This document shows positions 1-64,000 of a DNA stretch of 64,000 bases, one piece after another; within the stretch, counting starts at the first letter, position 1, and every line of letters starts with the position of its first letter. The stretch lies in IMG/VR virus record IMGVR_UViG_3300034105_001678, positions 5,543 through 69,542 of that record. One strand, 5' to 3'. The notes beneath the pieces were generated by a model. The model saw nothing but the letters and a program-made list of their open reading frames with translations. It searched no databases and was not told the DNA's origin. The translations under genes were made by a program, and so were the position numbers. Origin of the DNA: a virus. Its lineage: Duplodnaviria > Heunggongvirae > Uroviricota > Caudoviricetes.

Positions 1-265
1 GATTGACAATGAAACAAATTCAATCTATTATTTAATGGTTGAACAATTTATGGAAATCAAACCGAGTGAAACAATTTACCGACACAACGGAAACGAGATT
101 GACAAAATGTTTTTCGAGAAGTGGTTAGTAAATTACGATAACTACACAAACCAGTTACAAGATAGAAAAGTAATGGTTTTAACACCAAAGATTTCTAATA
201 TGAAACGAGTAAGTGTAAATGGTAAAATTTACTTTATCGGTTAAACATTAGTATTACATTAGGAA

Positions 266-298
266 AGTCCTCTACTGAAAAGTAGGGGATTTTTTTTT
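266..298 (+). terminator. rho-independent terminator (hairpin cctctact-gaaa-agtagggg plus T9)
   Basis: GC stem-loop followed by a T-run immediately after the stop of ORF 35..244. Confidence 0.65.
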
Positions 299-415
299 AC
301 ACACCATATTCCATCCCGAACCAGATCTGGATTATGGATATTGTTTGGCTTTGGTCGGTATTACATTAGAAGCCAAACATTAATGTCCAGTGATCCCTGA
401 ACCAGGATGGAAAAA
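299..415. repeat. Intergenic palindromic repeat element (IRE) copy 1
   Basis: Left end CCAGATCTGG. Core is ATATTGTTTGGC...GCCAAACATTAAT. Right end CCAGGATGGAAAAAATAATTT. Same architecture at about 10 other intergenic sites. Confidence 0.7.
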
Positions 416-430
416 ATAATTTAAATAATA

Positions 431-463
431 TTTGGTGGAATGGAATTAATGTTATATCTTTGT
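431..463 (+). promoter_or_regulatory. Early promoter, Bacteroidetes sigma-A type (TTTG at 431, TATCTTTG at 456-463, 20 nt spacer)
   Basis: Motif AATATTTGGTGGAATG-N-TTATATCTTTGT recurs before 13 plus-strand genes. It matches the Bacteroidetes -33 TTTG / -7 TAnnTTTG consensus. Confidence 0.7.
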
Positions 464-483
464 TGAAACAAATAAACTTAATT

Positions 484-1056
484 ATGGAACACACTAATGA
501 AACAAGAAAAGGTAACTACATTACCAGAACGTATCAAGAGACTGACCCAGAAAGTCCAAGAGGTTGGGATAACCTAACTACAATGTTATGTTTTCATAAC
601 AGATATGATTTAGGTGATAAGACGGAGTACAAGTCCGATATGTTTGAAGGTTGGGAAGATATGAAGACTAAACTTGTTGATACGGAAGACGTACACACGA
701 TTTTACCTTTGTACCTATACGACCATAGTGGAATTACTATTAGTACTAGTCCGTTCGGTTGTAATTGGGATAGTGGACAAGTAGGTTGGATATTCATTAC
801 TAACCAAACCATTAAGGAAGAAGGTATTGATGAAAGTAAAGTTGAGGAGTATCTTAAAAGTGAAGTTGAGACTTACGACCAGTATTTAACGGGTGAAGTT
901 TATGGATACAAGATATTCAAAGTTGAAACTTGTAGTCAAGGTCACGAACACGAAGAAGAATTAGATAGTTGTTACGGGTATTACGGGGAAGACGAGTGTA
1001 TGAAAGAAGGAGTTAGGGTTATGGAATACTATCTAAACGATGAAGTAGTTGTGTAG
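484..1056 (+). CDS. hypothetical early protein (acidic, several Cys/His)
   Basis: ORF 460..1056 in the track starts at TTG. The in-frame ATG at 484 (MEHTNE...) lies about 25 nt after the -7 box. A hairpin terminator follows. Confidence 0.5.
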   Translation: MEHTNETRKGNYITRTYQETDPESPRGWDNLTTMLCFHNRYDLGDKTEYKSDMFEGWEDMKTKLVDTEDVHTILPLYLYDHSGITISTSPFGCNWDSGQVGWIFITNQTIKEEGIDESKVEEYLKSEVETYDQYLTGEVYGYKIFKVETCSQGHEHEEELDSCYGYYGEDECMKEGVRVMEYYLNDEVVV

Positions 1057-1081
1057 TAATACATAGGTTGATAAGGTGAAA

Positions 1082-1112
1082 GGGGGTGAACGAAAGTTCA
1101 TCCCTTTTTTTA
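1082..1112 (+). terminator. rho-independent terminator
   Basis: Hairpin gggtgaac-gaaa-gttcatccc then T7. Confidence 0.6.
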
Positions 1113-1245
1113 TTACCAAGAACCAGATCCACCTATATCCGGATTCGGAATATTGTTTGGCTTTGAGGTATTACATTATAGGGGCCAAAGATTATTTACC
1201 GGAGGACCTGATCTAACCAGGATGGAAAAATAATTTGAAAATAAA
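1113..1245. repeat. IRE copy 2
   Basis: AACCAGATCC...AATATTGTTTGGCTTTG...GGCCAAAGATTATT...CCAGGATGGAAAAAATAATTT. Confidence 0.7.
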
Positions 1246-1313
1246 ATTAAATAATTTTGTTTGGAATTAAAATAGTTGTATATTTGTGTATTCTAAAACT
1301 AAAAAAAAATATT

Positions 1314-1643
1314 ATGATTAACCAACAAGATTACAAAGGTCGTGAAATTGAATTTCAAATGGACGACGTTGATGACAATGTTTACTTCGAGGGTTGTGAT
1401 GACCACACCTTGACGGATGAATTTATGACTAACCTAATGGAAAAGGTTATGAGTTGTAAATGGTTTATTATGGGAAACAAGACCGAAGGTATCATTACCT
1501 TTCAATCCCACAATGAATTTACGATTGACTGGAAATCAATTACAATGGGTGAAGACTGGGACACCGATGAAGAAGATGACCACACACAAGAAGTCCTATT
1601 GAATTATGACTCCGAACAAACCCAAGTAGTTAATTTCAATTAG
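1314..1643 (+). CDS. hypothetical early protein (acidic)
   Basis: ATG at 1314 is in frame with track ORF 1257..1643. Promoter at 1256-1286, terminator at 1663-1690. Confidence 0.5.
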   Translation: MINQQDYKGREIEFQMDDVDDNVYFEGCDDHTLTDEFMTNLMEKVMSCKWFIMGNKTEGIITFQSHNEFTIDWKSITMGEDWDTDEEDDHTQEVLLNYDSEQTQVVNFN

Positions 1644-1690
1644 AAGTTACAAACGGAATTAGACCCCTTACAAAAGTGAGGGGTTTTTTT

Positions 1691-1790
1691 ATGTCCAAGA
1701 AGATCTGGTTCACCTGAGTCTGTGTAATTTTGTTTGGCTAAGCCAATCATTATCCATAGCTCCGGCCCGGAGATCATCGTCCCACAGAAA
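1691..1790. repeat. IRE copy 3
   Basis: TTTTTTTATGTCCAAGAAGATCTGG...TTTTGTTTGGCTAAGCCAATCATTATCC... Confidence 0.65.
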
Positions 1791-1816
1791 TTAATTTAAA
1801 AAAGATTATAAAATGT

Positions 1817-1848
1817 TTTGTTTTATATTAAAAATTGTATTACCTTTG
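1817..1848 (+). promoter_or_regulatory. Early promoter (TTTG 1817, TACCTTTG 1841-1848)
   Basis: 20 nt spacer; fits the consensus. Confidence 0.55.
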
Positions 1849-1871
1849 TGGAACAAATAACAACAAGTACT

Positions 1872-2729
1872 ATGAGTAATCAAGATTCAAGAGTAGTAGA
1901 AATACTCAACAAAGCAAAATTAAACTGGAACGTGAAATCCGAAAGGGTTACCACGGAGTCTGGTATTACATTAGATGGGTATTCAGCCCTGGTTCGTGAA
2001 GACACGAACACTCCACTATCTGTTAGAAGTGAGTCGTATTATCCTTATCAAAACTACGAGTTAGTAGAGTTGTTAGACCGAGTATCGGGATTAACTGGTT
2101 TGTCCATTCACAAAGGAGGTTTCTTTGGTGAGGGCCAAAAAGTATTCATCCAGTTGAAGTCCAACAATTTACGAATTGGTAACGACAGAGTTGAAGGATA
2201 CCTTACGGGAATCAACAGCTTCGATGGTACAACATCTTTGGCCTTTGGTCCAAGTAACATCACCATCAGTTGCCAAAACAAATTCTTTGCAGCCTTTCGT
2301 GAAATGCAATCCAAGGTAAGACATACCAAGAATATGGTAGTAAAGATTGATGAGATCTGTAAAAGACTAGAAGGAGTACTGGACGAGGAGAAGATTGTAT
2401 TCGATAATATCCTTAAGCTGAGTGAAACAAGGTTCGACGATATCATTAAGGATAGAGTTACGCGTGAACTATTCGGCATTAATAAGGATATAGACCTTAA
2501 AGATATGGAGGCAATCAGTGGTGTAACACGCAATAAGCTGAGCCGTTTCTATGTAGATTTAAATGGTGAGTTGCAAGGCAAGGGTGATAACCTATGGGGT
2601 TTATTCTCTGGTATTACAAAGTACACTACTCATAGCCTTACAAAGAATGATAACACTGAAGCCAAAATGTTTGGTGTGTATGGTAAGAGAGAGTTAAGCA
2701 TATTCAACAAGCTGACAGAGCTTGTATAA
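1872..2729 (+). CDS. hypothetical protein (286 aa)
   Basis: In-frame ATG at 1872 (MSNQDSR...). The long ORF has coherent coding potential. Confidence 0.5.
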   Translation: MSNQDSRVVEILNKAKLNWNVKSERVTTESGITLDGYSALVREDTNTPLSVRSESYYPYQNYELVELLDRVSGLTGLSIHKGGFFGEGQKVFIQLKSNNLRIGNDRVEGYLTGINSFDGTTSLAFGPSNITISCQNKFFAAFREMQSKVRHTKNMVVKIDEICKRLEGVLDEEKIVFDNILKLSETRFDDIIKDRVTRELFGINKDIDLKDMEAISGVTRNKLSRFYVDLNGELQGKGDNLWGLFSGITKYTTHSLTKNDNTEAKMFGVYGKRELSIFNKLTELV

Positions 2730-2936
2730 CAATATTCGGTTGGGAGAGGAATATTAAAACACTCTGTGGTCATAGAGTGCGAAGGTTAAGAATAAGTATA
2801 CGAGTGGTATCCCAAGACAACGCCCACGTTGCGTTTCCTATCGTATTACATAGTAGGTGGTTCCTTGAAAAGCATAACGCCTATTCTTATCAAAGACTGA
2901 CATAGTGGAAAGACATTAGGGATTATAAAATAATAA

Positions 2937-2971
2937 AGACCTTTCGGAGTAGTCAACCGAGAGGTTTTTTT
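2937..2971 (+). terminator. rho-independent terminator
   Basis: Hairpin gacctttcgg...ccgagaggt then T7. The small ORF 2846..3079(-) in this region is probably a shadow ORF. Confidence 0.55.
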
Positions 2972-3122
2972 ATGCCCAAGAAATAGCAACTGTGCTGCAC
3001 TGGTGGAATATTGTTTGGCTGAGCCAATCATTATCAAGAGCTGCGCTGTTGCGCTGAGGAGAGCGCTTATACGGGCCAATCAATATTGTCCGGTGCCCAC
3101 TGATCTCCAGGACGTAAAAAAT
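2972..3122. repeat. IRE copy 4
   Basis: TTTTTTTATGCCCAAGAAATAG...AATATTGTTTGGCTGAGCCAATCATTATC...GGGCCAATCAATATTG...CCAGGACGTAAAAAATAATTT. Confidence 0.7.
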
Positions 3123-3146
3123 AATTTAAAAAAAAATAAAATAATA

Positions 3147-3178
3147 TTTGGTGGAATGAAATAGTTGTTATATCTTTG
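3147..3178 (+). promoter_or_regulatory. Early promoter (TTTG 3147-3150, TATCTTTG 3171-3178)
   Basis: Exact 20 nt spacer. Confidence 0.7.
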
Positions 3179-3199
3179 TGGAAACAAAAAAGAAAAATT

Positions 3200-3532
3200 A
3201 TGGACTACAAAATTGTAACATCAAGTAATTCACACACATTAACCGAAAACATAAGGTTATTAATAGGTGAAGGGTGGGAACCAGTTGGTTCACATCAAGT
3301 CGTAACTATACACGACCAAAATAGATATCGTGGTAATCAACATATTGACACCACACACGAAACCGAGTATTCACAAACTATGGTTAGAAAAACCAATACG
3401 AAAGTTATTGAAGTGGATATTATGTTCAACCATCCTGACGATGATGAAACCATTAAGGTTTATGATGAAGAAGGAATGAGAGAAGAATTTGAATATGAAT
3501 TAGATTGTTTAATTAAAAACTCTGGATTATGA
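3200..3532 (+). CDS. hypothetical protein
   Basis: ATG at 3200 (MDYKIV...). The track start 3176 is a TTG. Confidence 0.5.
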   Translation: MDYKIVTSSNSHTLTENIRLLIGEGWEPVGSHQVVTIHDQNRYRGNQHIDTTHETEYSQTMVRKTNTKVIEVDIMFNHPDDDETIKVYDEEGMREEFEYELDCLIKNSGL

Positions 3533-3801
3533 ACAGAATATCAATTTACAAAATAACGGATTTGGATGATGTAGATTCAGATGCGATGTATTATACTCTT
3601 AAAGGTTTAAGAGAACAAGTGTTAAATGAGTGGTATGATGTATGGGGTGAAAGGTGGAATGAAAAATGGGAGGGAGAACAAGACTACACCAAAGAACAAA
3701 TCAAAGAGAGTGATGAAGACCTATTTGGTTATATGGATAGTTGGAATTATAATGTGGAAACAATATTAGAAATCACGGAAGATGACTTCCCTAAATCTTA
3801 A
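3529..3801 (+). CDS. hypothetical protein (acidic, Trp-rich)
   Basis: ATGA overlap with the upstream gene. Confidence 0.45.
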   Translation: MNRISIYKITDLDDVDSDAMYYTLKGLREQVLNEWYDVWGERWNEKWEGEQDYTKEQIKESDEDLFGYMDSWNYNVETILEITEDDFPKS

Positions 3802-3804
3802 ACT

Positions 3805-4026
3805 ATGATAAAGTCAATCGAAGAAAAGAAACACACACCAGTTGAAATAGATTTAACTGGTCCTGATGGAAATGTATTTTACCTTATCGCTCAAGGTGGT
3901 AGGTATTGTAAACAACTGGGTTTAAACTCGGAAGTGTTCACTCGTAGAATGATGAGTGGTGATTACGAAAATGCGGTCAACGTATTTGAAGAATATTTTG
4001 GATCATTTGTAACTTTATTTAGATAA
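3805..4026 (+). CDS. hypothetical protein
   Basis: ORF closely follows the upstream stop. Confidence 0.45.
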   Translation: MIKSIEEKKHTPVEIDLTGPDGNVFYLIAQGGRYCKQLGLNSEVFTRRMMSGDYENAVNVFEEYFGSFVTLFR

Positions 4027-4028
4027 TA

Positions 4029-4060
4029 TTTGGTGGAATGATATATTAGTTATATCTTTG
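4029..4060 (+). promoter_or_regulatory. Early promoter (TTTG 4029, TATCTTTG 4053-4060)
   Basis: 20 nt spacer. Confidence 0.7.
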
Positions 4061-4081
4061 TACCGAACAAAAAAATTAATT

Positions 4082-4279
4082 ATGACAAAGTATCAAGTAT
4101 TAAGTCCAGACGGGTTTACGATTGAGTTCGATAAACCTTATTACACCTCAAAGAAAAAAGCTTTCGAAGCTTTTGACAAGTGGAAAGAAAGGTATAAATT
4201 ACAAGGGTATTATAGTTCCAACAATGGAAGAATACCTTTGGAGGAATTAGAAGATTATATGAGTATTCGTCAAATTTAA
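4082..4279 (+). CDS. hypothetical protein
   Basis: ATG at 4082 (MTKYQV...). Confidence 0.45.
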   Translation: MTKYQVLSPDGFTIEFDKPYYTSKKKAFEAFDKWKERYKLQGYYSSNNGRIPLEELEDYMSIRQI

Positions 4280-4390
4280 AATCAATAACAATGAATATAT
4301 TATATTATATACTTTTAGTATTCGGAGTTGTAGTAGTATTAGCCGCGATGGTTGTAATACTCGTAATCATAATTAAAAAAGCGATAGACA

Positions 4391-4663
4391 ATGGAACAGA
4401 CCCCAACGACATTTAACTTTCATTTAGATACAAAGGTTACAACCTGGTATCGTACAGAATTTGAAATCGAGGCTAACTCATTAGAGGAAGCTCAGAAATT
4501 GGCAATTGCCTTTCGTGAGAGAGGTGATAACACGGAACTGCCGTGGGAACAAATTGACGACACTCTTGAAGGTATGATACCAGATGAAAATGGTGCAGAA
4601 CCTACGGAGGAATTATATGATGAGGATGGTAATATAATTTGGGATAACACTAAATCAATTTAA
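4391..4663 (+). CDS. hypothetical acidic protein
   Basis: ORF. Confidence 0.45.
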   Translation: MEQTPTTFNFHLDTKVTTWYRTEFEIEANSLEEAQKLAIAFRERGDNTELPWEQIDDTLEGMIPDENGAEPTEELYDEDGNIIWDNTKSI

Positions 4664-4664
4664 A

Positions 4665-4982
4665 ATGGATAAGTTAGAATTAATCAAACGTATTACAGAC
4701 ATACTAAAAGTTAATGGATGTTTTAGTATTGGAGAATTGGAGGGAGAAACCACAGGAATTTGTGTGGGTGAATTAGGTAAGTTCGTTGGACTGGTTGAGT
4801 ACTTCACCGAAGATTATTGTGAAGTGAATGTATATGAACCAAGTTCATTTAGTTCAGACCCAATAGACACCTACGAACAAGACTATGGTTTTTTAAGTGA
4901 AGATGTATTAGGTGATATACATTTATTATGTGAACAATGGGAAGCTGAATGTATTAGAACAGAAAAAAGAATTTCAAATTAA
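4665..4982 (+). CDS. hypothetical protein
   Basis: ORF starts 2 nt after the upstream stop. Confidence 0.45.
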   Translation: MDKLELIKRITDILKVNGCFSIGELEGETTGICVGELGKFVGLVEYFTEDYCEVNVYEPSSFSSDPIDTYEQDYGFLSEDVLGDIHLLCEQWEAECIRTEKRISN

Positions 4983-5084
4983 GTTTACATTATAAAAGAC
5001 ATAATGTATATTATATAAAATTGTGTTTATAATTTGTGTTTGAATGTGTAAGAGGGAATGGTAGAAATATCATTTCCTTTTTTT

Positions 5085-5232
5085 ATGCCCAAGAAGATCT
5101 GAGCACAGTGGCACAGGAGAAATAATGTTTGGCTTTCACCTTCCGACGCTGTGGGCCCTGGACTGAATTTGTTTGGCCGAGCCAAACATTATCGGACAGG
5201 TGGATCACCGGCCACCGGTTCTTCCCAGGAAA
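5085..5232. repeat. IRE copy 5
   Basis: TTTTTTTATGCCCAAGAAGATCTGAGCACAG...AATAATGTTTGGCTTTC...TTTGTTTGGCCGAGCCAAACATTATCGG...CCCAGGAAAAAATAATTT. Confidence 0.7.
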
Positions 5233-5259
5233 AAATAATTTAAAAAAAATAAAATAATA

Positions 5260-5291
5260 TTTGTTGGAATAAAATATTTGTTATATCTTTG
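5260..5291 (+). promoter_or_regulatory. Early promoter
   Basis: TTTG 5260-5263, TATCTTTG 5284-5291, 20 nt spacer. Confidence 0.65.
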
Positions 5292-5312
5292 TGTAAACAA
5301 AAAAAGAAAATT

Positions 5313-5561
5313 ATGTCAAATCTAAAAGATCAAGAAGTTAACTCTCATTGGACAAAGGTCGCTAAGAGAGTATTAGAGGGAAAAACTATTGTAGAAGTTC
5401 GTTATCTTAATGATGAGGAAATGGAAATGATGGGTTGGTATAAACGACCTGTATGTTTTGTCCTAAATGATGGTACAAGTTGTATGTTATCCTGTGATGA
5501 TGAGGGTAATGATGGTGGAGTTTTATTCTATGGAACTGATGGTGTTTTACCAGTATTATAA
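5313..5561 (+). CDS. hypothetical protein
   Basis: ATG at 5313 (MSNLKD...). Confidence 0.45.
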   Translation: MSNLKDQEVNSHWTKVAKRVLEGKTIVEVRYLNDEEMEMMGWYKRPVCFVLNDGTSCMLSCDDEGNDGGVLFYGTDGVLPVL

Positions 5562-5597
5562 TAACATATAAAAAAGTTTTAAAAAAATTAAAATAAA

Positions 5598-5629
5598 TTT
5601 GGTGGAATGAAAACTTCTTTATATCTTTG
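5598..5629 (+). promoter_or_regulatory. Early promoter
   Basis: TTTG 5598-5601, TATCTTTG 5622-5629, 20 nt spacer. Confidence 0.65.
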
Positions 5630-5661
5630 TGTAACAATTTAAAATATATAATCCAAAAAAA

Positions 5662-5687
5662 CGGGGACAGGTTTCTGAACAAAAATT
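5662..5687 (+). promoter_or_regulatory. Conserved 5'UTR element CGGGGACAGGTTTCTGAACAAAAATT
   Basis: A near-identical 26-mer also sits at 9461-9486, in the same position between the -7 box and the ATG. Confidence 0.5.
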
Positions 5688-5691
5688 GAGT

Positions 5692-6438
5692 ATGGGAAAC
5701 GTACAATTATTAGGTAAAAAAGTAAACGAGGTTTACTCTACCAAAGATTACAACAAGTTTAAATTTCGTGGGGACAATCGTATTGTCAAAGACTCTCACG
5801 TAAGAGGTCTAATTGAGAATATGAAGTTACGAGGTTGGGAGCCAGGTTCATACGTGGTTATCAACGAGAAAGGTGAAGTCATTGACGGACAACATAGAGT
5901 AAGGGCGGCTATCCAAGTGGGTATTCCAGTTCATTACACTATTGAGAAAAAAGCGGGGTTTGAAACTATCCGTAACCTTAATAGAAACCAAAAGAACTGG
6001 GCGATAACCGACCACATTCACGGATTCGTTGAGGAAAACAATCCACACTACATTAAGTTAAACAACTTCATTAAGGAGTACAAAGAACTTAAAGTTACTG
6101 AATGTATGATGTTATGTAAAAATTCATTCTCATCAGTTCCTCGTAACGAGTTTGAGAGTGGTAACTTTACTACACGTGATATGGGTAAGGCGAGAATGTG
6201 GGGTGATTACATTATGTCACTTAAACCATTCTTTAAAGGTTACAATCGTTCAATCTTTGTAAGAGCGATAGTGAAAGTGTTATCAAAGAAACCAGAATTC
6301 AAGTTTGATAAATTCTTACATAAGGTTCAATTAAGACCAAACTTAATTACTATGTGTGGGACAGTTGAACAATATATATCAATGATTGAGGAGTTGTATA
6401 ACTTCGGTAGTCGTGATAAAATCAATTTAAGATTTTAA
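5692..6438 (+). CDS. ParB-like N-terminal domain protein
   Basis: Segment ...VVINEKGEVIDGQHRVRAAIQVGIPV... resembles the ParB/Srx fold motif (idGhHRl.Aa). ATG at 5692. Confidence 0.45.
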   Translation: MGNVQLLGKKVNEVYSTKDYNKFKFRGDNRIVKDSHVRGLIENMKLRGWEPGSYVVINEKGEVIDGQHRVRAAIQVGIPVHYTIEKKAGFETIRNLNRNQKNWAITDHIHGFVEENNPHYIKLNNFIKEYKELKVTECMMLCKNSFSSVPRNEFESGNFTTRDMGKARMWGDYIMSLKPFFKGYNRSIFVRAIVKVLSKKPEFKFDKFLHKVQLRPNLITMCGTVEQYISMIEELYNFGSRDKINLRF

Positions 6439-6466
6439 GAGTTGGGTTATATAGGTTGGTTAGTAA

Positions 6467-6496
6467 AGTGGGGTGGACTTCGGTTCACCCTTTTTA
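6467..6496 (+). terminator. rho-independent terminator
   Basis: gtggggtggacttcggttcaccc then T5. Confidence 0.55.
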
Positions 6497-6579
6497 TTTG
6501 TATTACCTGGAAGAATGATCTGGGTCGGGGGACCTGTTAGATAGTGTTTGGCCCTGAATGTGAATAAGTTAAAAAAAGT

Positions 6580-6610
6580 TTTGCAGTTATTAACATTTTG
6601 TGTATATTTG
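6580..6610 (+). promoter_or_regulatory. Promoter (TTTG 6580, TATATTTG 6603-6610, 19 nt spacer)
   Basis: Fits the Bacteroidetes consensus. Confidence 0.5.
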
Positions 6611-6635
6611 CAGAACGAAAACAAACAAATGTATT

Positions 6636-6878
6636 ATGATTAAAAAATTGTCGAAAGATCAGACATTAAGAATGTTTGACCATTCCACGAAATTGTATTG
6701 TAAAATACAATTGAGTGAAAACAAGAAGTATTACGAGAAGTACGTTTCCAGGGATAAAAAGAACTGGGAATTAATTAGTAAGTTAAAATCGTTTGATGAG
6801 GTATTAACAACTCAGCAAGAATTGATAGATAACAACTATATGAACTTGTTTAGAAAGATTAGCACGGGTAAAGTTTAA
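6636..6878 (+). CDS. hypothetical protein
   Basis: ATG at 6636 (MIKKLSKD...). Confidence 0.4.
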   Translation: MIKKLSKDQTLRMFDHSTKLYCKIQLSENKKYYEKYVSRDKKNWELISKLKSFDEVLTTQQELIDNNYMNLFRKISTGKV

Positions 6879-6908
6879 TAGATTTTGGATTAGTAAGTTT
6901 TATTGTTC

Positions 6909-6940
6909 AGGAGACCTCACCAGAAATGGTGGGGTTTTTC
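6909..6940 (+). terminator. rho-independent terminator
   Basis: cctcacca-gaaa-tggtgggg then T5. Confidence 0.6.
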
Positions 6941-6942
6941 TT

Positions 6943-7150
6943 TGCAACTAATTTGCGCAGATCTGGCAGCAGAGGTGGATAATGTTTGGCCATCGTAACT
7001 ACTTGATTATCAATGATAGTCCTGGGCCAATCATTATCGGTGCTGTTGCGCGCAGCAGGTGTTCCCATTTATGCGCAGCAATTTGGCTGAATTATGCGCA
7101 ACTGGTGGCCAATCATTATTAGGGATGATCTCACCAGCATCCAGGGCACA
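6943..7150. repeat. IRE copy 7 (the longest, composite)
   Basis: Contains GCGCAGATCTGGCAG, GATAATGTTTGGCCATCG, GGGCCAATCATTATCGG, TGGCCAATCATTATTAGGGATGATCT and CCAGGGCACAAAAAAAAC. TGCGCAG-type sub-repeats occur several times. Confidence 0.65.
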
Positions 7151-7179
7151 AAAAAAACTTCATTTATTTTTAAATTAAA

Positions 7180-7211
7180 TTTGGTGGAATGAAAATAGTT
7201 TTATATCTTTG
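7180..7211 (+). promoter_or_regulatory. Early promoter
   Basis: TTTG 7180-7183, TATCTTTG 7204-7211. Confidence 0.65.
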
Positions 7212-7233
7212 TACAGAACAAAAAAAACAAATT

Positions 7234-7992
7234 ATGATTTACAAAAACATCTCACAATCTAAGAAGTCTACTGGACTATCTTATTTAGGTATGGTTAACA
7301 ACTCTACCAAACACGAAAAAGCGTACAAGTTCGATGAACTGGTATACACTTTATATTTGGCACCTGCCAAAATGAGTGGGTACGAAGTTTGCCCGATGAG
7401 AACAAAAGAATGTACATTGTTATGTCTGAATGAATCAGGTCGTAATAAAATGGACACTCACAAAAACACGATTAACAATTCACGAATCAAAAAAACTAAA
7501 TTGTTTTTTGAGGAGAGAGAATTCTTTATGAAGTGGTTAATCGATGATATCACAATAGCCAAAAAGAAGGCTAAAGATCTGGGATATCATTTTAGTGTTC
7601 GTCTGAATAATACTTCGGATATCTCCCCCGAATCTTTTTACTTGTCAATTGATGGAGTCAATAAAAACATACTGGAAATATTTCCCGATGTTCAATTCTA
7701 TGATTATACAAAAGTACCTAATCGGATGAGGTTGAAAATGAAATACCCTAATTACGATTTAACCTTTTCATTTAGTGGTAACAATATGGATGAGTGTTTT
7801 AAAATGTTACAAAATAACATTAGGGTGGCGATGGTGTTCGACAAAGTTCCCACGTCATACAAAGGTTATAACGTTATCGATGGTGATCAGTACGATATGA
7901 GATATCGGGATGATGATAATGTTATTGTTGGTTTGAAGTTTAAACGAGTACGAACTAAACTAGATAAAAAATATAAGTTCGTAATACAATAG
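7234..7992 (+). CDS. hypothetical protein (252 aa)
   Basis: ATG at 7234. Terminator at 7999-8020. Confidence 0.5.
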   Translation: MIYKNISQSKKSTGLSYLGMVNNSTKHEKAYKFDELVYTLYLAPAKMSGYEVCPMRTKECTLLCLNESGRNKMDTHKNTINNSRIKKTKLFFEEREFFMKWLIDDITIAKKKAKDLGYHFSVRLNNTSDISPESFYLSIDGVNKNILEIFPDVQFYDYTKVPNRMRLKMKYPNYDLTFSFSGNNMDECFKMLQNNIRVAMVFDKVPTSYKGYNVIDGDQYDMRYRDDDNVIVGLKFKRVRTKLDKKYKFVIQ

Positions 7993-7998
7993 AATAAG

Positions 7999-8020
7999 AA
8001 ACCCCGAAAGGGGTTTTTTT
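7999..8020 (+). terminator. rho-independent terminator
   Basis: aaccccgaaaggggtt then T7. Confidence 0.7.
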
Positions 8021-8165
8021 ATGCCCAAGAATCTCCGGCCACTGTGCACAGATGAAATTTGTTTGGCCGAGCCAATCATTATTAGAAGACGCCGTCGCCG
8101 GTCTTCTGTGAAGGTAAGAGCCAATCATTATTAGGGATGATCTGCACCGGTGGCCGGAAATAAAA
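8021..8165. repeat. IRE copy 8
   Basis: TTTTTTTATGCCCAAGAATCTCCGG...AAATTTGTTTGGCCGAGCCAATCATTATTAG...GAGCCAATCATTATTAGGGATGATCT... Confidence 0.7.
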
Positions 8166-8190
8166 TAATTTTAAAATAAATAAAATATTA

Positions 8191-8222
8191 TTTGGTGGAT
8201 TGAAATAAAGGTTATATCTTTG
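8191..8222 (+). promoter_or_regulatory. Early promoter
   Basis: TTTG 8191-8194, TATCTTTG 8215-8222. Confidence 0.65.
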
Positions 8223-8245
8223 TACCGAACAAAAAAACATATACA

Positions 8246-8533
8246 ATGATTAAAGAAAAAAGAAAACCAATTTCAGTAAGTGACCACAAGAGATTCGCTT
8301 GCTTTGAGTATGAAAATGAAACTTCACCAGGCTATCAACTGGGCGATATTCTTTACAAGGAATATGGTGAAGAACAGGAACCAGAAGTCGGAGTAGTCAT
8401 CCAAACTTTCGAGGATGGTGATGTTAGAACCGATATGTGGGGTATGAGTTGTGATGACGAAGTATCTCAAGCAACTTTGGAACAGATCAAAAAGTATCGA
8501 CCAAGTTTAATGGAATTTCTTTTAATAAAATAA
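8246..8533 (+). CDS. hypothetical protein
   Basis: ATG start as in the track. Confidence 0.45.
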   Translation: MIKEKRKPISVSDHKRFACFEYENETSPGYQLGDILYKEYGEEQEPEVGVVIQTFEDGDVRTDMWGMSCDDEVSQATLEQIKKYRPSLMEFLLIK

Positions 8534-8534
8534 A

Positions 8535-8566
8535 TTTGGTGGAACAGAATAAAAGTTATATCTTTG
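8535..8566 (+). promoter_or_regulatory. Early promoter
   Basis: TTTG 8535-8538, TATCTTTG 8559-8566. Confidence 0.65.
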
Positions 8567-8604
8567 TAAAATAAATCATTTACTAATTAATAAATTTAAA
8601 CAAA

Positions 8605-9045
8605 ATGGGAACACGTTCAACCTACCGAGTTATCGAACAATGGACTGATGACAAAACCGGTAAAATCAAAAATGAGAATTTAGTTTTAGTGTATCTGCAA
8701 TATGACGGATACCCAACAGGTCATCCTATTGATACCGCTGAATGGTTATCAACTGGCAAAGTCGTAAATGGTTACAGCCTAAACGAAGAATTACAATTCA
8801 ACGGAGCTGGCTGTTTAGCTGCCCAACTCGTAGACAAAATGAAAACTGGAACTGGTGGATGTTATATACATTCATTGAGTAGTCGTGGTAAATCGTGGGA
8901 AGATTATCTCTATGATATTATTGTCAAAGAAGATAAATCCATTGAGTACGTTTGTTATGAGAATGGAAGTAAGAAGAAAGAACTATTTCGTGGTTCACCT
9001 GCGGACTTTGTAATCAAATATCATAAAGAAGATGTCGAAGCTTAA
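8605..9045 (+). CDS. hypothetical protein
   Basis: ORF. Confidence 0.45.
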   Translation: MGTRSTYRVIEQWTDDKTGKIKNENLVLVYLQYDGYPTGHPIDTAEWLSTGKVVNGYSLNEELQFNGAGCLAAQLVDKMKTGTGGCYIHSLSSRGKSWEDYLYDIIVKEDKSIEYVCYENGSKKKELFRGSPADFVIKYHKEDVEA

Positions 9046-9406
9046 TAAAGTTAGATTTAACCTTTCACGTGGTGAAAACTATATGAAGTGGAAAGTAATG
9101 TATGACGACGGCAGGGTGGATTATCACCATCCTGCTGAAGTTCAGATCAATATGTTTGGCTGTACCCTATCTAATAATAGAAGAGCGGCCGACAAGATCT
9201 TTAATGGTGAAACTACCAAAGTGGTGTGTGCTTATATTAAGTGTAAGGATGTCCAGGTTATAACCAGTGACTTCAATACTGAAAGTAATACACAGATCAA
9301 GTACAACCCAAGAGAGATGCCATTCTGGAATGTGGATGGTGTTAATCACGACGGAAATTATTATGAAGAACTTTTTACAATAGATTATAAAGTTTTTGTA
9401 AAATAA
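9032..9406 (+). CDS. hypothetical protein
   Basis: Overlaps the upstream gene by 14 nt. Confidence 0.45.
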   Translation: MSKLNKVRFNLSRGENYMKWKVMYDDGRVDYHHPAEVQINMFGCTLSNNRRAADKIFNGETTKVVCAYIKCKDVQVITSDFNTESNTQIKYNPREMPFWNVDGVNHDGNYYEELFTIDYKVFVK

Positions 9407-9438
9407 TTTGGTGGATTAAAATAATTGTTATACATTTG
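9407..9438 (+). promoter_or_regulatory. Early promoter (TTTG 9407, TACATTTG 9431-9438)
   Basis: 20 nt spacer. Confidence 0.6.
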
Positions 9439-9489
9439 TAAAAGAAATCAATTTAAAACACGGGGACAGGTTACTGAACACAAATTATT

Positions 9490-10035
9490 ATGGGACTAGA
9501 TATGTATTTGTCGAAAAAAACTTATGTTAAACAATGGTCACACATTGAACCAGAGAAACAATTTGAAGTAGAAGTTAAACGTGGTGGTGAACCTTACACC
9601 GACATCAAATCCGAACGAGTGTCATACGTGACCGAAGGTGTTGGGTATTGGAGAAAGTTCAACGCTTTACACAACTGGTTTGTGGAGAATTGTCAGGATG
9701 GTTTGGATGAGTGTCAAGAAAGTTATGTAGACCGAACCAAGTTAGAGGAGTTAGTTGTAACACTTCACGAGGTCAAGAACATTTTAGAGAACTCACCAAA
9801 GAAAAAGGTACAGGTTAAAAATGGTTGGTCAAATGGTGAGGACACCTTTGTTGAAATCGAAGTATCGGAAGATAGTGAGAAGTTAGATGAGTTGTTTCCA
9901 ACATCATCAGGGTTTTTCTTCGGGGGAACTGAATATGATGAGTATTACAAAGAACAAGTTGATGAAACAATCGAATTGATTACTGACTTGTTGAAAGATG
10001 AAACGGGTGAATACTACTACCAAGCTTCTTGGTAA
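9490..10035 (+). CDS. hypothetical protein
   Basis: Preceded by the CGGGGACAGGTTACTGAACA UTR element. Confidence 0.45.
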   Translation: MGLDMYLSKKTYVKQWSHIEPEKQFEVEVKRGGEPYTDIKSERVSYVTEGVGYWRKFNALHNWFVENCQDGLDECQESYVDRTKLEELVVTLHEVKNILENSPKKKVQVKNGWSNGEDTFVEIEVSEDSEKLDELFPTSSGFFFGGTEYDEYYKEQVDETIELITDLLKDETGEYYYQASW

Positions 10036-10055
10036 ATAATATAACGGGAATATCA

Positions 10056-10087
10056 TTTGGAAAAATGGTATTCCTTTTATATCTTTG
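10056..10087 (+). promoter_or_regulatory. Early promoter
   Basis: TTTG 10056-10059, TATCTTTG 10080-10087. Confidence 0.6.
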
Positions 10088-10108
10088 TAAAACTTAAACT
10101 AAACGATT

Positions 10109-10753
10109 ATGCCAAACTGGTGTTCAAATTCTATTGTCATTACTGGTGACAAAGAAAAAATAAAAAAGATTAAAAGGGTGTTACAATCAATGGACACCAA
10201 ACAAGATAACATTGGTATATTTCAAACTCTTGTTGGTAAGGACGATAATATAAGTGAGTCCCAGTACAATGAGGGAGGAGCTTGGTATCAACATAACCTT
10301 GATAGGTATGGATGTAAATGGGATATCAACTGGGATGACTCCAACATTGATATTGAGGGTGATGAATGTATTACTATGTCACCACAAACGGCTTGGTCGC
10401 CGCCGGAGGGATTCTGTAGATTACTATCCGAACAATATGGTGTAGATGTTCTACTGGAATACTCGGAGCCTGGATGTGACTTCGCCGGTAAACTTCTCAC
10501 ATATGGTGATGGTAGAGAGGAGGAGGGAGAAACATATCAATACCTCGAAGGATTATACTTCATTGATGAGGATTACTTTTGGATGGAGGTTAGAAACAAT
10601 CTCGAGTATGAGTTTGAAGATGGAGAACCGAGAGAAGTAAAGGAATGGATGGAAGACTTCCAGTATGTAGATGAGAAACATCATAGTGACCTTATTGAGT
10701 TATATGATGATATCAAAGAGGAGTACGAAGAACAACAACAAGAATCAAAATAA
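10109..10753 (+). CDS. hypothetical acidic protein
   Basis: Long ORF. Internal ORFs 10254.., 10288..(-) and 10446.. are shadows. Confidence 0.5.
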   Translation: MPNWCSNSIVITGDKEKIKKIKRVLQSMDTKQDNIGIFQTLVGKDDNISESQYNEGGAWYQHNLDRYGCKWDINWDDSNIDIEGDECITMSPQTAWSPPEGFCRLLSEQYGVDVLLEYSEPGCDFAGKLLTYGDGREEEGETYQYLEGLYFIDEDYFWMEVRNNLEYEFEDGEPREVKEWMEDFQYVDEKHHSDLIELYDDIKEEYEEQQQESK

Positions 10754-10822
10754 TTTCACGGGAGCTGAGATGGTAAATAATCTTTGGCTCCCATTTATAC
10801 ACACTAAATAAAAAAACAAGCA

Positions 10823-11314
10823 ATGGGAAGATTTAATCAATCAATCGACGGAGTATTCACTGATCTAGTAGAAGTGGGACAAATTCCAAGTTATGACAAG
10901 TTCGTAAACTATGGTAATGAAATTAAACCAAGTAAAGACCTGAAGAAATTCACCGTCGAGTACAAGAACCTAGTAAAGGTGTTTGGCCCTACAGTGGAGA
11001 AGTTGGCAACACTTGAGGAAATCATTATGCAAATGAGAGCAAAAGAATCAGTGGATGATATTAAGTTGTCCTTAGTAAGAGATTACTTATATGCTCGTTG
11101 TTCATTCTTCCGTCGTGGCAAGTTGTCTAAGGACATTCGTGTTATCGTGGACAAGGCTGAATTCTGGGAAGTACCTAATGTGGATGATCTTTTAACCAAT
11201 AAGGACTTTATGGACAAAGCCGTTAGCAAACTTACAAGAGCAATGGACACTGAGATTAAGAACAATGTCTATGAGTATGGTAAAACTCAAGAGTTAGAAA
11301 ATACTAAAAAATAA
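10823..11314 (+). CDS. hypothetical protein
   Basis: ORF. Confidence 0.45.
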   Translation: MGRFNQSIDGVFTDLVEVGQIPSYDKFVNYGNEIKPSKDLKKFTVEYKNLVKVFGPTVEKLATLEEIIMQMRAKESVDDIKLSLVRDYLYARCSFFRRGKLSKDIRVIVDKAEFWEVPNVDDLLTNKDFMDKAVSKLTRAMDTEIKNNVYEYGKTQELENTKK

Positions 11315-11369
11315 TTAGTATATTCCAAATTAGTTTGTATCTTTACATCGAACAATAAAATAAACTGAT

Positions 11370-11939
11370 ATGAGTAAAATTAAATTAGGTAAGGAGGTTA
11401 TGATATCCGACCCTTGTTATGTGGAACCTACTTGGTGTCAACATAAGCTTAAGAATGTATTACCTGGAGAGTACTCCGTGTATAACAAGTACTTCAACGC
11501 TGGTGATTGGGGCATAAGGAATTCTATGTTGATTGCGGTCCATCAGGATTACGAGATGGATGACAATCTAAGATGGAAAGAATGTGCTGGAGCTGTAGTG
11601 GGTGTTGACTCGGGACAGGCTGGAATATTTGACCACGCGTATTACAGGAAGGACAGTGTCTTCGAGAATCAGGAATCCAAATTCCTTAAGGAGTATGTGG
11701 TCCACAACAATGAGGGAGGAGAGATATGGTATGCACATATGTGTGACCGTACCTTAGGTGAAGAAGGATGGGGACACTTCGAACACGGAGTGGTATCTAG
11801 ATCTGGATTCGGGGATGGTTCATATACTCTGTATGTTGCAAGAGTTAACCGCAAGGTGGTTGGTATCTGTATCGACTTCGAAGTTGAACCTGATGGTTCC
11901 ACAATTGAATTTGATTTCTATAAGAACCAGGCTGTTTAG
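11370..11939 (+). CDS. hypothetical protein (in the GC-richer region)
   Basis: ORF with a noticeably higher GC codon preference than its neighbours. Confidence 0.45.
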   Translation: MSKIKLGKEVMISDPCYVEPTWCQHKLKNVLPGEYSVYNKYFNAGDWGIRNSMLIAVHQDYEMDDNLRWKECAGAVVGVDSGQAGIFDHAYYRKDSVFENQESKFLKEYVVHNNEGGEIWYAHMCDRTLGEEGWGHFEHGVVSRSGFGDGSYTLYVARVNRKVVGICIDFEVEPDGSTIEFDFYKNQAV

Positions 11940-12140
11940 TCCTGGTTCTTCTTACTAACATCTAATCCAAAACAAATGAAAAAGTTCTTATTTAACTTGC
12001 ACTGGCTGTTTGACTTCTATGTCATTTACTTCACCTATAATACTAGTAAGATTAAAAGGTACCACGAGTATATGTCCAAGAAGTATGGAAACAAATACAC
12101 AGATTTATTCACGGGACCTGAGGAGGATTCCAAATAATGT

Positions 12141-12569
12141 TTGGCTATGAATGAACCAGAAATAACTTTAAAACCTTCACAGTGGCTGAATGCCGGTTGG
12201 ATATTGTTTGGCCTTGCGGGCATAATGTTTGTCATCCCTCCACTTATAGCAATATGGAAGATAATAGAACTATATTGCCACAAGTATGATTTCTATGAGG
12301 ATCACATTCTAGAGTCGAAGGGTGTCTTCACCGTCACCAGGAATGAGATTCATTATTTCAGAATCAAGTCCATCCAAATCGACGAACCATTCCTCTACAG
12401 GTTGGTGGACCTGTCTAGTTTGCACATTAAGACATCTGACCAGTATACGATGGAGTTCACCTTGAAGGCTATACCAGTAGGTAAAACTCTGGTGAACGAT
12501 TTAAGGACTGTGGTTAAGGCAGAAAGAAAGGCACATAATGTGAGGGAGTTTGATATGTACGACCTATAA
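12141..12569 (+). CDS. membrane protein with a bacterial PH (bPH_2/YdbT-like) domain
   Basis: N-terminal TM hairpin followed by a region resembling the membrane-flanked bPH_2 domain. The start may instead be ATG at 12147. Confidence 0.4.
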   Translation: MAMNEPEITLKPSQWLNAGWILFGLAGIMFVIPPLIAIWKIIELYCHKYDFYEDHILESKGVFTVTRNEIHYFRIKSIQIDEPFLYRLVDLSSLHIKTSDQYTMEFTLKAIPVGKTLVNDLRTVVKAERKAHNVREFDMYDL

Positions 12570-12638
12570 AATATATTTTAATGGAATTTGGAATTACAGA
12601 TAATTTTGTTTATAATTTATATATAAACAAATCAGATT

Positions 12639-12821
12639 ATGAAAAAAACAAACACTGGTCGTGCAACACAGGTAACTACCTACGTGCCGATCTCAGACAA
12701 CATTTACCACGATGGGTATTCTTACCGTGTACGAGTAAGAGTTCAGGGCGAGACTGTAAGCAGAAACTTCTCAAGCAAGAGAAAGGCTGTAGCTTTCCGC
12801 AACGAATTGCTAAGAGGGTAA
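12639..12821 (+). CDS. small basic putative DNA-binding protein (AP2/integrase Arm-like)
   Basis: YRVRVRVQGETVSRNFSSKRKAVAFRNEL resembles the AP2 / Arm DNA-binding fold. A terminator follows at 12846-12888. Preferred over the overlapping ORF 12581..12898. Confidence 0.3.
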   Translation: MKKTNTGRATQVTTYVPISDNIYHDGYSYRVRVRVQGETVSRNFSSKRKAVAFRNELLRG

Positions 12822-12845
12822 TTAAAGACTTCCTTAAAAGAGGGC

Positions 12846-12888
12846 AAGGCCTGGGTGTGAAAGCGCTTGGGCCTTTTTTTTATGTCCC
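12846..12888 (+). terminator. rho-independent terminator
   Basis: GC-rich stem then T8. Followed by the TATGTCCC...CCCAGGATGGAAAATAATGTTTGGC module (IRE-like, 12889-12935). Confidence 0.55.
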
Positions 12889-12958
12889 GTCAGTGTAAGA
12901 CGACCCAGGATGGAAAATAATGTTTGGCTTTAAAATATTCTAAATATTTATAGGATAT

Positions 12959-13669
12959 ATGGAGAAACTAATATACCTTGTCGAGGAAAACGTTTTATTA
13001 ATGAAGAGACTCGAGAACCTAACCGTGTATGACGGGAACAGGTTCCACCTAACCATCACCTGGGAACAGGATGGTCCTAATATGCACGGTGTAATACTCG
13101 GGACCATAAAGGTGGACTCACCTCAGATATCAGTGGATCTAATCGACGGTCTGATGAAGACAGCAGCCCAGTACTTGTATGACAACAATATTGACCCGAC
13201 CGATAACATTACCTTCAGTGTCTCCAGGATATATATAATGTTTGGCCATAACAAGATTGATCTATTCGACTACATCCCACACAACCTGAAGAGGGACCTC
13301 ATCGGTGACACCCCAACTATAAAAGAAGTAGTAGATGGACACTATGGTAATATCAACCCAGATCAACTACCAGACTTCAACAGTGAATATGACAAACACG
13401 TAGCTGTTAAAATAAAAAGATTACAAGCCGTCTTTAAAGTATTACAAAGGGGTACCTTTGAAGGTGAACCCTATAGACTTAAAAGTCACCCTGAGATAGT
13501 TGTTAACTCGGACGACAAGAACTTCACCGTAGGTGGTAGGGTTGTTAGTCCAGACTTTAAACTATCCATTACAGGTGAAATTGAATCTGGACCACAGACT
13601 GTGGAGTTCAGAAACTTCCTTAGAGAGAAATTCAAAAACCTTGGTATAACCGATTCTAACTTTATTTAG
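12959..13669 (+). CDS. hypothetical protein
   Basis: ORF. Contains an internal ATAATGTTTGGCC motif at 13245. Confidence 0.45.
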   Translation: MEKLIYLVEENVLLMKRLENLTVYDGNRFHLTITWEQDGPNMHGVILGTIKVDSPQISVDLIDGLMKTAAQYLYDNNIDPTDNITFSVSRIYIMFGHNKIDLFDYIPHNLKRDLIGDTPTIKEVVDGHYGNINPDQLPDFNSEYDKHVAVKIKRLQAVFKVLQRGTFEGEPYRLKSHPEIVVNSDDKNFTVGGRVVSPDFKLSITGEIESGPQTVEFRNFLREKFKNLGITDSNFI

Positions 13670-13679
13670 TTGGGTTAGG

Positions 13680-13760
13680 GTTTGGGGCCAAACATTATTC
13701 GTATTACAATGGTTGTTTAGACACCTATCATTTTAGTCAATAATGTTTGGCCCTTATCTA
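13680..13760. repeat. Perfect palindrome GGGCCAAACATTATT...AATAATGTTTGGCCC flanking about 45 nt
   Basis: Arms at 13686-13700 and 13738-13752. Confidence 0.7.
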
Positions 13761-14030
13761 TTGCGGTCCTCCCTCCGGTCGGACCTTCATCCCGTATTCT
13801 TGCCAAACAAGTTCACCCTGTATGACATCCCGTAAGTTGTTTGGCAAAAGTGATGTATGACTTGGCGGGGGATCTGTCGATCCCCCTTCAGGTAGATACT
13901 AGAACCTGGTCTATAGGGATATAATTATAAACCCATTATACTGGTGTATGACAAGGGGGATGTATGACATCGGGATGAAGGGAGGGAGACGAGAGTCTCC
14001 CGACCGTATAACCATTATACTATTATATGA
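13760..14030. other. Candidate replication origin / strand-switch control region
   Basis: Four TGTATGAC(A/T) iterons at 13819, 13854, 13945 and 13961. IR TTGCCAAACAA / TTGTTTGGCAA at 13796-13848. Hairpin GGGGGATCTGTCGATCCCCC at 13869-13888. Long-range IR at 13771-13794 versus 13971-14006. Non-coding over about 650 bp, between the plus and minus gene blocks. Confidence 0.45.
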
Positions 14031-14349
14031 ACGGGTATAATCTGTATATATGTATGTATAAAAGTATACCCTTTATAGAAAAATATAAAAAACAGATCAC
14101 GATTGACGCAGGGGTCAATCCCCATAGAGTTGCAACCAAAGTGGGAGAAGGTGGTAAATTGTGGGTGATATATACTAGAACCCAAAAACCGGACACAAAG
14201 TCACTTATTTATGTATATAAAAAGATCCCGACAAAATGTCACTAAAAAAACCCCTGTTTACGGGTATAAAAACGGGAATAAATTAGGGGTCATTTACATC
14301 CCGTTATAATCGGTCGGAGAACGATGTTCTCCTCCCTCAAAGATAGTAA

Positions 14350-14640
14350 TTACTTCTTCTGTTTAAACAACTTTGTCCATATCTGACTACGGGGATTACC
14401 TAACTTCATCCCTATATACTTTCCAATAACTGAACCCAATATATAGAATACTACTATGGTAAAGTTTCCCTTTAGTAAATCATCTATGGCATAATAGGTA
14501 GACACAAGAGCCACCAAATTTAACCATACTGAATTTAAGAGTAGAGCCCCTATCTTATTCTGGTAGGTATACTTTATCTCTAACACCTTAAAGATGTTAA
14601 ATAAAGTTTGTGATGTTAATACTATAAGTTCTTTATACAT
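14350..14640 (-). CDS. small polytopic membrane protein (possibly GtrA-like)
   Basis: 96 aa with about 3 TM helices, immediately downstream of the GT2 gene. Similarity to GtrA is not demonstrable by eye. Confidence 0.35.
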   Translation of the reverse strand: MYKELIVLTSQTLFNIFKVLEIKYTYQNKIGALLLNSVWLNLVALVSTYYAIDDLLKGNFTIVVFYILGSVIGKYIGMKLGNPRSQIWTKLFKQKK

Positions 14641-14670
14641 TTATCTTTTTTTTGTAACCTGTCAAATATA

Positions 14671-15387
14671 CTACCCCCAATATCCGTGGGAATTTTTGAA
14701 AAATTCTGGGTTGTTTCTGTTTAGATATGACTTAATCATTATCTTGAACATCCATAATACTCCCTTGTTCTTGAACCTACGGGATGATGTATAGGTTCCC
14801 TCTATCTTGACTACCTTAAACTCTTTTGATGTCACCTTTTGTGATATCGAATAATCCTCAGCAAATAGGTGTTCAGGATTGTATCCTCCTACTGTCCAGT
14901 ATGCTCCTGAGTTCCATAATTGAAATCCTCCCACTGCAAAGGGTGTCCCCATATACAAGGATAAGGTCTGGAACATATCAAATACTCTGAATACCCATCT
15001 ATAAGGTTTATCTGTATAGAATGGAACTGTTACCAAATCTTTCCTGTGAGATAAACACTCTTCTATTATCTTTGGGTTGGTTAATAATATATCTGCATCC
15101 AAGAATAACATATACGGAGTTGTTACCAGGTTACTTCCGTTTAATCTTCCTTCTGATGGATATCCTCCTTTGATTACTTCTATATCCAATATATGTTTGA
15201 AGTCTACTTGTAATCTCTTTATCCATATCAATGAATCATTATCGTCTGATATATCTGCTATGATTAATCTTACCCCTGAGATGTGTTTTTGTCTTGATAT
15301 GTATTGAATACAATTATATAAGATTATTCCCTCATTTTTGGATGGGATTACTATTGTTAACCTCTTACGCAATGACCGTATATTCAT
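14671..15387 (-). CDS. glycosyltransferase family 2 (GtrB / Dpm1-like)
   Basis: N-terminal IVIPSKNEG and the LFLDADIL DxD motif are typical of GT-A / GT2. Confidence 0.6.
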   Translation of the reverse strand: MNIRSLRKRLTIVIPSKNEGIILYNCIQYISRQKHISGVRLIIADISDDNDSLIWIKRLQVDFKHILDIEVIKGGYPSEGRLNGSNLVTTPYMLFLDADILLTNPKIIEECLSHRKDLVTVPFYTDKPYRWVFRVFDMFQTLSLYMGTPFAVGGFQLWNSGAYWTVGGYNPEHLFAEDYSISQKVTSKEFKVVKIEGTYTSSRRFKNKGVLWMFKIMIKSYLNRNNPEFFKNSHGYWG

Positions 15388-16081
15388 CGTTATTATATAT
15401 TATATAACTGTTATTCTCAATCCAATCCCCGCAGTTCAGATATCTGATGCCATCTATTTGTTTGTCGTCAGGATGATGTATATGTCCACACATTACCGTT
15501 GTACAGTTATGTTTCATCCCCTGTCTCACTATCTCCTGCTCGAATGATGTCATAAACTTCACCGCCTCCTTCACCTTATCCTTTAGATATTTGGATAATG
15601 ATCTCTTATACCCCCACGATTTGAGTCTCCTGTCAATGGATATCGCCATATCATATCCGATACTACCAAGAACTCCGAGCCACTTCAACTTAACCACACC
15701 ATCATATAAATCCCCGTGGGTAATGTAGGTATTGTTATAGACATACTCATTATGAACCTCTATGTTCCCGAAAGATAACTCAAGGTAATCCCTCATAAAC
15801 TCATCGTGGTTCCCAGGAATATAAATTACCTTTGTCCCGTTCTTTGAATACGATAGAATCTTCCTCAGCACATTCGTATGTGACTGCGGCCACCTGAACT
15901 TCCTCTTTAGTAACCACCCGTCAATGATGTCCCCAACCAAAAACAAATACTCTGGTTGATACATCTTCAGTACCTCCAACACCTCTGTTGCATTGGAACC
16001 CTTTGATCCCAAATGAACGTCCGAAATAAATAATGCTTGTATCTTCATCCCCATAAATATCCTTCCCATCTCACGGGACAC
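15365..16081 (-). CDS. calcineurin-like metallophosphoesterase, LpxH/YbbF family
   Basis: LFISDVHLG, LVGDIIDGW, IPGNHDE and GHIHH motifs with spacing like UDP-2,3-diacylglucosamine hydrolase LpxH. Confidence 0.55.
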   Translation of the reverse strand: MSREMGRIFMGMKIQALFISDVHLGSKGSNATEVLEVLKMYQPEYLFLVGDIIDGWLLKRKFRWPQSHTNVLRKILSYSKNGTKVIYIPGNHDEFMRDYLELSFGNIEVHNEYVYNNTYITHGDLYDGVVKLKWLGVLGSIGYDMAISIDRRLKSWGYKRSLSKYLKDKVKEAVKFMTSFEQEIVRQGMKHNCTTVMCGHIHHPDDKQIDGIRYLNCGDWIENNSYIIYNNDEYTVIA

Positions 16082-16099
16082 ATTAATTTTCTATTATTC

Positions 16100-16351
16100 T
16101 TATTTGAATAACACCCTTATCATATCCTTTGCACGATTTAAACAGTCAGTCCAATTGTTCCCCTGGGATATGACATTCCCCGTCTCTAGGTCAAAGATAT
16201 ACCATATGTCACCTATCTTACACTTACCCCCTTTAATCTCAGGTACATTCGGTGCAGGTCTAGTCGTGTTAATGGTTATCCTTTTGGAATCTACCTTTAT
16301 CCAATTCCCATTTAAAAAAAGATTCCTTTTCTTGTTAGATTGTCCAGTCAT
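16100..16351 (-). CDS. hypothetical protein
   Basis: ORF. Confidence 0.35.
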   Translation of the reverse strand: MTGQSNKKRNLFLNGNWIKVDSKRITINTTRPAPNVPEIKGGKCKIGDIWYIFDLETGNVISQGNNWTDCLNRAKDMIRVLFK

Positions 16352-17178
16352 ATATTAGTTTCATAATGTTTCTTAGATGGATATAGTTCTAAAAATTTTT
16401 GTGTTGTGATTAATTCGTTTCTTTTTGATTTGTGATGAAAAACTCTATAATGATTCACCACACCATCAACCTCAATAAAAAAGTTTAATGGAGTTTCATT
16501 TTCAACTAAACACCCATAACAATGAATTTCGTTATTAGAATTGTGTTGAATTCTTATGTGGTGGTGCCAATCTTCAACCTCTAATTTGTCTTTTTTGTTA
16601 TGTGGATTCAACATTTTATTATTATATATCATATACCCATCAACAGTAAACCATCTTTTTGGTTTTGTCTTTGTTGGTTTTTGATTCAAACTTATTGGGT
16701 TAAATTCTTTCAAATATCTACTCAAAATGTACATATCAAATATACCACCATTTCTACTTCTAAATTTTTCCAAATAATCATAATCATTTTCTGAGAATAA
16801 TTCGTGTTCACTTAATCCATATTTCGTTATCATATGTTTTTTTAATGGTGAATCAATAAACTGATAAAATTTCCCATCCCATTCTATACCTTGCTGTCTT
16901 GTTTTTAAGTCCCACTTAAAGTGTTTCATATTATTACTAAGGGTATAATCATAATCCACAGGTATAAGATAAGGTGAAAATCTGTATCCCCAATGGTACC
17001 CATCTCCTTTCCAAGTCCTATATGCAATGTACATCGAATTAGGGGTGTTTAAATATTTAATCGGTAGAAAATCAATAAATTCTGCCAATTTTTTTTCGTC
17101 AGCAAGTAGAGTTTTAGGAATTAATAATGCACCTAACCCCGCAAACAATGATGTTTTTAAAAATGACCTCCTATCCAT
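16348..17178 (-). CDS. exported protein with twin-arginine (Tat) signal peptide
   Basis: MDRRSFLKTSLFAGLGALLIP is a textbook Tat motif (RRxFLK) plus an h-region. The mature part is His/Tyr/Trp-rich and of unknown function. Confidence 0.5.
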   Translation of the reverse strand: MDRRSFLKTSLFAGLGALLIPKTLLADEKKLAEFIDFLPIKYLNTPNSMYIAYRTWKGDGYHWGYRFSPYLIPVDYDYTLSNNMKHFKWDLKTRQQGIEWDGKFYQFIDSPLKKHMITKYGLSEHELFSENDYDYLEKFRSRNGGIFDMYILSRYLKEFNPISLNQKPTKTKPKRWFTVDGYMIYNNKMLNPHNKKDKLEVEDWHHHIRIQHNSNNEIHCYGCLVENETPLNFFIEVDGVVNHYRVFHHKSKRNELITTQKFLELYPSKKHYETNI

Positions 17179-17566
17179 TTAATGAAGATTTTACTGACTT
17201 CCAAAAATTTAAAACTATGTCATATTGAGTTTGTTGATTTTCAGGGTCAGTTATGTAATTTTCAAATATCTTTATCTTATTCTCAATTATACTTACATCA
17301 CCCTGCAAATATGTTCCAACTTGCATCATTGGTAAGTTATCCCCATTGATAACATATTCTTCGTGAAACATTTCAATAAGAATCATTAGTTTTTTTCTGG
17401 CAGAATTAAAATCCCCACCTAAATCAAACTTCTCAATTCTTTTTCTAAATTTACTTTTAGGATTAATAACCTTACCACCAATATATTCAGTAGTTCTTTT
17501 CGATGCAGTGTTACCTATTCCTCTAAATAAACCCCATACAAACGCGTTACCCATTTTGTTAGCCAT
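17171..17566 (-). CDS. hypothetical protein
   Basis: The ATG at 17566 (MANKMGN) lies downstream of the minus-strand promoter at 17588-17618. Confidence 0.4.
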   Translation of the reverse strand: MANKMGNAFVWGLFRGIGNTASKRTTEYIGGKVINPKSKFRKRIEKFDLGGDFNSARKKLMILIEMFHEEYVINGDNLPMMQVGTYLQGDVSIIENKIKIFENYITDPENQQTQYDIVLNFWKSVKSSLNG

Positions 17567-17587
17567 AATATTCTTATTTTTATAGTA

Positions 17588-17618
17588 CAAAGATATGGAT
17601 TATTTGGAATATCACAAA
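17588..17618 (-). promoter_or_regulatory. Minus-strand promoter (TTTG - 19 nt - TATCTTTG)
   Basis: The reverse complement reads TTTGtgatattccaaataatccaTATCTTTG. Confidence 0.6.
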
Positions 17619-17631
17619 ATATTTTATAATA

Positions 17632-17670
17632 TTTTTAAAAATAAATAAACCCATTGAAAACCAATGGGTT
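17632..17670 (-). terminator. rho-independent terminator
   Basis: On the minus strand, hairpin aacccattgg-tttt-caatgggtt then a T-rich run. Confidence 0.65.
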
Positions 17671-17719
17671 ATGATACCAACTTCCGACTTTGGCGGTGTT
17701 TTACTTCCGAGTTTGTCAT

Positions 17720-18088
17720 TTAAATTGTTTCATTGTCTCTTATTACTCCTCTGAATATTAGTGGTCTATCCTTTGGCATATCATCAAAATTATCTTCGTT
17801 GTAATGTATCATATCACTTATGTTTGTGTTGTCCACAAATTCATATACAAATATAATCTTATCTCTACTCATTTCCATAAAATGATTGTATGAATTAATA
17901 TATCTATTTGTAACTGTCACCGTCATTGTCTTTAATTCCTCGGTATAAAAATTTCCATCCCATCTATTTTCCATATAGAATATTACACCCACAGGTCTAT
18001 ACATCCATTGTAATTGGCCAAGGTAATCACTCCTCAAATACCATTTTCTCTTTATATTCTTTTGGAAGAACTTGAATGGTCTAATCAT
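17720..18088 (-). CDS. MIKPFKFF-family protein 1 (MIRPFKFFQKN...)
   Basis: Shared N-terminal decapeptide. The body is unrelated to other family members. Confidence 0.55.
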   Translation of the reverse strand: MIRPFKFFQKNIKRKWYLRSDYLGQLQWMYRPVGVIFYMENRWDGNFYTEELKTMTVTVTNRYINSYNHFMEMSRDKIIFVYEFVDNTNISDMIHYNEDNFDDMPKDRPLIFRGVIRDNETI

Positions 18089-18524
18089 TTCTAAATGTTA
18101 AAGTTGTGTCAGCATTGGTATGGAATACTTCTCCTACCATATCTTCATTCCATTTACATTGTTCATAAATAATATGATTAATCTCCGCTTCAACATCAAT
18201 ACTCATCCAAGCACCCGCTGCAAGTTCTTGTATATATCTTCTTATTGTTACACTATTTGTATGAACCGCAACCTCATCAATCTTCCTTCTAATATCATAA
18301 TCACTATAAGAATTATATTTGTCTCTATATAATTTAGTCATAATGATAATCAACATATTTTTAACTCTATCATTATCCATTAAATTATTATCCTGAATAT
18401 ATTTGTATGTGATGTCTAATACACCAATCAATAATGGAACATTTGTTGCATCATCTAACAAACCGGTTAGTTGCCAATTTATTTTTGTTTCGTTTGATCT
18501 AAAAAATTTGAAATCCTTTATCAT
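18081..18524 (-). CDS. MIKPFKFF-family protein 2 (MIKDFKFFRSN...)
   Basis: Shared N-terminal motif. Overlaps its neighbour by 8 nt. Confidence 0.55.
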   Translation of the reverse strand: MIKDFKFFRSNETKINWQLTGLLDDATNVPLLIGVLDITYKYIQDNNLMDNDRVKNMLIIIMTKLYRDKYNSYSDYDIRRKIDEVAVHTNSVTIRRYIQELAAGAWMSIDVEAEINHIIYEQCKWNEDMVGEVFHTNADTTLTFRND

Positions 18525-18751
18525 TATACATTATTATTTCGTTCATACATCGTAACTCCCTCTCTCCATAATTCATACTCATATTCTTCCACAAGTGGAT
18601 TGTATGGTGACTCTAACGAACGACTATTACGGTAACAATCAAATGCATCATAATATCCTTTTGTGTATATGTTTCTATCCTCAGGACTTAAACCACTATA
18701 TCTATTGGGTATAGGAACTTGTTTCTTTGCGAGGAACTTAAATGTTTTCAT
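18524..18751 (-). CDS. MIKPFKFF-family protein 3 (MKTFKFLAKK...)
   Basis: Shared N-terminal motif. Confidence 0.5.
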   Translation of the reverse strand: MKTFKFLAKKQVPIPNRYSGLSPEDRNIYTKGYYDAFDCYRNSRSLESPYNPLVEEYEYELWREGVTMYERNNNV

Positions 18752-18930
18752 TATTTTTTTATTTTAAAGAAATTAACTATTCTATCTGTGAAAGGTAGTT
18801 TATTCTTCTTTAACATCTCTTGATATTCCACCACTTCAATCGCCTCACTCATTAAGATTGGGGTTCCTCTTCTTACCTTATCAGACAATTCTTCAAGACG
18901 TTTGTCTGTGAGTGTTTTTCTAAATTTCAT
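18751..18930 (-). CDS. hypothetical small protein (MKFRKTLTD...)
   Basis: Track ORF 18751..19014 trimmed to the ATG at 18930. This avoids an 83-nt overlap with the upstream gene. Confidence 0.35.
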   Translation of the reverse strand: MKFRKTLTDKRLEELSDKVRRGTPILMSEAIEVVEYQEMLKKNKLPFTDRIVNFFKIKK

Positions 18931-18931
18931 A

Positions 18932-19162
18932 TTATTTAATTTTGTTTTCAATATTTTTATTATGGAGTTCAACAAAATACTCTGCAATATGTTTATGTAA
19001 CTCCCCAGACCCAACTATCCAATATTCATCTTGACCCCCGTCATCAAAAAGTATGGGTTCAATAGGTTTAATCGTTCTACACCAACATTTTTCTCCTTGA
19101 TTACAAGTTCCTATTTGCCATTTTACGGTTAAAGATTTTTCTTCCGCTTCTTCAAATTTCAT
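18932..19162 (-). CDS. hypothetical Cys-containing small protein
   Basis: Contains C..C..CWC. Could bind metal. Confidence 0.4.
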   Translation of the reverse strand: MKFEEAEEKSLTVKWQIGTCNQGEKCWCRTIKPIEPILFDDGGQDEYWIVGSGELHKHIAEYFVELHNKNIENKIK

Positions 19163-19172
19163 ATTATTTGTT

Positions 19173-19688
19173 TTATATTATATCAGGAAAATTATACATA
19201 TAGTGGTCTGGATAAATTGTTTGTCCTTCCACTGTGTTCCCTTCTTCAATACTTCTAAACAACATAACTTTATATGGCTGCGGCAAAATAGAATCGTATC
19301 TTTCTTCGGACACATCAAAGAATACAAATTCATCTGTGTTATAGAATTCAGGATATGTTTCATCTATTGGTGGGTTAGGATTTACATTACGATAATTCAT
19401 TTCTACTCTATCACTCCACCTCAGAAACCCTCTATTCCACAACTCACACCATTCAGCAGCCATACGATCATCGACAATACCTTCATATGGATTGATGGTG
19501 ATATTATTACGTCCAGCTTCCCACCCCTCAATGTATGTTTCAATACGTATTAAGGTTCCACCTCTCAAATCCTGTGGTAACATATTCCAATGACGATTCG
19601 ATATTCCATATGGTGGATCTATTCGTACTGGTAATGTATACTCATCACTATATGTGTATCCGTTAAGTAGTTTAAATGGTTTTATCAT
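19173..19688 (-). CDS. MIKPFKFF-family protein 4 (MIKPFKLLNGY...)
   Basis: Shared N-terminal motif. Confidence 0.55.
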   Translation of the reverse strand: MIKPFKLLNGYTYSDEYTLPVRIDPPYGISNRHWNMLPQDLRGGTLIRIETYIEGWEAGRNNITINPYEGIVDDRMAAEWCELWNRGFLRWSDRVEMNYRNVNPNPPIDETYPEFYNTDEFVFFDVSEERYDSILPQPYKVMLFRSIEEGNTVEGQTIYPDHYMYNFPDII

Positions 19689-20023
19689 ACGTATCTTATT
19701 GTTGATGTTCCATCTAAATATTCATTTAAAAAATCTTCCATAAATCCAATTACCTGTTCATTACATATATAATTTCTATATCTATATTTTAATTCATCTA
19801 TCATTGCTCTAACGGATAATTCATCCATATCACCATCGTAAATTAATTCTAATTGTGTATTTTGAGCTCCTACATAAAAACCAAGATGTTGTGTAGGACC
19901 AGAAAAAAAATATGTTGGTGGTTCGTTTGAAGTTATTACCTCAACAGGTACACCTCCAACCAATAGGTCGTAGTGATATAATCTTTTTGGTCTCCCCTCA
20001 AAAAATTTAAATTGGTTTACCAT
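19685..20023 (-). CDS. MIKPFKFF-family protein 5 (MVNQFKFFEGRP...)
   Basis: Shared N-terminal motif. Confidence 0.5.
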   Translation of the reverse strand: MVNQFKFFEGRPKRLYHYDLLVGGVPVEVITSNEPPTYFFSGPTQHLGFYVGAQNTQLELIYDGDMDELSVRAMIDELKYRYRNYICNEQVIGFMEDFLNEYLDGTSTIRYV

Positions 20024-20270
20024 CTTCTTCCCACTCTTTAATGTTTCTTAATATTGTTTCCGTTAGTTCTTTTGTTTTATCATCCAATAGTTTCATCATC
20101 TCAATATCTTTTGGGTTTGTTTCATCCCACGCAGCTTCTTCTCTCGCACCTGATTCGTGAATAACATTATTAATCATAAACCAACAGGACATTTTAATTC
20201 TTGTTTCCAACGATGTTTCTTTTAACAATTCACTTATAGTGTTTGATAAAATCTTTCTTGCCTTTGCCAT
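20007..20270 (-). CDS. hypothetical acidic protein
   Basis: ORF. Confidence 0.4.
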   Translation of the reverse strand: MAKARKILSNTISELLKETSLETRIKMSCWFMINNVIHESGAREEAAWDETNPKDIEMMKLLDDKTKELTETILRNIKEWEEDGKPI

Positions 20271-20271
20271 A

Positions 20272-20709
20272 TTATCCTCTTCTTTGTAAATTAATTAATG
20301 GGACACTTACTCTATAATTTTCAGTATTCCCGTCTCTTGTAATTAAATAAACTATGTGAAACATTCCACCAATATTAATTCCACTTACAATCTTTAATAT
20401 TATTACCTCACCATTTCTTTCTTCTATAGAAGTTTCATATCCTCTCCAATTTATATTTCGTCTCATTTTAGTTCTTACACGACTGATAACAAATCCATCA
20501 TAAAAAGTTTGTGGTATTGGAACTTGTACATAACCTGCTGGTATATATTCTGGACTTCTCATTATTTGTTGAACTCTATCTGATAACTCACTCAATCTCA
20601 CTCCACCATACAAGTCGGGATTAATTGTTCTATCATAATATCCACCTCGTGGTGTTGATACAACTATGGCACTATTTGTCCCCCGTAAAAATTTAAATGG
20701 TTTTATCAT
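20272..20709 (-). CDS. MIKPFKFF-family protein 6 (MIKPFKFLRGTN...)
   Basis: Shared N-terminal motif. Confidence 0.55.
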   Translation of the reverse strand: MIKPFKFLRGTNSAIVVSTPRGGYYDRTINPDLYGGVRLSELSDRVQQIMRSPEYIPAGYVQVPIPQTFYDGFVISRVRTKMRRNINWRGYETSIEERNGEVIILKIVSGINIGGMFHIVYLITRDGNTENYRVSVPLINLQRRG

Positions 20710-20909
20710 CTTCTTTTAAATTTAACTTGATGTAATAACATCATTGGTACGAATACCCAAGCAACTAAAGCCGCGGGAACGGTCTTAGCAATCACTTCGA
20801 GTAAAGTGAATTCATCTTTGTCTTCATATCTTCTCTCCGATGGATGTTTGATCATCCAATATACACCATATATTGTTGTTAGTATCCAATAGATTAATAA
20901 TATTACCAT
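20706..20909 (-). CDS. small membrane protein (2 TM)
   Basis: Hydrophobic segments with a basic C-terminus. Confidence 0.4.
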   Translation of the reverse strand: MVILLIYWILTTIYGVYWMIKHPSERRYEDKDEFTLLEVIAKTVPAALVAWVFVPMMLLHQVKFKRR

Positions 20910-20921
20910 ACGTTTAAAGTT

Positions 20922-21218
20922 TTATTCTACCATATAATATCTCGACCGTTTATATTCTTTTCTATTCTGATATGAGTCCTTCCAGTTCTGAATAATTTGT
21001 TCCGCTTGATATTTTTGTTGAAATGGATATGATCCCGATTCCCATACTTTGAAAGGTAATGGAAAATAGTTAGTATTATACCACACTTTTTGTTGTGGTA
21101 AATAATACGTTGTACCTTCGTAAGTCCACGTTTGGATACGATACTTTGGTTTTCCTTCTAGTGTTGTTACTCCCAACAACATTAGTACTATAATAAGTCT
21201 TTTCATTATTAGATACAA
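20922..21218 (-). CDS. small secreted protein (signal peptide)
   Basis: N-terminal MKRLIIVLMLLGVTTLEG. Confidence 0.4.
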   Translation of the reverse strand: MYLIMKRLIIVLMLLGVTTLEGKPKYRIQTWTYEGTTYYLPQQKVWYNTNYFPLPFKVWESGSYPFQQKYQAEQIIQNWKDSYQNRKEYKRSRYYMVE

Positions 21219-21250
21219 TATAAATAATATTTCTTATAATATAAAATTAT

Positions 21251-21820
21251 TTACCATATACTTAAAATTTTAGATAGAATGAGAATTACAACAAATGTTA
21301 TGATGGTTGCAATAACAGTTATAGGTAGCGCTTGGTCACTATACAATGATAACTTTTGAAAGAACATCTTAACCCTCGTCCACCACTTCGGATTAACAGT
21401 TGTTACTCTTGTTGCTTGGAACAATCTAATTTGATTTCTTAGTCTTTCACTTTCGGCCAACATATCTCTGTTCAAATTATATTGTTCTTGTGTGATGGTA
21501 CCGTTAAGTATTTGTGTACGATTGTTATCTTCAGTTACTATATCTCGTCTAATGAGCGCTCTTTCTAATGTAAACCTTTCGATTTCATCGGTAGCATTGT
21601 GAAATCTATCATATAATTCACGGTCGGTATGGTATAATCTTCTTCTACCCATATAACCTTCAGGTGTATCGGCGTTGATATATGTTCTTGGATGATGGTA
21701 ATTGATTACCTCTTGAACAAATCTTTGACCGTCATTTAATGATGCGGTTGCTCTAGTCTCTCCTTCATAGAGATCTAATGTTCCCTTAACTTCCTTCTGG
21801 AAAAATTTGAATGGTTTCAT
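21251..21820 (-). CDS. MIKPFKFF-family protein 7 (MKPFKFFQKEVKG...) with C-terminal TM
   Basis: Shared N-terminal motif. C-terminal hydrophobic helix. Confidence 0.55.
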   Translation of the reverse strand: MKPFKFFQKEVKGTLDLYEGETRATASLNDGQRFVQEVINYHHPRTYINADTPEGYMGRRRLYHTDRELYDRFHNATDEIERFTLERALIRRDIVTEDNNRTQILNGTITQEQYNLNRDMLAESERLRNQIRLFQATRVTTVNPKWWTRVKMFFQKLSLYSDQALPITVIATIITFVVILILSKILSIW

Positions 21821-21829
21821 ATTATTTTT

Positions 21830-21964
21830 TTATTCGTCGTCACCTCCGTTTTCATAACATCTCTCACACATACCATTAATTGACATTCCACTACCAATTG
21901 AACCGCAGTCTCTTCCACATATTTTGCAGAAACCCGCCCTAAAAAAATTGATTACCTTTTTCAT
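21830..21964 (-). CDS. 44-aa zinc-ribbon protein (not in the ORF track)
   Basis: MKKVINFFRAGFCKICGRDCGS...CERCYENGGDDE has two CxxC pairs. Confidence 0.4.
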   Translation of the reverse strand: MKKVINFFRAGFCKICGRDCGSIGSGMSINGMCERCYENGGDDE

Positions 21965-22102
21965 ATTATTTTTTATATTTTCTTAATTTACATTTTTCAT
22001 CCCATATCAAATATCTTATTTGTAAACTCTTAAAGAAACCTTTGGTTTCAGTTAATAAAGTTTGATAATAAATGATTTTCTTTTGGATTAGTCTTTTTGC
22101 CA

Positions 22103-22324
22103 TTATCTTCGGTTTAGTTGTCTACCCGCAGCAGACGGTGTGGTTAAGTAATAATCATAGTGCATCACACAATGTCTTTGATTTTCTTGAATAACATAAT
22201 TGAAATGATTATACTTCATTTCTGTTACGGTACAATAATAACCACGGAAAATAAATGTTGAACCAACTTGTAGTTGACATCTATTTTTATATGGGTTTCG
22301 TTGAAAAAATTTAAATGGTTGCAT
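22103..22324 (-). CDS. MIKPFKFF-family protein 8 (MQPFKFFQRNPYK...)
   Basis: Shared N-terminal motif. Confidence 0.5.
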   Translation of the reverse strand: MQPFKFFQRNPYKNRCQLQVGSTFIFRGYYCTVTEMKYNHFNYVIQENQRHCVMHYDYYLTTPSAAGRQLNRR

Positions 22325-22469
22325 TATGGTGTGATATAAAAAAATAATGAATCGAACTTTGAATGTGCGAGAAAGTAACTACCATCTTTACATTGATACA
22401 GGTTAACTGGTCTACCGTTTACTCTATCAGTGAAACGATACCCAATATAGGATGCGAATAATCTTTTAA

Positions 22470-22805
22470 TCATAATACTTCAGTTAATATTCTCCAGTCT
22501 TTTAATATGTTACCATCGAAGGTAACCTCAACAGGGATACCTTTTAATTTATCAACACTGTTTACTTTTGCCTCTTTCAATAATTTGGATACAAATCTCA
22601 TTGTATCATCAAATCCTTTGGTTCTATCTTCTTCAGTCCATTCGGTATATTCACTACGTTTAATCATTTCTGGGTCCCAAGCACCTTTGAAATCACCAAC
22701 GCCCCAACTACCATTACCAAGTGTAACCGATAGACCAATACAAGCGTCTTGATAACCTCCGTGTCCGAATCTAACTGATTCGATTTTTCCTAATTTCTTT
22801 TCCAT
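22470..22805 (-). CDS. hypothetical protein
   Basis: ORF. Confidence 0.45.
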   Translation of the reverse strand: MEKKLGKIESVRFGHGGYQDACIGLSVTLGNGSWGVGDFKGAWDPEMIKRSEYTEWTEEDRTKGFDDTMRFVSKLLKEAKVNSVDKLKGIPVEVTFDGNILKDWRILTEVL

Positions 22806-22807
22806 AT

Positions 22808-23455
22808 TTAAATTAAACTATTTGGGTAATATAATAATGTTGGGTTCTTCTTTTGAATATCAATGTCTGGATACTCTTCTTTGAATTTCATAACGTCAAA
22901 TCTTTTAGTAATAAGATGATGACCATTCTTAGTTGGGATGATTGCTTCAACCTTTGGCCCAACACTATATCCCGTTGGTATTCCTACTTTATCAAACTCA
23001 ACTTCAGTGATTGGTTTACAATTATATTCGATATGTGCAACCATCAATGGTGATGGTGATGTCATTCCGTCAACATCAATAATCCATCTCTTCTCACTCG
23101 TTTTAATTTGACCCACAACTGAATCGAATAAACCTTTTTGATTGTGTTGTCCATTTTGAATGCGTTGAGCTAATAACACCATCATATTCAGCGACACATC
23201 AAAATGATTTTGTTTCTGAACGTGAATGTATGCTCTTGCTTTAAACATCTCACATAGTTGTATAATCTCATCATACCTACGTTCCAGGTGTTCAATACTT
23301 TCAACACAATATGTTTTAATTGTTCTAACTGACTGGTGATTATCTTTCTCACCTTCAGGTTGATCCTTCTTACGTTTGAATACGTACAGCATATAAAAAT
23401 CTCCAGCGTTGGAGAAATTTAATAGGGGTTTAATAAGTTCAATATTGTTTATCAT
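22808..23455 (-). CDS. hypothetical protein
   Basis: ORF. Confidence 0.45.
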   Translation of the reverse strand: MINNIELIKPLLNFSNAGDFYMLYVFKRKKDQPEGEKDNHQSVRTIKTYCVESIEHLERRYDEIIQLCEMFKARAYIHVQKQNHFDVSLNMMVLLAQRIQNGQHNQKGLFDSVVGQIKTSEKRWIIDVDGMTSPSPLMVAHIEYNCKPITEVEFDKVGIPTGYSVGPKVEAIIPTKNGHHLITKRFDVMKFKEEYPDIDIQKKNPTLLYYPNSLI

Positions 23456-23757
23456 ATCAGTGGTTCGTCATCAATTTTATAAATTTGATATTGGTCCGAT
23501 TCTTTTTCATCTGCTCTACTTTTTATAAATTCTAAGGTGTCCTTAGCATTTTTCATATCTCCATAGAAAACGGTGGTATGAAAGGTGTAACAACATAATT
23601 GAGTCTCTTCTTTAGACCACCTTCTAGCTATAACGTAATTGAATTGTTCCATTTTTTTCTTTAATTCATTTTCTAGTTCCGATACTCTCCTCTCTAGTTG
23701 AGCAACTCTTGAGACTATATTATATTTTGAATCTAATTTAAGGTCTCTATCACTCAT
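23452..23757 (-). CDS. hypothetical coiled-coil protein
   Basis: ORF. Confidence 0.4.
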   Translation of the reverse strand: MSDRDLKLDSKYNIVSRVAQLERRVSELENELKKKMEQFNYVIARRWSKEETQLCCYTFHTTVFYGDMKNAKDTLEFIKSRADEKESDQYQIYKIDDEPLI

Positions 23758-23762
23758 TCGTT

Positions 23763-24005
23763 TTAATATTTATTCTTATCTGATTTACCTAAATGTGCTC
23801 GACCTTTAATTGTTCCAGTAAAGTTGTCCTCTTCAATATTTCTATCGACAATCAATGAAGTACTGTTAAGACTTACCATTTCTTGAAGTGTCTTCTTTGC
23901 AATTGAGCCAGCGTACTTTCTTTTGTTTTTGGTGTTGTCAGCACCTAACAACGGTGCCTCAAATTCAACCTCTACTTCCAAACTAATTGTATATTTGAAT
24001 AACAT
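23763..24005 (-). CDS. hypothetical protein
   Basis: ORF. Confidence 0.4.
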   Translation of the reverse strand: MLFKYTISLEVEVEFEAPLLGADNTKNKRKYAGSIAKKTLQEMVSLNSTSLIVDRNIEEDNFTGTIKGRAHLGKSDKNKY

Positions 24006-24009
24006 ATGT

Positions 24010-24429
24010 TTAATTTATTAGAGTCACTTCAACTCCTTTTAATTTAATTGGTTTCTCTGTCAATCCAACAAGAATATCTATTCGTTTCTTATGTCTCTTG
24101 TTCATTACATCTTTAACAGTATAAACACCATTATACTTTCCCGCCTTTCTAATCCTAACCTTCTGATTGAATCTCCATTTACGTTTTAAATCTCTAGAAA
24201 CAGCAATGATTTTGTGTTTCTTCGGATTATCAAGATCAATTTTAAAACCAGATGCGGTGATGTTTGGAGTTGAATCGGTCTCACCTTCAATAGGACTGTA
24301 CGTTGTTAAAGTGACAACCTCAACATCAATCTTTTTAACGATTGAGGTTACATATTTAAAATCTCCACTCAATTCACTATCTCCAACTACCTTAGGAAAA
24401 AACGCTAATATTAATAGTATATTTTTCAT
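24010..24429 (-). CDS. secreted 3D-domain (MltA-like) protein, putative cell-wall binding/lytic
   Basis: Signal peptide. TLTTYSP..TASG...IAVSRD...RIDIL resembles 3D domain motifs. Leaderless-type promoter at 24434-24465. Confidence 0.45.
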   Translation of the reverse strand: MKNILLILAFFPKVVGDSELSGDFKYVTSIVKKIDVEVVTLTTYSPIEGETDSTPNITASGFKIDLDNPKKHKIIAVSRDLKRKWRFNQKVRIRKAGKYNGVYTVKDVMNKRHKKRIDILVGLTEKPIKLKGVEVTLIN

Positions 24430-24433
24430 AGTA

Positions 24434-24465
24434 TAAAGGTAATGTATATTTTAGGATATACCAAA
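24434..24465 (-). promoter_or_regulatory. Minus-strand promoter with the -7 box 4 nt from the ATG (leaderless class)
   Basis: The reverse complement reads TTTGgtatatcctaaaatatacatTACCTTTA-TACT-ATG. Confidence 0.5.
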
Positions 24466-24470
24466 ATATT

Positions 24471-24665
24471 TTAAGAATTCTTTGTCAAACCCTCATAAAT
24501 ACCTTGAGAGGTTGACGCCGCGAGTATCAGATATACCACTTTAGTAACCCAATGCCACGTGAATAAATCAGGTTCGTTTGATATGAACCAAAATACCACA
24601 TACCATATTCCAGACCCAAAACCAATGGATAATATTAATACTATTATATCTTTTATTAGTTTCAT
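24471..24665 (-). CDS. small membrane protein
   Basis: 2 TM helices. Confidence 0.4.
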   Translation of the reverse strand: MKLIKDIIVLILSIGFGSGIWYVVFWFISNEPDLFTWHWVTKVVYLILAASTSQGIYEGLTKNS

Positions 24666-24847
24666 AATTAACCGACGTAAAATTCTTCTATTAAGTTATC
24701 ACCTTTAAATTCTTTTCTAACTAAGTAACATTCTGTTTCAGATGACTTTAGGTTCTTTAATTTTTTTTCCGCATCATTAAGTGATTCACATTCAACAACT
24801 TCTTCACCCAAAACGATTTCGTATTTTAATGTAATTTTCATATTTTT

Positions 24848-25939
24848 TTATTCGTAACTTTCTCTATCAATATTGATAACGTAAGGAAATCTAGGTATAC
24901 CATCTGGTGTTAAATTAAAATATTTAACGGTTGCAGTTTTACCAATAAGTTTGTTTTTATCTTTTAATAAATGACTCCCTTCCTCCCAAGAACATTTGAC
25001 ATTCGATTTAAATCGTTTATCATTTCTTTCAAATACCATATAACCAACCTGTCCACTCTTATTCCCTTCACCCTCAACCACATCTAAAATCATATACTCT
25101 TCATCAATAAACGATTTATGTTTGAGTAAAGACTTACTACGTTTATTTTCATAGTGAGAATCAACACGAAGTATTTGTCCTTCATAACCATACTCTACAT
25201 ACTTCTCATAAAGTTCCATAACTTTATTCTCATCACCAACTGGATGGGTTGTAACGAACTCACAAGTGGATGGTAACTTAACACCATACAACGCTCTGAA
25301 TCTTTCAAAGAATGTTCCACCTTGTGATGGGAAATCATAAATATGATATTTGATTACTCTTGAACACTCATCTAAATCTTCTTGTGTTGGTTTAGTTTTC
25401 TTAACTAAGGACACAATCTTATTGAAGTCATTAGCGAGTTTATCACAATACAATTCGCCATCGAATATGTGATCAGGATTCTCATCAAACAAGAACTTCA
25501 TTGATTCAAAGACGTGTGGTGCGGATACTATTTCTTTACCATTTCTACTCCACATACCATTAGACTTAACGATACAACGAATACCATCTAACTTTGGTTG
25601 TGAGAATATTGGGTAACTAACTTTATCTTTGTAGTCTTCCCACTTGTTTGCCAACATTGGTTCGAAGTATTGTTTCCCATCAATTGAATTGATATTTTCA
25701 AAATAACCTCGTTCAAGTTTAATCTTTCTCTTAGCGTGGGATTCAGCAACTGCTTGTTCCTCATCTGTTGTTTGATTAGACTTACCAGTGTTCTTACCTT
25801 TACATACTGTCCACTCACTAGTAACTTTTAATCCATCTGTTTGTCCTGAAATTGTTCGGTGTTTATTACCTTCAACTTCAATTGTCCACTCTTGAATTTT
25901 GTTACCTTTGGTCTTCTTGTATATTGTTTCTAATTTCAT
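24848..25939 (-). CDS. lig: ATP-dependent DNA ligase
   Basis: KxDG adenylation motif (SQPKLDGIRC). Size and layout match T7/T4-like phage ligases. Confidence 0.8.
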   Translation of the reverse strand: MKLETIYKKTKGNKIQEWTIEVEGNKHRTISGQTDGLKVTSEWTVCKGKNTGKSNQTTDEEQAVAESHAKRKIKLERGYFENINSIDGKQYFEPMLANKWEDYKDKVSYPIFSQPKLDGIRCIVKSNGMWSRNGKEIVSAPHVFESMKFLFDENPDHIFDGELYCDKLANDFNKIVSLVKKTKPTQEDLDECSRVIKYHIYDFPSQGGTFFERFRALYGVKLPSTCEFVTTHPVGDENKVMELYEKYVEYGYEGQILRVDSHYENKRSKSLLKHKSFIDEEYMILDVVEGEGNKSGQVGYMVFERNDKRFKSNVKCSWEEGSHLLKDKNKLIGKTATVKYFNLTPDGIPRFPYVINIDRESYE

Positions 25940-25940
25940 A

Positions 25941-26594
25941 TTAATCGTTTAGTGAACCCCATTGATGAACGAATGCACTTGCAATTCCATCGAAGGTTCT
26001 GTTACGAATTCTTTCTCTTTCTTTTGGATCTTTGGATGCCGCTTCAGCATACCACTTAGACATTCTCTTACCACTTTTGTATGTGATAAATTCACCCTTA
26101 CCGACAATCTTAGTTGGTGTTAGTAATGGTAAACCTTTTAACCATAAACAAGTACTCTTACTTGCCTCGTGTCCGAATTGCCAAGGATGAACAACTTGAT
26201 TGGGTTTTCTCCATATAGTACTCATCACACCAATAGGATTCTCAATCGCGATTCTTGGTATCGGTGCGTTAGATAATGCCATAAAGAATTCAATACCTTC
26301 CTTTCTATGTTGTTGTCTATCTGGAAACCTTGGATGTGGTCTACGTTCTGATGTTGGTAGATGTCCATCTTCAGGATGGTAAAACCATTTGTTACCTGTT
26401 ACAGTTAAGTAAGTACAAGGTGGATGAGCAATCATTAAGTCCCAACCCTGGTCTAAAATATCTAAGACATTTCCTTGGTAATGTTTACCTGGAGTTTCTG
26501 ATGGTTCGAGATCACAAGACGTTGCGTCGTGTCCCATTTTTGTGAACCAATCTCTAACGGTTCCACTAAATTCACAAGCTATTAATACTTTCAT
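25941..26594 (-). CDS. putative DNA C5-cytosine methyltransferase-like protein (short phage type)
   Basis: CEFSGTVR (motif I-like), AHPPCTYLT (PC motif IV) and IENP (ENV-like). Low-complexity middle region. Confidence 0.45.
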   Translation of the reverse strand: MKVLIACEFSGTVRDWFTKMGHDATSCDLEPSETPGKHYQGNVLDILDQGWDLMIAHPPCTYLTVTGNKWFYHPEDGHLPTSERRPHPRFPDRQQHRKEGIEFFMALSNAPIPRIAIENPIGVMSTIWRKPNQVVHPWQFGHEASKSTCLWLKGLPLLTPTKIVGKGEFITYKSGKRMSKWYAEAASKDPKERERIRNRTFDGIASAFVHQWGSLND

Positions 26595-26797
26595 AATTTA
26601 TTTTAAATTTGACATATGTTCTATGTGTTTATCACACTCTTCAATTTTCTTAATCATTAAGGTACGAACAACTTTACCAAGCATAGAATCATCTTCAGTG
26701 GATAATATTACTGAGGATGGTATTGTTATAGATTTCTTAGCCTCTTCGGATAACCGAATAGTTTCTTTTCTATAATAATCTCTATCTTTATTCATTG

Positions 26798-27076
26798 TTA
26801 ATCTACTTTATGGAAGGTCATTTCTTCAACTGGATAACAGTTACGTAAAGCTAAAACAAATGTTTTCAAATGATTGACACAATCATTATCAGCTCTAAGT
26901 GCCGCCTCTGTTAAATTGTTATTCACTACTGCTTGAGCGAAATCTCCACCCATATATCCCACACCATCTCTTGTTCTCATTATCGAAACGATAACGTCAA
27001 TGATGTGATTACTTGCTTGGATGTTGTATCTCTTCAAGAAATTTTCTGCCGCCGGATAGTATAATTCTTCTGACAT
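26798..27076 (-). CDS. hypothetical protein
   Basis: ORF. Confidence 0.4.
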   Translation of the reverse strand: MSEELYYPAAENFLKRYNIQASNHIIDVIVSIMRTRDGVGYMGGDFAQAVVNNNLTEAALRADNDCVNHLKTFVLALRNCYPVEEMTFHKVD

Positions 27077-27077
27077 A

Positions 27078-27647
27078 TTAAATTGATTTATATAAACGTT
27101 TGTGATTATAAAGTGCTACTGGATTTTCTTCTGCGATTAATCCATATTCATTTCTTACCTTATCATAAATTGATTCAGTATCTTCATTGATGTGTTTTGC
27201 AATGATGTTAACAAACCCATAGTTAGATTCATCAACCACATCTTGTGGTGTTCCAGGTAAACCACAGTAACTCGCCTCACCAACTTCGCTGATGAACATC
27301 CCACTATAGAATCCCTTCAAACGAAATCCGTCTACGAACTTATCGGCGTTACACCAAATGAATACTGAGTTATCTTTCTTCGATAACAATGGAACCATCG
27401 TGTTATCTATAACATAAGCGGTTCCCCATTTTGTAGATGAATTTGAGTCTGTGAATTGACCAACTGAGAATAATCCTCCAGGACTGCCGTGTCCCATCAT
27501 CATTACCCTATCGTGTTCCTCAATGAGTTTTTTAACCTCATCTTTTGTAACTCCACCCGTGATTACTGTTTTGTTTGGAATGGACTCGTAGACAACATCT
27601 AAAAACGATGTGCTTGGGTCCGATGGATGTATTATTAATGTTTTCAT
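27078..27647 (-). CDS. hypothetical protein
   Basis: ORF. A promoter directly abuts the ATG. Confidence 0.45.
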   Translation of the reverse strand: MKTLIIHPSDPSTSFLDVVYESIPNKTVITGGVTKDEVKKLIEEHDRVMMMGHGSPGGLFSVGQFTDSNSSTKWGTAYVIDNTMVPLLSKKDNSVFIWCNADKFVDGFRLKGFYSGMFISEVGEASYCGLPGTPQDVVDESNYGFVNIIAKHINEDTESIYDKVRNEYGLIAEENPVALYNHKRLYKSI

Positions 27648-27651
27648 ATGA

Positions 27652-27683
27652 CAAAGATATGTATTTTTTTGGAATATACCAAA
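27652..27683 (-). promoter_or_regulatory. Minus-strand promoter, leaderless class
   Basis: The reverse complement reads TTTGgtatattccaaaaaaatacaTATCTTTG-TCAT-ATG. Confidence 0.55.
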
Positions 27684-27688
27684 ATATT

Positions 27689-28069
27689 CTAAATAATTTT
27701 AGAATTTACTTTTTCTACTATGTTTTTGTAATCTTCCATATAACCATCTTCGAATTTAGAACGGTCATTAAAGGTCTTAATTGAATGAAGTACAGTGGTA
27801 TGGTCTCTACCATTTAAAAACCCGCCAATCTCAACTAAACTGTATTTAAACTCACTTCTCATCAGGTTACAGAACATATGACGAGCGTCAGATACTTCAC
27901 GCTTATTGTATTTGCGTATAATGTCCTCAACTGAAATAGAGTGGTACTCTCCCACTATCTTTAAAATTTCGGTATGGGAGATTTTAGTTCTTCTAGACTT
28001 TGTAAAATTTTTGGGGATATCTTCTTTTTTGATACCAGGGAAAACGTAAGGGCTAATCCTTCCTTTCAT
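27689..28069 (-). CDS. DnaA domain IV (C-terminal DNA-binding domain)-only protein
   Basis: [40 protein letters not shown] aligns with the DnaA C-terminus ([40 protein letters not shown]). Confidence 0.7.
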   Translation of the reverse strand: [126 protein letters not shown]

Positions 28070-28122
28070 ATTTTGTTATTTTAAACAAACATACGAATAT
28101 ACTAAATAACTACCAAATATTT

Positions 28123-28356
28123 CTAGTATTTTCCTGTAAAATATATGTAAACCACTTCTGGAATCTTGGTACAAATTGTTTCATTACCTTGACCGTCAGA
28201 ACAAGGGATAGACGGTAAGTCTTTAACGTACTTACGTAGTTCTCTAGGTGCTTTCTTCAACCTATTAACCACACTTTCCCTCGAGTATAATTTATCAGAA
28301 TCGTAATGTTCTTTGATTAATGAGGTATATTGAGATTCGGATATTACTATTTTCAT
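28123..28356 (-). CDS. hypothetical protein
   Basis: ORF. Confidence 0.4.
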   Translation of the reverse strand: MKIVISESQYTSLIKEHYDSDKLYSRESVVNRLKKAPRELRKYVKDLPSIPCSDGQGNETICTKIPEVVYIYFTGKY

Positions 28357-28388
28357 ACTAATAAATATCCGAATCTTTATTCTTTTTA

Positions 28389-29498
28389 TTATCTTTCATT
28401 TCTAAAATCGAATGATCCAGATCTAACTTGTTGAGGTACGGGTTCCGCCATATCCATATCCATAGGTTGTTCCGTTGATATTAATTCATCTATTTGTTCT
28501 TGTTGTAATCCTAAATTATCCATAGCATCAACTAATCTACGAACACCCATAGGTTCTTCTGAACGTTCCTCCATCACACCAACTTCTTCTTCAACGTTTC
28601 TCTCAATACCTCTTCTGATACGATTAACTCTTTCTTCCGAAATAGGTTGAGGTACATCTATTGGGTCCATAATTTTAAACCCACCAAACTTAGATAAAAA
28701 TTTATCTTCAACCTCCCTATCTTTGTCAGATAAAAGAAAACGATTTGTCTTAGGTTTATTATCCATAGATTCAACACGGATAACTTTTAATAATTCATTT
28801 GGTAATTCACTTTGTAGAGAATCTATACGAGCATCCTTTTGGTTCCACCAAGAGAATTCAGGATCGTTCTTATCTAATGAACGAAAACTTGCAACTTTAT
28901 ATCCACTCTTCTTATTTAAACAATAAATTAACACTCCTCTAGATGCGTACTTTGTGAAATATTCTGGATTACTTTCAGTAGTTGTACACCACTTAGTATT
29001 TGAACCGTACTTCTTAGATGCATTGAATGTTAATGGTCTAATAAATAACCACTCATCGTCTTCGTAAACTAATTTTATTTGTTTCTCCAAATCTTTACCT
29101 TGAGCAACTATGTCGGCGATACTAACAGCGTTGTTTATCTCGTCAAAGCTTTGATAAGTCGATACATCGTTTTGTTTAATTAAACCTCTTTCATTATATT
29201 CACAGAACTTTTGAAAGGTTTTAATGTCTGAAGTGTTAAACATACCATCAACTATACGATAGAACAATACTAATTGTAAATCTGATATACTATCCAATTC
29301 ACTTTTTTGAATTCCAAATTGTTCTTGTAAGTGTATTTTAATATCATTACAATGTTCTGAAATGTTAGGGGTCTTCTTCATAATCCTCAATAACGTCTCA
29401 GTATATTTCGTTTTCTTATCCGGACAGAATAAAGAAAACAATTCAAACATATTAAGATTGAATTCTGGATTAACTTTTAGTTCTTTTGTTCTAGACAT
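28389..29498 (-). CDS. hypothetical protein (369 aa, acidic C-terminal tail)
   Basis: ORF. No family recognised. Confidence 0.45.
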   Translation of the reverse strand: MSRTKELKVNPEFNLNMFELFSLFCPDKKTKYTETLLRIMKKTPNISEHCNDIKIHLQEQFGIQKSELDSISDLQLVLFYRIVDGMFNTSDIKTFQKFCEYNERGLIKQNDVSTYQSFDEINNAVSIADIVAQGKDLEKQIKLVYEDDEWLFIRPLTFNASKKYGSNTKWCTTTESNPEYFTKYASRGVLIYCLNKKSGYKVASFRSLDKNDPEFSWWNQKDARIDSLQSELPNELLKVIRVESMDNKPKTNRFLLSDKDREVEDKFLSKFGGFKIMDPIDVPQPISEERVNRIRRGIERNVEEEVGVMEERSEEPMGVRRLVDAMDNLGLQQEQIDELISTEQPMDMDMAEPVPQQVRSGSFDFRNER

Positions 29499-29546
29499 AA
29501 TTGGTGTTTTTATTAATATATATAATTATTTTGGGAATCCCAAATA

Positions 29547-30203
29547 TTAATAGAATTTTCTTAAAACTTCTATAACATCCCAAGCATCTTCAAGTGCGTT
29601 GTGAGTTACAATACCATCAACGTTTGCACGTTCCTTACATTGAGTAAGGTTCGGTAATGATTTATCGTTTGTCCAATCAACCATTAAGATTGCAGGATCT
29701 AATACTCTTTGACGAGTACGGATTAATTTTTGCCACCAAGGAAGTTCTTGTAAGAATAACTTATCAAATGTTCCAAAGTTTTTACCGGCAACATTTAATG
29801 TAATCGGTTTAGTTTTACCATCAATGACGGGTGTTAATTTTCCATTCACGTGAGTTGATGGTGAATCCAAATGTGAAAATCCATTACACCAAAGAAACTT
29901 ATAGAATTCTTTAATCACATCTTCTTTCTCATAGAAACTATAATCGGTATGTGTGTCCATTAAAAATCTAGTGTCATCAGTACCTTCAAGGTATTCACCA
30001 ATCATTGCAATGATTTCTTTGTTCATCGTGATTGCTCTTGGTGAACCTGTGATTTCATTTTGAAGAACAATCGCATTAAACTTAGGACACTCTTCGTATG
30101 GTAATTTCTTTTCAGTATCTTCGATAATTGCACCGATAGATAATACTTTGTGTTTCTCAGAATCTAATCCTGAAGTTTCGATATCAACGCTAACGTAGAC
30201 CAT
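29547..30203 (-). CDS. DEDDh 3'-5' exonuclease (DnaQ/RNase T-like)
   Basis: Exo I motif VSVDIETSGL. Exo III motif HNALEDAWD (H-x4-D). Confidence 0.7.
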   Translation of the reverse strand: MVYVSVDIETSGLDSEKHKVLSIGAIIEDTEKKLPYEECPKFNAIVLQNEITGSPRAITMNKEIIAMIGEYLEGTDDTRFLMDTHTDYSFYEKEDVIKEFYKFLWCNGFSHLDSPSTHVNGKLTPVIDGKTKPITLNVAGKNFGTFDKLFLQELPWWQKLIRTRQRVLDPAILMVDWTNDKSLPNLTQCKERANVDGIVTHNALEDAWDVIEVLRKFY

Positions 30204-30223
30204 TTTACTTTTTTTTAAAATTA

Positions 30224-30523
30224 TTAATTAAACATTTCATCTTTACCAACAGCATCGTGCTGTTTCACTAACTCGTTTATCCTACTCTCAATTCTAATTT
30301 GCAATGCACCTTCCAAACCTTTATCTTTCCAATTGGTTTCAAAATAAAATCTCGCCATATTAAATTTTAGTTTAACTTGGTGAAGTTCAAAGCCTGGAAT
30401 CATAATTAAATCTTCCATTTCTTTATCCAAGTAATCGGTTACTTCTGGAATGTTAAAACCTAAACCATACCAACTTTCGGGGATGTATGGTTTGTACTTC
30501 TCATTAAATTCATTTGATGTCAT
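30224..30523 (-). CDS. hypothetical protein
   Basis: ORF. Confidence 0.4.
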   Translation of the reverse strand: MTSNEFNEKYKPYIPESWYGLGFNIPEVTDYLDKEMEDLIMIPGFELHQVKLKFNMARFYFETNWKDKGLEGALQIRIESRINELVKQHDAVGKDEMFN

Positions 30524-30987
30524 AGTCCTAATTTATTAAGTTGTTTAATTGTATCTTCAGCTGAAGTATGTAAAATACCAATACCCCCCGCTTCAATCCA
30601 TCCATTTATATTATCAACTCTATCGTCAATAAGAATGTTGTTAGGACCTGCGAAATCTTTCTTATGTTTAGCACTTCTAAGAATCAATTTAACACCAGGT
30701 AATTCTCTATAAACCCAGTCAAATTTAGCTACCCTCGAATCTTCCTGACGAGATGGTGCTGAAAGTAATTTTGGATTATACTTTTCAATATAAGACCACA
30801 AGTCTTTCCCATCTTTCATCCAACCAAGGTTAATCCAAAAATCATAACCCGCTGCATTGATTGGGTCCCAAAAATCGGTGTCACTTCTATGTGAACCATC
30901 TAACTCGTGACCTGTAAGTTCTAAGTACCCCTTGTCAAAATCAACAAGTACCCCATCCATATCACAATATATTTTATACTCTCCCAT
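30520..30987 (-). CDS. HAD-family 5'(3')-deoxyribonucleotidase
   Basis: DMDGVLVDF motif I and overall NT5C-like layout. Confidence 0.6.
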   Translation of the reverse strand: MGEYKIYCDMDGVLVDFDKGYLELTGHELDGSHRSDTDFWDPINAAGYDFWINLGWMKDGKDLWSYIEKYNPKLLSAPSRQEDSRVAKFDWVYRELPGVKLILRSAKHKKDFAGPNNILIDDRVDNINGWIEAGGIGILHTSAEDTIKQLNKLGL

Positions 30988-31029
30988 AATATATGTTTTG
31001 AGTACAAATATAAGATATTAATTTGAATA

Positions 31030-31064
31030 TACAAAAAAACCCCAAAAAAATTTGGGGTTTTATA
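31030..31064. terminator. bidirectional hairpin terminator
   Basis: aaccccaaa-aaaa-tttggggtt flanked by A and T runs. Confidence 0.6.
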
Positions 31065-31083
31065 GGAAATAGTTGAAATATCT

Positions 31084-31308
31084 TTATTTTGTTTTAGCAA
31101 CAACCGTTGGGTTATCACTTTTTGCATTGTCTATAACGTAATATTCACCATTCTCATCCTGACCTATGGTCAATTCGTGATCGTCAGCTCCTGGTAATTC
31201 TTCAGGTTGGATTTTAGTATCGAAGTCGTCAAACTCTTGAGATTCCTTTAGGATACCCTCAACAATTCTAGTGATATCGGTTTGTTTTAATTTAATAACT
31301 TTGGCCAT
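31084..31308 (-). CDS. hypothetical acidic protein
   Basis: ORF. Confidence 0.4.
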   Translation of the reverse strand: MAKVIKLKQTDITRIVEGILKESQEFDDFDTKIQPEELPGADDHELTIGQDENGEYYVIDNAKSDNPTVVAKTK

Positions 31309-31511
31309 AGTTTCTTTTATATATAAATATCAGGTTATTTGGTTAAGATTTCTTACGATCCAAACCTTTCTTTTGATTCAATTTACGGGTGGCTTTAGCC
31401 ATTTTCTCCCTATTTTTTTGTTTCTTTTCACTTTTTGTCATATTCTTAAATATAAGAAAAATAAAAAAGGGACACCTTTCGATGCCCCTTTGGTTTTCAG
31501 GGATTTATATC

Positions 31512-32456
31512 TTAATTAATTCCTTTAAATATTTGTGGAACTGTACCATAAACTGGTAACTTACCATCCCATTTATTAATGAACTCCAATTGTAATAGCA
31601 TTGGTGTAATGGTCTTTTGTTTTAAACTATTAGCCTCAGCTTCAGCCTTAGCGGATGTTAACATTGCCTCAGCGTTACCTTGTGCGGTTGCCACTTTAAT
31701 CTTAGCTTCAGCCTCAGCTTGTTTAACTTTATTTTCAGCCATCAACGCCCCTTGAACGGCATTGTTCTTTGCTTCAATTGCTCTCTTAAATGTTTCAGGG
31801 TAAACTAAGTTAGATGTCAATTGATTAATGATGAAACCTTCAGGTAATAAACTAGCATCCAATGTTGCTCTTACTTTTGTTTCAAACAATTGACGGTTAC
31901 TGATTAGTTCCTCAGCCGTATAAAAGTTAGCGGTCATTCTAAATGCGTCATAAATGTTTGTCTTTAAAAACCCATCTTCAATCTCACCTAAACTTCTACG
32001 GTATTTGGCAAAAATCGATGGAACCTTATCTCTCTTTACAGAATAGTTAATGATTGGTGAAATGTGAAATTCACTACCATCTTTTGAGTTAACAATAAAT
32101 GCGTTCTCACCACTATATTCTTTATGTTGAATGTAAGTTGGGAACTCATAAATGTTATGTGTAATTGGATTAAAAAATACCATACCTGTTACTTCAGTAA
32201 CATCACTAACCCCTTTGTTATCACCATAAAGGTTTACCTTAACACCTACGTGTCCAGCGTCAATTCTCTCACAAGAGAAAAATAAAAATACTAATGTAAA
32301 AAATAACCCTACTCCAATTAAAATACTTCTCATAATTTGTTTTTGTTTTTGTTTTTGTTCTTGATTAAATTCTTCTTCTAAACGATTTAATTGTTCGTCT
32401 GTTCTTCTATTTCCGTAAGCATCAAAACGATTATCATACCTATTAAATGCTTCCAT
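31512..32456 (-). CDS. SPFH / band-7 (prohibitin/stomatin-like) membrane protein
   Basis: N-terminal TM then an SPFH-like body. Ala/Glu-rich coiled-coil tail (AEAEAKIKVATAQGNAEA...). Confidence 0.65.
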   Translation of the reverse strand: MEAFNRYDNRFDAYGNRRTDEQLNRLEEEFNQEQKQKQKQIMRSILIGVGLFFTLVFLFFSCERIDAGHVGVKVNLYGDNKGVSDVTEVTGMVFFNPITHNIYEFPTYIQHKEYSGENAFIVNSKDGSEFHISPIINYSVKRDKVPSIFAKYRRSLGEIEDGFLKTNIYDAFRMTANFYTAEELISNRQLFETKVRATLDASLLPEGFIINQLTSNLVYPETFKRAIEAKNNAVQGALMAENKVKQAEAEAKIKVATAQGNAEAMLTSAKAEAEANSLKQKTITPMLLQLEFINKWDGKLPVYGTVPQIFKGIN

Positions 32457-32457
32457 A

Positions 32458-32823
32458 TTATTTATTTTTTGGCTTCTTTCTTGTTTTCACAAATGGTTCC
32501 TCACTTTTAGTTTTGGAAGCTTGTTTGGGATTTCTTTTCTTTTTAATTATTTCTTCCTTGGGTACATAATCGTATTCAGTTTCTCCTGGTGGGATTACCT
32601 CATCTTTATTTGAAAAAAACTCAAACAGATCTTTCCATTGAATGAAATGATAAACAAACAATACTGAGAATATACCAACTAGTGCCGCCAAAATATTGGT
32701 GTACGAGTCTGCGGTAGTTAATCCTGGAAATACGATATATTCGAACACGATTACGACTCCGAATATTACTCCAACAACAGCCAAGACACTTTTGTCGAAT
32801 ACTTTTTTTAATGTTTCTTTCAT
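32458..32823 (-). CDS. membrane protein (2 TM) with a basic tail
   Basis: Hydropathy. Confidence 0.4.
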   Translation of the reverse strand: MKETLKKVFDKSVLAVVGVIFGVVIVFEYIVFPGLTTADSYTNILAALVGIFSVLFVYHFIQWKDLFEFFSNKDEVIPPGETEYDYVPKEEIIKKKRNPKQASKTKSEEPFVKTRKKPKNK

Positions 32824-32952
32824 TTGTTTTAAATTTTACCCCATCCGGATTTTTCCATACAAATTAAACGATATTGTTCAACTGTTCTAAGGAAGTTTAT
32901 TAATTTTTTCATAGTATTAAAATATAAATAAAATTTTTTAAATAAAAAAATA

Positions 32953-33609
32953 TTATCCAACAATTCCTTTCATATCATCTGTGTGATGATCTAACGGTCC
33001 TAACTCTGAACCGATTACAACTTTTTTCATCGGATTAATAATCTCACGATGTAAATCATAAGGTCTAAATTCTGGATGACCATCCATACCTACATCCATT
33101 CTTCTACCATTGGTAATCTTTTGTGCGTGTGGTAAGTGACAATGTCCGTGTAGCATTATTCTACCTTTACGTAAACCATTCCAAGATGATATTGGATAGT
33201 GCATACACTCCAACGTTTCACCCATATAGTTTACTTGTAGGAACCATTGAACACTATTGAATAAACTTTGACAGTTCTCTCTGTTCCTATCAATGTGATG
33301 ATCGTGGTTACCTAAGATTAAATGAATCTCTTGACATATGATTCTATCTCTTAACAATTGAATGTTTTCAAATCCACCGAATGACCAATCCCCAAAATGA
33401 ATCAACACATCTTCTTGACCAACAACCTCATTGATGTTGTTAACAATGGTATCATTCATCTTATCTAACGTTGGGAAATCCCTTGTTTGATTTTCCGGAA
33501 TATCTCCATTAGCTAATCTCCAATTAGTTGTTCCACGACATATGTTTCCGTGACTGAAATGGGTGTCTCCCGTTACCCAAACTTTTCTACTATCTTCTAT
33601 CTTTATCAT
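32953..33609 (-). CDS. calcineurin-like metallophosphoesterase
   Basis: GDTHFSHGN, GDWSFGG, GNHDHH and HGHCH motifs. Confidence 0.65.
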   Translation of the reverse strand: MIKIEDSRKVWVTGDTHFSHGNICRGTTNWRLANGDIPENQTRDFPTLDKMNDTIVNNINEVVGQEDVLIHFGDWSFGGFENIQLLRDRIICQEIHLILGNHDHHIDRNRENCQSLFNSVQWFLQVNYMGETLECMHYPISSWNGLRKGRIMLHGHCHLPHAQKITNGRRMDVGMDGHPEFRPYDLHREIINPMKKVVIGSELGPLDHHTDDMKGIVG

Positions 33610-34022
33610 CCTCTAAAAAATTTAAAATCTTTTTTCTTATCCGGTCTTCTATTTGGTGGTTCTATTCTTTCTATTGCAGACCTAATTGCCGTTTCTCTTT
33701 CTGATTGTGCTTGAGTAATTCGTGATATTGGTGGTGGAGGTGGAATGGTTCTACCAAAACTTGTCATTCGTTGTCTGTTAATTTCTGACATTGTTCTAAA
33801 CCATCCTCTATGTCTCTCGTTACTTTCATTTTCTTTCTTTCGTTTTTCTTTTATGATTTTTTCCTCATCATCTCCAATTAATAACGCCAATATTGGACCC
33901 AATATTATTGCACCTATTATTGTATCTAAACCTAATGTCCAACGTTTACTGTGATAGACCATCACATATGTTGCGGATATCATCCAAAAAAATACTAAAA
34001 CAAATATTAACTCGTTACTCAT
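33606..34022 (-). CDS. membrane protein (N-terminal TMs, PPPPP linker); C-terminus ends DFKFFRG
   Basis: Hydropathy. The C-terminal heptapeptide mimics the MIKPFKFF-family motif. Confidence 0.4.
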   Translation of the reverse strand: MSNELIFVLVFFWMISATYVMVYHSKRWTLGLDTIIGAIILGPILALLIGDDEEKIIKEKRKKENESNERHRGWFRTMSEINRQRMTSFGRTIPPPPPISRITQAQSERETAIRSAIERIEPPNRRPDKKKDFKFFRG

Positions 34023-34023
34023 A

Positions 34024-34521
34024 TTAACTAAATTCAGTTGATGTACTTACTCGAAGTCCATCGATTATTAAATCATCGTACTTGGGGTCATCGAAAAACG
34101 AACCAACACCTTTAGCTCTTTCCTTTTTTCGATATTCACGATTAACAACTAACCCATCAGGTTCACCCCATTCAAGTGCCATAGTAATAAAATCTTCAAT
34201 ACTCCACTCGTCACCATATTCATCAACCACCCTACCTGAACGAATGAAAGACAATAGTTCTTCTTTATTAGAATAATATTTGTCCTTATGAAAATTCCAA
34301 CAGAACTTCCAACCACCGCTTCGTTTACCTAAATGAATATTAGTTCCATCAATGAAGATACCCCACGGACTTTCTCTACCCCATTGATTATCAATAGGTT
34401 CATCAAACCCACACTCAATGTTACTTGGTGATAAATCTAAGTTGGCAATACGTTCTAGTAATTTGAATTTTCTTTCATCCATCTCGGATGCTTGGGGTAT
34501 GCGGTAGTAATTTGTTCCCAT
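34024..34521 (-). CDS. hypothetical protein
   Basis: ATG at 34521 (MGTNYY...). The track start 34542 is a TTG. Promoter -7 box at 34540-34547. Confidence 0.4.
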   Translation of the reverse strand: MGTNYYRIPQASEMDERKFKLLERIANLDLSPSNIECGFDEPIDNQWGRESPWGIFIDGTNIHLGKRSGGWKFCWNFHKDKYYSNKEELLSFIRSGRVVDEYGDEWSIEDFITMALEWGEPDGLVVNREYRKKERAKGVGSFFDDPKYDDLIIDGLRVSTSTEFS

Positions 34522-34658
34522 AATGTTAGTAAGTTTGTACAAATGTATATATTTTTTCTGATATCACAAAATATATCACAAAAAAATCCCCAAATTTCTT
34601 TGGGGATTAACTGAAACACGACTCGTGTCAGTCCGAGGATACTATCCAGGGAGAGGTT

Positions 34659-35891
34659 TTATTTTTTTATTTCTTTTAAGATATCTAAAGAAATGTTAAC
34701 AACTGTTTCGTTAATTTTCTCAACATCAGATCTTCTAACGTTTGCATATTTTAATGCTGTTTTAGGTGAGATACCTTCTATCTTCGTTTTAAAATCACTG
34801 ATAGCTTCTCTTAATCCTTGAGATACCGCAAAAACTGACATAATTGATTTGTCACCTGTAAATTCAATATCTTCTAATGGAACCATTTTTTCTACTTTAA
34901 TTACACCATCATCCAAATACCCACCATCTTGTAGAGTTAGTGGTTGCATTTTACCATTTGGGATTCTATATTCGTCTGGTCTTTTTCTACCAAACTTGTT
35001 TTTCATACTAATAGTCCAAATAAATTGGTCGTTTTGTTTAACACCCGTAATTTCAAAATCCATTTTCATTGAAACATCTAAGTTCAATTCTGAATAACCA
35101 CTTTTATCTAATTGGAATACATCAGTTTTACCTAAGTATCTTTTGTCGCTCTTTTTAGTTTCTTCCCATTTACTATATTTTTGATTGAATTGTCTTGCCA
35201 AATATGATGTATTGTTCTGTTCAGTGTCTCTACCACCAATTCTAGCAACAACCGACTTTAAGAATGATTGAGCATTTTCATATGTGTTGAAACTATGAAC
35301 TCTATATTTTATTTCGTCATTATCCCAAACATCGTTATGTGTATCTTCAAATTTAAGGTCGTTAACTATGATTGCTGGAATACTTCTTTTAGAAAGTATC
35401 TCATTAAATTGTTTACCTTTATCTGATTCAAGACCTAACTCATCTCTAAGGATAGGATTGAATAGTCTTCTAATATTTTCTTGTACGTCGTAATTTTCTC
35501 CACTTGCTTGGTAAGGTCTACGTTCGATATTGTTATCATCACCTTCGTCATCTGGTAAATTACTATAGACTCTTTTAGTGTTTCTATGTGGATTGTATTT
35601 TGGACAAGTGTCACTTGACCACTTAACTCCACCATATTGTTGTTTTAGTTTTTCAACTAAATCTGGATGACTATTAACAAACTCTTGAATATCACAAGTA
35701 AATATCACATTTACTCTACCACCTTGAGGGTTGTTAGGGTCGATTAACATATCGTGACCAATAAGATTACCTTCGTCATCTTTAATTGGTCTACTAATAG
35801 CATCTGCTTTATCCCATATACGTCCCATTTCATCTATTTCGGTTGAACTTTCTGAAATGATAGACATTAATTTTTCTTTCGATATTTCCAT
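34659..35891 (-). CDS. hypothetical protein (410 aa)
   Basis: Long ORF. Terminator hairpin at 34585-34612 downstream. Confidence 0.5.
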   Translation of the reverse strand: MEISKEKLMSIISESSTEIDEMGRIWDKADAISRPIKDDEGNLIGHDMLIDPNNPQGGRVNVIFTCDIQEFVNSHPDLVEKLKQQYGGVKWSSDTCPKYNPHRNTKRVYSNLPDDEGDDNNIERRPYQASGENYDVQENIRRLFNPILRDELGLESDKGKQFNEILSKRSIPAIIVNDLKFEDTHNDVWDNDEIKYRVHSFNTYENAQSFLKSVVARIGGRDTEQNNTSYLARQFNQKYSKWEETKKSDKRYLGKTDVFQLDKSGYSELNLDVSMKMDFEITGVKQNDQFIWTISMKNKFGRKRPDEYRIPNGKMQPLTLQDGGYLDDGVIKVEKMVPLEDIEFTGDKSIMSVFAVSQGLREAISDFKTKIEGISPKTALKYANVRRSDVEKINETVVNISLDILKEIKK

Positions 35892-35953
35892 TACTACGTG
35901 TATTTTTATATAAATATCACAGAATCACACTTATTGTGTTTTGTGTGATAATA

Positions 35954-37510
35954 TTATGCCATTGTAGATGAAGATGATATCATATTAGCAACTTTGGCAA
36001 CTTTGGGTCCACCTTGAGCAATTAGACTGTTACCACTATTTGATCTTCTATCTATTACAATTTGTAATAACGACTTAGGGTCTTTATTACCAGATGCAAC
36101 CGCTTCGTTAATTGTTCTTGCAAATTTTTGGAACCATCCCTCACCATTCCAAGTTGCGTATCCAAAATTAAACGTTAAAGCTGCATCTTTTGATATAATA
36201 TCTGCAGCTTCAGGTGACAAATGTGATTTACTAAATTTAATAAAGAATGGTTTCATAATGTCACCAGCCAATTTTCTTAATTTTCTATCCAACGACGGAT
36301 TATCTTTCAACATATAACCGTGTTTCCATTTACTTCTAGCATCTTCGGCATCAATTAAAGCCCAAAATTCCTGACCCGCAGGTCCAGTGGCTTCAGTACC
36401 TCCCGCCTTTCTATCCATACCAAACATTGTTTCACCAGATGCACCAAATCTACCATCTTTTACTCTACCATCTTGTAACATATCTGGGTGATAATATCCA
36501 CCCTCTAAATTATCTATGATAAGATTAACTATACCCTCCCAATCGTTAACTGTGACGTTACCACCACTACCGTTAGCTTTATTGATATATGATGAAAGTT
36601 CTTCTGATTTAACACCTCTTTCTTTAAGAAGTTCGATTAATTTATTTAACATTGCAGGAGTCGCTACTTTCAAATCTGTACTACCCGCACCAGCCTTACC
36701 TCCAGTTGCATTTGTTAATCCAGAAGCTAAATCACTTAAATTACCTGAAGATACACCTACGTGAACGTGAGATGGAATACCATCTATTTGCATTATCTTA
36801 CCAATAAGGTCACCTTCTTTAACTGAATCACCAACACTTACCGATGAGTCTATATGTGTATAGAAAATATCTGGTTTACCGTCGTTACTTTTTACAGACA
36901 CTTGGTCTCCGTATATTTTTTTAACTCCACTTTTAATTAATCCACCACTTGCCTTTCTAACTTTATTTACAACACCACTAGTGATTGAGTAAACCTCAGT
37001 TCCAACTGGACCTGTAACATCCCAAGCGTTTCCACTTTGCCAATCAGATGCACTATGTGTACCTTGACCAGGTTTACCTATTAATCCACCACCTTGTGAA
37101 ACCAACTTAGACGCCTCATTGATTGATGTTTTACCATCATTTAATTTCTCTTGTGTGAATTTAGCAACCGCAGCACCAGTCTCAGGACCAAAAAGACCAT
37201 CAACACCATACCTTGGTAATTCATAACCTAATAAAATTAAACCTATTTGCATAGACTCAACTTCTTTTTGAAATTGATATGAACCTTTTTCTTGTTGGGT
37301 TATCCCGTTACCGCTTGCGGCAGTTTCAAGAGTTTTATAAAACGCCTCAACGTCGGGAGTAATAGCGTCAGCCTTCTTATCGTCGTGTTTATTGGTCTTA
37401 ATACCCAAACCACCCATAATTTTATCCCAAAGTTCCCCCTCATTAACTACTTTTTTACCATAGTTAAGTCGGTGCATTCTTTCTAACTGTTCTATTAAAT
37501 TCTTCTTCAT
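35954..37510 (-). CDS. multidomain peptidoglycan hydrolase: PG-binding domain + M23 (LytM) peptidase + GH108-like lysozyme domain
   Basis: PG_binding_1-like LQIGLILLGYELPRYGVDGLFGPETGAAVAKF. M23 motifs HSASDWQSG...HVHVG. C-terminal EGGYYHPDM...GETMFGMD resembles GH108. Confidence 0.65.
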   Translation of the reverse strand: MKKNLIEQLERMHRLNYGKKVVNEGELWDKIMGGLGIKTNKHDDKKADAITPDVEAFYKTLETAASGNGITQQEKGSYQFQKEVESMQIGLILLGYELPRYGVDGLFGPETGAAVAKFTQEKLNDGKTSINEASKLVSQGGGLIGKPGQGTHSASDWQSGNAWDVTGPVGTEVYSITSGVVNKVRKASGGLIKSGVKKIYGDQVSVKSNDGKPDIFYTHIDSSVSVGDSVKEGDLIGKIMQIDGIPSHVHVGVSSGNLSDLASGLTNATGGKAGAGSTDLKVATPAMLNKLIELLKERGVKSEELSSYINKANGSGGNVTVNDWEGIVNLIIDNLEGGYYHPDMLQDGRVKDGRFGASGETMFGMDRKAGGTEATGPAGQEFWALIDAEDARSKWKHGYMLKDNPSLDRKLRKLAGDIMKPFFIKFSKSHLSPEAADIISKDAALTFNFGYATWNGEGWFQKFARTINEAVASGNKDPKSLLQIVIDRRSNSGNSLIAQGGPKVAKVANMISSSSTMA

Positions 37511-37540
37511 ATTAATATAAATATCACAATTTTAGTTCAA

Positions 37541-37747
37541 TTATAGGATATGATCCTCTTCATCCTCATCAAATTTACCAAAGAGGTCATCACCCTTATA
37601 ATCTGGGTGATTTTTACTCATATAATCTATTCCTCTAACCCAACTCCAAGAGATTAATGCGACAACTATAAACATTAACGCGAAAACTGGTATGTATTCC
37701 ATATTATTTATTCTTTTTATTATGTGATTTAGGTCTTCCGTTTTCAT
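37541..37747 (-). CDS. small membrane protein (holin candidate)
   Basis: 68 aa, one TM, charged C-terminus, adjacent to the lysin. Confidence 0.35.
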   Translation of the reverse strand: MKTEDLNHIIKRINNMEYIPVFALMFIVVALISWSWVRGIDYMSKNHPDYKGDDLFGKFDEDEEDHIL

Positions 37748-38066
37748 CTAACAGAACGAAAACTATCTTATCAATTCTAACAATCGATTCTTTTGTATTT
37801 TTGTTTCTAACATCACAACATATCGTTACTGACGTTGTCCCGAATTTAACCAAGTCCATACCAAATTCAATTATGTCACCAACCTTTGCGGTGGTTACAA
37901 AATCAATCTCAGACATCGCTTTGGTTACGATATTAGAACTACTCAACTGACAAATGGCAAAGATTGCCGCCTCCTCATCAATCCACTTTAATAATTGACC
38001 ACCAAATAACGTACCTCTTGGGTTTAAATCACCTGGCTTAATCAACTTTCTAGTCCTATATATCAT
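37704..38066 (-). CDS. hotdog-fold acyl-CoA thioesterase (YbgC/4HBT-like)
   Basis: LNPRGTLFGGQLLKWIDEEAAIFA matches the 4HBT motif. Confidence 0.6.
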   Translation of the reverse strand: MIYRTRKLIKPGDLNPRGTLFGGQLLKWIDEEAAIFAICQLSSSNIVTKAMSEIDFVTTAKVGDIIEFGMDLVKFGTTSVTICCDVRNKNTKESIVRIDKIVFVLLDENGRPKSHNKKNK

Positions 38067-38323
38067 TTTCTTTTTTGTTTTTCTCTGTACTCTCTATGTT
38101 TTTCTGACCAATTAGGGTCTCTATAATCAATTACGTAATCACAATAATCATAGTCGTTAACTATTTCTCTTGGTTGTGGTAAGTCTGTTTCATCCTCATC
38201 CGTTTTAATTATCTGTCTAACCTTACCATTAATAACTCTACGAACAATCCTCCAATACAATGAAGACTTCTTTTCATTTCTAGGTCTATCTTTAACAATA
38301 GGTTTACGACGGCTTCTGCTCAT
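38063..38323 (-). CDS. hypothetical Arg/Lys-rich protein
   Basis: ORF. Confidence 0.4.
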   Translation of the reverse strand: MSRSRRKPIVKDRPRNEKKSSLYWRIVRRVINGKVRQIIKTDEDETDLPQPREIVNDYDYCDYVIDYRDPNWSEKHREYREKQKRK

Positions 38324-38885
38324 CAGTTAAGAATTTTATGATCTTTTCTTTTATTCCACTTTGTTTAATGCCCTCAATACTCTTCGGGGTTAAAACAAAA
38401 TTATCCAATCCCCAAACTTCTTTCCATTCTTCTCCTTTACCCATATCCAAATCATCTACTGCAACCCATTCTGTGACCTCTGGGTGGTCTCTAAGGTATT
38501 GATGTATCTCCAAGGACCTTGACTGTTCTAAGTCCCACTGACGAGACCATATGAAGTTTTCAGGGACATCACATTCACCTAAGTTTTTAGTAAATGCTAT
38601 TGGTTTCTTTTTGAGTCCCTGTGACTCATAATATTCACCCATCTCCTCAACAGTGGCCCATCTTTTCCAATCAGATGAGACAACAATTTCAGCATTAGTT
38701 TCTTCCAGTATTTCATTTAGGGTATCGATTGCTTTCTTATTAAAATTATCAAAACGAGCGTCCAACTCAAGTGACATAACTGATTGACTTAACTTACGTC
38801 CAACCTTTTTTTGTTTCTTAAATCTACCTCCCCATTCTGTTGACAAACAAATAACCCCATCGTGATCTAAAAATATTACCTTCAT
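38304..38885 (-). CDS. HAD-superfamily hydrolase
   Basis: FLDHDGV motif I and VAVDDLDM motif IV-like. Confidence 0.5.
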   Translation of the reverse strand: MKVIFLDHDGVICLSTEWGGRFKKQKKVGRKLSQSVMSLELDARFDNFNKKAIDTLNEILEETNAEIVVSSDWKRWATVEEMGEYYESQGLKKKPIAFTKNLGECDVPENFIWSRQWDLEQSRSLEIHQYLRDHPEVTEWVAVDDLDMGKGEEWKEVWGLDNFVLTPKSIEGIKQSGIKEKIIKFLTDEQKPS

Positions 38886-38939
38886 TTCTTCCTTTTTATG
38901 TTGTAAATATAAATAATATTTTCGAATATCACAAATTAA

Positions 38940-39365
38940 CTATGAATTTTCTTCAATATAATCGTGTTGTGGAGACCAAACTCCTTCAGAAGTTACTTTT
39001 GGATTCTCATTTCTATCAATCATAACCCATTCAGCTTTAACTAAACCCCAAGGTTTGAAATGTTCTAATACGTCCTCAAGTGAGAAACATTTACAACTGT
39101 AGATATCAAACTGAGCCATTGGTAATTCGTAATGATCCCAAATGTGAATTGATGCGTGTGATGTTGCCAAAGTAACCGTACCTGTTAAACCTTCATTACC
39201 TGGGTAATCAACGTAAACACTCGTAGGTCCACCTACAACTTCCATTTTAACTTTATGAACTAACTGGATAAACCATTCATTTAAATCACTAACTCTGTTC
39301 GGAGGATTAGTGAGCCAAACCTTCATCAAAAGGTGTTGGTGATAAGGAACAAATTCTTCTTGCAT
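38940..39365 (-). CDS. S-adenosylmethionine decarboxylase-like (prokaryotic SpeH/SpeD class, pyruvoyl enzyme)
   Basis: GLTGTVTLATSHASIHIWDHYELPMAQFDIYSCK aligns with [32 protein letters not shown]. Confidence 0.55.
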   Translation of the reverse strand: MQEEFVPYHQHLLMKVWLTNPPNRVSDLNEWFIQLVHKVKMEVVGGPTSVYVDYPGNEGLTGTVTLATSHASIHIWDHYELPMAQFDIYSCKCFSLEDVLEHFKPWGLVKAEWVMIDRNENPKVTSEGVWSPQHDYIEENS

Positions 39366-39420
39366 ATATGTTTTTTTCTATTACATATATATCTTTGAAT
39401 TTGTATTTTTCTAAGATTAT

Positions 39421-39669
39421 TTAAACTTTCTTATTCTTATAAAACCACATTATATGGGTTGTTAATATCGCTACGTTTACAAACATAGTTGGGTTATTCA
39501 TAATCAGATATCCATACCAAATCCATAGAATGCAGGCTAGTGAATTTACCACCCTCAATTTAAACATCGATTTAAACGTCATCGACATTAACACAACCAC
39601 TGACGCAACCCAACCTAATACCTCAACCATTACTATATTTTTTAAAGTTCTTAACGAACCCAGTTTCAT
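39421..39669 (-). CDS. small membrane protein (2-3 TM)
   Basis: Hydropathy. Confidence 0.4.
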   Translation of the reverse strand: MKLGSLRTLKNIVMVEVLGWVASVVVLMSMTFKSMFKLRVVNSLACILWIWYGYLIMNNPTMFVNVAILTTHIMWFYKNKKV

Positions 39670-40306
39670 ACTTCTTTAATTCCTTTGTGTCTAATCCGTT
39701 ATATAATCCCGTTGACATAAACGCCTGAATCTCATCATCGATAATTTTCTTATCATTAACATAACCCATTTTCATAAGTTTCTTTTTTAACTTATCGTAA
39801 TGAGTTGGTTTAATTCCTTTTATAAGTTTATTAACGTCTCTCTTGTAATCTTTGTTGGTGAAATATAGACCGTGAGCAATCTCGTGATCTAAAGTTTTTA
39901 AGTCTTTGCTACTCGCACCAATCAAATACCAATCGGTTCGTCTACCATCATTCTTTTCCGATGAATCTTTTGCACAATACCAATAGATGTCGTTCATAAT
40001 CGAATCGTACTCAGTGTCTTTACAAAACTGATGATGAGCAACTTGTAAAATGTTACAGGGAATATTATAACCAGACCAATCTTCTGGATATGTAAATGTT
40101 TTCTTTTTCCAAGCATCTTTATAGAATCTCATATACTCCATCCAAGTAAAATATTTGTTCCTGAATATTTTATATGGTGACTCGTAGAATTCTTGGTATC
40201 GACAGAACAACATCGCTCTATCATAATTGTCGTCAACCAACACACAGTAAATGTTTGGTTTAATTTCTTTTACAACCCCCTGAACTAACGGATGATTGAT
40301 TTTCAT
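39623..40306 (-). CDS. putative HExxH zinc metallopeptidase
   Basis: LDHEIAHGLY motif. Otherwise unrecognised. Confidence 0.4.
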   Translation of the reverse strand: MKINHPLVQGVVKEIKPNIYCVLVDDNYDRAMLFCRYQEFYESPYKIFRNKYFTWMEYMRFYKDAWKKKTFTYPEDWSGYNIPCNILQVAHHQFCKDTEYDSIMNDIYWYCAKDSSEKNDGRRTDWYLIGASSKDLKTLDHEIAHGLYFTNKDYKRDVNKLIKGIKPTHYDKLKKKLMKMGYVNDKKIIDDEIQAFMSTGLYNGLDTKELKKYETGFVKNFKKYSNG

Positions 40307-40309
40307 AAA

Positions 40310-40885
40310 TTAAATTTTATTTATTTTAAATAACTCTTCGGTTAAATCAATATATGGTTGTGTTTCGGGATTATAATAGCCAACCATTTTGTCTATTTTT
40401 TCCTTATTGTCGTATGTTGTAGTTTTATTATGTTGTTCAACTCCCCAAATTGGTTCTGGTAATTCTCTAACATTAAACATAACCACTCGTTCTGGTGTTG
40501 CGCAAACATAAAAAACATCTTTGTCAGGTGATATAATCATATCGTCCCATTTTTTCTTTTCAACTAAGAAAGTATCATAATCTTTCTTTCTTCCTTTAGT
40601 TTCAATTCCACATTTTTCTAAAATACTACGCAAATCGATAGGAGAATATTTGTTATGTATATTTAAATCTATCAAATCAGGATACAATTTTTTCAATTCA
40701 AAATAAATACTTGTTTCATCCTGACAAATGTAAGTTAGATATCTTTCTCTTCTTTTACTTAAAAGTAGTGGTATACAATTAATAATTGTATCTAAACAAT
40801 TTTTATGTTCTTGTTCTTTTTCTAATTGTTCCGCTATCCGTTTTTCAATTTCTTCTACTGACAACTCTTCAATATCTCTCGACAT
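40310..40885 (-). CDS. hypothetical protein
   Basis: ORF. Confidence 0.45.
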   Translation of the reverse strand: MSRDIEELSVEEIEKRIAEQLEKEQEHKNCLDTIINCIPLLLSKRRERYLTYICQDETSIYFELKKLYPDLIDLNIHNKYSPIDLRSILEKCGIETKGRKKDYDTFLVEKKKWDDMIISPDKDVFYVCATPERVVMFNVRELPEPIWGVEQHNKTTTYDNKEKIDKMVGYYNPETQPYIDLTEELFKINKI

Positions 40886-41469
40886 AAATCTTCTGGTATT
40901 TTACTTCTTTCATAAGCGTTAGATCTACCTTGTGTTCCTGTTTTAGAACCTCTAGGTGCTGCAACGTGACAAGGTGAACCATTCTTACACATTGGTCTTG
41001 GAACCCATACATCACTATTAGTCCATATGTCGGTTGGTTTCATTCTTTCATCACCATACTGACAATATGTAACAGTGTTTCGTTTGAACTTATCCATAAA
41101 TGGCATCTTACGAAGAACTCCTCTTGGGTTTTCAATGAACCAATATGTTGGATTGAAATGTTCAATCACTTCGATAGTTTTCTTAACTAATTCAATACCA
41201 AGTCGTGCGGTATCTGTCTTAGGAATGTACGCACCCTTACCTCCAGTCCAATGGTGACCTAAAGCGGCAACACTGAATCCTGTACAAGGTGGTGATGCCC
41301 AAATTACATCAGGTTGAAATGGAACTTTGGTTACATCAAAGTCTAAGATACTAACGGCATAATGTATTCCGTCAAATGGTGTTAGGTCGGATGAAAATAC
41401 TTCCATACCTAACTCTTCGGCAATCTTTCCAACGGAACGACTACCCGCAAATAATTCTAATACTTTCAT
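40855..41469 (-). CDS. DNA (cytosine-5)-methyltransferase
   Basis: Motif I LELFAGSRS, motif IV ASPPCTGFS, motif VI ENPRG. Compact 204 aa. Confidence 0.8.
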   Translation of the reverse strand: MKVLELFAGSRSVGKIAEELGMEVFSSDLTPFDGIHYAVSILDFDVTKVPFQPDVIWASPPCTGFSVAALGHHWTGGKGAYIPKTDTARLGIELVKKTIEVIEHFNPTYWFIENPRGVLRKMPFMDKFKRNTVTYCQYGDERMKPTDIWTNSDVWVPRPMCKNGSPCHVAAPRGSKTGTQGRSNAYERSKIPEDLCREILKSCQ

Positions 41470-41756
41470 TAAACTAAATGCTTAAATTTATCAGCAACGT
41501 TATTGATATAATTTTCCTCATCTAAAGATAATAGATGTCTACATTTTTTTAAATGGTCAAGACTATCCCAAAAAGATTCATCGTTAACATTTGGTCTACG
41601 AACACCGTAATTAGATGCTTTAATATCTTTTTGGTCTTCACTAATGAACCCACACTCAACTAAGTAATCAATTAGTTCTTGTCTTTCTCTAGATGAACAA
41701 GCATCAACAAATTCACTTGGATTAACGTCGATGTCGTCTGGTGTAAAATCTGGCAT
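41469..41756 (-). CDS. hypothetical acidic protein
   Basis: ORF. Confidence 0.4.
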   Translation of the reverse strand: MPDFTPDDIDVNPSEFVDACSSRERQELIDYLVECGFISEDQKDIKASNYGVRRPNVNDESFWDSLDHLKKCRHLLSLDEENYINNVADKFKHLV

Positions 41757-41813
41757 AATAATTTTATTTAAATGTTTAAATAAAATATAAGAAAAAAAAT
41801 TGGAAATAAAAAA

Positions 41814-42146
41814 TTATAGAGAAAAAGATTCTCCACATCCACAGGTGCGGGATGCATTAGGATTGGACCAACTAAATCCTTTACCGTTTAAACCAGATGA
41901 GTATTGTAGCTCGGTACCATATAGATAAAGAACTGATTTCTTATCTACCACTAATTTAACTCCACCGCCCGCCTCGAACACGTCGTCCGATTCGTGTATG
42001 TTGTCATCAAAGTCCATTGTATATGAAAGACCTGAACATCCTCCACCCTTTACCCCAACACGAAGATGGTGAGTGTCTGGATTTATACCATCACCCACCA
42101 TAAGTTCTATCACGTGTTCTAATGCTAACTCACTTATTGTAATCAC
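41814..42146 (-). CDS. iscA: Fe-S cluster insertion protein, A-type carrier (IscA/SufA/HesB family)
   Basis: GGGCSGLSYTMDFDD and C-terminal CGCGESF are hallmark HesB motifs. Confidence 0.75.
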   Translation of the reverse strand: MITISELALEHVIELMVGDGINPDTHHLRVGVKGGGCSGLSYTMDFDDNIHESDDVFEAGGGVKLVVDKKSVLYLYGTELQYSSGLNGKGFSWSNPNASRTCGCGESFSL

Positions 42147-42328
42147 TTTAAACCAGTCTTATTTAATAAAGAATCGGTTGTTTTAATATCAACCTTTATT
42201 TCTTTTATCACTTGGGTTTCCTTTCGTAATTTTGCAAGTTCTCGTTGTTGAAAGAAACATATTAATAGTAATGCGATTGCACTTCCCTTAGTTATGTTGT
42301 CTTGATTTTTCTTGAAGAATTCTATCAT
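42143..42328 (-). CDS. small membrane protein
   Basis: ORF sitting between iscA and iscU. Confidence 0.35.
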   Translation of the reverse strand: MIEFFKKNQDNITKGSAIALLLICFFQQRELAKLRKETQVIKEIKVDIKTTDSLLNKTGLK

Positions 42329-42332
42329 AGTT

Positions 42333-42728
42333 TTAATTAATTAATATATCCATACCATTTTTCTTTCGGTAATCGTTTATCGCTTCTTTGATAGCATCTT
42401 CCGCTAATACCGAACAATGTATCTTAACTGGAGGTAATGATAGTTCCTCCACCAATTCCATATTATCCATTTTAATTGCATCATCTATTGACATTCCTTT
42501 CAACCATTCGGTTGCTAAAGAGGATGCTGCGATTGCCGATCCACATCCGAAGGTTTTGAACTTAGCGTCGGTTATGATGTTATCGTTAACTTCAATTTGT
42601 AATCTCATTACATCACCACATTCTGGTGCACCCACTAATCCCGTACCTACATTAGATTTACTTTTATCCAAAGTACCTACGTTTCGTGGGTTATTGAAAT
42701 GATCTATTACCTTATCTCCGTATGCCAT
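42333..42728 (-). CDS. iscU: Fe-S cluster scaffold protein IscU/NifU
   Basis: Near full-length identity pattern to bacterial IscU: MAYGDKVIDHFNNPRNVG, GAPECGDVMRLQ, FKTFGCGSAIA, LPPVKIHCSVLAEDAI. Confidence 0.9.
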   Translation of the reverse strand: MAYGDKVIDHFNNPRNVGTLDKSKSNVGTGLVGAPECGDVMRLQIEVNDNIITDAKFKTFGCGSAIAASSLATEWLKGMSIDDAIKMDNMELVEELSLPPVKIHCSVLAEDAIKEAINDYRKKNGMDILIN

Positions 42729-42751
42729 AGTATTTGTTTATATGATAAATA

Positions 42752-42997
42752 TCAGTCAATCAGTTCATCTGTTATAATGTTATGATCATTTAAGATTTCG
42801 TGTATCTTTTCATATACCAATTCCAAAGCATCATACTTGTCAATTTCTTTACCTTCCATTGACCATTCTAAACCTTTTTTAGTGTTATGTACAATATCCC
42901 ATAACGCCATCGCCATATCTAAAGATTTAATTGCTCTTTTATGTGCCATAACATCGTCAGGATCACTTAAGTTGTACTCTATTGTCGCTTTCGCCAT
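42752..42997 (-). CDS. hypothetical protein
   Basis: ORF. Confidence 0.4.
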   Translation of the reverse strand: MAKATIEYNLSDPDDVMAHKRAIKSLDMAMALWDIVHNTKKGLEWSMEGKEIDKYDALELVYEKIHEILNDHNIITDELID

Positions 42998-43125
42998 AAG
43001 TCACTGAGTTTTTTACCTGGTTTAATTATTCTACCGTTTTCATCCATCATAGGTGCTCGGTATATTTCAAATGCCATCCATAAACCTACTAAAACTAATA
43101 AAATTCCAAACTTCATCATATTGAT

Positions 43126-43428
43126 TTATTTTAATGATTCAACATATTTTGATTTCCAAAATTGCCACCATTTACGTTTGACAATTGGTTTACATTCTGA
43201 GAATGGATTATCTCCAAATGCTACCTTATTTAAATACTTGGAAGATATTACATTGAAAAATATTTCGTGGTACTTTTTATCTACCGTGGAAAAATCGGCA
43301 ATAACTTCAACGTTTAATGTTACAGGACCATCTTCAGTATATACTATAAAATGTTCTTGTAATTTAACTAAACTACTTGTTTGTAAATTTATATAATTTC
43401 CATTTCCAATGTGAAAATCGGTTCCCAT
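43126..43428 (-). CDS. hypothetical protein
   Basis: ORF. The plus-strand ORF 43121..43396 is its shadow. Confidence 0.4.
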   Translation of the reverse strand: MGTDFHIGNGNYINLQTSSLVKLQEHFIVYTEDGPVTLNVEVIADFSTVDKKYHEIFFNVISSKYLNKVAFGDNPFSECKPIVKRKWWQFWKSKYVESLK

Positions 43429-43429
43429 A

Positions 43430-43753
43430 TTACTCTGTTTGTGTTGTTAATATTAGTTCAAATTCGTTAGCACCTTTTTTGTTTTGTTCTTTGAACATTT
43501 CAAGTGCAATCTCATAACGACTAACCTCAGTAAATCTAATAAATAATTCATCTCGTAAACTATCTCGTTCATTAATGATTTGTACCTTTTCAATATCACC
43601 ACCAGGAATATAACCATTGTCTGTTTGACACTTAACTAATTCTTCTTTTGTTTTTCTCAACTCTTCTAATTTATTAAAATAGTTAACCAATAAACCTGTA
43701 AAAGATAATGTAGCAACTACCACATAAAATCTAAGCTGTGTTAAAATTTTCAT
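43430..43753 (-). CDS. hypothetical protein with N-terminal signal/TM
   Basis: ORF. Confidence 0.4.
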   Translation of the reverse strand: MKILTQLRFYVVVATLSFTGLLVNYFNKLEELRKTKEELVKCQTDNGYIPGGDIEKVQIINERDSLRDELFIRFTEVSRYEIALEMFKEQNKKGANEFELILTTQTE

Positions 43754-44052
43754 TTGTCTAATTTTTTAATGTCTGTTAATATTTTCTCCACCTCTTGTTC
43801 AGATAGATAACCAAGTACATCGTCTGTAATTGGTGTGTCGTAAGTTATCTGACCATCTTTACCAAAGACAGCTAATTCATATAACCCTTTAGATCCTCCA
43901 TATGTATGTTCACCTTGAACAATACTAGCCCCGTAACCATTTGAAAATTGTACTATACATTGTTTTCCTATCCCCATTGGGTGTATTTGGAAATTCAACT
44001 CCTCGAACACTATCGTGTCTAAGTTGTTCGTTGGTCTTGTTTTTACGTTCAT
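43750..44052 (-). CDS. hypothetical protein
   Basis: ORF. Confidence 0.4.
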   Translation of the reverse strand: MNVKTRPTNNLDTIVFEELNFQIHPMGIGKQCIVQFSNGYGASIVQGEHTYGGSKGLYELAVFGKDGQITYDTPITDDVLGYLSEQEVEKILTDIKKLDK

Positions 44053-44265
44053 CTTTTTGTTTTTTTACAAATGATTGTATTAAATAATAATTCATATTAA
44101 AATATTTCTTCCGCAATTCCTAATACCTCAGCAACACCTAAAAATATTGCCGTGTTTCCGAATTGCTCGTTAAATAAAAAAAGACACGCCACAATTCGTA
44201 AAATTGATTTTACAATACTAATCCAAAAATGGCTGTTTGTTTTTGATTCTTTCTCTTGCATAACT

Positions 44266-45234
44266 TTAATATACTATTTTTTCTTGAGATTTCAAAATAT
44301 CATCAACAATTTGTATCCTTTGACCAATCCATCTCATTACATTTACTGTCATTGAGTTACCAATAATACCTTTAACATTTGAATATGATGGTTTTTTACC
44401 GTCAATTTCAAAGTCAAGATAATCATCAGGGAACCCCTGAAGTCTAAGTAATTCTTTCTCGGTAAATTCTCGGATACCTCCCTCATCAACCCAATAGTTT
44501 GATGTTGAATCCTTACCAAACCCATCGGTTAATGTTTGAGAATATGATTTAGTTATCGTACCTGCGATTCTAATTTGTCCGAGAAGACTTTTGGTACGGT
44601 CATCCCTCTCTTTAAGAGTCTCTTTTTTAAATTTCTTAAAACATCCTTCGTCAAATAATATTGCCGCAGGGACTCTCCAGTCGGTTCCACGATATCCAAC
44701 AATGTAGACTCTTTTGCGTCGTTGGGGTACTCCAAAATATTGGGAGTCGAAAACCCTATAAGCGATTGACCGTTTGGTACCTTGAACAATACCTCCCCCT
44801 CTGTTGATGTTGTCCGGTCTAAAATCGACACCTGTGAAAGAGGAGATGATGTCACACAACCCTTCTTTGTGTTCTTTATCAAAAACACCGTCGACGTTTT
44901 CCCATACGTTGTACTTGGGAGATTTTGACTCAAGAATTCCTCCATATTTAATGGCGAGTTGAGCACGTAAGTCATCCATTCCTTTTCTGAGTCCTGAATT
45001 TGACCAAGCTTGGCACGGTGTGCCTCCGACGAACACGTCGAAATCTGTTTTTTTGAATTTTTCATCGTCTAGTAAGTTTAACATATTTGTATAAAAAGGA
45101 ACATCAGGGTAATGATGTTTAAGGACTTTCTGTGGGAAACTTGCAAAGTCACATAGACCCGCACATTCCCAACCAAGTGGCTCCCAAGCGACAGTCGCCG
45201 CCTCCATACCACTACATACTGAAAAATACTTCAT
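44266..45234 (-). CDS. DNA (cytosine-5)-methyltransferase
   Basis: Motif I FSVCSGMEAA, motif IV GGTPCQAWSNSG, motif VI VWENVDGV. C-terminal target recognition domain. Confidence 0.8.
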   Translation of the reverse strand: MKYFSVCSGMEAATVAWEPLGWECAGLCDFASFPQKVLKHHYPDVPFYTNMLNLLDDEKFKKTDFDVFVGGTPCQAWSNSGLRKGMDDLRAQLAIKYGGILESKSPKYNVWENVDGVFDKEHKEGLCDIISSFTGVDFRPDNINRGGGIVQGTKRSIAYRVFDSQYFGVPQRRKRVYIVGYRGTDWRVPAAILFDEGCFKKFKKETLKERDDRTKSLLGQIRIAGTITKSYSQTLTDGFGKDSTSNYWVDEGGIREFTEKELLRLQGFPDDYLDFEIDGKKPSYSNVKGIIGNSMTVNVMRWIGQRIQIVDDILKSQEKIVY

Positions 45235-45337
45235 ACGTTTGTAAGTTTAAATTGTTTCGATACAAATGTAATAATAATTTCGGAAATACGAAAAAAAATT
45301 AAAATATTTTTCGGAATATGATATAACTAATTGATTA

Positions 45338-46732
45338 TTAGTTACTTAAAAAGTCATATTTTTCTTTTTTCCACTCTATATGTGGGTGTGATTTAAATCT
45401 ATTAGTTAAGGTTTCAACTGCAGAATCAAATATATCAATTACTGGTGTGTTCGCCTTACCATATTGTTGAACTAGATTACCTTTTCTATATTGTAAGTTG
45501 ATTCTTTTTCTTTTGTAAGTTAATGCAACATAAACATAAAGATTACCATTGGTAAATTGTTTACTCATACAATTCTTCATAGTATATCCCTCCAACCTAA
45601 AATCTTCTTCCGTTAATAAAATCTTTGGTTTGTATACCTCACCATCAATATCAATCTCTGTTTCAATAATATTAACAAAGTCCTCTGGGAATTCATATCT
45701 TAATTTATATCCACGAGCAAGGTGTAATTTAATTCCAGACCAGGACTCCAACATATTTTCAAACTCGTGATCGTCTTTTGCTTTGAACTTTAATTCTATA
45801 TCTCTCTCCTCTAATAATTCCCTGATTGAAAATAACTTATTAAGATTGTATATTAAAGAATCAGATCTCAATGTTTCTTTCTCCCAACCATTAATAAGTC
45901 TAACCATTGATTTCTTTTCCACATCATTCTTTAGTTGATGTATTTTTTTGTTTGGTGGTAAATCATAGCAATGTTGTTCCCAAACAAATTGTTTCAAATA
46001 TTCTAGATAGTTGTCACCAAATAATTTACAAATATAATTTAATGAACTAATGTGAATTGGTTTATCACACTTTGTATTTAATTGACTAACTAGATACTTT
46101 GATTTAATTCCATATGAATCAAGGACTGACGGTAGGAACTTATTATCGTTCTTAACTAACCACTTCTTCTTTGGGTATTCATACTTAATGTCTTCATACA
46201 CTCCGTCGTGTGATTTAATATCTTTAACATCTAAATGATAATCAACTAACATATCATAAAGTGGATTAACAACACTTTTATGTTCGTAGTTTTTAGATTT
46301 AATGAAATCACTTTTAAAATTAGGTTCTATTTTCCTATAAATGATATCGTTGATTGATTCAATTGCTCTATCATACTTGACACCCCAAAATTTTAATCTC
46401 TTCTCACCTCTATAATAACCATTCTCACTTAACTCGGAAAGTAATTTAAATGAATTCTTTTTAGTAAGGTATGAAGACTTGAATTGTTTCTCATCTGTTA
46501 AGTTATTATTGTTAAGTCTATAACCAACAACGATATCTCCAGTTGTAATGTTTAAATTAAATGTATGAGTAAATGTGATTTGTTTTTTGGTTCCCCACCT
46601 TTGATAATCAAAATCAAACGTGCCAACAAATTCAATGTTGTTATCGTCAGAATACAATTTCAAATCACATAGTGAAACTGATCCACTTTTACTATCTACC
46701 TTTTTCTGATTGTGTATTAATAATAAATCCAT
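45338..46732 (-). CDS. large hypothetical protein, paralog of 46771..48663
   Basis: Shared segments with its neighbour: LPSVLDSYGIKSKYLVSQL versus LVASVLDMLGIKTKATIKIL, and NCMSKQ versus HHCVATY near the C-terminus. Confidence 0.5.
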   Translation of the reverse strand: MDLLLIHNQKKVDSKSGSVSLCDLKLYSDDNNIEFVGTFDFDYQRWGTKKQITFTHTFNLNITTGDIVVGYRLNNNNLTDEKQFKSSYLTKKNSFKLLSELSENGYYRGEKRLKFWGVKYDRAIESINDIIYRKIEPNFKSDFIKSKNYEHKSVVNPLYDMLVDYHLDVKDIKSHDGVYEDIKYEYPKKKWLVKNDNKFLPSVLDSYGIKSKYLVSQLNTKCDKPIHISSLNYICKLFGDNYLEYLKQFVWEQHCYDLPPNKKIHQLKNDVEKKSMVRLINGWEKETLRSDSLIYNLNKLFSIRELLEERDIELKFKAKDDHEFENMLESWSGIKLHLARGYKLRYEFPEDFVNIIETEIDIDGEVYKPKILLTEEDFRLEGYTMKNCMSKQFTNGNLYVYVALTYKRKRINLQYRKGNLVQQYGKANTPVIDIFDSAVETLTNRFKSHPHIEWKKEKYDFLSN

Positions 46733-46770
46733 CTACATAAAATATAGATGGATTTATTTAGTTTGTGTAG

Positions 46771-48663
46771 TTAAAACTCTTCGAAGGGTAGTCTGATACC
46801 GTTGAATATATCTGTAACCCTTACTGGTAGTAACTCTTGGGTGATTTCAATACCGTTTATTTTAACTGGAACTTTCTTCTTTTCTTTCCAATTAAGGGTT
46901 CCCCATCTTGAACATTGTTCTATTTTTTGAGATAACAGTAAAAGACCGTCTTCAAATGTTGATGGTGGTGAGGCGTTACAGAACGACCTTTGTTGAATAC
47001 ATTTACCTGATTGGATATCAAATTCACACGTTACCCTATCCATACCACTTTGATTTCTTAACGATATTATTATGGATTTATCTTTATCAGAATAGGTTGC
47101 AACACAGTGATGCATAAACGCACCTTCTTCAATATAATCTTCTTCCCTTCTAAGAACGTAAGGGTATAGTGTGTGTAATGATTCGTCATTTTCCAAACAC
47201 TCTAAAGGTTTTTGTAAATCTTCTAAAACTTTATCTTCGTATTGATATTCAATGACCCAACCTTTTTTGATTGCTCCCATCATTTTGGTTAACTCTCTAT
47301 GTTCGACGTGAAATTCGTCCATAGTTCTAGACTTCAAATAAATTGATGGGTCATATTCTCTCACCCTATCAATCATTCTTATGTGGTCATCAACCAACTG
47401 AATAAATCTTTCCGAAAGAGCACTATTAGAATCCATATAATTAAACGAGTTAACTATCTTTATAAGGTTTTCTTTTTCAATATCCTTTAAACCATATACC
47501 TTATTCATTTCCCTTAACATCACCGCTTTGGTTCCAACATCATTATAATCTCTAATTCCAAATTTACGAGTCGACTTTTCAAATATCATTGGGTTTACAT
47601 TTCCAATGTACTTTGCATAATCACTATCAAAGTAATGAATGAACTTACATAAACCATAAATGTCAATGTTAGGATATTCGTGTAAAATTTTAATAGTTGC
47701 TTTAGTTTTAATACCTAACATATCCAAAACGGATGCCACTAATTTCCTATCATTCTTTTTTAAGAACTTCTCTGTGGGATATAACTTAGTTAGGAGGTAA
47801 TCATAATGACTGTTTGGTACTTTAATCTTTTTATTTTTAATGAATGCAGTCATTACATCATTAATGAAACTTTCTTGATTTGATGAGTATGAAATGCAAC
47901 CTAAATCAAGACCTAAAGATTCCTGGATTTTTCTTGTAAATAAAGTATCATCAAAACTATTTTGATAGTCGTTATATAATCTTGAGTAATCACCTATCCC
48001 CTTTGTTTTAATTGTGAGGAATGATGTGTTCTGAATTAAATTATGTAACGATTGGAAACTATTTGTTCTGAATACTTGTGAATTTTGTTTACCTCTAACA
48101 GTTTTAGTTAGGGTTGTAAAATTACCAGTAACCAAATTAAAAGTTAAAGACTGAACAATATAACTTTTTTTAAAGTAAATACAATTATAACTTCTGTGTT
48201 TATCTTGTCTATAAAGTTTAATTGTAATCTTATCTCCGTGTCTTCTGATTGACCTCTCAATTATGGTAACATTAATTTCAGAAAGTGGTCTACCGTAATG
48301 ACTTTTAATTTGTCTATCCTTTGTTGTTTCAAAGGAACAATTACCTAACTTATTTTTCTTAACGTAGTAAGTTAAACGAAAGGTTTCTTGTACTGGTTCA
48401 GTTGTTGCAGCGTAAAACACCTTCTTCTTTTTCTTCTCAGGTAAGGAGACTATTTTACCTATGGGTTTTAAGACGTTAACTAAACGTTCAAGTTTTTTAT
48501 TTGGGGCATCCCAATCAATTTCTAAACTATCTAAATCATCAATTAATGACTTGGATAATTCCCTTTTCTCATCTAATCTACAATAATCTTTAAATGGGGT
48601 TATCGTTGCGTATTGAAATTTTTCTCTTAAAATGTCTTCCATATCGTTAAGTTTAGGGTACAA
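46771..48663 (-). CDS. large hypothetical protein (630 aa), paralog of 45338..46732
   Basis: See above. No recognised catalytic motifs. Confidence 0.5.
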   Translation of the reverse strand: MYPKLNDMEDILREKFQYATITPFKDYCRLDEKRELSKSLIDDLDSLEIDWDAPNKKLERLVNVLKPIGKIVSLPEKKKKKVFYAATTEPVQETFRLTYYVKKNKLGNCSFETTKDRQIKSHYGRPLSEINVTIIERSIRRHGDKITIKLYRQDKHRSYNCIYFKKSYIVQSLTFNLVTGNFTTLTKTVRGKQNSQVFRTNSFQSLHNLIQNTSFLTIKTKGIGDYSRLYNDYQNSFDDTLFTRKIQESLGLDLGCISYSSNQESFINDVMTAFIKNKKIKVPNSHYDYLLTKLYPTEKFLKKNDRKLVASVLDMLGIKTKATIKILHEYPNIDIYGLCKFIHYFDSDYAKYIGNVNPMIFEKSTRKFGIRDYNDVGTKAVMLREMNKVYGLKDIEKENLIKIVNSFNYMDSNSALSERFIQLVDDHIRMIDRVREYDPSIYLKSRTMDEFHVEHRELTKMMGAIKKGWVIEYQYEDKVLEDLQKPLECLENDESLHTLYPYVLRREEDYIEEGAFMHHCVATYSDKDKSIIISLRNQSGMDRVTCEFDIQSGKCIQQRSFCNASPPSTFEDGLLLLSQKIEQCSRWGTLNWKEKKKVPVKINGIEITQELLPVRVTDIFNGIRLPFEEF

Positions 48664-48712
48664 ATATAGTAAAAAAAGTTAGGATATACGTATTTATATA
48701 AAAAAATATATT

Positions 48713-48841
48713 ATGGCGAAAGCAAAAGGTTCATCCACATCTCAAAAGGTTTCTTTTGGAAAAAAAGGTAAAGGTAAATATAAGAAAAATTTTGGTCCAA
48801 AAGCCCAAAAACCAAAGAGATACAGAGGTCAAGGTCGTTAA
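48713..48841 (+). CDS. putative 42-aa highly basic peptide (not in the ORF track)
   Basis: MAKAKGSSTSQKVSFGKKGKGKYKKNFGPKAQKPKRYRGQGR. Sits on the plus strand between minus-strand genes, preceded by an AT-rich region. Confidence 0.25.
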   Translation: MAKAKGSSTSQKVSFGKKGKGKYKKNFGPKAQKPKRYRGQGR

Positions 48842-49317
48842 TTTAAACGACCCCCTCCTTTGTACGATTTAATGTATCTTGGCTCATCAATACTACTGAG
48901 CTTGACATTCTCGTATCTGTTGGCTGCGTGGACAAAAATCCTATTACCTAAGTAAACCCCACAGTGCCAACCACTTGGACTTTGAGTACTTCTAAAATAG
49001 ATAAGATCTCCCATTTGTAGACTATCTTTAGTAACCCTAGTTATTTGATACCATTGTTGGTAACAAACATCCTTTAAATCAAGACCATACACATCTTTAT
49101 ACAATCTTTTATTGAATTGTGAACAATCAATACCCTTTTTAGTACTACCCCCTAATTTATATTTAACACCTAACCAATTATTAATGAAATTACCTAAAGG
49201 TGGGTTATTTATTTGTAACCATTCTACATAATCTGCAAATTGATTTCGTTGTACTGTCTGTGCCACCAACCCCCTAGAGATTAGCATTAGCGTTGTAATT
49301 AAAATAATTTTTCTCAT
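48838..49317 (-). CDS. NlpC/P60 family cell-wall peptidase with signal peptide
   Basis: Catalytic Cys in GIDCSQF. Catalytic His in GWHCGVYLGNRIFVHA. Confidence 0.7.
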   Translation of the reverse strand: MRKIILITTLMLISRGLVAQTVQRNQFADYVEWLQINNPPLGNFINNWLGVKYKLGGSTKKGIDCSQFNKRLYKDVYGLDLKDVCYQQWYQITRVTKDSLQMGDLIYFRSTQSPSGWHCGVYLGNRIFVHAANRYENVKLSSIDEPRYIKSYKGGGRLN

Positions 49318-49622
49318 AATAACGATAATAAAATATACGATAGTTTATATCCCACAAACGCTCCCAATGCGGATGGGATTGGAAAGACTATCAACTTTCC
49401 AAAGTCTGTAACATATTTGGGTCGATTAACAATCCTACCCATAAAAAAATAATAACAAAGATAACATAAAAATACTGCAATGTCTGTACGTGTGGCAATA
49501 AACACTACTAATGTTGCACCCAAGAATCCAAATACAAAGTTATCTCTTACACCTTCCCAAACTTCTTTATTTGTGGCTTCTTTCCATTCTTTAATTATTT
49601 TCTTAGTTCTATTTTTTACCAT
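49314..49622 (-). CDS. small membrane protein (3 TM; holin/spanin candidate)
   Basis: Hydropathy. Overlaps the NlpC/P60 gene. Confidence 0.4.
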   Translation of the reverse strand: MVKNRTKKIIKEWKEATNKEVWEGVRDNFVFGFLGATLVVFIATRTDIAVFLCYLCYYFFMGRIVNRPKYVTDFGKLIVFPIPSALGAFVGYKLSYILLSLL

Positions 49623-49737
49623 CGGACCTCCCTAACTCTTGTTGTAATTGTTGTATTCTTAGTTTATCCCTTTGGGTTGAATCTTTCTTTGATTTTAATT
49701 CTAAAATCTCTTTAACGATTTCTTCTTTACTCATAAT

Positions 49738-50859
49738 TTAATTACTTAATGGTGCTTTTATTGACGGGTGATATTGGTAATTTTCTAATATTACATCTTT
49801 TTCTCCGAATGAAAATATACCATCCATAATGTGTACAGTTGGTAAATTAAATGGTTCTCTGTTTATTTGTTCTTTAGCTTGTTCAATATGGTTCTTATAT
49901 AAATGAACATCACCTAAATTACCTATTAATTCATCTGGTACCATACTCATTTCATCCGCAATCATCATTAATAATAAACCATATGACGCAATGTTAAATG
50001 GTAAACCTAAAAATGTATCAACAGATCTTTGATTCCACATTAAGGATATTGCTCGTTTAGGTATATTGTGTGATTGTAACTCTTCACTCAATCCCCCACC
50101 AAATGGAACTATATCATCAACCATTGATTTAAACCTTTCCTCACCAACTTTCTTCTTTAATAAGTCCCACATCTCTTCCCCAGTTAACTTTCTAGTGTAG
50201 ACTTGAAAACCATAATGACAAGGCGGTAAAACCATTTGGTCTAACTCACCCACGTTCCAAGCACTTACCATCAATCTTCTACTATCTGGATTTGTTTTAA
50301 GTTCATCAATTAGATTTTGAATTTGGTCTAAATAAATTGGGTCACCGTTATCGGATATGTCTTGTAATCCACCCCATTTTCTCCATTGTTTACCATAAAT
50401 TGGTCCGAGTTCTCCCCATTCCTTAGCAAACTCATCATCAATTTTGATAAGATTAATAAATTCTTCTTGAGTTAATGGTGTTAACATATCCGAATTACTG
50501 AACAGTATTTCAATGTGTGGTTGGATACCCATAATATCTCCACATTTATATCCATCAATAATCTCATTAATCTTTTTAGAATAGTTTTTATAAGCATCAC
50601 CATTCCAAATGCTACATCCATTCATCACTAGATACTTGATGTTAGTACTACCACTTAAAAACCAAATCAACTCGGTTACCATAGTTTTCCAAGCCATTTT
50701 CTTAGTTGTTAATAATGGAAACCCCTGAGCCATTCTATGACGTATTTGTCTACCAAAAACTGAAATGGTTCCAGTTCCAGTTCTATCCGTTTTAACAACT
50801 CCATTATCCAAAATATCTTGTAGTAAATCTTGATACTTCTTATCAATCGTATTCATCAT
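49738..50859 (-). CDS. thyA: thymidylate synthase (ThyA) with two insertions
   Basis: DRTGTGT, GFPLLTTKK, SAWNVGELDQMVLPPCHYGFQVY, LGLPFNIASY. About 100 aa longer than E. coli ThyA. Start trimmed to MMNTIDKK. Confidence 0.85.
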   Translation of the reverse strand: MMNTIDKKYQDLLQDILDNGVVKTDRTGTGTISVFGRQIRHRMAQGFPLLTTKKMAWKTMVTELIWFLSGSTNIKYLVMNGCSIWNGDAYKNYSKKINEIIDGYKCGDIMGIQPHIEILFSNSDMLTPLTQEEFINLIKIDDEFAKEWGELGPIYGKQWRKWGGLQDISDNGDPIYLDQIQNLIDELKTNPDSRRLMVSAWNVGELDQMVLPPCHYGFQVYTRKLTGEEMWDLLKKKVGEERFKSMVDDIVPFGGGLSEELQSHNIPKRAISLMWNQRSVDTFLGLPFNIASYGLLLMMIADEMSMVPDELIGNLGDVHLYKNHIEQAKEQINREPFNLPTVHIMDGIFSFGEKDVILENYQYHPSIKAPLSN

Positions 50860-51065
50860 ATTAATTTTTTTCTTCTTCAATTTCATATCCTTCTTGGATT
50901 TGTACTCCCATCATATAGGTTAACCACCTGATTGTTAACCCCCAACAAGGTGACGTTATACCCGTTTCAAGGAACTCCGTTTTGTTATAAAAAAAAACTA
51001 CCGTTGGTATTATGAACCAATGGTGCCTTTTATTATAAATAAAAAAGTCTTTGTAGTAAATTTTT

Positions 51066-51353
51066 TTACTCTTCATAGTCTCCAGTTGTTTTTCTTAATA
51101 ATCTATCAACCTCATCTTCCTTTTCTCTCATCTCAATCACTCTGATGTAGTATGTATCAGGTGAGTTTGTTTCGGTTTTCATATTCTTATCAAACCACTT
51201 ACTAAACCATTTACCTTTGTACGCTAGAACTTGACATCTGTCAGCAAATTCATTAGCGTCATCTTGGTCTAGTAGACCCTCGTCAACAAGTTTTGCAAGT
51301 ACAATGTCTTTTACCTTGTTGTAATTTTCCATTTCTGAAGTTAAATCAATCAT
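51066..51353 (-). CDS. hypothetical protein
   Basis: ORF. Confidence 0.4.
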   Translation of the reverse strand: MIDLTSEMENYNKVKDIVLAKLVDEGLLDQDDANEFADRCQVLAYKGKWFSKWFDKNMKTETNSPDTYYIRVIEMREKEDEVDRLLRKTTGDYEE

Positions 51354-51558
51354 TTTCTTTTAATTTACTTAAACATTTATACAATATATGTGACTCTTCT
51401 AAAGTATATAATCCGCTTTGTTGACCGTAAGATATGGAGGCCTCTATTATTTGAATGGTGTCCTCTTTACTGATATTATCAATAAATGAATCGAATTCCT
51501 TTTTGCTCTTGAATTCTATTAATCCTCCGAATATATTTTCCATAATTAAAGTATACAA
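51346..51558 (-). CDS. hypothetical protein
   Basis: ORF. Confidence 0.4.
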   Translation of the reverse strand: MYTLIMENIFGGLIEFKSKKEFDSFIDNISKEDTIQIIEASISYGQQSGLYTLEESHILYKCLSKLKEND

Positions 51559-51590
51559 AATTTAAATCAAAATTCCAAATAATTATAGAT

Positions 51591-51956
51591 ATGAATGTTA
51601 CAATAGGTGGTAAAATGTTCCCTGGTGAGTACTTAACAAGCCCAGAAGATATCCAAAAGGGTATGATGGGTCGAGACTCTCTTGAGGGTTGTATGGTCTT
51701 TAAAATGGGTAAAGGTCACCATTCATTTTGGATGAAGAACTGTTTAATCCCATTGGATATTGTTTTTGTTCTAAACAACAGAGTAAGTGGTATTCATCAC
51801 AATTGTCCCGCTCCGGATAGACATCGTATGAACCCACCAAAATATACAGGTCTTGGTGATCACGTTGTTGAGTTCCCAGGTGGAACCTGTAAAGATTTTA
51901 AGGTAGGAGATAAGGTCAACCTTTACCTTGGAACACCTCAGAATCCCATTAGATAA
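51591..51956 (+). CDS. DUF192 (COG1430) family protein
   Basis: KGMMGRDSLEGCMVF...FWMKNCLIPLDIVFV matches the DUF192 signature (RGLM...GMLF...FWMKNT.IPLDIIF). Confidence 0.55.
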   Translation: MNVTIGGKMFPGEYLTSPEDIQKGMMGRDSLEGCMVFKMGKGHHSFWMKNCLIPLDIVFVLNNRVSGIHHNCPAPDRHRMNPPKYTGLGDHVVEFPGGTCKDFKVGDKVNLYLGTPQNPIR

Positions 51957-52063
51957 AATTATACCTCTTTCCATTGATTTTTTAAATTATTTTTGTTAAC
52001 TTTTATAAAATATAAGTAATCAATAACAATAAAACAAACTATTTATAATTAAACATTAATACT

Positions 52064-52243
52064 ATGGGCTGCGGATGTAAAAAAAGAGCTGACGAACAAC
52101 CTGTTCAAGAACAGACTCAAAACGTAACAATCAAATTAACTGAATCTAATACAGGTTCATCAACTACCATTACCCAAACTCAAGAGGAGTTGGTAGAGAA
52201 AATTGTCGCTAAACTTAACGATTTAGAGGGCAATAACCAATAA
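52064..52243 (+). CDS. 59-aa hypothetical protein (MGCGCKKRADEQ...), possibly N-acylated
   Basis: ORF followed by hairpin atatcggacagggaatatcggattctgtccgatatt. Its MGCGC N-terminus resembles a dual acylation motif, which would be odd in a phage. Confidence 0.3.
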   Translation: MGCGCKKRADEQPVQEQTQNVTIKLTESNTGSSTTITQTQEELVEKIVAKLNDLEGNNQ

Positions 52244-52316
52244 TATATCGGACAGGGAATATCGGATTCTGTCCGATATTTTTTACCTTATCTGTATATA
52301 AAATTTTATATATTAT

Positions 52317-52514
52317 ATGAAAGCGCAAACAAAATTAACGAGTGTGAATATCTTAGATGATGTTTACAAAAAATTCAAAATTAAATCAATCGAAGGTTCA
52401 ATTAACCTTCAAAAATTGGTTAATCGATCATTGGACCTTTACAATAAAGATGAAAAGTTCAGAGACCTAATAAACGATCATAACGGATTAGCCGCTAGCG
52501 GTTCAAAGTTTTAA
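52317..52514 (+). CDS. hypothetical protein
   Basis: ORF. Confidence 0.35.
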   Translation: MKAQTKLTSVNILDDVYKKFKIKSIEGSINLQKLVNRSLDLYNKDEKFRDLINDHNGLAASGSKF

Positions 52515-52518
52515 ATTA

Positions 52519-53874
52519 ATGAAGAAAAAAATATTACTTTTATCTGATGATTTAAGAATGACATCAGGTATTGCTACTATGTCCAAAGAAATCGTATTAG
52601 GTACCGTCCACAAATACGATTGGGTTCAGTTGGGTGCATCGATTAGTCACCCTGAAATTGGGAAGATTGTTGATGTAAATGACGACATAAGAAAACGCAC
52701 CGGAGTTGAAGATGCGAATTTAAAGATTATACCATACAATGGTTATGGGGATATCAATATGATTCGTAGATTGTTAGACGAAGAAAAACCAGATGCCATT
52801 CTTCATTTTACGGACCCACACTATTGGCAATGGTTATACGATAACGAACACGAGATAAGACAGCGTGTACCAATTTTATATTGGCACATTTGGGATGACT
52901 TACCAGATCCACAATACAATAGAGACTTCTATGAAAGTTGTGATTGGGTTGGTGGTATTTCAAAACAAACATACGGTATTATTCATCGTGTTAGTAAAAG
53001 AACCGATAAGGTTACATTTAAACCTTTGGAAGATTGGCAGATAAGTTACGTTCCTCACGGTATTAATCCAGATTTATTTAAACCGTTAGATACTATCAGT
53101 GAAGAAGTAACTAAATTTATTCACGGAGAAAAGAAATATGACTTTGTTCTATTTTACAACAGTAGAAACATTAGAAGGAAACAACCAAGTGACGTAATTT
53201 ATTCATTTAAATTATTCTGTGATAGATTACCAAAAGAAAAGGCTGAAAAATGTTTATTGCTAATGCACACATCTCCGGTTGATGAGAATGGTACAGACTT
53301 ACCTGCAGTTATTAATGACCTTTGTCCTTATGATGTTAGATTCACGGGTATTAAATTAGAACAAGATAAGCTAAATGAATTCTATAACATTGTTGATTGT
53401 ACAATTAACATTGCAAACAATGAAGGATTTGGTTTAACGACGGCAGAATCTTTAATGTCGGGAACACCAATCATTGTAAATGTTACTGGTGGGTTACAGG
53501 ATCAATGTGGATTTGATTTTAGTGCCGATGATTATATTAGTGTCGGTACTTTACATAGTAAGGAAGAAAGAAGTCAAACAGCTCACGGTGAATGGGTTAT
53601 TCCTGTTTGGCCATCGGCAATTAACTTAAATGGTTCAGTACCAACACCATACATTTTTGATGATAGGGTTAATGATATTGAAGTTGCTGATGCTATTATG
53701 AAAATGTATAAGTTTAGTAAAAAGAAGAGAAAAGAAAAAGGATTAAAAGGTAGAGAGTTTATGATTAACAATCTATCAAATAAAATAATGTGTGATAAAC
53801 TGATTGAAGGTATTGATACCACAATGGAAAAATTCACACCAAGAAAAAGATTCGACACATATAAAGTAATATGA
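52519..53874 (+). CDS. glycosyltransferase, GT-B fold (GT1/GT4-like)
   Basis: C-terminal EGFGLTTAESLMSGTPIIVNVTGGLQDQ is a GT4-type donor-binding motif. Confidence 0.65.
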   Translation: MKKKILLLSDDLRMTSGIATMSKEIVLGTVHKYDWVQLGASISHPEIGKIVDVNDDIRKRTGVEDANLKIIPYNGYGDINMIRRLLDEEKPDAILHFTDPHYWQWLYDNEHEIRQRVPILYWHIWDDLPDPQYNRDFYESCDWVGGISKQTYGIIHRVSKRTDKVTFKPLEDWQISYVPHGINPDLFKPLDTISEEVTKFIHGEKKYDFVLFYNSRNIRRKQPSDVIYSFKLFCDRLPKEKAEKCLLLMHTSPVDENGTDLPAVINDLCPYDVRFTGIKLEQDKLNEFYNIVDCTINIANNEGFGLTTAESLMSGTPIIVNVTGGLQDQCGFDFSADDYISVGTLHSKEERSQTAHGEWVIPVWPSAINLNGSVPTPYIFDDRVNDIEVADAIMKMYKFSKKKRKEKGLKGREFMINNLSNKIMCDKLIEGIDTTMEKFTPRKRFDTYKVI

Positions 53875-55127
53875 TTAAACCATTTTTATTATTTAGAGGA
53901 CCAGTAAAAACAAGAAGCGGATATGGTGCACATTCAAGAGACTTACTTGAATCACTTTATAAGATGGACTTGTTTAATATTAAAATTGATAGTTGTTCTT
54001 GGGGAAGTACTCCATTAACCGCATTAGAAGAAGGGAATGAATTCCATAATTGGATTAATGAAAACATCATTACCAACTTACCGGATCAACCAGAGATTTA
54101 TGTACAAGTAACCGTACCAAATGAATTTCAAAGAGTTGGTAAATTTAATATAGGTGTGACCGCAGGTATTGAAACAACTGTGGCACCTAAAAATTGGGTG
54201 GATGGTTGTAATAGGATGGATCACATCATAACCACTTCAACATTTTCTAGAGACGTTTTATTACAAACAGTTTATAATGAAACAGAAAATAATACTGGAA
54301 AATTAATTAAACAATTTAGAATTGAAAAACCCGTTTCAGTATTGTTTGAAGGTGTTGATACATCAATATATAATAACAAATATAAAGGTATCGATGTCGA
54401 TATTACGGAAGATTTTGCGTATCTTTTTGTTGGTCATTGGTTGAAAGGTGATACTGGTCAAGATCGTAAAGATGTTGGAATGTTGATTAGATGTTTCATT
54501 GAAGCATTTAAGGATGAAGAAGTAAAACCTGCGTTAGTTCTTAAAACGTCGTCAGCAACTTTCTCAGTTAGACAAAGAGAAGATTTTAGAAAGAAAATTG
54601 AGGATATTGTTAAGTTAAGTAAAACCGATACTCCTCCATCAATTTATCTTTTGTTTGGTGAATTAACCAATGAGGAAATGAATGAGTTATATAATCATCC
54701 TAAAATAAAAGCAATGGTTTCAATAACAAAAGGTGAAGGATTTGGTAGACCGTTATTAGAATTTACAATGACGGGTAAACCTGTGATAGCATCTAATTGG
54801 TCTGGACATAAAGACTTCTTACCTATGGAGAAAGCTATAATGGTTGGTGGTTCATTAACTGAAGTACACGAAAGTGTGATAGATGATTTTATCATTAAGG
54901 GTTCCAAATGGTTCACAGCCAATTATAACGAGTTTACAGAAGTGATGAAAATTGTTATTAAAGATTATGATAAGTTTTTGGAGAAGTCTGAATTGCTTAG
55001 AGAGTTTAACTCTGAAAACTTTACGTTGGATAATATGAAAAATAAGTTTGAATCTATTTTAAAACAAAATACAATTCAACCAAAAGAACATAAATTGGTT
55101 TTACCAAAACTCACAAAAGTTAACTAA
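53871..55127 (+). CDS. glycosyltransferase, GT-B fold (GT1/GT4-like)
   Basis: KGEGFGRPLLEFTMTGKPVIASNWSGHKDFL. The N-terminus MIKPFLLFRGP resembles the MIKPFKFF family motif. Confidence 0.6.
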   Translation: MIKPFLLFRGPVKTRSGYGAHSRDLLESLYKMDLFNIKIDSCSWGSTPLTALEEGNEFHNWINENIITNLPDQPEIYVQVTVPNEFQRVGKFNIGVTAGIETTVAPKNWVDGCNRMDHIITTSTFSRDVLLQTVYNETENNTGKLIKQFRIEKPVSVLFEGVDTSIYNNKYKGIDVDITEDFAYLFVGHWLKGDTGQDRKDVGMLIRCFIEAFKDEEVKPALVLKTSSATFSVRQREDFRKKIEDIVKLSKTDTPPSIYLLFGELTNEEMNELYNHPKIKAMVSITKGEGFGRPLLEFTMTGKPVIASNWSGHKDFLPMEKAIMVGGSLTEVHESVIDDFIIKGSKWFTANYNEFTEVMKIVIKDYDKFLEKSELLREFNSENFTLDNMKNKFESILKQNTIQPKEHKLVLPKLTKVN

Positions 55128-55378
55128 TGTCATTTAAATTTCTCACAGGTAACCAAGATATGTTTACACATTTGGAACCCACCCAACTATTAACATTAAG
55201 ACAACCAACAATGATTAACAATGTTGAATTTTGTTTTCAGTTTGGTGATAATGAACCCGTAGTATTTGCAACAGGACCTAATGAATGTCAAATTCGATTA
55301 AGTCCACAAACAGATGCTAATATTATGTTCACAGATAATCATAGACAGTTTAAATTATTTGCAAGAGAAAGACAATGA
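55127..55378 (+). CDS. hypothetical protein
   Basis: ORF. Confidence 0.35.
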   Translation: MSFKFLTGNQDMFTHLEPTQLLTLRQPTMINNVEFCFQFGDNEPVVFATGPNECQIRLSPQTDANIMFTDNHRQFKLFARERQ

Positions 55379-55584
55379 GAAAGTTTACCTTCTTTGTTGG
55401 TATTAGTAAACCAACACTAACCGCAACTTGGTCACCTGAATTCAATGATAATTTATTTACTAACCACGGTATTGATGCTGAGGCGGAACTAACAAGAATA
55501 ATGTCAGCAGAAATTGCAAGAACAATAGATGAAGATATAATAAGAACATTAACAAGAGAAATAAACGGAGGATTAAGAGCCTAA
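55375..55584 (+). CDS. hypothetical protein
   Basis: ORF. Confidence 0.35.
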   Translation: MRKFTFFVGISKPTLTATWSPEFNDNLFTNHGIDAEAELTRIMSAEIARTIDEDIIRTLTREINGGLRA

Positions 55585-55585
55585 T

Positions 55586-56431
55586 ATGAAAATTTTAGTA
55601 ACAGGAGGAGCAGGATTTATAGGAACTAATCTAATTAAGAGATTATTATTTGAAGGGCATAATGTAGAATCTATTGACAACTACGATAGTGGGTTAGTGT
55701 CCAATCACGTAGATGGGTGTAACTATCATACGGGAGATATAGAATCTATTGGTTTGATGGATAAAGACTTTGATATGATATATCATTTAGCGGGACTAAG
55801 TAGAATCCAACCATCGTTTAAAAATCCAACAGAAACTTTCAGAGTTAATACTATAGGTACCGAGAGTGTTTGTTCATTTGCAAAGAAAATAAATGCTAAG
55901 GTTGTATATGCGGGTTCGTCGTCAAGATGGCACGACCCATTTCAATCACCATACGCTTGTTACAAACATATGGGTGAAGAGATTTGTAAAATGTACAGAA
56001 AGGTTTATGATATAGACATTGAAATTGTTAGATTTTATAATGTTTACGGACCTAACGAAGTTGTTGACGGTGATTGGGCCGCAGTTATTGGTATATGGAG
56101 AAGACAAGTTATTAATAAGGAACCAATTACTATTGTTGGTGACGGTAATCAAAGACGAGATTTCACACACGTTATTGATATAGTTGATGGTTTATATAGG
56201 GTTGGTACGAGTAACGAAAAACACGAAGACGCTTGGGAGTTAGGTACTGGAACCAATTATTCAATACTTGAAGTCTATGAAATGTTTAAGGAAAAATTTG
56301 GGTGTGATAAGTTACACATTGAGAATCAGAAGGGTAACTATCGTATAACTTTGCGTGAAAATAACGATGCAATCGACCGTTTAGGTTGGTCACCAGAAAA
56401 TAGATTAAAAAATTATGTAGATAGTTTATGA
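55586..56431 (+). CDS. NAD-dependent sugar epimerase/dehydratase (SDR family)
   Basis: Rossmann ILVTGGAGFIGTNL. Catalytic YACYKHMGEE (YxxxK). Confidence 0.75.
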   Translation: MKILVTGGAGFIGTNLIKRLLFEGHNVESIDNYDSGLVSNHVDGCNYHTGDIESIGLMDKDFDMIYHLAGLSRIQPSFKNPTETFRVNTIGTESVCSFAKKINAKVVYAGSSSRWHDPFQSPYACYKHMGEEICKMYRKVYDIDIEIVRFYNVYGPNEVVDGDWAAVIGIWRRQVINKEPITIVGDGNQRRDFTHVIDIVDGLYRVGTSNEKHEDAWELGTGTNYSILEVYEMFKEKFGCDKLHIENQKGNYRITLRENNDAIDRLGWSPENRLKNYVDSL

Positions 56432-57051
56432 AAATAAGTTTTGCTATAACAGTATCCAAAGAGATAAACGAAATTAAACATTTAGTTCCATTCTTATTAG
56501 AACATAAACGACCTCAAGATGAGATAGTTGTTTTGTTTGATGAAAAAAATGGAGACAAGGAAGTGTTAGATTTTTTATTGCCTTTTAATATCAAACCTAA
56601 CGTACAAACCTGGAGAGGTTTTGATTTTGATTATAACTTTGCCGATTGGAAGAATAAATTAAATTCTTATTGTGTTGGGGATTATATATTTCAATTAGAT
56701 GCTGATGAGATGGTAAGTGAGTATATGATAAAGAACGTTACTGAAATCATTTCTATGAATAAGGACGTTGAGTTATTTTTTCTACCAAGAATAAACATAG
56801 TAAGTGGAATAACTCAGGATCATATTAATAGATGGGGATGGATAGTTGATGACTTAGGTAGGATTAACTTTCCAGACTTTCAAGGTAGAATATATAAGAA
56901 AGGTTTGGAATGGCAGGGAAAAGTTCACGAAAGAATTGTAGGAACGAAGTCCTATTCATTACTACCATCAGATGAAGAGTCGTATTGTATTAAACATTAC
57001 AAAGACATATCTAAACAAGAACAACAAAATAACTTATACAGTAAAATATGA
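56428..57051 (+). CDS. putative glycosyltransferase (GT-A, DxD QLDADE)
   Basis: DxD motif and GT2-like N-terminus. Confidence 0.45.
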   Translation: MKISFAITVSKEINEIKHLVPFLLEHKRPQDEIVVLFDEKNGDKEVLDFLLPFNIKPNVQTWRGFDFDYNFADWKNKLNSYCVGDYIFQLDADEMVSEYMIKNVTEIISMNKDVELFFLPRINIVSGITQDHINRWGWIVDDLGRINFPDFQGRIYKKGLEWQGKVHERIVGTKSYSLLPSDEESYCIKHYKDISKQEQQNNLYSKI

Positions 57052-57596
57052 AACTAGAAGAAATATACAATCAGAGATGTTCAACTCCATCGGATATTAA
57101 TGAACACTTACCAACATTAAAGAAATACGCCGAGGAGTGTGACCACATTACCGAAATGGGAGTTAGATGGGTGGTATCAACTTACGCCTTTATGATGGGG
57201 GGACCTAAAAAATTAATATCAATTGACATTAACCCCGTTGAAAAACACGGAATTAAAGTTGAAGACTTAGTTGAATTAGCCAAAGAAAAAAATGTTGATT
57301 TTGAATTTCAATTAGGTGACACTACTGTAATTGAAATTGATGAAACTGATTTTCTTTTTATTGATACTTGGCACGTTTACCAACAATTAAAAACAGAATT
57401 AACACTACACGGTAATAAAGCTAGAAAATATATTGGATTCCACGACACCACAATATTTGAAACTAGAGGGGAAAACGGTCATCCTGGTTTATGGCCCGCA
57501 ATCGAGGAGTTCTTATCTGAAAACCCTCATTGGTCAGTCCACGAAAGGTTTACAAATAACAACGGATTAACTATATTAAAGAGAAATGAAGATTGA
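57048..57596 (+). CDS. putative class I SAM-dependent O-methyltransferase (TylF/CmcI-like)
   Basis: EMGVRWVVSTYAFMMGG...ISIDI...FLFIDTWHVY pattern. Confidence 0.4.
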   Translation: MKLEEIYNQRCSTPSDINEHLPTLKKYAEECDHITEMGVRWVVSTYAFMMGGPKKLISIDINPVEKHGIKVEDLVELAKEKNVDFEFQLGDTTVIEIDETDFLFIDTWHVYQQLKTELTLHGNKARKYIGFHDTTIFETRGENGHPGLWPAIEEFLSENPHWSVHERFTNNNGLTILKRNED

Positions 57597-58164
57597 ATTT
57601 ATAATACCGACTTATAATAGGGTACATCACTTAATGACTATTATTAGTTCAATATTTGCTCAAACTAATCCAAATTGGTATATACACGTTGTTGCCGATT
57701 GTCCACCCGAAGGAACATTAGATAAGATAATGGACTTTTACAAGGATAGTGATAAAATAAAATTCACAATTTTAGAAAAAAGGTATAACGATTGGGGACA
57801 TACCCCAAGAAATTACGGATTAAAAAACTCTAAAGAAGAGTGGGTTATTATGACGGGAGAGGATAACTACTACGTTCCTACTTTTGTTGGGGAATTTTTA
57901 AAAGTTGCAACTCAGAACACCATATTTGTTTATTGTAATATGGTTCATAATTGGGTGAATAAAGACTACATTGCAATTAAATCTCAACCAATATTAGGTC
58001 ACATTGATATTGGTAATTTTATGGTTAAAAAAAGATTAGCTAAAGATATGGAATTGGATGTGACAGAAGCTAACGCCGATGGTTTGTTTGTTGAGGAATA
58101 CTTGAGACAATATCCTTTCGGTAAACAAAAGTTTATAGAAAAATTTTTATATGTCCACAACTAA
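57586..58164 (+). CDS. glycosyltransferase family 2
   Basis: FIIPTYNRVHHL...AQTNPNW...ADCPPEG and DxD-like VIMTGEDNYY. Confidence 0.55.
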   Translation: MKIEFIIPTYNRVHHLMTIISSIFAQTNPNWYIHVVADCPPEGTLDKIMDFYKDSDKIKFTILEKRYNDWGHTPRNYGLKNSKEEWVIMTGEDNYYVPTFVGEFLKVATQNTIFVYCNMVHNWVNKDYIAIKSQPILGHIDIGNFMVKKRLAKDMELDVTEANADGLFVEEYLRQYPFGKQKFIEKFLYVHN

Positions 58165-58915
58165 AAAGAAATGTGCGGTTTTTACTATTGTAAAAAATGA
58201 AAATTACTTCTTACCAATATGGTTAAAACATTATAAGAGGTACTTTGATAATTCAGACATTTATATCTTAGACCATCAATCGAATGATGGGTCAACTGAA
58301 GGATTAGATGTTAATGTTGACTTAGTTATTAACGAAATGGCATTTGATCATCAATGGTTAGTTAATACCGTAGAAAACTTCCAAGTTAAATTACTTGAGA
58401 ACTATGAATCGGTTTTATTTGTGGAAATAGATGAGATAATATATACTCTTGACAAACCATTAAATGAAGTTATAATTGATTTTATTAACGATGATAATTT
58501 ACTTGTTCAATCTTGTACTAGTAGAGATTTATTACAAATTTTAGAAACAGAAAAGTCTTTAGAAGAGGGTGATTTAATTATTGAAAATAGAAACTATTGG
58601 TTCGAGGATGCAATTTACCATAAAACATTATTATCTAAAGTACCTTTAAAATGGGTGGTTGGATTTCATTACATAACTAACCATACCACAAACCACACAC
58701 TTAACCTTAGAATGTGTCACTTACATCGTTTTGATTTTGAATTAATGTGTGAAAGAAATATTCATCGTATAAATAATACCCAAATTGAGGGTGGTGCAAA
58801 TGGTTTTCAAAATAAAACAACAGATAAAAATAAATTAATGGATTTCTTTATTATGGAACATAATAAAAAGGAACTCATTCCTGAAGAACATAAAATAGCT
58901 CTAAAACATATATGA
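58151..58915 (+). CDS. putative GT-A glycosyltransferase (GT92/GT2-like)
   Basis: AVFTIVKNENYFLPIWLKHYKRYF..IYILDHQSNDGSTEGL resembles the GT92 N-terminal region. Confidence 0.4.
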   Translation: MSTTKKKCAVFTIVKNENYFLPIWLKHYKRYFDNSDIYILDHQSNDGSTEGLDVNVDLVINEMAFDHQWLVNTVENFQVKLLENYESVLFVEIDEIIYTLDKPLNEVIIDFINDDNLLVQSCTSRDLLQILETEKSLEEGDLIIENRNYWFEDAIYHKTLLSKVPLKWVVGFHYITNHTTNHTLNLRMCHLHRFDFELMCERNIHRINNTQIEGGANGFQNKTTDKNKLMDFFIMEHNKKELIPEEHKIALKHI

Positions 58916-59538
58916 ATTTAATTGATAAAAATATCTACAATGAATTTACTTTATTGCCCGAAGATACATCTGGTTGGAATGGGAATAGTGAAGTTTTTGT
59001 TAAATTAATTACAGAAATTAAACCTAAAACAATTATTGAAGTTGGTTCTTGGAAAGGACAGTCAGCAATTAATATGGGTAAAACAACTAAGGAATTGGGA
59101 TTAGGTACCACAATACATTGTGTGGACACTTGGTTAGGTGCAATTGAATTTTGGTCAAGTTTAAAGGAAACAGAAGAACGTAATTTATTATTACGTCACG
59201 GATACCCTCAGATTTATTATCAATTTTTAAGTAATGTAATTCACAATGGTTTACAAGATACTATTTTACCATTTCCAAATACATCGGAAAATGGATTTAG
59301 ATATTTTAGAGATATAAAACTGACCGCGGATTTAATTTACATCGACGCCTCTCACGAGGAGGAAGATGTTTATAAAGATGTAAATAATTATTTTACCTTA
59401 TTAAACGCGGGAGGTATAATATTTGGGGATGATTATGTTAGTTGGATTGATGTAAAGAAATCAATTGACAGATTCGTTAAAGAACAAAATTTAACTTTAG
59501 AAGTATTGGAAAATAATTTTTGGGTTATAAAAAAATAA
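58912..59538 (+). CDS. class I SAM-dependent methyltransferase (CmcI/TylF-type sugar O-methyltransferase)
   Basis: SAM motif IIEVGSWKGQSA. IYIDASHEEEDV acidic motif. Confidence 0.55.
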   Translation: MNLIDKNIYNEFTLLPEDTSGWNGNSEVFVKLITEIKPKTIIEVGSWKGQSAINMGKTTKELGLGTTIHCVDTWLGAIEFWSSLKETEERNLLLRHGYPQIYYQFLSNVIHNGLQDTILPFPNTSENGFRYFRDIKLTADLIYIDASHEEEDVYKDVNNYFTLLNAGGIIFGDDYVSWIDVKKSIDRFVKEQNLTLEVLENNFWVIKK

Positions 59539-59542
59539 GATT

Positions 59543-60637
59543 ATGGTATATGATTACTTAATAGTGGGTTCTGGATTCTTCGGTAGTATCTGTGCACACG
59601 AACTTAACAAAACAGGTAAGAAGGTTTTAGTGATTGATTCAAGAAATCATATAGGTGGTAACTGTCACACAGAAAATAAAGATGGTATCAATGTTCACAC
59701 ATATGGTCCTCACGTATTTCACACATCAAATGAAGAAGTTTGGAAATGGATTAATCAATTTGTTGAATTCAATAACTTCAGACTGAATCCTGTTGCCAAT
59801 TACAAAGATGAATTGTATTCGTTACCTTTTAATATGTGGACATTTAATAAGTTATGGAATGTTACCACACCTGAACAAGCTAAACTTGTTATTGAGAATC
59901 AATCTAAAGAGATTGGTGAACCAACTAACTTAGAGGAACAAGCAATTAAATTGGTTGGTAAGGATGTGTATGAGAAATTGATTAAAGGATATACCACCAA
60001 ACAATGGAAGAAAGACCCTAAAGAATTACCTAAAGAGATTATAACTAGATTACCTGTTAGATTTACATTTGATGGTAACTACTTCAATGACAAGTATCAA
60101 GGTATTCCAATTGGTGGTTACACACAGATATTTGAAAAGTTATTAGATGGTATTGAAGTTAGGTTGGGTGTTGATTATTTCAAAGATGAATTACCCGAAC
60201 ATACTAAAGTAATATACACTGGTCCTATTGATAGGTTCTTTGATTACAAGTATGGTGAATTAGAATATAAAACAACAAGGTTCGAACATAAACACTTTGA
60301 CACACCAAACTATCAAGGTACAGCAGTAATGAACTACACTGAAGAAGAGATAGTACATACTAGAACTATTGAACATAAACATTTTGAAAGTTCAGACACA
60401 CCAACAACTTGGGTTTCGTGGGAATATCCTCACACATATAAGGCAGGTGAGACCGAACCATATTATCCTGTGAATGATAAATCAAATACTGAGATATATT
60501 CAAAGTATAAAGAAGAGGCAAATAAATTAAGTGATAGTGTTTTATTTGGTGGTAGGTTAGCCGAGTACAAATATTATGATATGCATCAAGTAATTGCGTC
60601 AGCGTTAGATTTTATAAATAAAGAAATTAATAAATGA
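59543..60637 (+). CDS. glf: UDP-galactopyranose mutase
   Basis: MVYDYLIVGSGFFGSICAHEL...VIDSRNHIGGNCHTE...HVFHTSNEEVW closely parallels E. coli Glf (MYDYIIVGSGLFGAVCANEL...IEKRNHIGGNAYTE...HIFHTNDKYIW). Confidence 0.85.
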   Translation: MVYDYLIVGSGFFGSICAHELNKTGKKVLVIDSRNHIGGNCHTENKDGINVHTYGPHVFHTSNEEVWKWINQFVEFNNFRLNPVANYKDELYSLPFNMWTFNKLWNVTTPEQAKLVIENQSKEIGEPTNLEEQAIKLVGKDVYEKLIKGYTTKQWKKDPKELPKEIITRLPVRFTFDGNYFNDKYQGIPIGGYTQIFEKLLDGIEVRLGVDYFKDELPEHTKVIYTGPIDRFFDYKYGELEYKTTRFEHKHFDTPNYQGTAVMNYTEEEIVHTRTIEHKHFESSDTPTTWVSWEYPHTYKAGETEPYYPVNDKSNTEIYSKYKEEANKLSDSVLFGGRLAEYKYYDMHQVIASALDFINKEINK

Positions 60638-61743
60638 ATATAACATTTGTATTGGCGGTATTAAATAAATTAGATTTAACCAAGGATTGTTATAATCATT
60701 TACGTAAGTTATATCCAGAGGTACCGTTAGTTATTAGTAGTGGCGGATCTTTAGATGGTACAAAGGAATGGTTAGAATCTTTAGATGATGAGTATATGTC
60801 ATATTTTCACGACGATGAAAGATTGACATTTTCCGATACCTACAATGCTGGAATTAAATTAGTTGATACTGAGAAATTAGTGTTGATACATAACGATATG
60901 GTTATTGGTGAACAGTTCTTAGAGAACTTAGATAGATTATTAGATGAGAATCCAAATACTTTATTATCGTACACCACAATTGAACCTCCAATCTTTAAGG
61001 GACACAAAAGACCTGGTAAAGTATTAATGGATATGGGGTCATCGTTTCATAATTTTGACCATACTTTATTTGAACGATACGTTCAAGACAATAAAGATAA
61101 ATGTAATATCTACGATGGTGCGGTTTTCTTTATGAGTGGGACCAAGAAAATGTTTGATGATATTGGCGGGTTTGATGGTTTTAGTTTTGTCCCTTGTTTC
61201 TGTGAGGATGATGATTTCTTAATTCGTGCGAAACTAAAAGGCTACGAACTTAAAACTACGGACTGTGCAATCACCTATCATTTTGTTTCGCAGACATCTA
61301 GATTTAGTGACGAGATGAAGACCGATAGGTTTAAAATTGAAGTTTCGTCAAATAGAAACTTTATTAGGAAGTGGGGTATTCCAATATCATCGTTTAATGA
61401 ATTAAGATATTGGGAAGATAAGATTTTCAAATATAATACCTTTTCAATTGGTTTGACAACTAGAGATAAATCGAAATTAGTACAATTAGAACCTTACTTT
61501 GATAAAATCGATTTAGGGGTGATTCCTGAAGATTATATAGAGAATGAACAAAAGAATACACGCTACGATTTAAGGTCGAAATTTACCCTTACTGACACCG
61601 TTGACGTGATGGTTTATGAAACTGCACCATTCACAGATGAAGACATTTATACTTTGAATAGATTAAGGTTGTCATTACCTCATTATGAACCTGGACAATA
61701 CAATATAGGTAATATGTTAATAGAAATAAAAAAGGGACTATAA
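60634..61743 (+). CDS. putative glycosyltransferase (GT2-like; candidate galactofuranosyltransferase)
   Basis: N-terminal GT-A-like region. Sits directly downstream of glf. A terminator hairpin follows at 61735-61760. Confidence 0.4.
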   Translation: MNITFVLAVLNKLDLTKDCYNHLRKLYPEVPLVISSGGSLDGTKEWLESLDDEYMSYFHDDERLTFSDTYNAGIKLVDTEKLVLIHNDMVIGEQFLENLDRLLDENPNTLLSYTTIEPPIFKGHKRPGKVLMDMGSSFHNFDHTLFERYVQDNKDKCNIYDGAVFFMSGTKKMFDDIGGFDGFSFVPCFCEDDDFLIRAKLKGYELKTTDCAITYHFVSQTSRFSDEMKTDRFKIEVSSNRNFIRKWGIPISSFNELRYWEDKIFKYNTFSIGLTTRDKSKLVQLEPYFDKIDLGVIPEDYIENEQKNTRYDLRSKFTLTDTVDVMVYETAPFTDEDIYTLNRLRLSLPHYEPGQYNIGNMLIEIKKGL

Positions 61744-61755
61744 GTCCCTTTTTTA

Positions 61756-62211
61756 TTATTTCTTAATCAACTTAAATAGTACTTGATATTTGTCTTTTGT
61801 TTTTCCCGCTTCCTTTAGATCTTCTTTGGTAATTTCAGGATATTCAATTTCAATTTCTTGATTTAAAAGTACACCATATTCATTATCAAATTCGATGTAC
61901 TGAGGGTTAACAACTTTACCAGTTACGGTACCTTCATCGTCCTTAACTTCGTTGTACATTTTTACTAAGACGCCACCATTACCATCTTCTTCTCCATACT
62001 TTTTGATTAATTCATCTCTTAATGCTTCAACCTTAGTTCTCTCGCCTTTAAGTTCTGTTGAGAAGTCACTCAATTCGTATTTCAAAATGATTGAAAGGTT
62101 TTGTTTACTGAATCCCTCAAACACCTGTTCTCCAGTTTGTGGTTCGATATACCCGTTAATTTCGCTTTCTAATTGTAGAACGTCCCCTAATTTTAATGTG
62201 ATTTTTTCCAT
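61756..62211 (-). CDS. hypothetical acidic protein
   Basis: ORF. Confidence 0.4.
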   Translation of the reverse strand: MEKITLKLGDVLQLESEINGYIEPQTGEQVFEGFSKQNLSIILKYELSDFSTELKGERTKVEALRDELIKKYGEEDGNGGVLVKMYNEVKDDEGTVTGKVVNPQYIEFDNEYGVLLNQEIEIEYPEITKEDLKEAGKTKDKYQVLFKLIKK

Positions 62212-62262
62212 ATTTTTTAATTTTCTTTTATAATATATATTTTATTTTTCAAAAAGTGAATC

Positions 62263-62871
62263 TTATTTCCACCACCATCCTTTACCGTCAAAAACGGCAT
62301 AGTCCATTATTAAATTAATTCTATCTGATTGACTTTGGTTTCTAACCTCGTGTTCAACCATATCATTCAATTCCCAAACCTCTCCAACCTTAAAGAACTT
62401 ATCTTCATCCCTAACATTGTAGATAATCTTATCTTCCTCGGAAATCAATGCAACGTGAACTCTATGACTAAGGGTGTAAGAACCACCAACGTCTATATGT
62501 CTATTAACATTCTTACCTGCAAATAGTTTAACGAACACAGCCCTAGCAAGATAACCTGGACCGTATTCTTTTTCCAAGACCTTCATAACAGGTTCCAATA
62601 ATTCTTCCATATTAAGAAGATCCCAATACTTGTGTTTAGTTCCGTTAAAGTGTCTAAAGTCTTTATCATATATTAATTGAATGGCTTGGGTTGCGGAATG
62701 GAATCTACTATATGCTTCTTGTCTAAAAGTATCAGCACCCCAATCCTCATCTTCAATTTTACTTAAGGAATCAATTAATGGTTGTGGGTTAATTGTACCC
62801 AAAAATTTAAAATTTTCTCCTATGTTCATAGAATAGTGATTAATGCGTATGTTATCATAAGTGATATCCAA
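62263..62871 (-). CDS. aspartyl/asparaginyl beta-hydroxylase-like 2OG-Fe(II) oxygenase (LpxO/AspH family)
   Basis: HIDVGGSYTLSHRVHVAL and GEVWELNDMVEHEVRNQSQSDRINLIMD match family motifs (HxD...RLHLGL; FDDS.EHEVWN.S...R). Confidence 0.5.
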   Translation of the reverse strand: MDITYDNIRINHYSMNIGENFKFLGTINPQPLIDSLSKIEDEDWGADTFRQEAYSRFHSATQAIQLIYDKDFRHFNGTKHKYWDLLNMEELLEPVMKVLEKEYGPGYLARAVFVKLFAGKNVNRHIDVGGSYTLSHRVHVALISEEDKIIYNVRDEDKFFKVGEVWELNDMVEHEVRNQSQSDRINLIMDYAVFDGKGWWWK

Positions 62872-63830
62872 ATTATTAATGCTTTAAGATATGTCATAAA
62901 TCCTGTGTGAAAATACTTTTGACCTATCGGTAAACATTTATGTGAAGGCGATATCAAATACGCGGAATATTCCAAAGTGAAAAACAATACAAAATAATGC
63001 ATACCAAATACACTTGTTAATAAACTAACAATACTTGCATATTTTGCTGAAGACCCTAATAAAAATGAAGATAAGAAAGATATCATCGACACTATTAAAA
63101 TGTATTCTGGTTTGTTATATTGTTTTATATAACCTTCCATAACGCCATAATAAGAACCAACTACGTTACCTAATATAATCACTAACGCAACAATCCATAT
63201 TAGTTCCCAATTAATATAATTTATTAACTTAGTCCAACTGTTAGAATAATAGACTAGATAGAGTGTAAATATTGTAAACGCTCCAAAATAATAATCGGTG
63301 AAGCAACTAATAATAATTGTACCTAAGAATGGTAAAACAACATTAGTAATATTCTTCCAATTAATTGGGTCGTCACTTACTTCGATATCTATTTCATCGT
63401 CATCCATAGATAGGATATAATAACTAATATATAATCCTGAAATCAATAACAATGGCCAGATATATGACATAAACTGCATATAGGTTAACCCTAACACCGC
63501 CATAGGAATAATAACTGTTTTCTCTAATGGTGACCATAGATAGTAATGATGAGTTGCAAGGTAATCGATGATACCAAACTTCTTACGTTTCTTATTATCA
63601 ATCGGAGCAATACTATTCAACATAGATGCCGATAGTGCAACACGACCTGGTATGGGTAGAATACCACCAAATAGTGATACTAAGAATACTACCATCTTTT
63701 TAGATTTAACTTTTTGTTCTAGTAATCTAAAGATGTCCATAAGGTATCCTCTTTCTTTGAGGATACCTGTTACGAACATAATGAATATTAAATAGACAAG
63801 GAACTCTTGCCCTTTGATTAAAATCTCCAT
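62826..63830 (-). CDS. polytopic membrane protein (about 10 TM; possible Wzy/EpsG-like polymerase)
   Basis: Hydropathy only. Located next to the glycan island. Confidence 0.35.
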   Translation of the reverse strand: MEILIKGQEFLVYLIFIMFVTGILKERGYLMDIFRLLEQKVKSKKMVVFLVSLFGGILPIPGRVALSASMLNSIAPIDNKKRKKFGIIDYLATHHYYLWSPLEKTVIIPMAVLGLTYMQFMSYIWPLLLISGLYISYYILSMDDDEIDIEVSDDPINWKNITNVVLPFLGTIIISCFTDYYFGAFTIFTLYLVYYSNSWTKLINYINWELIWIVALVIILGNVVGSYYGVMEGYIKQYNKPEYILIVSMISFLSSFLLGSSAKYASIVSLLTSVFGMHYFVLFFTLEYSAYLISPSHKCLPIGQKYFHTGFMTYLKALIIWISLMITYALITIL

Positions 63831-64000
63831 ATTAAAAATTATATTTAACTATTAAATTAAGACTTCTTGATGGTAAATCAACTGATGAACCCCAAACTCT
63901 ACTTACATCATTAAATAAATTATAAACTAATAATGTGTAATTTAATTTGTTTTGTTTTGTTGAGTATCCGATATTAACTAACCTCACACCCTTATTATGT

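Follow-up and report, generated by a model that had tools for sequence, protein, structure and literature searches.

The early genes of an uncultured Flavobacterium-type phage are separated by a real and fast-rearranging family of mirror-symmetric DNA elements. In the window, which is the whole stretch of 64,000 nucleotides that was analysed, positions 298 to 13,850 contain eight composite elements, two half elements and a number of solo sites. We tentatively read them as operator-like arrays of binding sites 5' of early promoters; like the PeSL cassettes of T4-type phages, they may double as junctions for recombination.

Composition and position of the elements

The building block is the 12-mer ATAAT-S-W-TTGGC, mostly in head-to-head pairs with a spacing of 3, about 22 or 35 nt, and further parts are the loop word GTATTAC, a GATC at either end and CCTGG/CCAGG arms. 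The motif stands above shuffled expectation, with 25 copies of TKTTTGGC against 3.4 expected (at least 25 in 0 of 100 shuffles) and 41 copies of the 12-mer, at up to two mismatches, against 9.3; nearly all of the 12-mer copies are confined to 1-13.9 kb. TGTTTGGC and GTATTAC show the highest specificity for the early block, and all 22 copies of the latter lie within the first 13.7 kb. An unbiased scan of 7-mers and 8-mers has GTATTAC and (T)GTTTGGC on top, with 17+5 and 16+4 copies in 13.8 kb, and 0 and 2 respectively in the other 47 kb. Non-coding DNA makes up 25% of the early block and holds 23 of 31 sites. The pair order is head-to-head in eight cases against two otherwise, both words (GTTTGGC type and GTATTAC) are biased towards the sense strand, and half-sites differ systematically at positions 6-7, with GT on the plus strand and GA or CT on the minus strand. 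The GC content of the cores, given earlier as 55-60%, measures 41-53%, in a genome of about 33% GC (roughly 30% in the earlier note).

Each element lies 3' of an intrinsic terminator and 5' of an A-rich tract and a repeated Bacteroidota-type promoter (ATTTGGTGGAATGAAA..TATATCTTTG), in the order terminator, element, promoter that had been described before. That they fill almost every gap is too strong, since among 17 gaps of at least 50 nt eight have a full element, two a half element, one the motif in a hairpin (10760-10794) and six a promoter only; the accurate rule is that an element lies downstream of every strong terminator in the early block. The proposed fixed linker has its full exact form at two sites (1684, 5078) and a partial form at three more, while most of the proposed fixed right end belongs to the A-rich region 5' of the promoter. 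Between the -33 box and the promoter-proximal site there are 59-81 bp, with distances grouping around 60, 70 and 80 bp. Because six early promoters have no upstream element, the elements are unnecessary for promoter activity.

425-470, plus strand: repeated early promoter, example ATAATATTTGGTGGAATGG..GTTATATCTTTG
Starts near 422, 1248, 3138, 4020, 5251, 5589, 7171, 8182, 8526, 9398 and 10047: early promoter, at least 11 copies

The composite elements (E1-E5, E7, E8, E11), the half elements (E6, E10) and the other sites are as follows.

298-411: E1, GATC(324), ATATTGTTTGGC(338-349), 22-nt spacer with GTATTAC(358), GCCAAACATTAA(372-383), GATC(392), CCAGGATGG; fold z = -4.9
1111-1224: E2, GATC(1126), ATATTGTTTGGC(1150), 22-nt spacer with GTATTAC(1168), GCCAAAGATTAT(1184), GATC(1210), CCAGGATGG
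1691-1786: E3, GATC(1702), TTCACCTGAG arm, ATTTTGTTTGGC-TAA-GCCAATCATTAT (19-bp palindrome type), GATC(1772)
2970-3116: E4, ATATTGTTTGGC-TGA-GCCAATCATTAT(3008-3034), GC-rich spacer, GCCAATCAATAT(3075), GATC(3102)
5085-5229: E5, GATC(5096), GCACAGTGGC module, ATAATGTTTGGC(5122), spacer, AATTTGTTTGGC-CGA-GCCAAACATTAT(5166-5192), GATC(5203), CCAGGA
6496-6562: half element E6, GTATTAC(6500), GATC(6517), one ATAGTGTTTGGC(6541); directly 3' of the ParB-like gene
6941-7147: E7, GATC(6960), ATAATGTTTGGC(6979), 33/35-nt loop (6991-7023), GCCAATCATTAT(7026), spacer, GCCAATCATTAT(7108), GATC(7127)
8020-8158: E8, GCCACTGTGC module, AATTTGTTTGGC-CGA-GCCAATCATTAT(8056-8082), internal hairpin, GCCAATCATTAT(8120), GATC(8139); fold z = -3.8
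9149-9160, plus strand: sense-strand site within an ORF, AATATGTTTGGC
10760-10794, plus strand: hairpin GGGAGC..ATAATCTTTGGCTCCC with one 12-mer (10777-10788)
12134-12145, plus strand: solo 12-mer ATAATGTTTGGC, overlapping a stop codon, 1 nt before the next start codon
12201-12212 and 13235-13246: similar sites within ORFs
12881-12935, plus strand: half element E10, CGTCAGTGTAAGACGACCCAGGATGG-AAAATAATGTTTGGC, after the terminator at 12846-12875
13687-13751: E11, GCCAAACATTAT(13687), 41-nt spacer with GTATTAC(13701), ATAATGTTTGGC(13740), reversed order; fold z = -6.0
13800-13848: inverted pair TTGCCAAACAA / TTGTTTGGCAA in the divergent switch region

The earlier list of 11 copies described a real family with overstated details, and its entry at 12100-12140 is a mere solo 12-mer and that at 13680-13760 a tail-to-tail pair in the opposite order. 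Several pairs are the back-to-back palindromes with an N3 centre that had been reported, while others are split by about 22 or 35 nt and many sites are solo. A better description of the terminal inverted repeats, which only some copies have, is GATC...GATC plus CCATCCTGG...CCAGGATGG.

Folding, conservation and turnover

One long hairpin is found in E1, E8 and E11, which fold far better than shuffled sequence (z = -3.8 to -6.0), and not in the other copies (z = -0.1 to -1.7). These folds, with the sense-strand bias of both words, could point to structured RNAs (small RNAs, processing sites or decoys) from transcribed spacers, but this is highly improbable. The elements are 3' of strong intrinsic terminators and 5' of the next promoter, for five of the eight composite elements shuffled sequence folds equally well, and Rfam gives no match at gathering thresholds or at E <= 1. 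Copy-specific complementarity of the arms is absent, and E8 orthologues have a weak consensus structure with a covariation term of -0.99. The conserved feature is sequence and not pairing.

The elements might also be hairpins or cruciforms that show GTATTAC in the loop as a nick or priming site, in the manner of single-strand initiation sites or of the stem-loop origins (NAGTATTAC) at which HUH Rep proteins act. GTATTAC or GTAATAC is present in most of the 20-24-nt spacers between inverted arms, the loop orientation flips, and the relative L126 has perfect 16-17-bp stems around GTATTAC; stems vary between lineages and the loop word is kept. One copy is TAGTATTAC at 251, which we take to resemble Rep nick sites, as a lead only. 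Such a role is very unlikely, however, as 13 copies of GTATTAC lie within ORFs and most are outside hairpins, the spacer is just 3 nt in four of the eight elements, and arm complementarity is the same within an element as between elements (12.7 vs 12.7, p = 0.46). No HUH motif was found in 100 ORFs, and no scanned ORF belongs to a Rep family.

Elements are present in the same gaps of seven related metagenomic phage genomes. Between orthologous elements of four related genomes the 12-mers are the best-kept part, at 84-99% identity compared with 66-90% for the rest of the core and 74-96% for the flanks, and the solo 12-mer at 12134-12145 is invariant in four genomes despite diverging upstream coding sequence. 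More distant relatives have the same architecture in the same gaps with lineage-specific core words, which are TTTACCGGGAT in L125, TTAATTGGCAA in L126 and TAGTGGGGCAA in L124, with GTATTAC in many spacers, and TGCCAAAGAATAT in L123, where it occurs singly, in threes and in a 7 x 47-bp array. The GTAT(T/G)AC word occurs in all relatives examined. Sites in L442, L443 and L446 are for the most part single and plus oriented, and the inverted pair at 13800-13848 is the core variant of L442-L445 and L450-L452.

The arms, by comparison, change through inversions, gained or lost modules and swapped cassettes. A gene between E2 and E3 has been replaced, with breakpoints inside the elements (at the right GATC in E2), and L334r has one extra gene with duplicated promoters on its flanks. 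E3 has an additional module of about 65 nt between half-sites in relatives, E4 has a 60-77-nt insert immediately 3' of ..TTGTTTGGC in L334r and L121, L120 and L424 have the left arm of E5 replaced or inverted, the 33-nt loop of E7 is inverted in two relatives, and a 14-bp segment is inverted. The gene replacement, the extra gene, the replaced arms and the inverted loop and segment, and the PeSL-like repetition of terminator, A-rich tract and early promoter, would fit cores that are functionless junction scars from PeSL-type recombination of repeated cassettes. We consider this quite unlikely, since scars are not expected to hold a 12-mer at such identity amid decaying neighbours, nor to have fixed head-to-head polarity, lineage-specific words in the same architecture, words within ORFs or a seven-unit tandem array.

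The earlier note suggested a MITE-like or REP-like mobile family, and selfish non-autonomous palindromes (MITE-, REP/BIME- or PATE-like) could have piled up in the terminator-promoter spacer, the only place in a compact phage genome where they would do no harm. At 70-210 bp the elements are short, and they are non-coding imperfect palindromes, of which some have 13-15-bp terminal inverted repeats (CCATCCTGGTTCA...TGAACCAGGATGG); nested modules are inserted immediately 3' of ..TTTGGC and the same word ends each insert; and the plus and minus arm variants are compatible with copying from a master element. The 4-bp palindromes that are abundant in the elements and avoided by the rest of the genome could mean foreign origin. 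Presence/absence polymorphism is seen for one half element (G12570), absent from the window and present in three relatives, with almost none at new sites. This reading is nevertheless unlikely and fails its defining tests: no target-site duplications were found at the elements, which lie 3' of terminators; about 90 ORFs searched against Pfam or PHROGs gave no match to transposase, RAYT or recombinase families; and among the matches listed from 185,579 bacterial and archaeal species genomes no locus has more than two sites. In addition, the short words are found alone, in tandem arrays and within ORFs. Element positions are stable across genomes 6-17% diverged and in distant relatives with a changed core word, which argues for co-evolving sites and not for repeated invasions.

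Candidate binding proteins and a possible operator function

Two early genes encode candidate binders of the two words.

5692-6438, plus strand: early ParB/KorB-fold protein gene with a DGQHRVRAA box, putative binder of the TTTGGC-type word
12639-12821, plus strand: early gene for a 60-aa DNA-binding protein with an AP2 / integrase-arm fold, putative binder of GTATKAC

The ParB-like protein matches phrog_12305, and its model (pLDDT 87) has ParB CTPase clamps, KorB and Spo0J as top Foldseek matches at probability 1.0. Wherever a locus has a homologue of at least 36% identity (13 loci), its top 9-mer is a TTTGGC/TTTCGC-type word. The same-clade loci L122, L124-L127 and L155 have no homologue in the sequence covered and have other or no such core words, of which L122 says little because its upstream flank is missing. 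No densely repeated word is seen in those cultured Flavobacterium phages that encode a homologue, at 33.5% identity. The link is a co-occurrence inside one phage clade and may reflect simple shared ancestry. ParB and KorB normally bind contiguous palindromes, and the many solo or variably split sites here count against a ParB-type binder. The systematic difference between plus and minus half-sites and the mostly single, plus-oriented sites of L442, L443 and L446 likewise speak against the operator reading. The AP2-fold protein is present in most clade loci examined.

The elements would then act at the DNA level, as arrays of sites recognised by sequence-specific DNA-binding proteins from early-block genes, and occupy the presumably untranscribed spacer between the terminator of one early gene and the next early promoter. 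One word would be the lineage-specific 12-mer, single or in head-to-head pairs (TGTTTGGC-N3-GCCAAWCA, or about 22/35 nt apart), recognised by the ParB/KorB-fold protein, and the other GTAT(T/G)AC, recognised by the AP2-fold protein. With both bound 59-81 bp 5' of each -33 box, early promoters may be silenced or insulated as early proteins accumulate, much as in the KorB/KorA operator network of plasmid RK2. All spacers repeat these short words in mirrored arrangement, and for this reason the elements may also be recombination hot spots for inversion and module gain or loss, and would mark the junctions at which promoter-gene-terminator cassettes are exchanged, like PeSLs.

Among the three options raised earlier, a site array fits best because the short words are the conserved part and also occur singly and within ORFs, the architecture persists in distant relatives with lineage-specific words, and proteins of DNA-binding folds (ParB/KorB, AP2) are encoded in the same block. 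The strictly dimeric regulator that had been proposed is not required, since spacing is variable, half-sites are asymmetric and solo sites are many. The strong sense-strand bias, the copies within ORFs and the conserved GATC ends are unexplained by the operator-array model.

Comparison with known repeat systems

No described family matching the element came up in Rfam, INPHARED or a literature string search, in agreement with the earlier note. PeSLs of T4-type phages (PMC2839356, PMC4122927) are alike in that small accessory early genes are separated by repeated units of stem-loop terminator, AT-rich tract and consensus early promoter, and in that these repeats hold the breakpoints at which close relatives differ by a gene inserted, deleted or replaced. 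PeSLs have no additional core, whereas the elements here add a mirror-symmetric, GC-richer block (45-210 bp, with the 12-mer, GTATTAC and GATC) between terminator and A-rich tract, in another phage group with Bacteroidota-type promoters.

The KorB/KorA system of RK2, whose KorB operator layout is taken from PMC11790492, and the ParB-CTPase-fold regulators VirB and BisD (PMC11790492, PMC10770331, PMC12409273) also have a ParB-fold gene adjoining many presumed sites. KorB/KorA-type sites likewise lie from a few to hundreds of bp 5' of promoters, and a second small DNA-binding protein with its own short operator and a proposed global silencing of a gene set are shared. KorB has a contiguous 16-bp operator (OB), while the half-sites here are asymmetric and often solo or split, in larger plastic elements; in addition, DGQHR replaces GERR, and the setting is a phage early region.

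The stoperators of L5, the C1 operators of P1 and the conserved inverted repeats of phiC31 are many 12-17-bp sites, often asymmetric and orientation-biased, in early intergenic spaces. These temperate-phage repressor sites are single short sites, unlike the composite palindromic elements of 70-210 bp here, and in the window no integrase or repressor was found and lysogeny is not evident.

REP/BIME and MITE sequences resemble the family as short extragenic imperfect palindromes in many mosaic or nested copies, some with terminal inverted repeats. The elements here differ in having no GTAG tetranucleotide, RAYT, transposase or target-site duplication, in lying outside transcripts at stable orthologous positions, and in having no copies among the matches listed in bacterial genomes. 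Integron attC sites (e.g., Vibrio VCR repeats) are also lineage-specific imperfect palindromes of variable length after each small accessory gene, and GTTTGGC is one base from the GTTRRRY core. No integron integrase was found here, and the polarity is opposite, as GTT..GGC faces the centre while RYYYAAC...GTTRRRY of attC stands at the outer ends; each cassette here also has its own promoter and terminator.

Anatomy of the early-block repeats

The intergenic repeat family is real. The refined core word, ATAAT-S-W-TTGGC (the 12-mer), occurs 41 times with up to two mismatches against 9.3 expected, nearly all within 1-13.9 kb, and TKTTTGGC occurs 25 times against 3.4 expected, which bears out the enrichment claimed in the earlier note. 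Positions 1-13.7 kb, where most of the sites lie, hold about 26 small + strand genes in AT-rich, phage-like DNA of about 33% GC. Early proteins include DUF932, GP88, Api92-like, DUF4241 and ParB-like members. Many early genes are preceded by an individual Bacteroidota-type promoter (TTTG ... TAnnTTTG). The early promoter repeat, ATTTGGTGGAATGAAA..GTTATATCTTTG, is 60-86 nt long and present in at least 11 copies, with AAAAATAATTT tracts preceding at least 11, and strong intrinsic terminators end nine early genes. A 0.6-kb divergent switch region and a tightly packed - strand block follow.

Repeat elements and sites of the early block (window 298-13,850)
E1-E8: eight composite elements, of which E6 is a half element
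E10: second half element
E11: reversed pair
13.80-13.85 kb: pair of the variant TTGTTTGGCAA
Solo sites: several, three of them inside ORFs

An element follows every strong terminator, but the claim that almost every early gap is occupied is too strong: only 8-11 of the 17 gaps of at least 50 nt are filled. GATC lies near both element ends, the arms read CCATCCTGG / CCAGGATGG or CCTGA, a GCACAGTGGC module occurs in either orientation, and the longer spacers carry GTATTAC. Sites of the parS or OB kind are contiguous palindromes of 13-16 bp. Here a 19-bp one, TGTTTGGC-N3-GCCAAWCA, is found in E3, E4, E5 and E8; in other copies 20-24 or 35 nt separate the half-sites, or these stand alone, and + and - half-sites differ systematically. 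Several details of the earlier description have to be corrected. The "fixed" linker is exact at two sites only (its pattern, TTTTTATGYCCAAGAA, was too loose as a search probe and drew unrelated contigs), the "fixed" right end is largely an A-rich tract upstream of the promoter, and the cores measure 41-53% GC, not 55-60%.

GTATTAC and (T)GTTTGGC are the two most early-block-specific words in an unbiased scan. All 22 copies of GTATTAC in the 64-kb window lie within the first 13.7 kb, with none in the other 50 kb against about 9 expected; 17 are sense-strand copies, and 13 fall within ORFs. The 12-mer-type word is likewise sense-biased and also found inside ORFs. Measured from the -33 box, the promoter-proximal site is 59-81 bp upstream, and the distances cluster around 60, 70 and 80 bp, a 10-bp phasing that is only suggestive since orthologues are not independent.

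The genome avoids GATC, GGCC, CCGG and GCGC, all strongly under-represented outside the elements, and GATC is kept at element ends. Elements contain 13 of 88 GATC, 15 of 34 GGCC, 11 of 29 CCGG and 8 of 13 GCGC sites. CATG is absent from window 1-64000, where composition predicts about 200 copies; this absence and the rare 4-mer palindromes suggest heavy restriction-site avoidance.

A reading as structured RNA is unlikely: the elements lie outside transcription units, after terminators, and Rfam gives no match (0 at gathering thresholds over 64 kb; 0 at E <= 1 over 1-14.5 kb). Folding into one long hairpin, a check proposed earlier, also fails: for five of the eight composite elements the predicted fold is no more stable than that of shuffled sequence, the z-scores are heterogeneous, and the RNAalifold consensus is weak. 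Complementarity of left and right arms is 12.7 within an element and 12.7 between elements (p = 0.46), so the palindromic look reflects shared words in mirror order, not co-evolving stems. An HUH Rep origin stem-loop of the NAGTATTAC type would have its nonanucleotide in the loop of a conserved stem, whereas only some copies have GTATTAC in a loop, and no HUH protein or motif occurs in 100 ORFs. A reading as DnaA boxes is rejected, as these are not enriched (27 against 28.7 expected).

Relatives, rearrangement and alternative identities

Pattern and protein scans identified seven related metagenomic or viral contigs (L121, L120=L418, L424, L334/L340, L412, L389 and L357), 82-94% identical to the window, with elements in the same gaps and further elements before the window start. 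Within orthologous elements, conservation is highest in the 12-mers (84-99% identity) and lowest in the rest of the core (66-90%), with the terminator and promoter flanks at 74-96%. The earlier note had proposed that presence or absence in relatives would indicate mobility. Only one half element differs in presence, at the gap site G12570, where it is absent from the window and present in three relatives; full elements are stable in the same gaps in all relatives.

The elements themselves are extensively rearranged. In L334r (the reverse strand of L334) and L412, E7 carries its 33-nt loop in inverted form, 91% identical as reverse complement versus 48% direct, and a 14-bp segment in the left arm of E5 is inverted between L120 and L334r. 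Modules of 51-77 nt have been gained or lost exactly at ..TTTGGC in E1, E3, E4 and G12570, each inserted module ending in the same word as its insertion point, and whole arms are replaced between genomes otherwise 94% identical. Genes are exchanged as well. In L121, L334r and L389 a different gene stands between E2 and E3, and the breakpoints fall at the GATC/CCTGG of the elements on either side. After E5, L334r has an extra small gene with its own promoter, between two early-promoter copies, which is a PeSL-like insertion without a core element.

PeSL (promoter-early stem-loop) repeats serve as recombination junctions for promoter-gene-terminator cassettes (PMC2839356, PMC4122927). The early block resembles them in its repeated stem-loop terminator, AT-rich tract and consensus early promoter (nine terminators, at least 11 promoter copies), and in that ORFs inserted or replaced between close relatives have their breakpoints at its repeats (the E2-E3 gene and L334r).

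Mobile and recombinase-dependent identities fit poorly. A MITE, as the earlier note suggested, would have terminal inverted repeats, which are present in a subset only; target-site duplications are found at no copy, and element positions are stable among relatives, which argues against a mobile element. Searches of about 90 ORFs against Pfam and PHROGs found no transposase, integrase or RAYT family in the window, which is part of a genome, and among the matches listed from a collection of 185,579 bacterial and archaeal species genomes no locus has more than two sites. The alternative REP-like (REP/BIME with RAYT) identity is contradicted by the lack of a GTAG head and of an HUH motif in 100 ORFs, and by the location of the elements downstream of terminators, where REP elements would lie in transcribed 3' regions. 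Integron attC sites have RYYYAAC ... GTTRRRY at their outer ends, whereas the words here have the opposite polarity (GTTTGGC ... GCCAAAC, GGC towards the centre); no tyrosine recombinase or IntI was found, and each cassette has its own promoter instead of being promoterless. The window 12-mer also resembles the promoter -33 region (ATAATATTTGGT), as a decoy of the -33 box would, but relatives keep -33 = ATTTGGT while their core word changes, and the decoy reading is rejected on that ground.

That the family is undescribed holds up. Megablast and tblastn against INPHARED found no relative of the region among cultured phages, and a literature search with the motif string returned unrelated primer-type matches only. 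No prior description of the family was found. It is best read, tentatively, as a dispersed operator network combined with PeSL-like cassette junctions.

Lineage-specific words and candidate binding proteins

Multi-promoter early regions of the same kind occur in loci whose shared early genes, GP88 among them, are 60-73% identical. These loci have their own abundant core words within the terminator-promoter spacers.

Core words of wider-clade loci
L123: TGCCAAAGAATAT, single; also in threes between the ParB-like and GP88 genes
L123, 12164-12445: tandem array of TGCCAAAGAATAT, 7 x 47 bp
L442-L445 and L450-L452: TTGTTTGGCA
L446 and L448: TAGTTTGGCAA
L447: TTGTTTCGCA
L125: AGTTTACCGGGAT
L126: AGTTAATTGGCAAT
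L124: TTAGTGGGGCAA

These words are concentrated in non-coding DNA, and paired words are nearly always head-to-head, with spacer lengths that fall into discrete classes. In L442, L443 and L446, most sites are solo and in + orientation. GTATTAC or GTATGAC is often in or near the spacers. The same architecture recurs with lineage-specific words across the wider clade and is therefore old and maintained. A lineage-specific word in a kept architecture is what one would expect if the sites co-evolve with a binding protein encoded by the phage.

Candidate binding proteins of the early block
5692-6438 (+): ParB-like early protein, 248 aa (AF2 model, pLDDT 87)
12639-12821 (+): AP2-like protein, 60 aa

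The modelled ParB-like protein is predicted to combine a ParB N-terminal (CTPase) fold with a helical DNA-binding domain. Its best PDB matches in Foldseek are ParB CTPase clamps, KorB, pNOB8 ParB and Spo0J (7bnr, 6sdk, 7bm8, 8qa9 and 1vz0; probability 1.0 over 190-240 columns). It matches phrog_12305, PF02195 is found on one homologue, and its box II reads DGQHRVRAA where ParB has GERRxRAA.

A TTTGGC/TTTCGC-type word is the top 9-mer in 13 of 13 loci whose homologue of this protein is at least 36% identical, and in 0 of the 6 loci of this clade where no homologue was detected (in the sequence examined; L122 carries little weight because its upstream flank is missing). Those six have other core words or none of such type. 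Homologues at 35% identity or below, including those of the cultured Flavobacterium phages lillamy9 and morran9, are not accompanied by this type of word, and lillamy9-1 (33.5% identical) has no dense word. The core word does not strictly co-vary with divergence of the protein, as L450 (36%) shares its word with L442 (60%), and shared ancestry is a possible confounder of the co-occurrence. As leads only, the half-site TGTTTGGC resembles the half-site of parS, TGTTTCAC, and the L125 word is similar to the Noc site.

Homology favours the 60-aa ORF of the AP2-like protein as the true gene; the longest ORF there (12581-12898, 105 aa), which overlaps it in another frame, runs through a terminator and is probably spurious. 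In L123 (12140-12470), seven tandem 46-48-bp repeats, each with CTGCCAAAGAATATTCAGA, sit between a terminator and the AP2-fold protein gene and resemble a centromere or iteron array.

Proposed function and further observations

The elements are tentatively regarded as operator-like binding-site arrays for early DNA-binding proteins, a prediction that we consider slightly more doubtful than not. This retains the earlier suggestion of regulator-site arrays as the best reading, without requiring a strictly dimeric regulator, as many copies are split or solo rather than contiguous palindromes. Early-expressed DNA-binding proteins would occupy the spacer arrays, and early promoters would be silenced or insulated. 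KorB acts together with KorA from operators 4 bp to >1 kb upstream of promoters, and the proposed silencing from upstream sites would be analogous to that by RK2-type KorB and KorA (PMC11790492). As a side effect, the repeated words would also turn the spacers into recombination junctions for promoter-gene-terminator cassettes. The data show how the elements are built, conserved and rearranged, the folds of the proteins and the co-occurrence of protein and word; which protein binds which word, and with what regulatory outcome, we infer.

A more specific version, which we think improbable, is that the ParB-CTPase-fold and AP2-fold proteins form a two-factor, KorB/KorA-like silencing network on the early region, with junctions for anti-defence cassettes. 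Lineage-specific parS-like words would be the loading sites of the ParB-CTPase-fold protein and GTATKAC the site of the AP2-fold protein, with both words expected in each spacer between terminator and promoter. The timing of early-gene shut-off would be set by the network, whose sites would double as built-in junctions for swapping anti-defence gene cassettes. That such a network spans a clade of uncultured Bacteroidota phages, in which some genomes exceed 200 kb, is similarly doubtful.

If this is true, a lytic-type phage would use a ParB-fold regulator and a stand-alone AP2-fold protein at >20 dispersed sites for early-gene control, and the same DNA elements would tie gene regulation to modular gene exchange. 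The ParB-CTPase fold has newly been recognised in roles other than segregation (KorB, VirB, BisD), and these would then reach phage early regions. The core word with GTATKAC would be a signature by which early gene blocks, probably with anti-defence genes, could be recognised across a large group of uncultured Flavobacteriia-type phages. Should the binding model be wrong, the elements remain a clear case of hyper-plastic cassette junctions outside the T4 group.

The switch region (13760-14340) contains GTATGAC four times, TTGCCAAACAA and TTGTTTGGCAA as an inverted pair, and the long inverted repeats TCCTCCCTCCGGTCGGAC / GGGAGGGAGACGAGAGTCTCCCGACCG; it may be an origin or master control region. 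A 5' leader motif, ACGGGGACAGGTTWCTGAACA, lies directly upstream of the ParB-like gene (5661-5681) and of the gene at 9490 (9460-9480), and is also found in L121 at about 236; it may be a translational or transcriptional operator. From the DUF932 stop codon to the DUF932 terminator, a non-coding stretch of about 235 nt (2730-2965) is about 90% identical in five genomes and better conserved than the adjoining element. It has no Rfam match and may be a 3' UTR RNA.

No tRNA was found in the window. A 126-aa protein at 27689-28069 (-) consists of DnaA domain IV only, with an intact RDHTTVLH signature (PDB 1j1v, E = 1.6e-12), and may interfere with DnaA boxes of the host. A PcfJ-like domain is present in the protein at 46771-48642, and the thymidylate synthase at 49738-50886 (-) has 382 aa against a 266-position profile, with an insertion of about 100 aa. 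Window 52500-61750 (+) encodes a glycosyltransferase block with a UDP-galactopyranose mutase, an unusual phage cargo.

Follow-up and report, generated by a model that had tools for sequence, protein, structure and literature searches.

Phage T4 has a cascade of early, middle and late promoters. Its early promoters, about 40 in number, are of the host sigma-70 type and are more uniform and extended than those of the host itself, and its MotA box sits at -30. In T4-type phages, promoter-early stem-loop (PeSL) cassettes have also been described (Arbiol et al. 2010, PMC2839356; Comeau et al. 2014, PMC4122927). For Bacteroidota, the sigma-A(Bfr) consensus, -33 TTTG / -7 TAnnTTTG, was defined in B. 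fragilis and refined to TAHHTTTG in F. johnsoniae (PMC6847099) and B. thetaiotaomicron (PMC7366714), with mapped start sites 4-5 nt past the box (PMC6847099, PMC7366714). F. johnsoniae has a weak -33 element (PMC6847099).

Promoter-like sites in the first 11 kb

We analysed a window of 64,000 nt of the IMG/VR record IMGVR_UViG_3300034105_001678, roughly a fifth of a phage genome that is probably about 300 kb long. A sequence-only reading of this DNA had proposed 13 promoter-like repeats ahead of plus-strand genes, and these were recovered: TTTG, 19-20 nt and TAnnTTTG follow each other in 13 plus-strand copies between 431 and 10087, with fewer than one expected per spacing. Perfect TTTG-N20-TAnnTTTG sites start on this strand at 431, 1817, 3147, 4029, 5260, 5598, 7180, 8191, 8535, 9407 and 10056, and perfect TTTG-N19-TAnnTTTG sites at 1256 and 6580. 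Across the window the N20 form occurs 13 times (shuffles gave 0.80 ± 0.89 and never as many as 13) and the N19 form 6 times (0.68 ± 0.85); allowing one mismatch yields 88 sites versus 64 ± 7.5, mostly noise. All 13 plus-strand sites are intergenic and each is aimed at a plus-strand open reading frame.

P1, 431..462, + strand: -33 TTTG to -7 TATCTTTG, spacer 20, extended TTTGGTGGAATG style; ATG 484
P2, 1256..1286, + strand: spacer 19, TATATTTG, core geometry only; ATG 1314
P3, 1817..1848, + strand: spacer 20, TACCTTTG, core geometry only; ATG 1872 (DUF932 protein)
P4, 3147..3178, + strand: extended style; ATG 3200; unit of three small genes
P5, 4029..4060, + strand: extended style; ATG 4082
P6, 5260..5291, + strand: TTTGTTGGAATA variant; ATG 5313
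P7, 5598..5629, + strand: extended style; long leader of 62 nt to ATG 5692; next gene ParB-like
P8, 6580..6610, + strand: spacer 19, TATATTTG, core geometry only; ATG 6636
P9, 7180..7211, + strand: extended style; start probably ATG 7234; Gp88-family protein
P10, 8191..8222, + strand: TTTGGTGGATTG; ATG 8246
P11, 8535..8566, + strand: TTTGGTGGAACA; ATG 8605, 38 nt past the box
P12, 9407..9438, + strand: TTTGGTGGATTA, TACATTTG; ATG 9490, 51 nt past the box
P13, 10056..10087, + strand: -33 TTTG in the loop of the upstream gene's 13-bp terminator hairpin; ATG 10109
Degenerate 14th site, 11315..11345, + strand: TTAG-N19-TATCTTTA; ATG 11370

For P9, the later start codon was preferred because ATG 7189 falls within the promoter. 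All 13 sites match TTTG / TAnnTTTG, and, since neither free position holds a G, they also match TAHHTTTG. Sites of the E. coli -35/-10 type are not enriched in the window (61 versus 57.8 ± 7.0 by chance), in agreement with the proposed Bacteroidetes rather than E. coli geometry. The uniformity, which had been called extreme, applies to about nine of the 13 sites: these share TTTGGTGGA and TTATATCTTTGT, the latter exactly, and carry GTGGA directly 3' of TTTG, whereas the sites at 1256, 1817, 6580 and 10056 have the core boxes and spacing without the extension. The 16-mer AATATTTGGTGGAATG is found at up to two mismatches in only seven sites. Similarly, the expected distance of about 22-25 nt to the ATG is roughly right for ten sites (21-27 nt from the end of the box) but not for those at 8535, 9407 and 5598 (38, 51 and 62 nt). 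Nor does every copy up to 11345 have TTTG, as had been stated, this coordinate being the end of the degenerate site with its TTAG. In 12 of the 13 sites, the fifth nucleotide 3' of TTTG is a purine.

Composite cassettes and other motif classes

The promoter forms part of a longer, repeated cassette that the earlier description lacked, arranged as the terminator of the previous unit, an inverted-repeat element, an A/T tract, the promoter and a short A-rich leader. The plus strand has 11 terminator-like hairpins with T runs, and the further pieces are listed below them.

269..298, + strand: intrinsic terminator-like hairpin and T run, after gene 35-244
1080..1111, + strand: terminator-like hairpin and T run, after gene 484-1056
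1661..1690, + strand: terminator-like hairpin and T run, after gene 1314-1643
2935..2971, + strand: terminator-like hairpin and T run, ~200 nt past the DUF932 gene
5054..5084, + strand: terminator-like hairpin and T run, after gene 4665-4982
6470..6495, + strand: terminator-like hairpin and T run, after the ParB-like gene
6913..6939, + strand: terminator-like hairpin and T run, after gene 6636-6878
7999..8020, + strand: terminator-like hairpin and T run, after the Gp88-like gene
10046..10078, + strand: terminator hairpin, overlapping P13 and enclosing its -33 box
10760..10796, + strand: terminator-like hairpin, after gene 10109-10753
12846..12881, + strand: strong terminator-like hairpin and T run, closing the plus-strand block
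338..383, unstranded: inverted-repeat element, ATATTGTTTGGC ... GCCAAACATTAA, between terminator and P1
5661..5681, + strand: leader box ACGGGGACAGGTTTCTGAACA, in the long leader of the ParB-like gene
9460..9480, + strand: leader box ACGGGGACAGGTTACTGAACA, in the long leader of gene 9490-10035

There are about eight inverted-repeat elements (including 338-383, 1150-1195, 1727-1753, 3008-3086, 5122-5192, 6979-7119 and 8056-8131) and single cores at 6541, 12134, 12917, 13235, 13687 and 13740; the conserved 12-mer inverted repeat is confined to 338-13751. The arms of the element are hypervariable and look swapped among copies. No such element adjoins P5, P7, P11, P12 or P13, showing that promoter and inverted repeat are separable.

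The -33/-7 geometry recurs on the minus strand, upstream of minus-strand genes, at 17618, 27683, 28117, 31035 and 34570, with another spacer.

17588..17618, - strand: promoter of a second style, same -33/-7 geometry, TGATATTCCAAA spacer
27652-27683, 28086-28117, 31005-31035 and 34540-34570, - strand: further second-style promoters, TGATATTCCAAA-type spacer
From 24465 and from 38935, - strand: second-style variants, TTTA replacing the final TTTG
37515..37526, 35908-35919 and 31321-31332, - strand: third upstream motif TGATATTTATAT, without -33/-7 boxes

The second spacer style, exclusive to minus-strand promoters, forms a near-palindrome, TTTGGwATATwCCAAA, over the -33 box; the degenerate site at 11315-11345 has a TATATTCCAAA spacer in the style of these promoters. 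The TGATATTTATAT motif is kept at orthologous places in four relatives. Given that two other conserved upstream motif styles share the window, the suggestion that the 13 sites form one co-regulated class is plausible.

Conservation in related phages and the likely host

All 13 sites are present in a relative of 84-86% identity (L016). Among 21 ortholog pairs, numbered conventionally without a position 0, we counted 2 mismatches in 126 cells at the six fixed -7 positions, 4 in 84 at the -33 TTTG and 4 in 168 from +1 to +8, compared with 8 in 42 at the free NN positions of the -7 box, 36 in 189 in the spacer from -24 to -16 and 68 in 273 from -72 to -60. The segment from -32 to -25, which reads GTGRAWTR in L016, had 24 changes in 168 cells, similar to the A/T tract (68/483) and near the overall divergence, with -29 and -25 switching freely from G to A and back; for the extended GTGGAATG part, the rate of change is close to the genome average. 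Compensatory changes preserve the hairpin over P13 in L016 (z = -5.0 and -5.3). Mean identity was ~0.83 between orthologs and ~0.65 both for paralogs in the window and for non-orthologs between genomes, which argues against ongoing homogenisation. The first genes after P2 (1256) and P10 (8191) have an unrelated gene in their place in L016, while the remaining 11 first genes are 72-96% identical at the protein level, and the cassettes appear to serve as gene-replacement borders between related phages.

Relatives are found on contigs of 180-333 kb. Arrays of this kind recur in other IMG/VR phage lineages, each with a spacer filler of its own; L019 has 16 sites in 8.5 kb and L003 has 13. The first 50 kb of the cultured Flavobacterium phage immuto contained no such sites and no excess of -7 boxes on the coding strand, indicating that these arrays are not universal among Bacteroidota phages.

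The proposed AU-rich, Shine-Dalgarno-poor start context was borne out, with GGAG, GAGG or AGGA at -18 to -5 in only 4 of 110 genes (3.6%), versus 6.5 ± 2.5 for random 14-mers, and with A overrepresented at -3 and from -14 to -11 of gene starts, as in F. johnsoniae (PMC6847099). The 32 closest genomic homologues of the phage UDP-galactopyranose mutase, a sugar-metabolism enzyme (65-71% identity), all come from freshwater Bacteroidota, the nearest from Chitinophagales and Cytophagales, with homologues in other phyla reaching at most 62%. The SPFH protein has its best phage matches in crAss-like and Lak (Prevotella) phages, and the 65-nt promoter cassette, searched against 50,697 phage records, in cultured Cellulophaga phages. 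These four lines, homologue taxonomy and translation signals among them, are independent of the promoters and give indirect support to the predicted Bacteroidota host.

Interpretation and comparison with known systems

Taken together, the sites are most probably strong promoters of the sigma-A(Bfr) type, which only the main polymerase of Bacteroidota reads; they would serve the primary RNA polymerase of the host and are carried by a large uncultured freshwater phage. Sigma region 4 would read the -33 TTTG(G) and region 2 the -7 TAHHTTTG 19-20 nt downstream, and transcription would start at the purine 4-5 nt past the box, giving a leader of ~17 nt whose A-rich first bases may double as the Shine-Dalgarno-independent translation signal of the phylum. 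The first 11 kb would be split into about 13 short units, filled with small, mostly unknown genes, each fired and terminated separately, as one would expect where a phage keeps its early or host-takeover genes, and this layout parallels PeSL cassettes. Use of the host polymerase, start sites, promoter strength and early timing are what we infer from these features. On this reading the phage copies its host's best promoter, a well-supported yet expected case whose main uses would lie in predicting hosts and in supplying strong promoters.

In one alternative, which we regard as unlikely, the cores are of host type but the added bases (GTGRAWTR at -32 to -25, or TTTGGwATATwCCAAA on the minus strand) act as operator for a factor supplied by the phage or delivered with the virion, and set the temporal class in place of the core. 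Such a factor might activate transcription, help to appropriate sigma or shut the promoters off as a repressor. The T4 MotA box would be a precedent, the near-palindromic style is limited to minus-strand promoters, and a third motif class is present too. Moreover, GTGGA follows TTTG in 9 of 13 sites where the published host consensus has nothing (PMC6847099), and L016 has GTGRAWTR in the same segment. However, this segment changes about as often as the A/T tract and far more than the core boxes, its G/A positions flip freely, 4 of the 13 sites are otherwise complete without it, and no candidate factor was identified; the fillers differ widely in other lineages, which fits an inherited "house style".

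It is quite improbable that the sites serve a phage-encoded or virion-packaged RNA polymerase or a phage sigma factor (phiKZ-, N4- or crAss-like) and share with host promoters a resemblance only. Phage-encoded RNA polymerases are common in the 180-333 kb size class of the relatives, copies of the motif vary less than host promoters usually do, and the inspected part is only a fifth of the genome. Yet boxes, spacing and exclusion of G at the NN positions equal the host consensus exactly (PMC6847099), the same geometry precedes unrelated minus-strand genes and is also present in a cultured Cellulophaga siphovirus of 54 kb, and about 90 products of the window (64 kb of roughly 300 kb) contained no RNA polymerase or sigma domain. 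Least probable of all is a unit that serves chiefly for recombination or mobility, or as an array of protein-binding sites (centromere-like, or related to packaging or ejection), and looks like a promoter only secondarily. The longer repeat with its locally confined 12-mer inverted repeat, the apparent exchange of arms between copies, the gene replacements at cassette borders and the ParB-like gene of the region speak for it, but the positions that do not vary coincide exactly with the sigma-contact boxes, orientation and ATG distance are fixed, and five promoters do without the inverted repeat; a recombination role would also be compatible with promoter function, as in PeSLs (PMC2839356).

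Compared with sigma-A(Bfr) promoters, the sites share both boxes, the 19-20 nt spacing, the lack of G at the free -7 positions, the purine 4-5 nt downstream and a leader that is short but real; as in Bacteroidota genes, gene starts lack a Shine-Dalgarno sequence and favour A at -3 and around -12/-13. The -33 box, weak in F. johnsoniae, does not vary here and is lengthened to TTTGG, and lineage-specific sequence is added at -32 to -25. Predicted phage leaders (~17 nt) are shorter than those of hosts, with a mode of 23 nt in B. thetaiotaomicron and a mean of 33 nt in F. johnsoniae. The sites also differ in belonging to a phage rather than a cell and in the strong conservation of the first predicted transcribed bases.

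The best phage match of window positions 3136-3200 is Cellulophaga phage phi10:1 (NC_021802; 78.5% over 98% of the query, E = 3e-4), in a promoter of the divergent intergenic region gp067/gp068. This promoter resembles those of the window (GTTG-N19-TACCTTTG, the same spacer GAAATAGTTGTT, ATG 21 nt past the box) but is a single site, with TTG instead of TTTG at -33, in a 54-kb siphovirus of a marine flavobacterium; beyond the promoter, the two phages have no detectable DNA similarity.

As with the T4 early promoters, many consensus-plus host-type promoters with an upstream A/T tract stand in a region of small genes, and other motif classes coexist, the A/T-rich TGATATTTATAT near the start codon recalling T4 late TATAAATA; host phylum and sigma type differ, and temporal classes are deduced here from motifs. 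PeSL cassettes differ in their sigma-70 promoter, whereas the promoter here is of Bacteroidota type and no Shine-Dalgarno sequence follows; here, a conserved inverted repeat is also interposed between the promoter and the terminator, which is mostly 100-200 nt upstream, and the window showed no T4 core genes. Like PeSLs, the cassettes are repeated composite intergenic motifs in which an AT-rich tract is joined to a host-consensus promoter, and the upstream box can be overlapped by a terminator stem-loop (here in P13). They precede small unknown genes clustered in one region, and they appear to mark gene-replacement borders between close relatives.

Predicted promoter array with Bacteroidota geometry

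An exact search for TTTG-N20-TAnnTTTG yielded 13 sites in the 64-kb window, compared with 0.80 ± 0.89 in dinucleotide shuffles, and 11 of these lie on the plus strand between 431 and 10087. With a 19-nt spacer (TTTG-N19-TAnnTTTG), six exact sites were found window-wide, compared with 0.68 ± 0.85, including the plus-strand members of the array at 1256 and 6580. Taken together, the two spacings give 13 perfect plus-strand sites within the first 10.1 kb (20 nt in 11 of them, 19 nt in two), all of them intergenic and co-oriented with a downstream plus-strand open reading frame (ORF). This confirms the sequence-only reading, which had placed TTTG and TAnnTTTG boxes before 13 plus-strand genes. Since a scan allowing one mismatch returned mostly noise (88 sites versus 64 ± 7.5), we restricted the analysis to perfect sites.

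Promoter array and neighboring degenerate site
431, 1256, 1817, 3147, 4029, 5260, 5598, 6580, 7180, 8191, 8535, 9407, 10056, plus strand: promoter starts from the exact motif search (P1 to P13, in this order)
11315-11345, plus strand: degenerate site, TTAG-N19-TATCTTTA

The promoters had been described as thirteen near-identical copies reaching 11345, with the ATG about 22-25 nt downstream. Near-identity holds for about nine: TTATATCTTTGT is exact at nine sites, and the longer version originally proposed, AATATTTGGTGGAATG, is found at seven with up to two mismatches, while the sites at 1256, 1817, 6580, and 10056 share the boxes and spacing but not the extended sequence. Perfect sites continue to 10087, and the end coordinate 11345 is that of the degenerate site, which has TTAG in place of TTTG. 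The distance to the ATG is roughly as described in ten sites (21-27 nt) but longer at 8535 (38 nt), 9407 (51 nt), and 5598 (62 nt). Predicted leaders span ∼17-58 nt, with ∼17 nt in most units. At 5594-5605, 7176-7187, and 8531-8542, the sequence that holds the -33 box, TAAATTTG, also qualifies as a perfect TAnnTTTG -7 box. Although most likely a side effect of the A/T tract, this makes tandem or overlapping starts conceivable at these three promoters.

The consensus of the Bacteroidota primary σ factor consists of a -33 TTTG and a -7 TAnnTTTG (PMC6847099, PMC7366714), the latter refined to TAHHTTTG by Baez et al. 2019, with transcription starting 4-5 nt past the box (PMC6847099). All 13 sites conform to TAHHTTTG, none carrying a G at the free -7 positions, and all have the -33 TTTG at 19-20 nt from the -7 element, as in σA(Bfr)-type promoters, together with a co-oriented downstream gene and a leader longer than 10 nt. 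In 12 of the 13 sites, a purine stands fifth after TTTG. For comparison, the mean leader of Flavobacterium johnsoniae is 33 nt (Baez et al. 2019, PMC6847099) and the modal 5′ untranslated region of Bacteroides thetaiotaomicron is 23 nt (Ryan et al. 2020, PMC7366714). The agreement in both boxes, spacing, and TAHHTTTG supports the Bacteroidota σA assignment. Likewise, the proposal that these are not promoters of the Escherichia coli -35/-10 type is borne out by the lack of enrichment of σ70-type sites (61 versus 57.8 ± 7.0 in shuffles of 1-15000); a quick TTGAC-N17-19-TAnAAT pattern has no matches even in T4 and is thus an unfair σ70 control. Promoters of a phage RNA polymerase (phiKZ-like, N4-like, or crAss-like) are unlikely, given that the motif is the host-type consensus and that no σ or RNA polymerase domain was found among ∼90 products of the 64-kb window.

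Conservation in relatives and the putative host

An IMG/VR scan with TTTGGTGGA-N12-TTATAYMTTTG yielded 28 loci. By blastn, the early region is 93-95% identical to L020/L026 (IMGVR_UViG_3300017774_002667), 84-86% identical to L016 (IMGVR_UViG_3300046318_000354), and ∼70% identical to loci on contigs of 180, 310, and 333 kb, whose size makes the window phage a probable jumbo phage; the relatives of 310-333 kb are IMGVR_UViG_3300042545_001134 and IMGVR_UViG_3300027804_000001. Each of the 13 promoters has an L016 ortholog with both boxes kept; some sites are in a shifted register (TTTGG to TTTTG, spacer 19), always retaining TTTG.

Mismatches in 21 ortholog pairs, cells counted by segment
Six fixed -7 positions: 2/126
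-33 TTTG: 4/84
+1 to +8 (conventional numbering, no position 0): 4/168
Two free -7 positions (NN): 8/42
Spacer, -24 to -16: 36/189
Extension, -32 to -25: 24/168
A/T tract, -59 to -37: 68/483
-72 to -60: 68/273

Judged from these alignments, the boxes and the predicted first transcribed bases are under strong constraint, and the GTGGAATG extension beyond the host boxes appears weakly, not clearly, constrained. The uniformity of the array could also have come from gene conversion or homogenization. Mean promoter identity is ∼0.83 among orthologs and ∼0.65 among window paralogs, the same as among non-orthologs from different genomes (∼0.65); there is therefore no sign of ongoing homogenization within the genome, and this explanation is unsupported.

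Arrays also occur in other lineages, such as L019 (IMGVR_UViG_3300021225_000313, 9-8560; an even denser 16 sites in 8.5 kb, with filler TTTGGTAGTATCAAAT ... TATCTTTG), L003 (IMGVR_UViG_3300042545_001134; 13 sites in 14 kb), and L002, which repeats TTTGGAATATAAT. These lineages differ in their spacer and leader filler, a kind of house style, on the same geometry: all have TTTGG behind an A-rich tract, then TAnnTTTGT after a 20-nt spacer, and an ATG ∼18-24 nt on. Given that unrelated contigs carry arrays in their own style, this kind of array seems widespread among putative Bacteroidota phages.

The proposed host was assessed from start contexts and gene content. GGAG, GAGG, or AGGA at -18 to -5 precedes 3.6% of 110 heuristically called genes, no excess over random 14-mers (6.5 ± 2.5 of 110), in agreement with the description of starts as poor in Shine-Dalgarno (SD) motifs. 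G drops to 4-7% at -16 to -9, and A rises to 58-65% at -14 to -11 and to 60% at -3. This Kozak-like A pattern agrees with the translation determinants of F. johnsoniae, in which SD-independent translation is stimulated by A at -3, -6, -12, and -13 (Baez et al. 2019, PMC6847099). For the UDP-galactopyranose mutase gene (glf, 59543-60637), searched against one genome per species, the best 32 matches are all freshwater Bacteroidota (Sediminibacterium, Chitinophagaceae, Aquirufa, Cytophagaceae, Sphingobacteriia) at 65-71% identity, compared with 62% or below in other phyla. The SPFH protein (31512-32456) finds its top phage matches, at 42-48%, in Lak (Prevotella) and crAss-like phages. The 65-nt cassette at 3136-3200, compared with 50,697 phage records, has its best matches in Cellulophaga phages phi10:1 and phi19:1 (78% over 98%, E = 3e-4), and the phi10:1 site lies in a divergent intergenic region with GTTG-N19-TACCTTTG and an ATG 21 nt on. 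A Bacteroidota host, as originally proposed, is probable on indirect evidence from SD-less starts, glf, SPFH, and the cassette match, which all point in this direction.

An identical ligase protein occurs in metagenomes from ENA and JGI, among them JGI 3300042324, a number that falls in the series of "ME" lake MAG names among the glf matches, from which we infer a link to one lake. The tRNA scan found no tRNA genes for host matching in the window, and no relative emerged when 32 kb of the window was compared with cultured phages by megablast. T4, of the same GC, has no perfect site in its first 50 kb. In its first 50 kb, Flavobacterium phage immuto has neither a perfect site nor a coding-strand excess of the -7 box, so Bacteroidota phages do not all carry the array. 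As a specificity control, motif density in 80 bacterial glf loci was uninformative, with one site in Bacteroidota and one among the others, because these loci lie inside operons. Judged from T4 and immuto, the presence of an array is informative and its absence is not: a dense, perfect TTTG-N19/20-TAHHTTTG array together with SD-less starts offers a phylum-level host signal, readable from sequence only, for uncultured large phages, and lack of one does not exclude a Bacteroidota host.

Auxiliary gene content of the window
52519-61743, plus strand: ten-gene glycan cluster with several GT2 and GT4 glycosyltransferases, NAD-dependent epimerase, methyltransferase, and UDP-galactopyranose mutase, the last nearest to freshwater Chitinophagales and Cytophagales; unusual as phage cargo
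14100-52000, minus strand: dispersed among unknowns, NifU-like and Fe-S assembly proteins, SAM decarboxylase, Asp/Asn beta-hydroxylase, thioesterase
14100-52000, minus strand: likewise dispersed, SPFH/Band 7 protein, DnaA C-terminal domain protein, thymidylate synthase, ATP-dependent DNA ligase, DNA methyltransferase

Terminators, inverted repeats, and leaders around the promoters

The gaps before eight promoters measure 197-470 nt and contain their parts in one fixed order, as seen in alignment A1 of nine intergenic regions.

Order of parts in the cassette
1: intrinsic terminator-like hairpin with T run
2: ATGCCCAAGAA(GATCTGG)
3: GC-rich arm, variable
4: ATAWTGTTTGGC
5: loop or insert
6: GCCAAWCATTAT
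7: second arm, variable, with GATC
8: A/T tract (AAAAAATAATTTAAA...)
9: promoter

Eleven hairpin and T-run terminators are predicted on the plus strand between 1 and 13 kb. At P13 (10056), the -33 TTTG lies in the loop of the upstream gene's 13-bp terminator hairpin (z = -5.0), and the hairpin is kept in L016 via compensatory changes (z = -5.3). The T run of this hairpin (10046-10078, gene 9490-10035; 8881-8913 in L016) overlaps the -7 region of P13. In L002, near 12877, the hairpin is likewise kept but differs in sequence.

The 12-mer core of the inverted-repeat element, also written ATAATGTTTGGC/GCCAAWCATTAT, occurs 23 times with at most one mismatch, all within 338-13751 and nowhere else in the window.

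Copies of the 12-mer core
338/372, 1150/1184, 1727/1742, 3008/3023/3075, 5122/5181, 6979/7026/7108, 8071/8120, 13687/13740: inverted pairs of ATAWTGTTTGGC with the near-complement GCCAAWCATTAT
6541, 10777, 12134, 12917, 13235: single cores

Paired cores are 3-60 nt apart and always lie between a terminator and the following promoter. They are invariant across the window, L016, and L020, while the GC-rich GATC arms are hypervariable, with segments that appear swapped between copies of the element. The two strand copies differ consistently (GTTTGG versus GATTGG), so that any hairpin would hold fixed T.T mismatches. A structured RNA is unsupported, as folding is better than in shuffles for only two of the seven elements; an Rfam search of 1-15000 (E ≤ 1) gave no match. 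The element could be a protein-binding or recombination site.

A leader box, ACGGGGACAGGTTnCTGAACA (also written ACGGGGACAGGTT), is found at 5661-5681 and 9460-9480, with a one-mismatch copy at 13032. The two full copies lie 10-11 nt before the ATG of a ParB-like gene (5692-6438) and of gene 9490-10035, which show no paralogy to each other, and the box is present as CGGGGACAGG in L016, L002, and L009. An RNA of the riboswitch or attenuator kind in these two long leaders was rejected on folding (z about +0.4), and the box may act as an operator or in translational control. The DUF932 gene is separated from its terminator by ∼200 nt of untranslated sequence (2730-2935), comparatively rich in GC, which contains no ORF, has no Rfam match, and folds at z = 0. 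At 13670-14100, where the plus- and minus-strand gene blocks converge, a 430-nt noncoding region holds four copies of TGTATGAC(A/T), one 12-mer pair, and several inverted repeats (e.g., 13784-13794 with 13971-13981); it has no Rfam match and is a candidate origin, terminator zone, or RNA gene.

Further promoter-like motifs are located outside the array.

Other promoter-like sites
17618, 27683, 28117, 31035, 34570, minus strand: same -33/-7 geometry before minus-strand genes
24465, 38935, minus strand: variants ending in TTTA
27668-27683, 24450-24465, 17603-17618, 38920-38935, minus strand, and 11314-11329, plus strand: 16-bp near-palindrome TTTGGwATATwCCAAA, its left half being the -33 TTTG
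37515-37526, 35908-35919, 31321-31332, minus strand: exact copies of a third motif, TGATATTTATAT, without -33/-7 boxes

Several of the minus-strand sites and the TTTA variants share the TTTGGwATATwCCAAA spacer style, nearly palindromic over the -33 box, which suggests a candidate operator for a dimeric regulator. The TGATATTTATAT copies lie 5-16 nt before the ATG of a 518-aa peptidase-like gene, a 410-aa gene, and a 74-aa gene, and are kept at orthologous places in four relatives (L113-L116, 80-97% protein identity); this may be a late-type promoter with very short leaders. The three motif styles would fit a temporal programme with the plus-strand array as one class, and which class would fire first we infer from the T4 analogy and gene content only. 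In T4, MotA/AsiA and gp55 switch the host RNA polymerase between promoter classes. A fuller scheme, to which we give little credence, would combine a three-tier promoter code with such switching: class I with full host -33/-7 boxes plus GTGRAWTR, class II with these boxes plus the 16-bp near-palindrome over -33, and class III with TGATATTTATAT and no host boxes. Phage factors would read the lineage-specific bases beside -33 and so move the polymerase between classes, and the inverted-repeat element would offer the early ParB-like protein an array of binding sites through which early units are insulated or silenced. We know of no temporal switch of this kind in any Bacteroidota phage.

Comparison with the PeSL cassettes of T4-type phages

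To our knowledge, very little has been written about the organization of transcription in Bacteroidota phages, and, judging by titles and abstracts, the matches listed in a literature search on the -7 consensus and phage describe no phage promoter arrays. The array does not overturn current understanding. The original observation is confirmed and its interpretation supported with three amendments, namely, that about nine promoters are near-identical, that the extension is weakly constrained, and that the promoter is one part of a terminator, repeat, and promoter cassette. Transcription start sites, promoter strength, timing, and host species are predictions. E. coli expression parts are nonfunctional in Bacteroidota, and these compact, naturally insulated promoter-leader-terminator units, probably very strong by prediction, are possible expression parts for this phylum.

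The design of the cassette is the one described for the promoter-early stem-loop (PeSL) of T4-type phages, in which an early promoter of host consensus stands with an AT-rich tract and with a terminator stem-loop whose register varies; PeSLs cluster before ORFans in plastic regions and form recombination borders (PMC2839356, PMC4122927). Recombination between PeSLs gives mini-circles, and reporters have demonstrated their promoter and terminator activity. In the window, AT-rich tract, host-consensus promoter, and stem-loop likewise recur together, the stem-loop overlapping the -33 box at P13. Its 13 promoters are all concentrated within 431-10087 before small genes, whose products have no known function or are DUF/PHROG-unknown only, with one ParB-like exception. 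As with PeSLs, the cassettes lie at borders of gene replacement between close relatives: the first gene behind P1256 and that behind P8191 (P2 and P10) are unrelated genes in L016, in contrast to 72-96% protein identity for the remaining 11 first genes, and further gaps in the blastn map occur at 1304-1740, 3378-3805, and 8269-8526. In contrast to PeSLs, with their σ70 promoters and Shine-Dalgarno sequences, the window promoters are of the Bacteroidota type and SD-less, and the cassette carries an extra inverted-repeat element; no T4 core genes were recognized in the window. Given the differences in promoter type, SD, and inverted repeat, the window cassette is a functional analogue of PeSL rather than a member, in which the promoter is one part of a cassette that is also a gene-swap border. 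The array is evidence that the use of a regulatory cassette as a recombination border, as in PeSLs, evolved or spread beyond the T4-type phages of Proteobacteria.

Follow-up and report, generated by a model that had tools for sequence, protein, structure and literature searches.

Escherichia coli oriC and P1 oriR are single-copy origins in which a strong 9-mer box ends a short phased array and is accompanied by an AT-rich tract and GATC boxes, and in RSF1010 oriV the ssiA and ssiB hairpin signals are located on opposite strands beside an initiator-binding, AT-rich segment. REP/BIME elements are dispersed, oriented hairpins, whereas the KorB operators of RK2 are a palindrome repeated upstream of promoters. 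Canonical parS is a 16-bp palindrome (TGTTNCACGTGAAACA) paired with a ParB gene, and pac sites are usually located in or beside the small-terminase gene. Phage T5 contains large, untranslated repeat regions that are better conserved than the neighbouring ORFs and carry nested repeats, palindromes and DnaA boxes in a fixed order, the eight DnaA boxes being paired with a 3-bp spacing, and one of these regions is located at a strand switch (10.1101/866236). The validated nick site of phage tf is TACT/ATGAC (PMC3517423). For uncultured jumbo phages, hardly any origins, termini or other cis-acting sites have been mapped.

The window (the whole 64,000-nucleotide stretch of DNA that was analysed) contains a 680-base non-coding gap (13670-14350), which is its copy of a conserved locus found in more than 60 related contigs. 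The locus occurs once per genome, and a single locus per contig holds in contigs of 316, 334 and 335 kb. The carriers are uncultured freshwater phages with genomes of approximately 300-335 kb and Bacteroidota-type promoters. Plus-strand genes stop at 13669 and the first minus-strand gene (14350..14640) has its stop codon at 14350, facing the end of the plus-strand genes; the gap is thus a convergent junction and the point where an early-type gene block reaches its 3' end. The preliminary description had placed it at a transcription divergence point, but the divergent junction of the window is located at 51354-51590. Neighbours of the gap encode unknown proteins, a glycosyltransferase and a metallophosphoesterase.

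The order of parts is identical in more than 40 distinct contigs, and the core of the locus retains approximately 71% DNA identity while the adjoining genes are replaced. The locus has the same relative position in all lineages and no empty site was seen; its neighbour genes in distant lineages gave no Pfam matches. DNA similarity searching of 50,697 phage records produced no match, the flanking 236-aa protein had no match among cultured phages, and searches of the gap with Rfam (gathering and E-value thresholds) and for tRNA/tmRNA produced none. Sites found in the gap by a sigma-70 promoter/terminator scan are not above shuffled sequence. The phage promoters are of the Bacteroidota type (TTTG-N-TAnnTTTG); one is present at 14345 on the minus strand, aimed into the gap, with a host-type -7 box, TATCTTTG (minus strand, 14345-14338), that overlaps the rightmost hairpin module, M4. 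It is not conserved, and no conserved promoter was found within the gap. Coding potential was rejected because the stop-free frames differ between relatives, and the one ORF (14027..14245), already regarded as doubtful, is not conserved, its frame being broken in the close relative L003 and in L006.

Cumulative GC skew, which had been suggested as a check for an origin, has its maximum at 13-14 kb (the gap) and its minimum at approximately 52 kb. By the suggested criterion this would weigh against an origin, but the test is uninformative and without power for an origin because sense-strand skew is near-identical in the three gene blocks (0.186, 0.200 and 0.171) and follows gene direction only. 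The AT-rich tract cited in support of an origin is present (14007-14096, 79% AT), but it lies only at the 97th percentile of the window (genome 33% GC) and is unexceptional, since roughly 3% of all windows are as AT-rich. The truly unusual composition is that of the GC-rich left half of the gap, with an AT content below the 0.1 percentile. The parts of the gap, in window coordinates, are as follows.

13685..13753: inverted repeat with 15-bp perfect arms, GGGCCAAACATTATT (13685-13699) and AATAATGTTTGGCCC (13739-13753); built from the a-box word
13765..13794, plus strand: module M1 (type C), GGTCC-loop-GGACC and then CTTCATCCCG; complements the M3 flanks
13800..13847: second a-box inverted repeat, TTGCCAAACAA (13800-13810) and TTGTTTGGCAA (13837-13847)
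13855..13892, plus strand: GTATGAC (13855-13861), then module M2 (type A), GGGGGATC-TGTC-GATCCCCC and then TTCAGG
13899..13916: palindrome remnant, without the central ACG in the window
13946..13968, plus strand: GTATGAC twice (13946 and 13962), at a distance of 16 nt and directly before M3
13971..14006, minus strand: module M3 (type B, inverted), CGGGATGAAGGGAGG-GAGAC-GAGA-GTCTC-CCGACCG; brackets the core on its left
14007..14096: AT-rich tract, 79% AT; other lineages have a shorter version
14095..14123: GATCACGA box and conserved word GGGGTCAATCCCC; a second copy of the box, GATCCCGA, at 14224-14231
14141..14164: GTGG-N6-GTGG-N6-GTGG, GTGGGAGAAGGTGGTAAATTGTGG; 10-bp phase; an invariant motif that identifies the locus
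14224..14310: right part of the core, with GATCCCGA, an A-run and G-rich repeats ACGGGTATAAAAACGGGAATAAATTAGGGGTCA
14311..14345, plus strand: module M4 (type B, direct), CGGTCGG-AGAAC-GAT-GTTCT-CCTCCCTC; brackets the core on its right

In the left half (13670-14006), words that are dispersed in the early block are interleaved with GC-rich hairpin modules. The repeats listed in the preliminary description are all present, to within 1 nt of the positions given there, and are far from chance. Copies of TGTATGAC, described as iterons, are located at 13819, 13854, 13945 and 13961 with irregular spacing (35, 91 and 16 nt), and GTATGAC is found four times in the gap vs 0.13 expected under an order-2 Markov model. 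The reported 15-bp palindrome exists, with both arms shifted by 1 nt, as the inverted repeat at 13685..13753 (DNA fold -15.5 kcal/mol, z = -5.5); it is the first structure after the last plus-strand gene, and its 39-nt loop holds GTATTAC (13701). The second a-box inverted repeat (fold z = -4.4) has a 26-nt loop with GTATGAC (13820). A long-range inverted repeat joins CCTTCATCCCG (13784-13794) and CGGGATGAAGG (13971-13981), and further inverted repeats in the gap are CTCCCTCC / GGAGGGAG and CGGTCGG / CCGACCG. Folding of 13760-14015 gives z = -5.0 for the plus strand and -4.4 for the minus strand, and individual gap hairpins have z = -3.4 to -5.5.

These words are not origin-specific, because they are scattered through the whole upstream block. 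TGTATGAC belongs to GTAT[T/G]AC, with 19 sense-strand copies in the upstream 13.7 kb, and the a-box (TGTTTGGC/GCCAAACA) has 15 copies on the plus strand of the upstream block vs 0.16 expected. Among the copies of these words dispersed over the early block, the TGTATGAC iterons and the two palindromes come last and are packed most densely. The GTAT[T/G]AC directly before the inverted module is kept in nearly all lineages. At 13899..13916, relatives have the palindromes AGAACCACGTGGTTTG (L001), GGTTCCACGTGGAACC (L006) and GGTTTCACGTGGAACA (L011); this parS-like sequence matches canonical parS at 14 of 16 positions in L011 and L007 and is broken in the window.

Each of the modules consists of a hairpin followed by CCTTCAGG or CCTTCATCC, with a stem that is conserved in complementarity only: all 120 stem cells examined are paired, three of the eight pairs covary and there are no G-U pairs. 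At the M1 site relatives have GGGCC/GGCCC, GGGAC/GTCCC or GGGTC/GACCC, which are compensatory changes, and the M2 family (hairpin GGGGGATCTGTCGATCCCCC at 13867-13886 in the window) comes in 11 stem variants with Watson-Crick pairing throughout. The loop of 26 of 37 modules reads T-N-C on the sense strand, the transcribed one, and G-N-A on the opposite strand. An RNA reading of the loops as UUCG tetraloops was rejected, since in register they are these 3-nt sequences. Modules are found in both orientations, and no U-tract follows the stem in the modules or on the plus strand of the gap. In all lineages the core is flanked by one inverted and one direct type-B module; M3 is located 130-180 nt to the left of the GTGG triple, and the outer edge of M4 is a breakpoint past which relatives differ in their genes. 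A search of 185,579 bacterial genomes for the module returned nothing but two chance matches, and an origin of the modules from host REP elements was rejected on this basis.

The right half of the gap (14007-14345) was not flagged in the preliminary description and is a core of approximately 340 bp bracketed by M3 and M4 in inverted arrangement. Each of 52 loci has a single copy of its GTGG triple, which is otherwise missing from 1.37 Mb, and in the distant lineages L054, L055, L056, L059 and L062 the cluster is inverted relative to its flanks (GGGTCAATCCCC). Most other lineages have a perfect DnaA box (TGTGGATAA) as the third GTGG unit, which reads TGTGGGTGA in the window, and in the window clade GATC[A/C]CGA boxes flank the triple on both sides. 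The minus strand has two terminator-like hairpins with a T-run after each, at 14305-14271 and 14265-14244, which are not conserved in L006-type relatives. RNAalifold gave no conserved RNA fold for the core (-5 kcal/mol, 12 pairs, no covariation), and no conserved reading frame was found in it. With no RNA fold, no frame and central boxes that are flipped in distant lineages, the core probably acts as double-stranded DNA on which protein assembles. Patterns of G-rich 8-9-mer "iterons" picked by eye were modestly enriched and post hoc; they were set aside and the phased GTGG triple used instead.

The block upstream of the gap is made up of successive small genes that each have a strong host-type promoter and a terminator of their own, and its families (DUF932, ParB-like, DUF1281_C and GP88) are characteristic of the leading regions of plasmids and of early genes in phages. 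The ParB-like protein (5686-6438) was assigned by PHROGs (3.5e-32), and Pfam finds no ParB domain in it. Palindromes of the a-box (AATATTGTTTGGC-N3-GCCAAWCATTAT) are located upstream of most early promoters, and relatives have composite TGTTTGGC-N4-GTCATAC sites upstream of promoters. The early block of L070 and L079 starts from a divergent junction rather than from a contig end. A 198-aa protein of the block has homologues 0.5-8 kb from the record ends of several cultured large phages, a proximity that is weak evidence since record starts may be arbitrary; no repeat features are recorded at the annotated ends of these phages.

GTAT[T/G]AC is present in 264 copies in 133 kb of early blocks (204 on the sense strand and 60 on the other) and in none, on either strand, in 119 kb beyond the locus. 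In an unbiased scan it and the a-box were the most block-specific 7- and 8-mers, and a literature search on GTATTAC returned primer noise only. The heptamer could be a genome-partitioning tag, at approximately 1.5 copies per kb, by which a phage enzyme or DNA-binding protein would nick, cut, silence or hold the first-expressed DNA; we regard this as unlikely. Such a tag may reflect, in Bacteroidota-type jumbo phages, a two-step programme like that of T5 or strand-specific nicking like that of tf, and the hairpin-rich locus may be the boundary where the tag-reading activity stops.

Taken as a whole, the locus is probably a single-copy, cis-acting, putative protein-binding site that operates at the DNA level. 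For the function of its core, replication initiation is our best single guess, and a tentative one. The preliminary proposal of an origin thus survives as a candidate, and its recognition of a functional non-coding cis-element stands, but the reasons cited for it fail. The leading guess draws on the single copy, the phased GTGG boxes by the AT tract, the bracketing modules and the DnaA boxes of other lineages, and conservation of the core despite changing flanking genes also keeps an origin as a candidate. An initiator or DnaA-family protein would nucleate at the strongest core box and then oligomerise along the phased boxes beside the AT tract, and the two hairpin modules, which face outward, would act in strand-specific priming and/or keep converging transcription out. 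We infer that the core most likely works as an origin-type nucleoprotein site.

Within 13670-14350 there is no DnaA box (TTATNCACA) to within one mismatch, and the window's clade likewise has none; other lineages have one or two single boxes per locus. With lineages pooled, the 49.9 kb of locus sequence carries 46 perfect DnaA boxes, at three or more different positions, and the 400 kb outside carries 13 (0.92 vs 0.032 per kb), an enrichment that amounts to few independent events because related sequences are counted. The window encodes a stand-alone DnaA C-terminal (box-binding) domain protein (27689..28069; Pfam Bac_DnaA_C, 5e-18) 13.4 kb from the locus, and a search for this gene in other clades could retrieve close relatives only. 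No recognisable initiator, helicase or primase gene is located beside the locus in the lineages examined, including L055 and L006. Because the location is convergent, forks leaving the locus would meet transcription head-on on both sides. Phased short boxes with bracketing inverted repeats also fit centromere, pac or anchoring sites.

An anchoring role would resemble that of the T5 iss: the locus would be a boundary of the first-entering DNA, where a nucleoprotein knot halts DNA entry or marks a repeat boundary, and the upstream block would be pre-early, possibly within a long terminal repeat. The self-contained small genes of that block and their early/leading-region families agree with this, as do the DnaA boxes of most lineages and, weakly, the homologues of the 198-aa protein near record ends; the untranslated locus itself, better conserved than the flanking ORFs and with nested repeats in a fixed order, matches the description of the T5 repeat regions (10.1101/866236), and T5 Repeat Region 2 likewise sits between rightward and opposite-strand genes. 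Among the eight contigs of at least 8 kb, five end within 350 nt to the right of the core. Contig ends near the locus are only marginally enriched overall, however (11 vs 7.2 expected, P = 0.05), for which the variable cassette beside M4 could account; a physical genome end at the locus was rejected for this reason, and many viral contigs continue straight through it. The paired eight-box arrangement of T5 is absent, with zero to two single DnaA boxes instead, the block starts at a divergent junction in L070 and L079, and the T5 iss mechanism is itself a hypothesis. On balance we find an iss-like boundary, one of two serious rivals to an origin, somewhat unlikely. A similarly low probability is given to the other, a purely transcriptional boundary combined with an operator cluster, in which the hairpins would stop or stabilise converging transcripts and the a-box, GTAT[T/G]AC and GTGG words would bind early regulators (the ParB-like protein acting as KorB does), with the locus as nucleation site or sink. 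The convergent position and the two minus-strand hairpin and T-run units (14244-14305) suit the boundary, and the a-box palindromes before most early promoters, the composite sites of relatives, the encoded ParB-like protein, the parS-like palindrome of relatives and the block specificity of both words suit the operators. Against it, the modules have no U-tracts although canonical terminators are used elsewhere in the block, they occur in both orientations with stems free of G-U pairs, and the terminator-like hairpins are not kept in L006-type relatives; the 340-bp core with its invariant phased boxes, single copy and bracketing modules would be left unexplained.

Packaging or partition is quite unlikely, although an oligomeric small terminase or centromere protein bound to phased GTGG and GATC boxes would account for one copy per genome, for short boxes that tolerate inversion and for GATC[A/C]CGA on both sides of the triple, and contig ends near the core, the ParB-like gene and parS-like palindromes point the same way. 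The 64-kb window has no terminase or structural gene, although a pac site would usually adjoin the small-terminase gene, and for a centromere the parS-like palindrome is broken in the window and ParB is assigned from PHROGs only. Very unlikely in our view is a structured non-coding RNA (or several) or an early-block 3' UTR, such as a protein sponge that displays GUAU[U/G]AC between hairpins. The strong fold of 13760-14015, the compensatory stem changes, the sense bias of GTAT[T/G]AC (204 to 60) and its position in hairpin loops in the window favour such an RNA. The gap has neither an Rfam match nor a conserved promoter, however, and the core is without conserved structure and partly inverted in distant lineages. 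The modules, moreover, occur in both orientations without G-U pairs and with T-N-C sense or G-N-A complement loops, and exclusion of the heptamer from both strands elsewhere is something that an RNA-level signal would not need. Most improbable is a decayed or domesticated mobile element, either a MITE or IS200/IS605-related element with M3 and M4 as terminal repeats, or a REP/BIME-like cluster. Inverted module copies of approximately 35 bp do bracket the core, the outer edge of M4 is the exact point of gene-content divergence, and many modules have TTAC, the IS608 target, just before them. A TnpB (OrfB_IS605 / Cas12f-like TNB) gene abuts M4 in L005, L006, L014 and L016 and is located 1.8 kb away in L003, but it is missing from the window and most relatives, and L008 and L011 share the sequence beside M4 without it; the same facts led to rejection of the core as a TnpB omega-RNA. 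No Y1 transposase (TnpA) was found, the module is absent from bacterial genomes, and the single copy, constant relative position and lack of any empty site speak against mobility.

An origin-type site remains the leading guess, and for binding assays and the coverage-based mapping of origins or termini the locus offers a recognisable single-copy target (GTGG triple and hairpin-CCTTCAGG modules in more than 60 contigs). Confinement of the heptamer to the early block suggests a sequence-specific activity by which early DNA is told from the rest of the genome, which could bear on the timing of gene expression or of DNA entry in large phages. Repeats that resemble iterons or palindromes in such gaps need a whole-genome check before they are read as origin elements.

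Compared with described systems, the locus is like the T5 repeat regions in following an early-type block, in outconserving the flanking ORFs and in its fixed order of nested repeats, and unlike them in having no sequence similarity, no eight paired boxes, Bacteroidota-type hosts and a genome approximately threefold larger. GTAT[T/G]AC is, like the nick sites of T5, phiKMV and tf, a strand-biased short word, and GTATGAC shares TATGAC with the tf site; unlike those sites, it is confined to one block and excluded elsewhere, is approximately tenfold denser and has 60 of 264 copies on the other strand. The modules resemble REP/BIME in being oriented, in occurring in both orientations and in lying at a convergent gene end, but they are confined to one locus and no RAYT was found; the a-box palindrome is repeated upstream of many promoters in one block as KorB operators are in RK2, although the ParB-like assignment here is weak. 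The locus and RSF1010 oriV both have copies of one hairpin on opposite strands that flank or adjoin an AT-rich, initiator-binding segment (a putative one here), with only stem complementarity and flanks conserved. The two are not similar in sequence, a search for a RepB'-type primase found none, and the locus has extra modules in its left half; a priming role for the modules like that of the RSF1010 ssi signals is purely conjectural. Unlike oriC and P1 oriR, the locus has a period of 10 bp rather than 11, three boxes only, a convergent site, no adjoining initiator gene and, in the window clade, no consensus DnaA box. Like them, it has an adjoining AT-rich tract, GATC-containing boxes and a single copy, and in most lineages a perfect TTATCCACA ends an array of weaker, phased boxes in the same orientation.

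The window has a G+C content of about 33%, and its plus-strand genes span 1-13669 whereas its minus-strand genes occupy 14350-51353. Since the plus-strand genes end at 13669 and the stop codon of the first minus-strand gene (14350..14640) lies at 14350, the 680-bp gap between them is a tail-to-tail, convergent junction and not the transcription divergence point it had been called; the window's divergent junction lies at 51354-51590. All sequence elements listed in the preliminary description exist, each within 1 nt of its given position, and the repeats and hairpins are not due to chance: GTATGAC occurs four times in the gap (0.13 expected), the fold of 13760-14015 has z-scores of -5.0 (plus strand) and -4.4 (minus strand), and the individual hairpins have z-scores of -3.4 to -5.5. 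The ORF at 14027..14245, already considered doubtful, is not conserved in relatives. The left half of the gap (13670-14006) is the most GC-rich stretch in the whole 64 kb. The AT-rich tract is present (14007-14096, 79% AT), but at the 97th percentile of an AT-rich window it is unexceptional. Other features of the window are:

460-1056: gene for a 198-aa protein with homologues near the record ends of several cultured large phages
1818-2729: DUF932 domain
10109-10753: DUF1281_C (Api92-like) domain
46771-48663: PcfJ-like domain (this and the previous two belong to families typical of conjugative-plasmid leading regions)
52519-61743, plus strand: sugar-modification gene block with two glycosyltransferases, a nucleotide-sugar epimerase, a UDP-galactopyranose mutase homologue and a galactosyl transferase

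A peak in cumulative GC skew is by convention terminus-like. The window's peak is at the gap and its low point at about 52 kb, so the skew minimum proposed as a check falls elsewhere; however, sense-strand skew is alike in the three gene blocks (0.186, 0.200 and 0.171), and the skew therefore reflects gene direction alone and neither supports nor refutes an origin.

More than 60 loci were gathered via flanking proteins and DNA patterns from IMG/VR contigs of up to 335 kb and from freshwater metagenomes. The locus is non-coding, composite and conserved, exists in a single copy and closes an early-type block at its convergent end, and the order of its parts is kept among relatives:

Part 1: arms made of a dispersed word (the a-box), with or near GTAT[T/G]AC
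Part 2: two or three units of GTAT[T/G]AC, a GC hairpin and CCTTCAGG or CCTTCATCC
Part 3 (many lineages): CACGTG-centred palindrome
Part 4: two further GTAT[T/G]AC copies
Part 5 (window 13971-14006): inverted hairpin module
Part 6: core, about 300 bp
Part 7 (window 14311-14345): direct hairpin module

The hairpin module occurs in one place per contig and was not found in 185,579 bacterial genomes except for two chance matches. Flanking genes on both sides vary among lineages, and three related contigs (L006, L008 and L009) split into different cassettes exactly at the outer edge of the right module. Immediately following a hairpin module, L011 (~11000-11030) and L007 (~9850-9877) carry the parS-like palindrome GGTTTCACGTGGAACA, matching canonical parS (TGTTTCACGTGAAACA) at 14 of 16 positions; the perfect palindrome GGTTCCACGTGGAACC is also seen at this site, which in L006 lies at ~11195-11215. 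The window's palindrome is broken, its central ACG lost at 13899-13916. In some relatives a 455-aa TnpB/Cas12f-like gene (Pfam Cas12f1-like_TNB, 2e-14; OrfB_IS605, 2.5e-6) adjoins the right module (L006, IMGVR_UViG_3300042474_001151, 9349-10716; also L005, L014 and L016) or lies 1.8 kb from it (L003, 9287-10579), and 5' of it (L006 9009-9300) are 2.6 copies of a 66-nt period, a ~38-nt palindromic repeat with ~27-nt unique spacers, that looks like a miniature CRISPR-like array. Both gene and array are absent from the window.

The left half consists of block-wide words and structure-selected hairpins. The four supposed iterons, TGTATGAC, belong to GTAT[T/G]AC, which has 19 sense and 7 antisense copies in the upstream block (~3 and 1.4 expected), five in the gap and none on either strand of the remaining 49.6 kb (12.9 expected). 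When all 6- to 8-mers were scanned without bias, it was the top block-specific 7-mer, the most block-specific words being GTATTAC (22 to 0), the a-box word and GTATGAC (9 to 0). Across nine lineages (window 1-14350 versus 14351-64000, with L014, L015 and L064-L079), 133 kb of early blocks hold 204 sense and 60 antisense copies, and both strands of the 119 kb beyond the locus hold zero; this confinement persists in relatives with different early-block genes. The four copies are therefore the last and tightest grouping of a word spread over the whole block and not origin-specific. Sites occupy all three codon phases, which rules out a peptide motif as their source. The word could signal nicking, cleavage, silencing or pausing; its distribution is reminiscent of words marking strand-specific nicks in phages T5, phiKMV and tf (PMC3517423), but unlike these it is restricted to one block and missing from both strands elsewhere.

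Both inverted repeats likewise lose their claim to be origin-specific, being made from the a-box word TGTTTGGC, dispersed in the upstream block (15 plus-strand copies in 1-13669, 0.16 expected). Its commonest form, AATATTGTTTGGC-N3-GCCAAWCATTAT, is placed between a canonical terminator and a highly regular host-type promoter, TTTGGTGGAATG...TTATATCTTTG, that fits the Bacteroidota pattern TTTG / TAnnTTTG. The plus-strand intergenic gaps upstream of early genes (330-13260) are modular, with one set per gene in the order terminator, ATGCCCAAGAA, GATCTGG, palindrome, A-rich tract and near-identical promoter (TTTGGTGGAATG-N-TTATATCTTTG). The palindrome is similar to parS half-sites and, by analogy with KorB, may serve the ParB-like protein encoded at 5686-6438 as its operator.

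Type A hairpin modules (GGGGnnn, a 3-4-nt loop, nnnCCCC and TTCAGG) occur with 11 different stems, each of them perfectly complementary. When 15 distinct copies are aligned in true register, all 120 cells are paired, three of the eight pairs are altered on both sides (20 cells), a covariation never matched by shuffles, and no cell holds a G-U pair; types B and C behave likewise. Selection on the modules is on stem complementarity and flanks alone. In 26 of the 37 modules the loop is T-N-C on the strand bearing CCTTCAGG and so G-N-A on the opposite one, and both orientations are found within one locus. With the lack of G-U pairs, this points to hairpins formed in DNA, or at least not in sense-strand RNA. 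In DNA, a G-N-A loop on a closing C-G pair gives unusual stability, which may hold for the modules as well.

The right half (14007-14345) is very probably a core that binds protein as DNA, with inverted hairpin modules on either side. The preliminary description had not flagged it, yet 14100-14290 is the best-conserved segment in distant relatives (~71% identity). RNAalifold found no consensus structure in the core (-5 kcal/mol, 12 pairs, no covariation), and no reading frame is conserved there. Conservation lies in primary-sequence blocks, GATC[A/C]CGA, GGGTCAATCCCC, TAAAAAC[A/G]GG...GGGGTAA and foremost GTGG-N6-GTGG-N6-GTGG, which has a single copy at each of 52 loci and no other in the 1.37 Mb of sequence retrieved. 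The most divergent lineages (L054, L055, L056, L059 and L062) carry the triple flipped relative to unchanged neighbours, which suits a double-stranded DNA site for a protein but not an RNA. In most lineages the third unit matches the DnaA box perfectly (TGTGGATAA); others have more perfect boxes at other positions, giving 0.92/kb inside the locus versus 0.032/kb outside, although the sequences are related and these represent few independent events (at least three positions). In the window's clade the third unit reads TGTGGGTGA or TGTGGGTGG, and the locus has no DnaA box within one mismatch. This same clade encodes a 126-aa stand-alone DnaA C-terminal (DnaA-box-binding) domain protein (27689-28069, minus strand; Pfam 5e-18; 78-80% identity within the clade).

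The most economical reading of the core, held tentatively, is an origin-like nucleoprotein assembly, in which a strong box would nucleate binding beside phased weak boxes and the adjoining AT tract; the outward-facing hairpins would be strand-specific priming signals or barriers against converging transcription. Against it count the convergent setting, the ordinary AT content, the window's clade without a DnaA box, and the failure to find an initiator gene near the locus. A replication origin is possible and unproven; the original observation is largely right, the reasons given for an origin mostly wrong.

By analogy, the locus might instead be a T5-like boundary or anchor site, which we consider rather unlikely. 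In the early block, every small gene comes with a single strong host promoter and a single terminator, and the block holds DUF932, ParB-like, DUF1281_C and GP88 families. The description of the T5 repeat regions matches that of this locus, DnaA boxes and a strand switch among the shared terms (10.1101/866236); T5's paired-box arrangement is missing, however, and the excess of contig ends is marginal (11 versus 7.2 expected, P = 0.05). Of the eight early-block contigs 8 kb or longer, five end within 350 nt right of the core (L028, L039, L043, L044 and L051; metagenome, 9-14 kb), which could mark a physical DNA end, but strain-variable cassettes beside the right module breaking assembly could also explain it. 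A pure transcription and operator boundary is about as unlikely, and a pac or centromere site improbable. A non-coding RNA, against which the DNA-level hairpins and core both argue, is more improbable still, and a decayed mobile element is the least credible.

The locus and its block-restricted heptamer are new and testable. In layout the locus is similar to DnaA-box/iteron origins, RSF1010-type ssi pairs and T5 repeat regions, while differing from each in its defining features.
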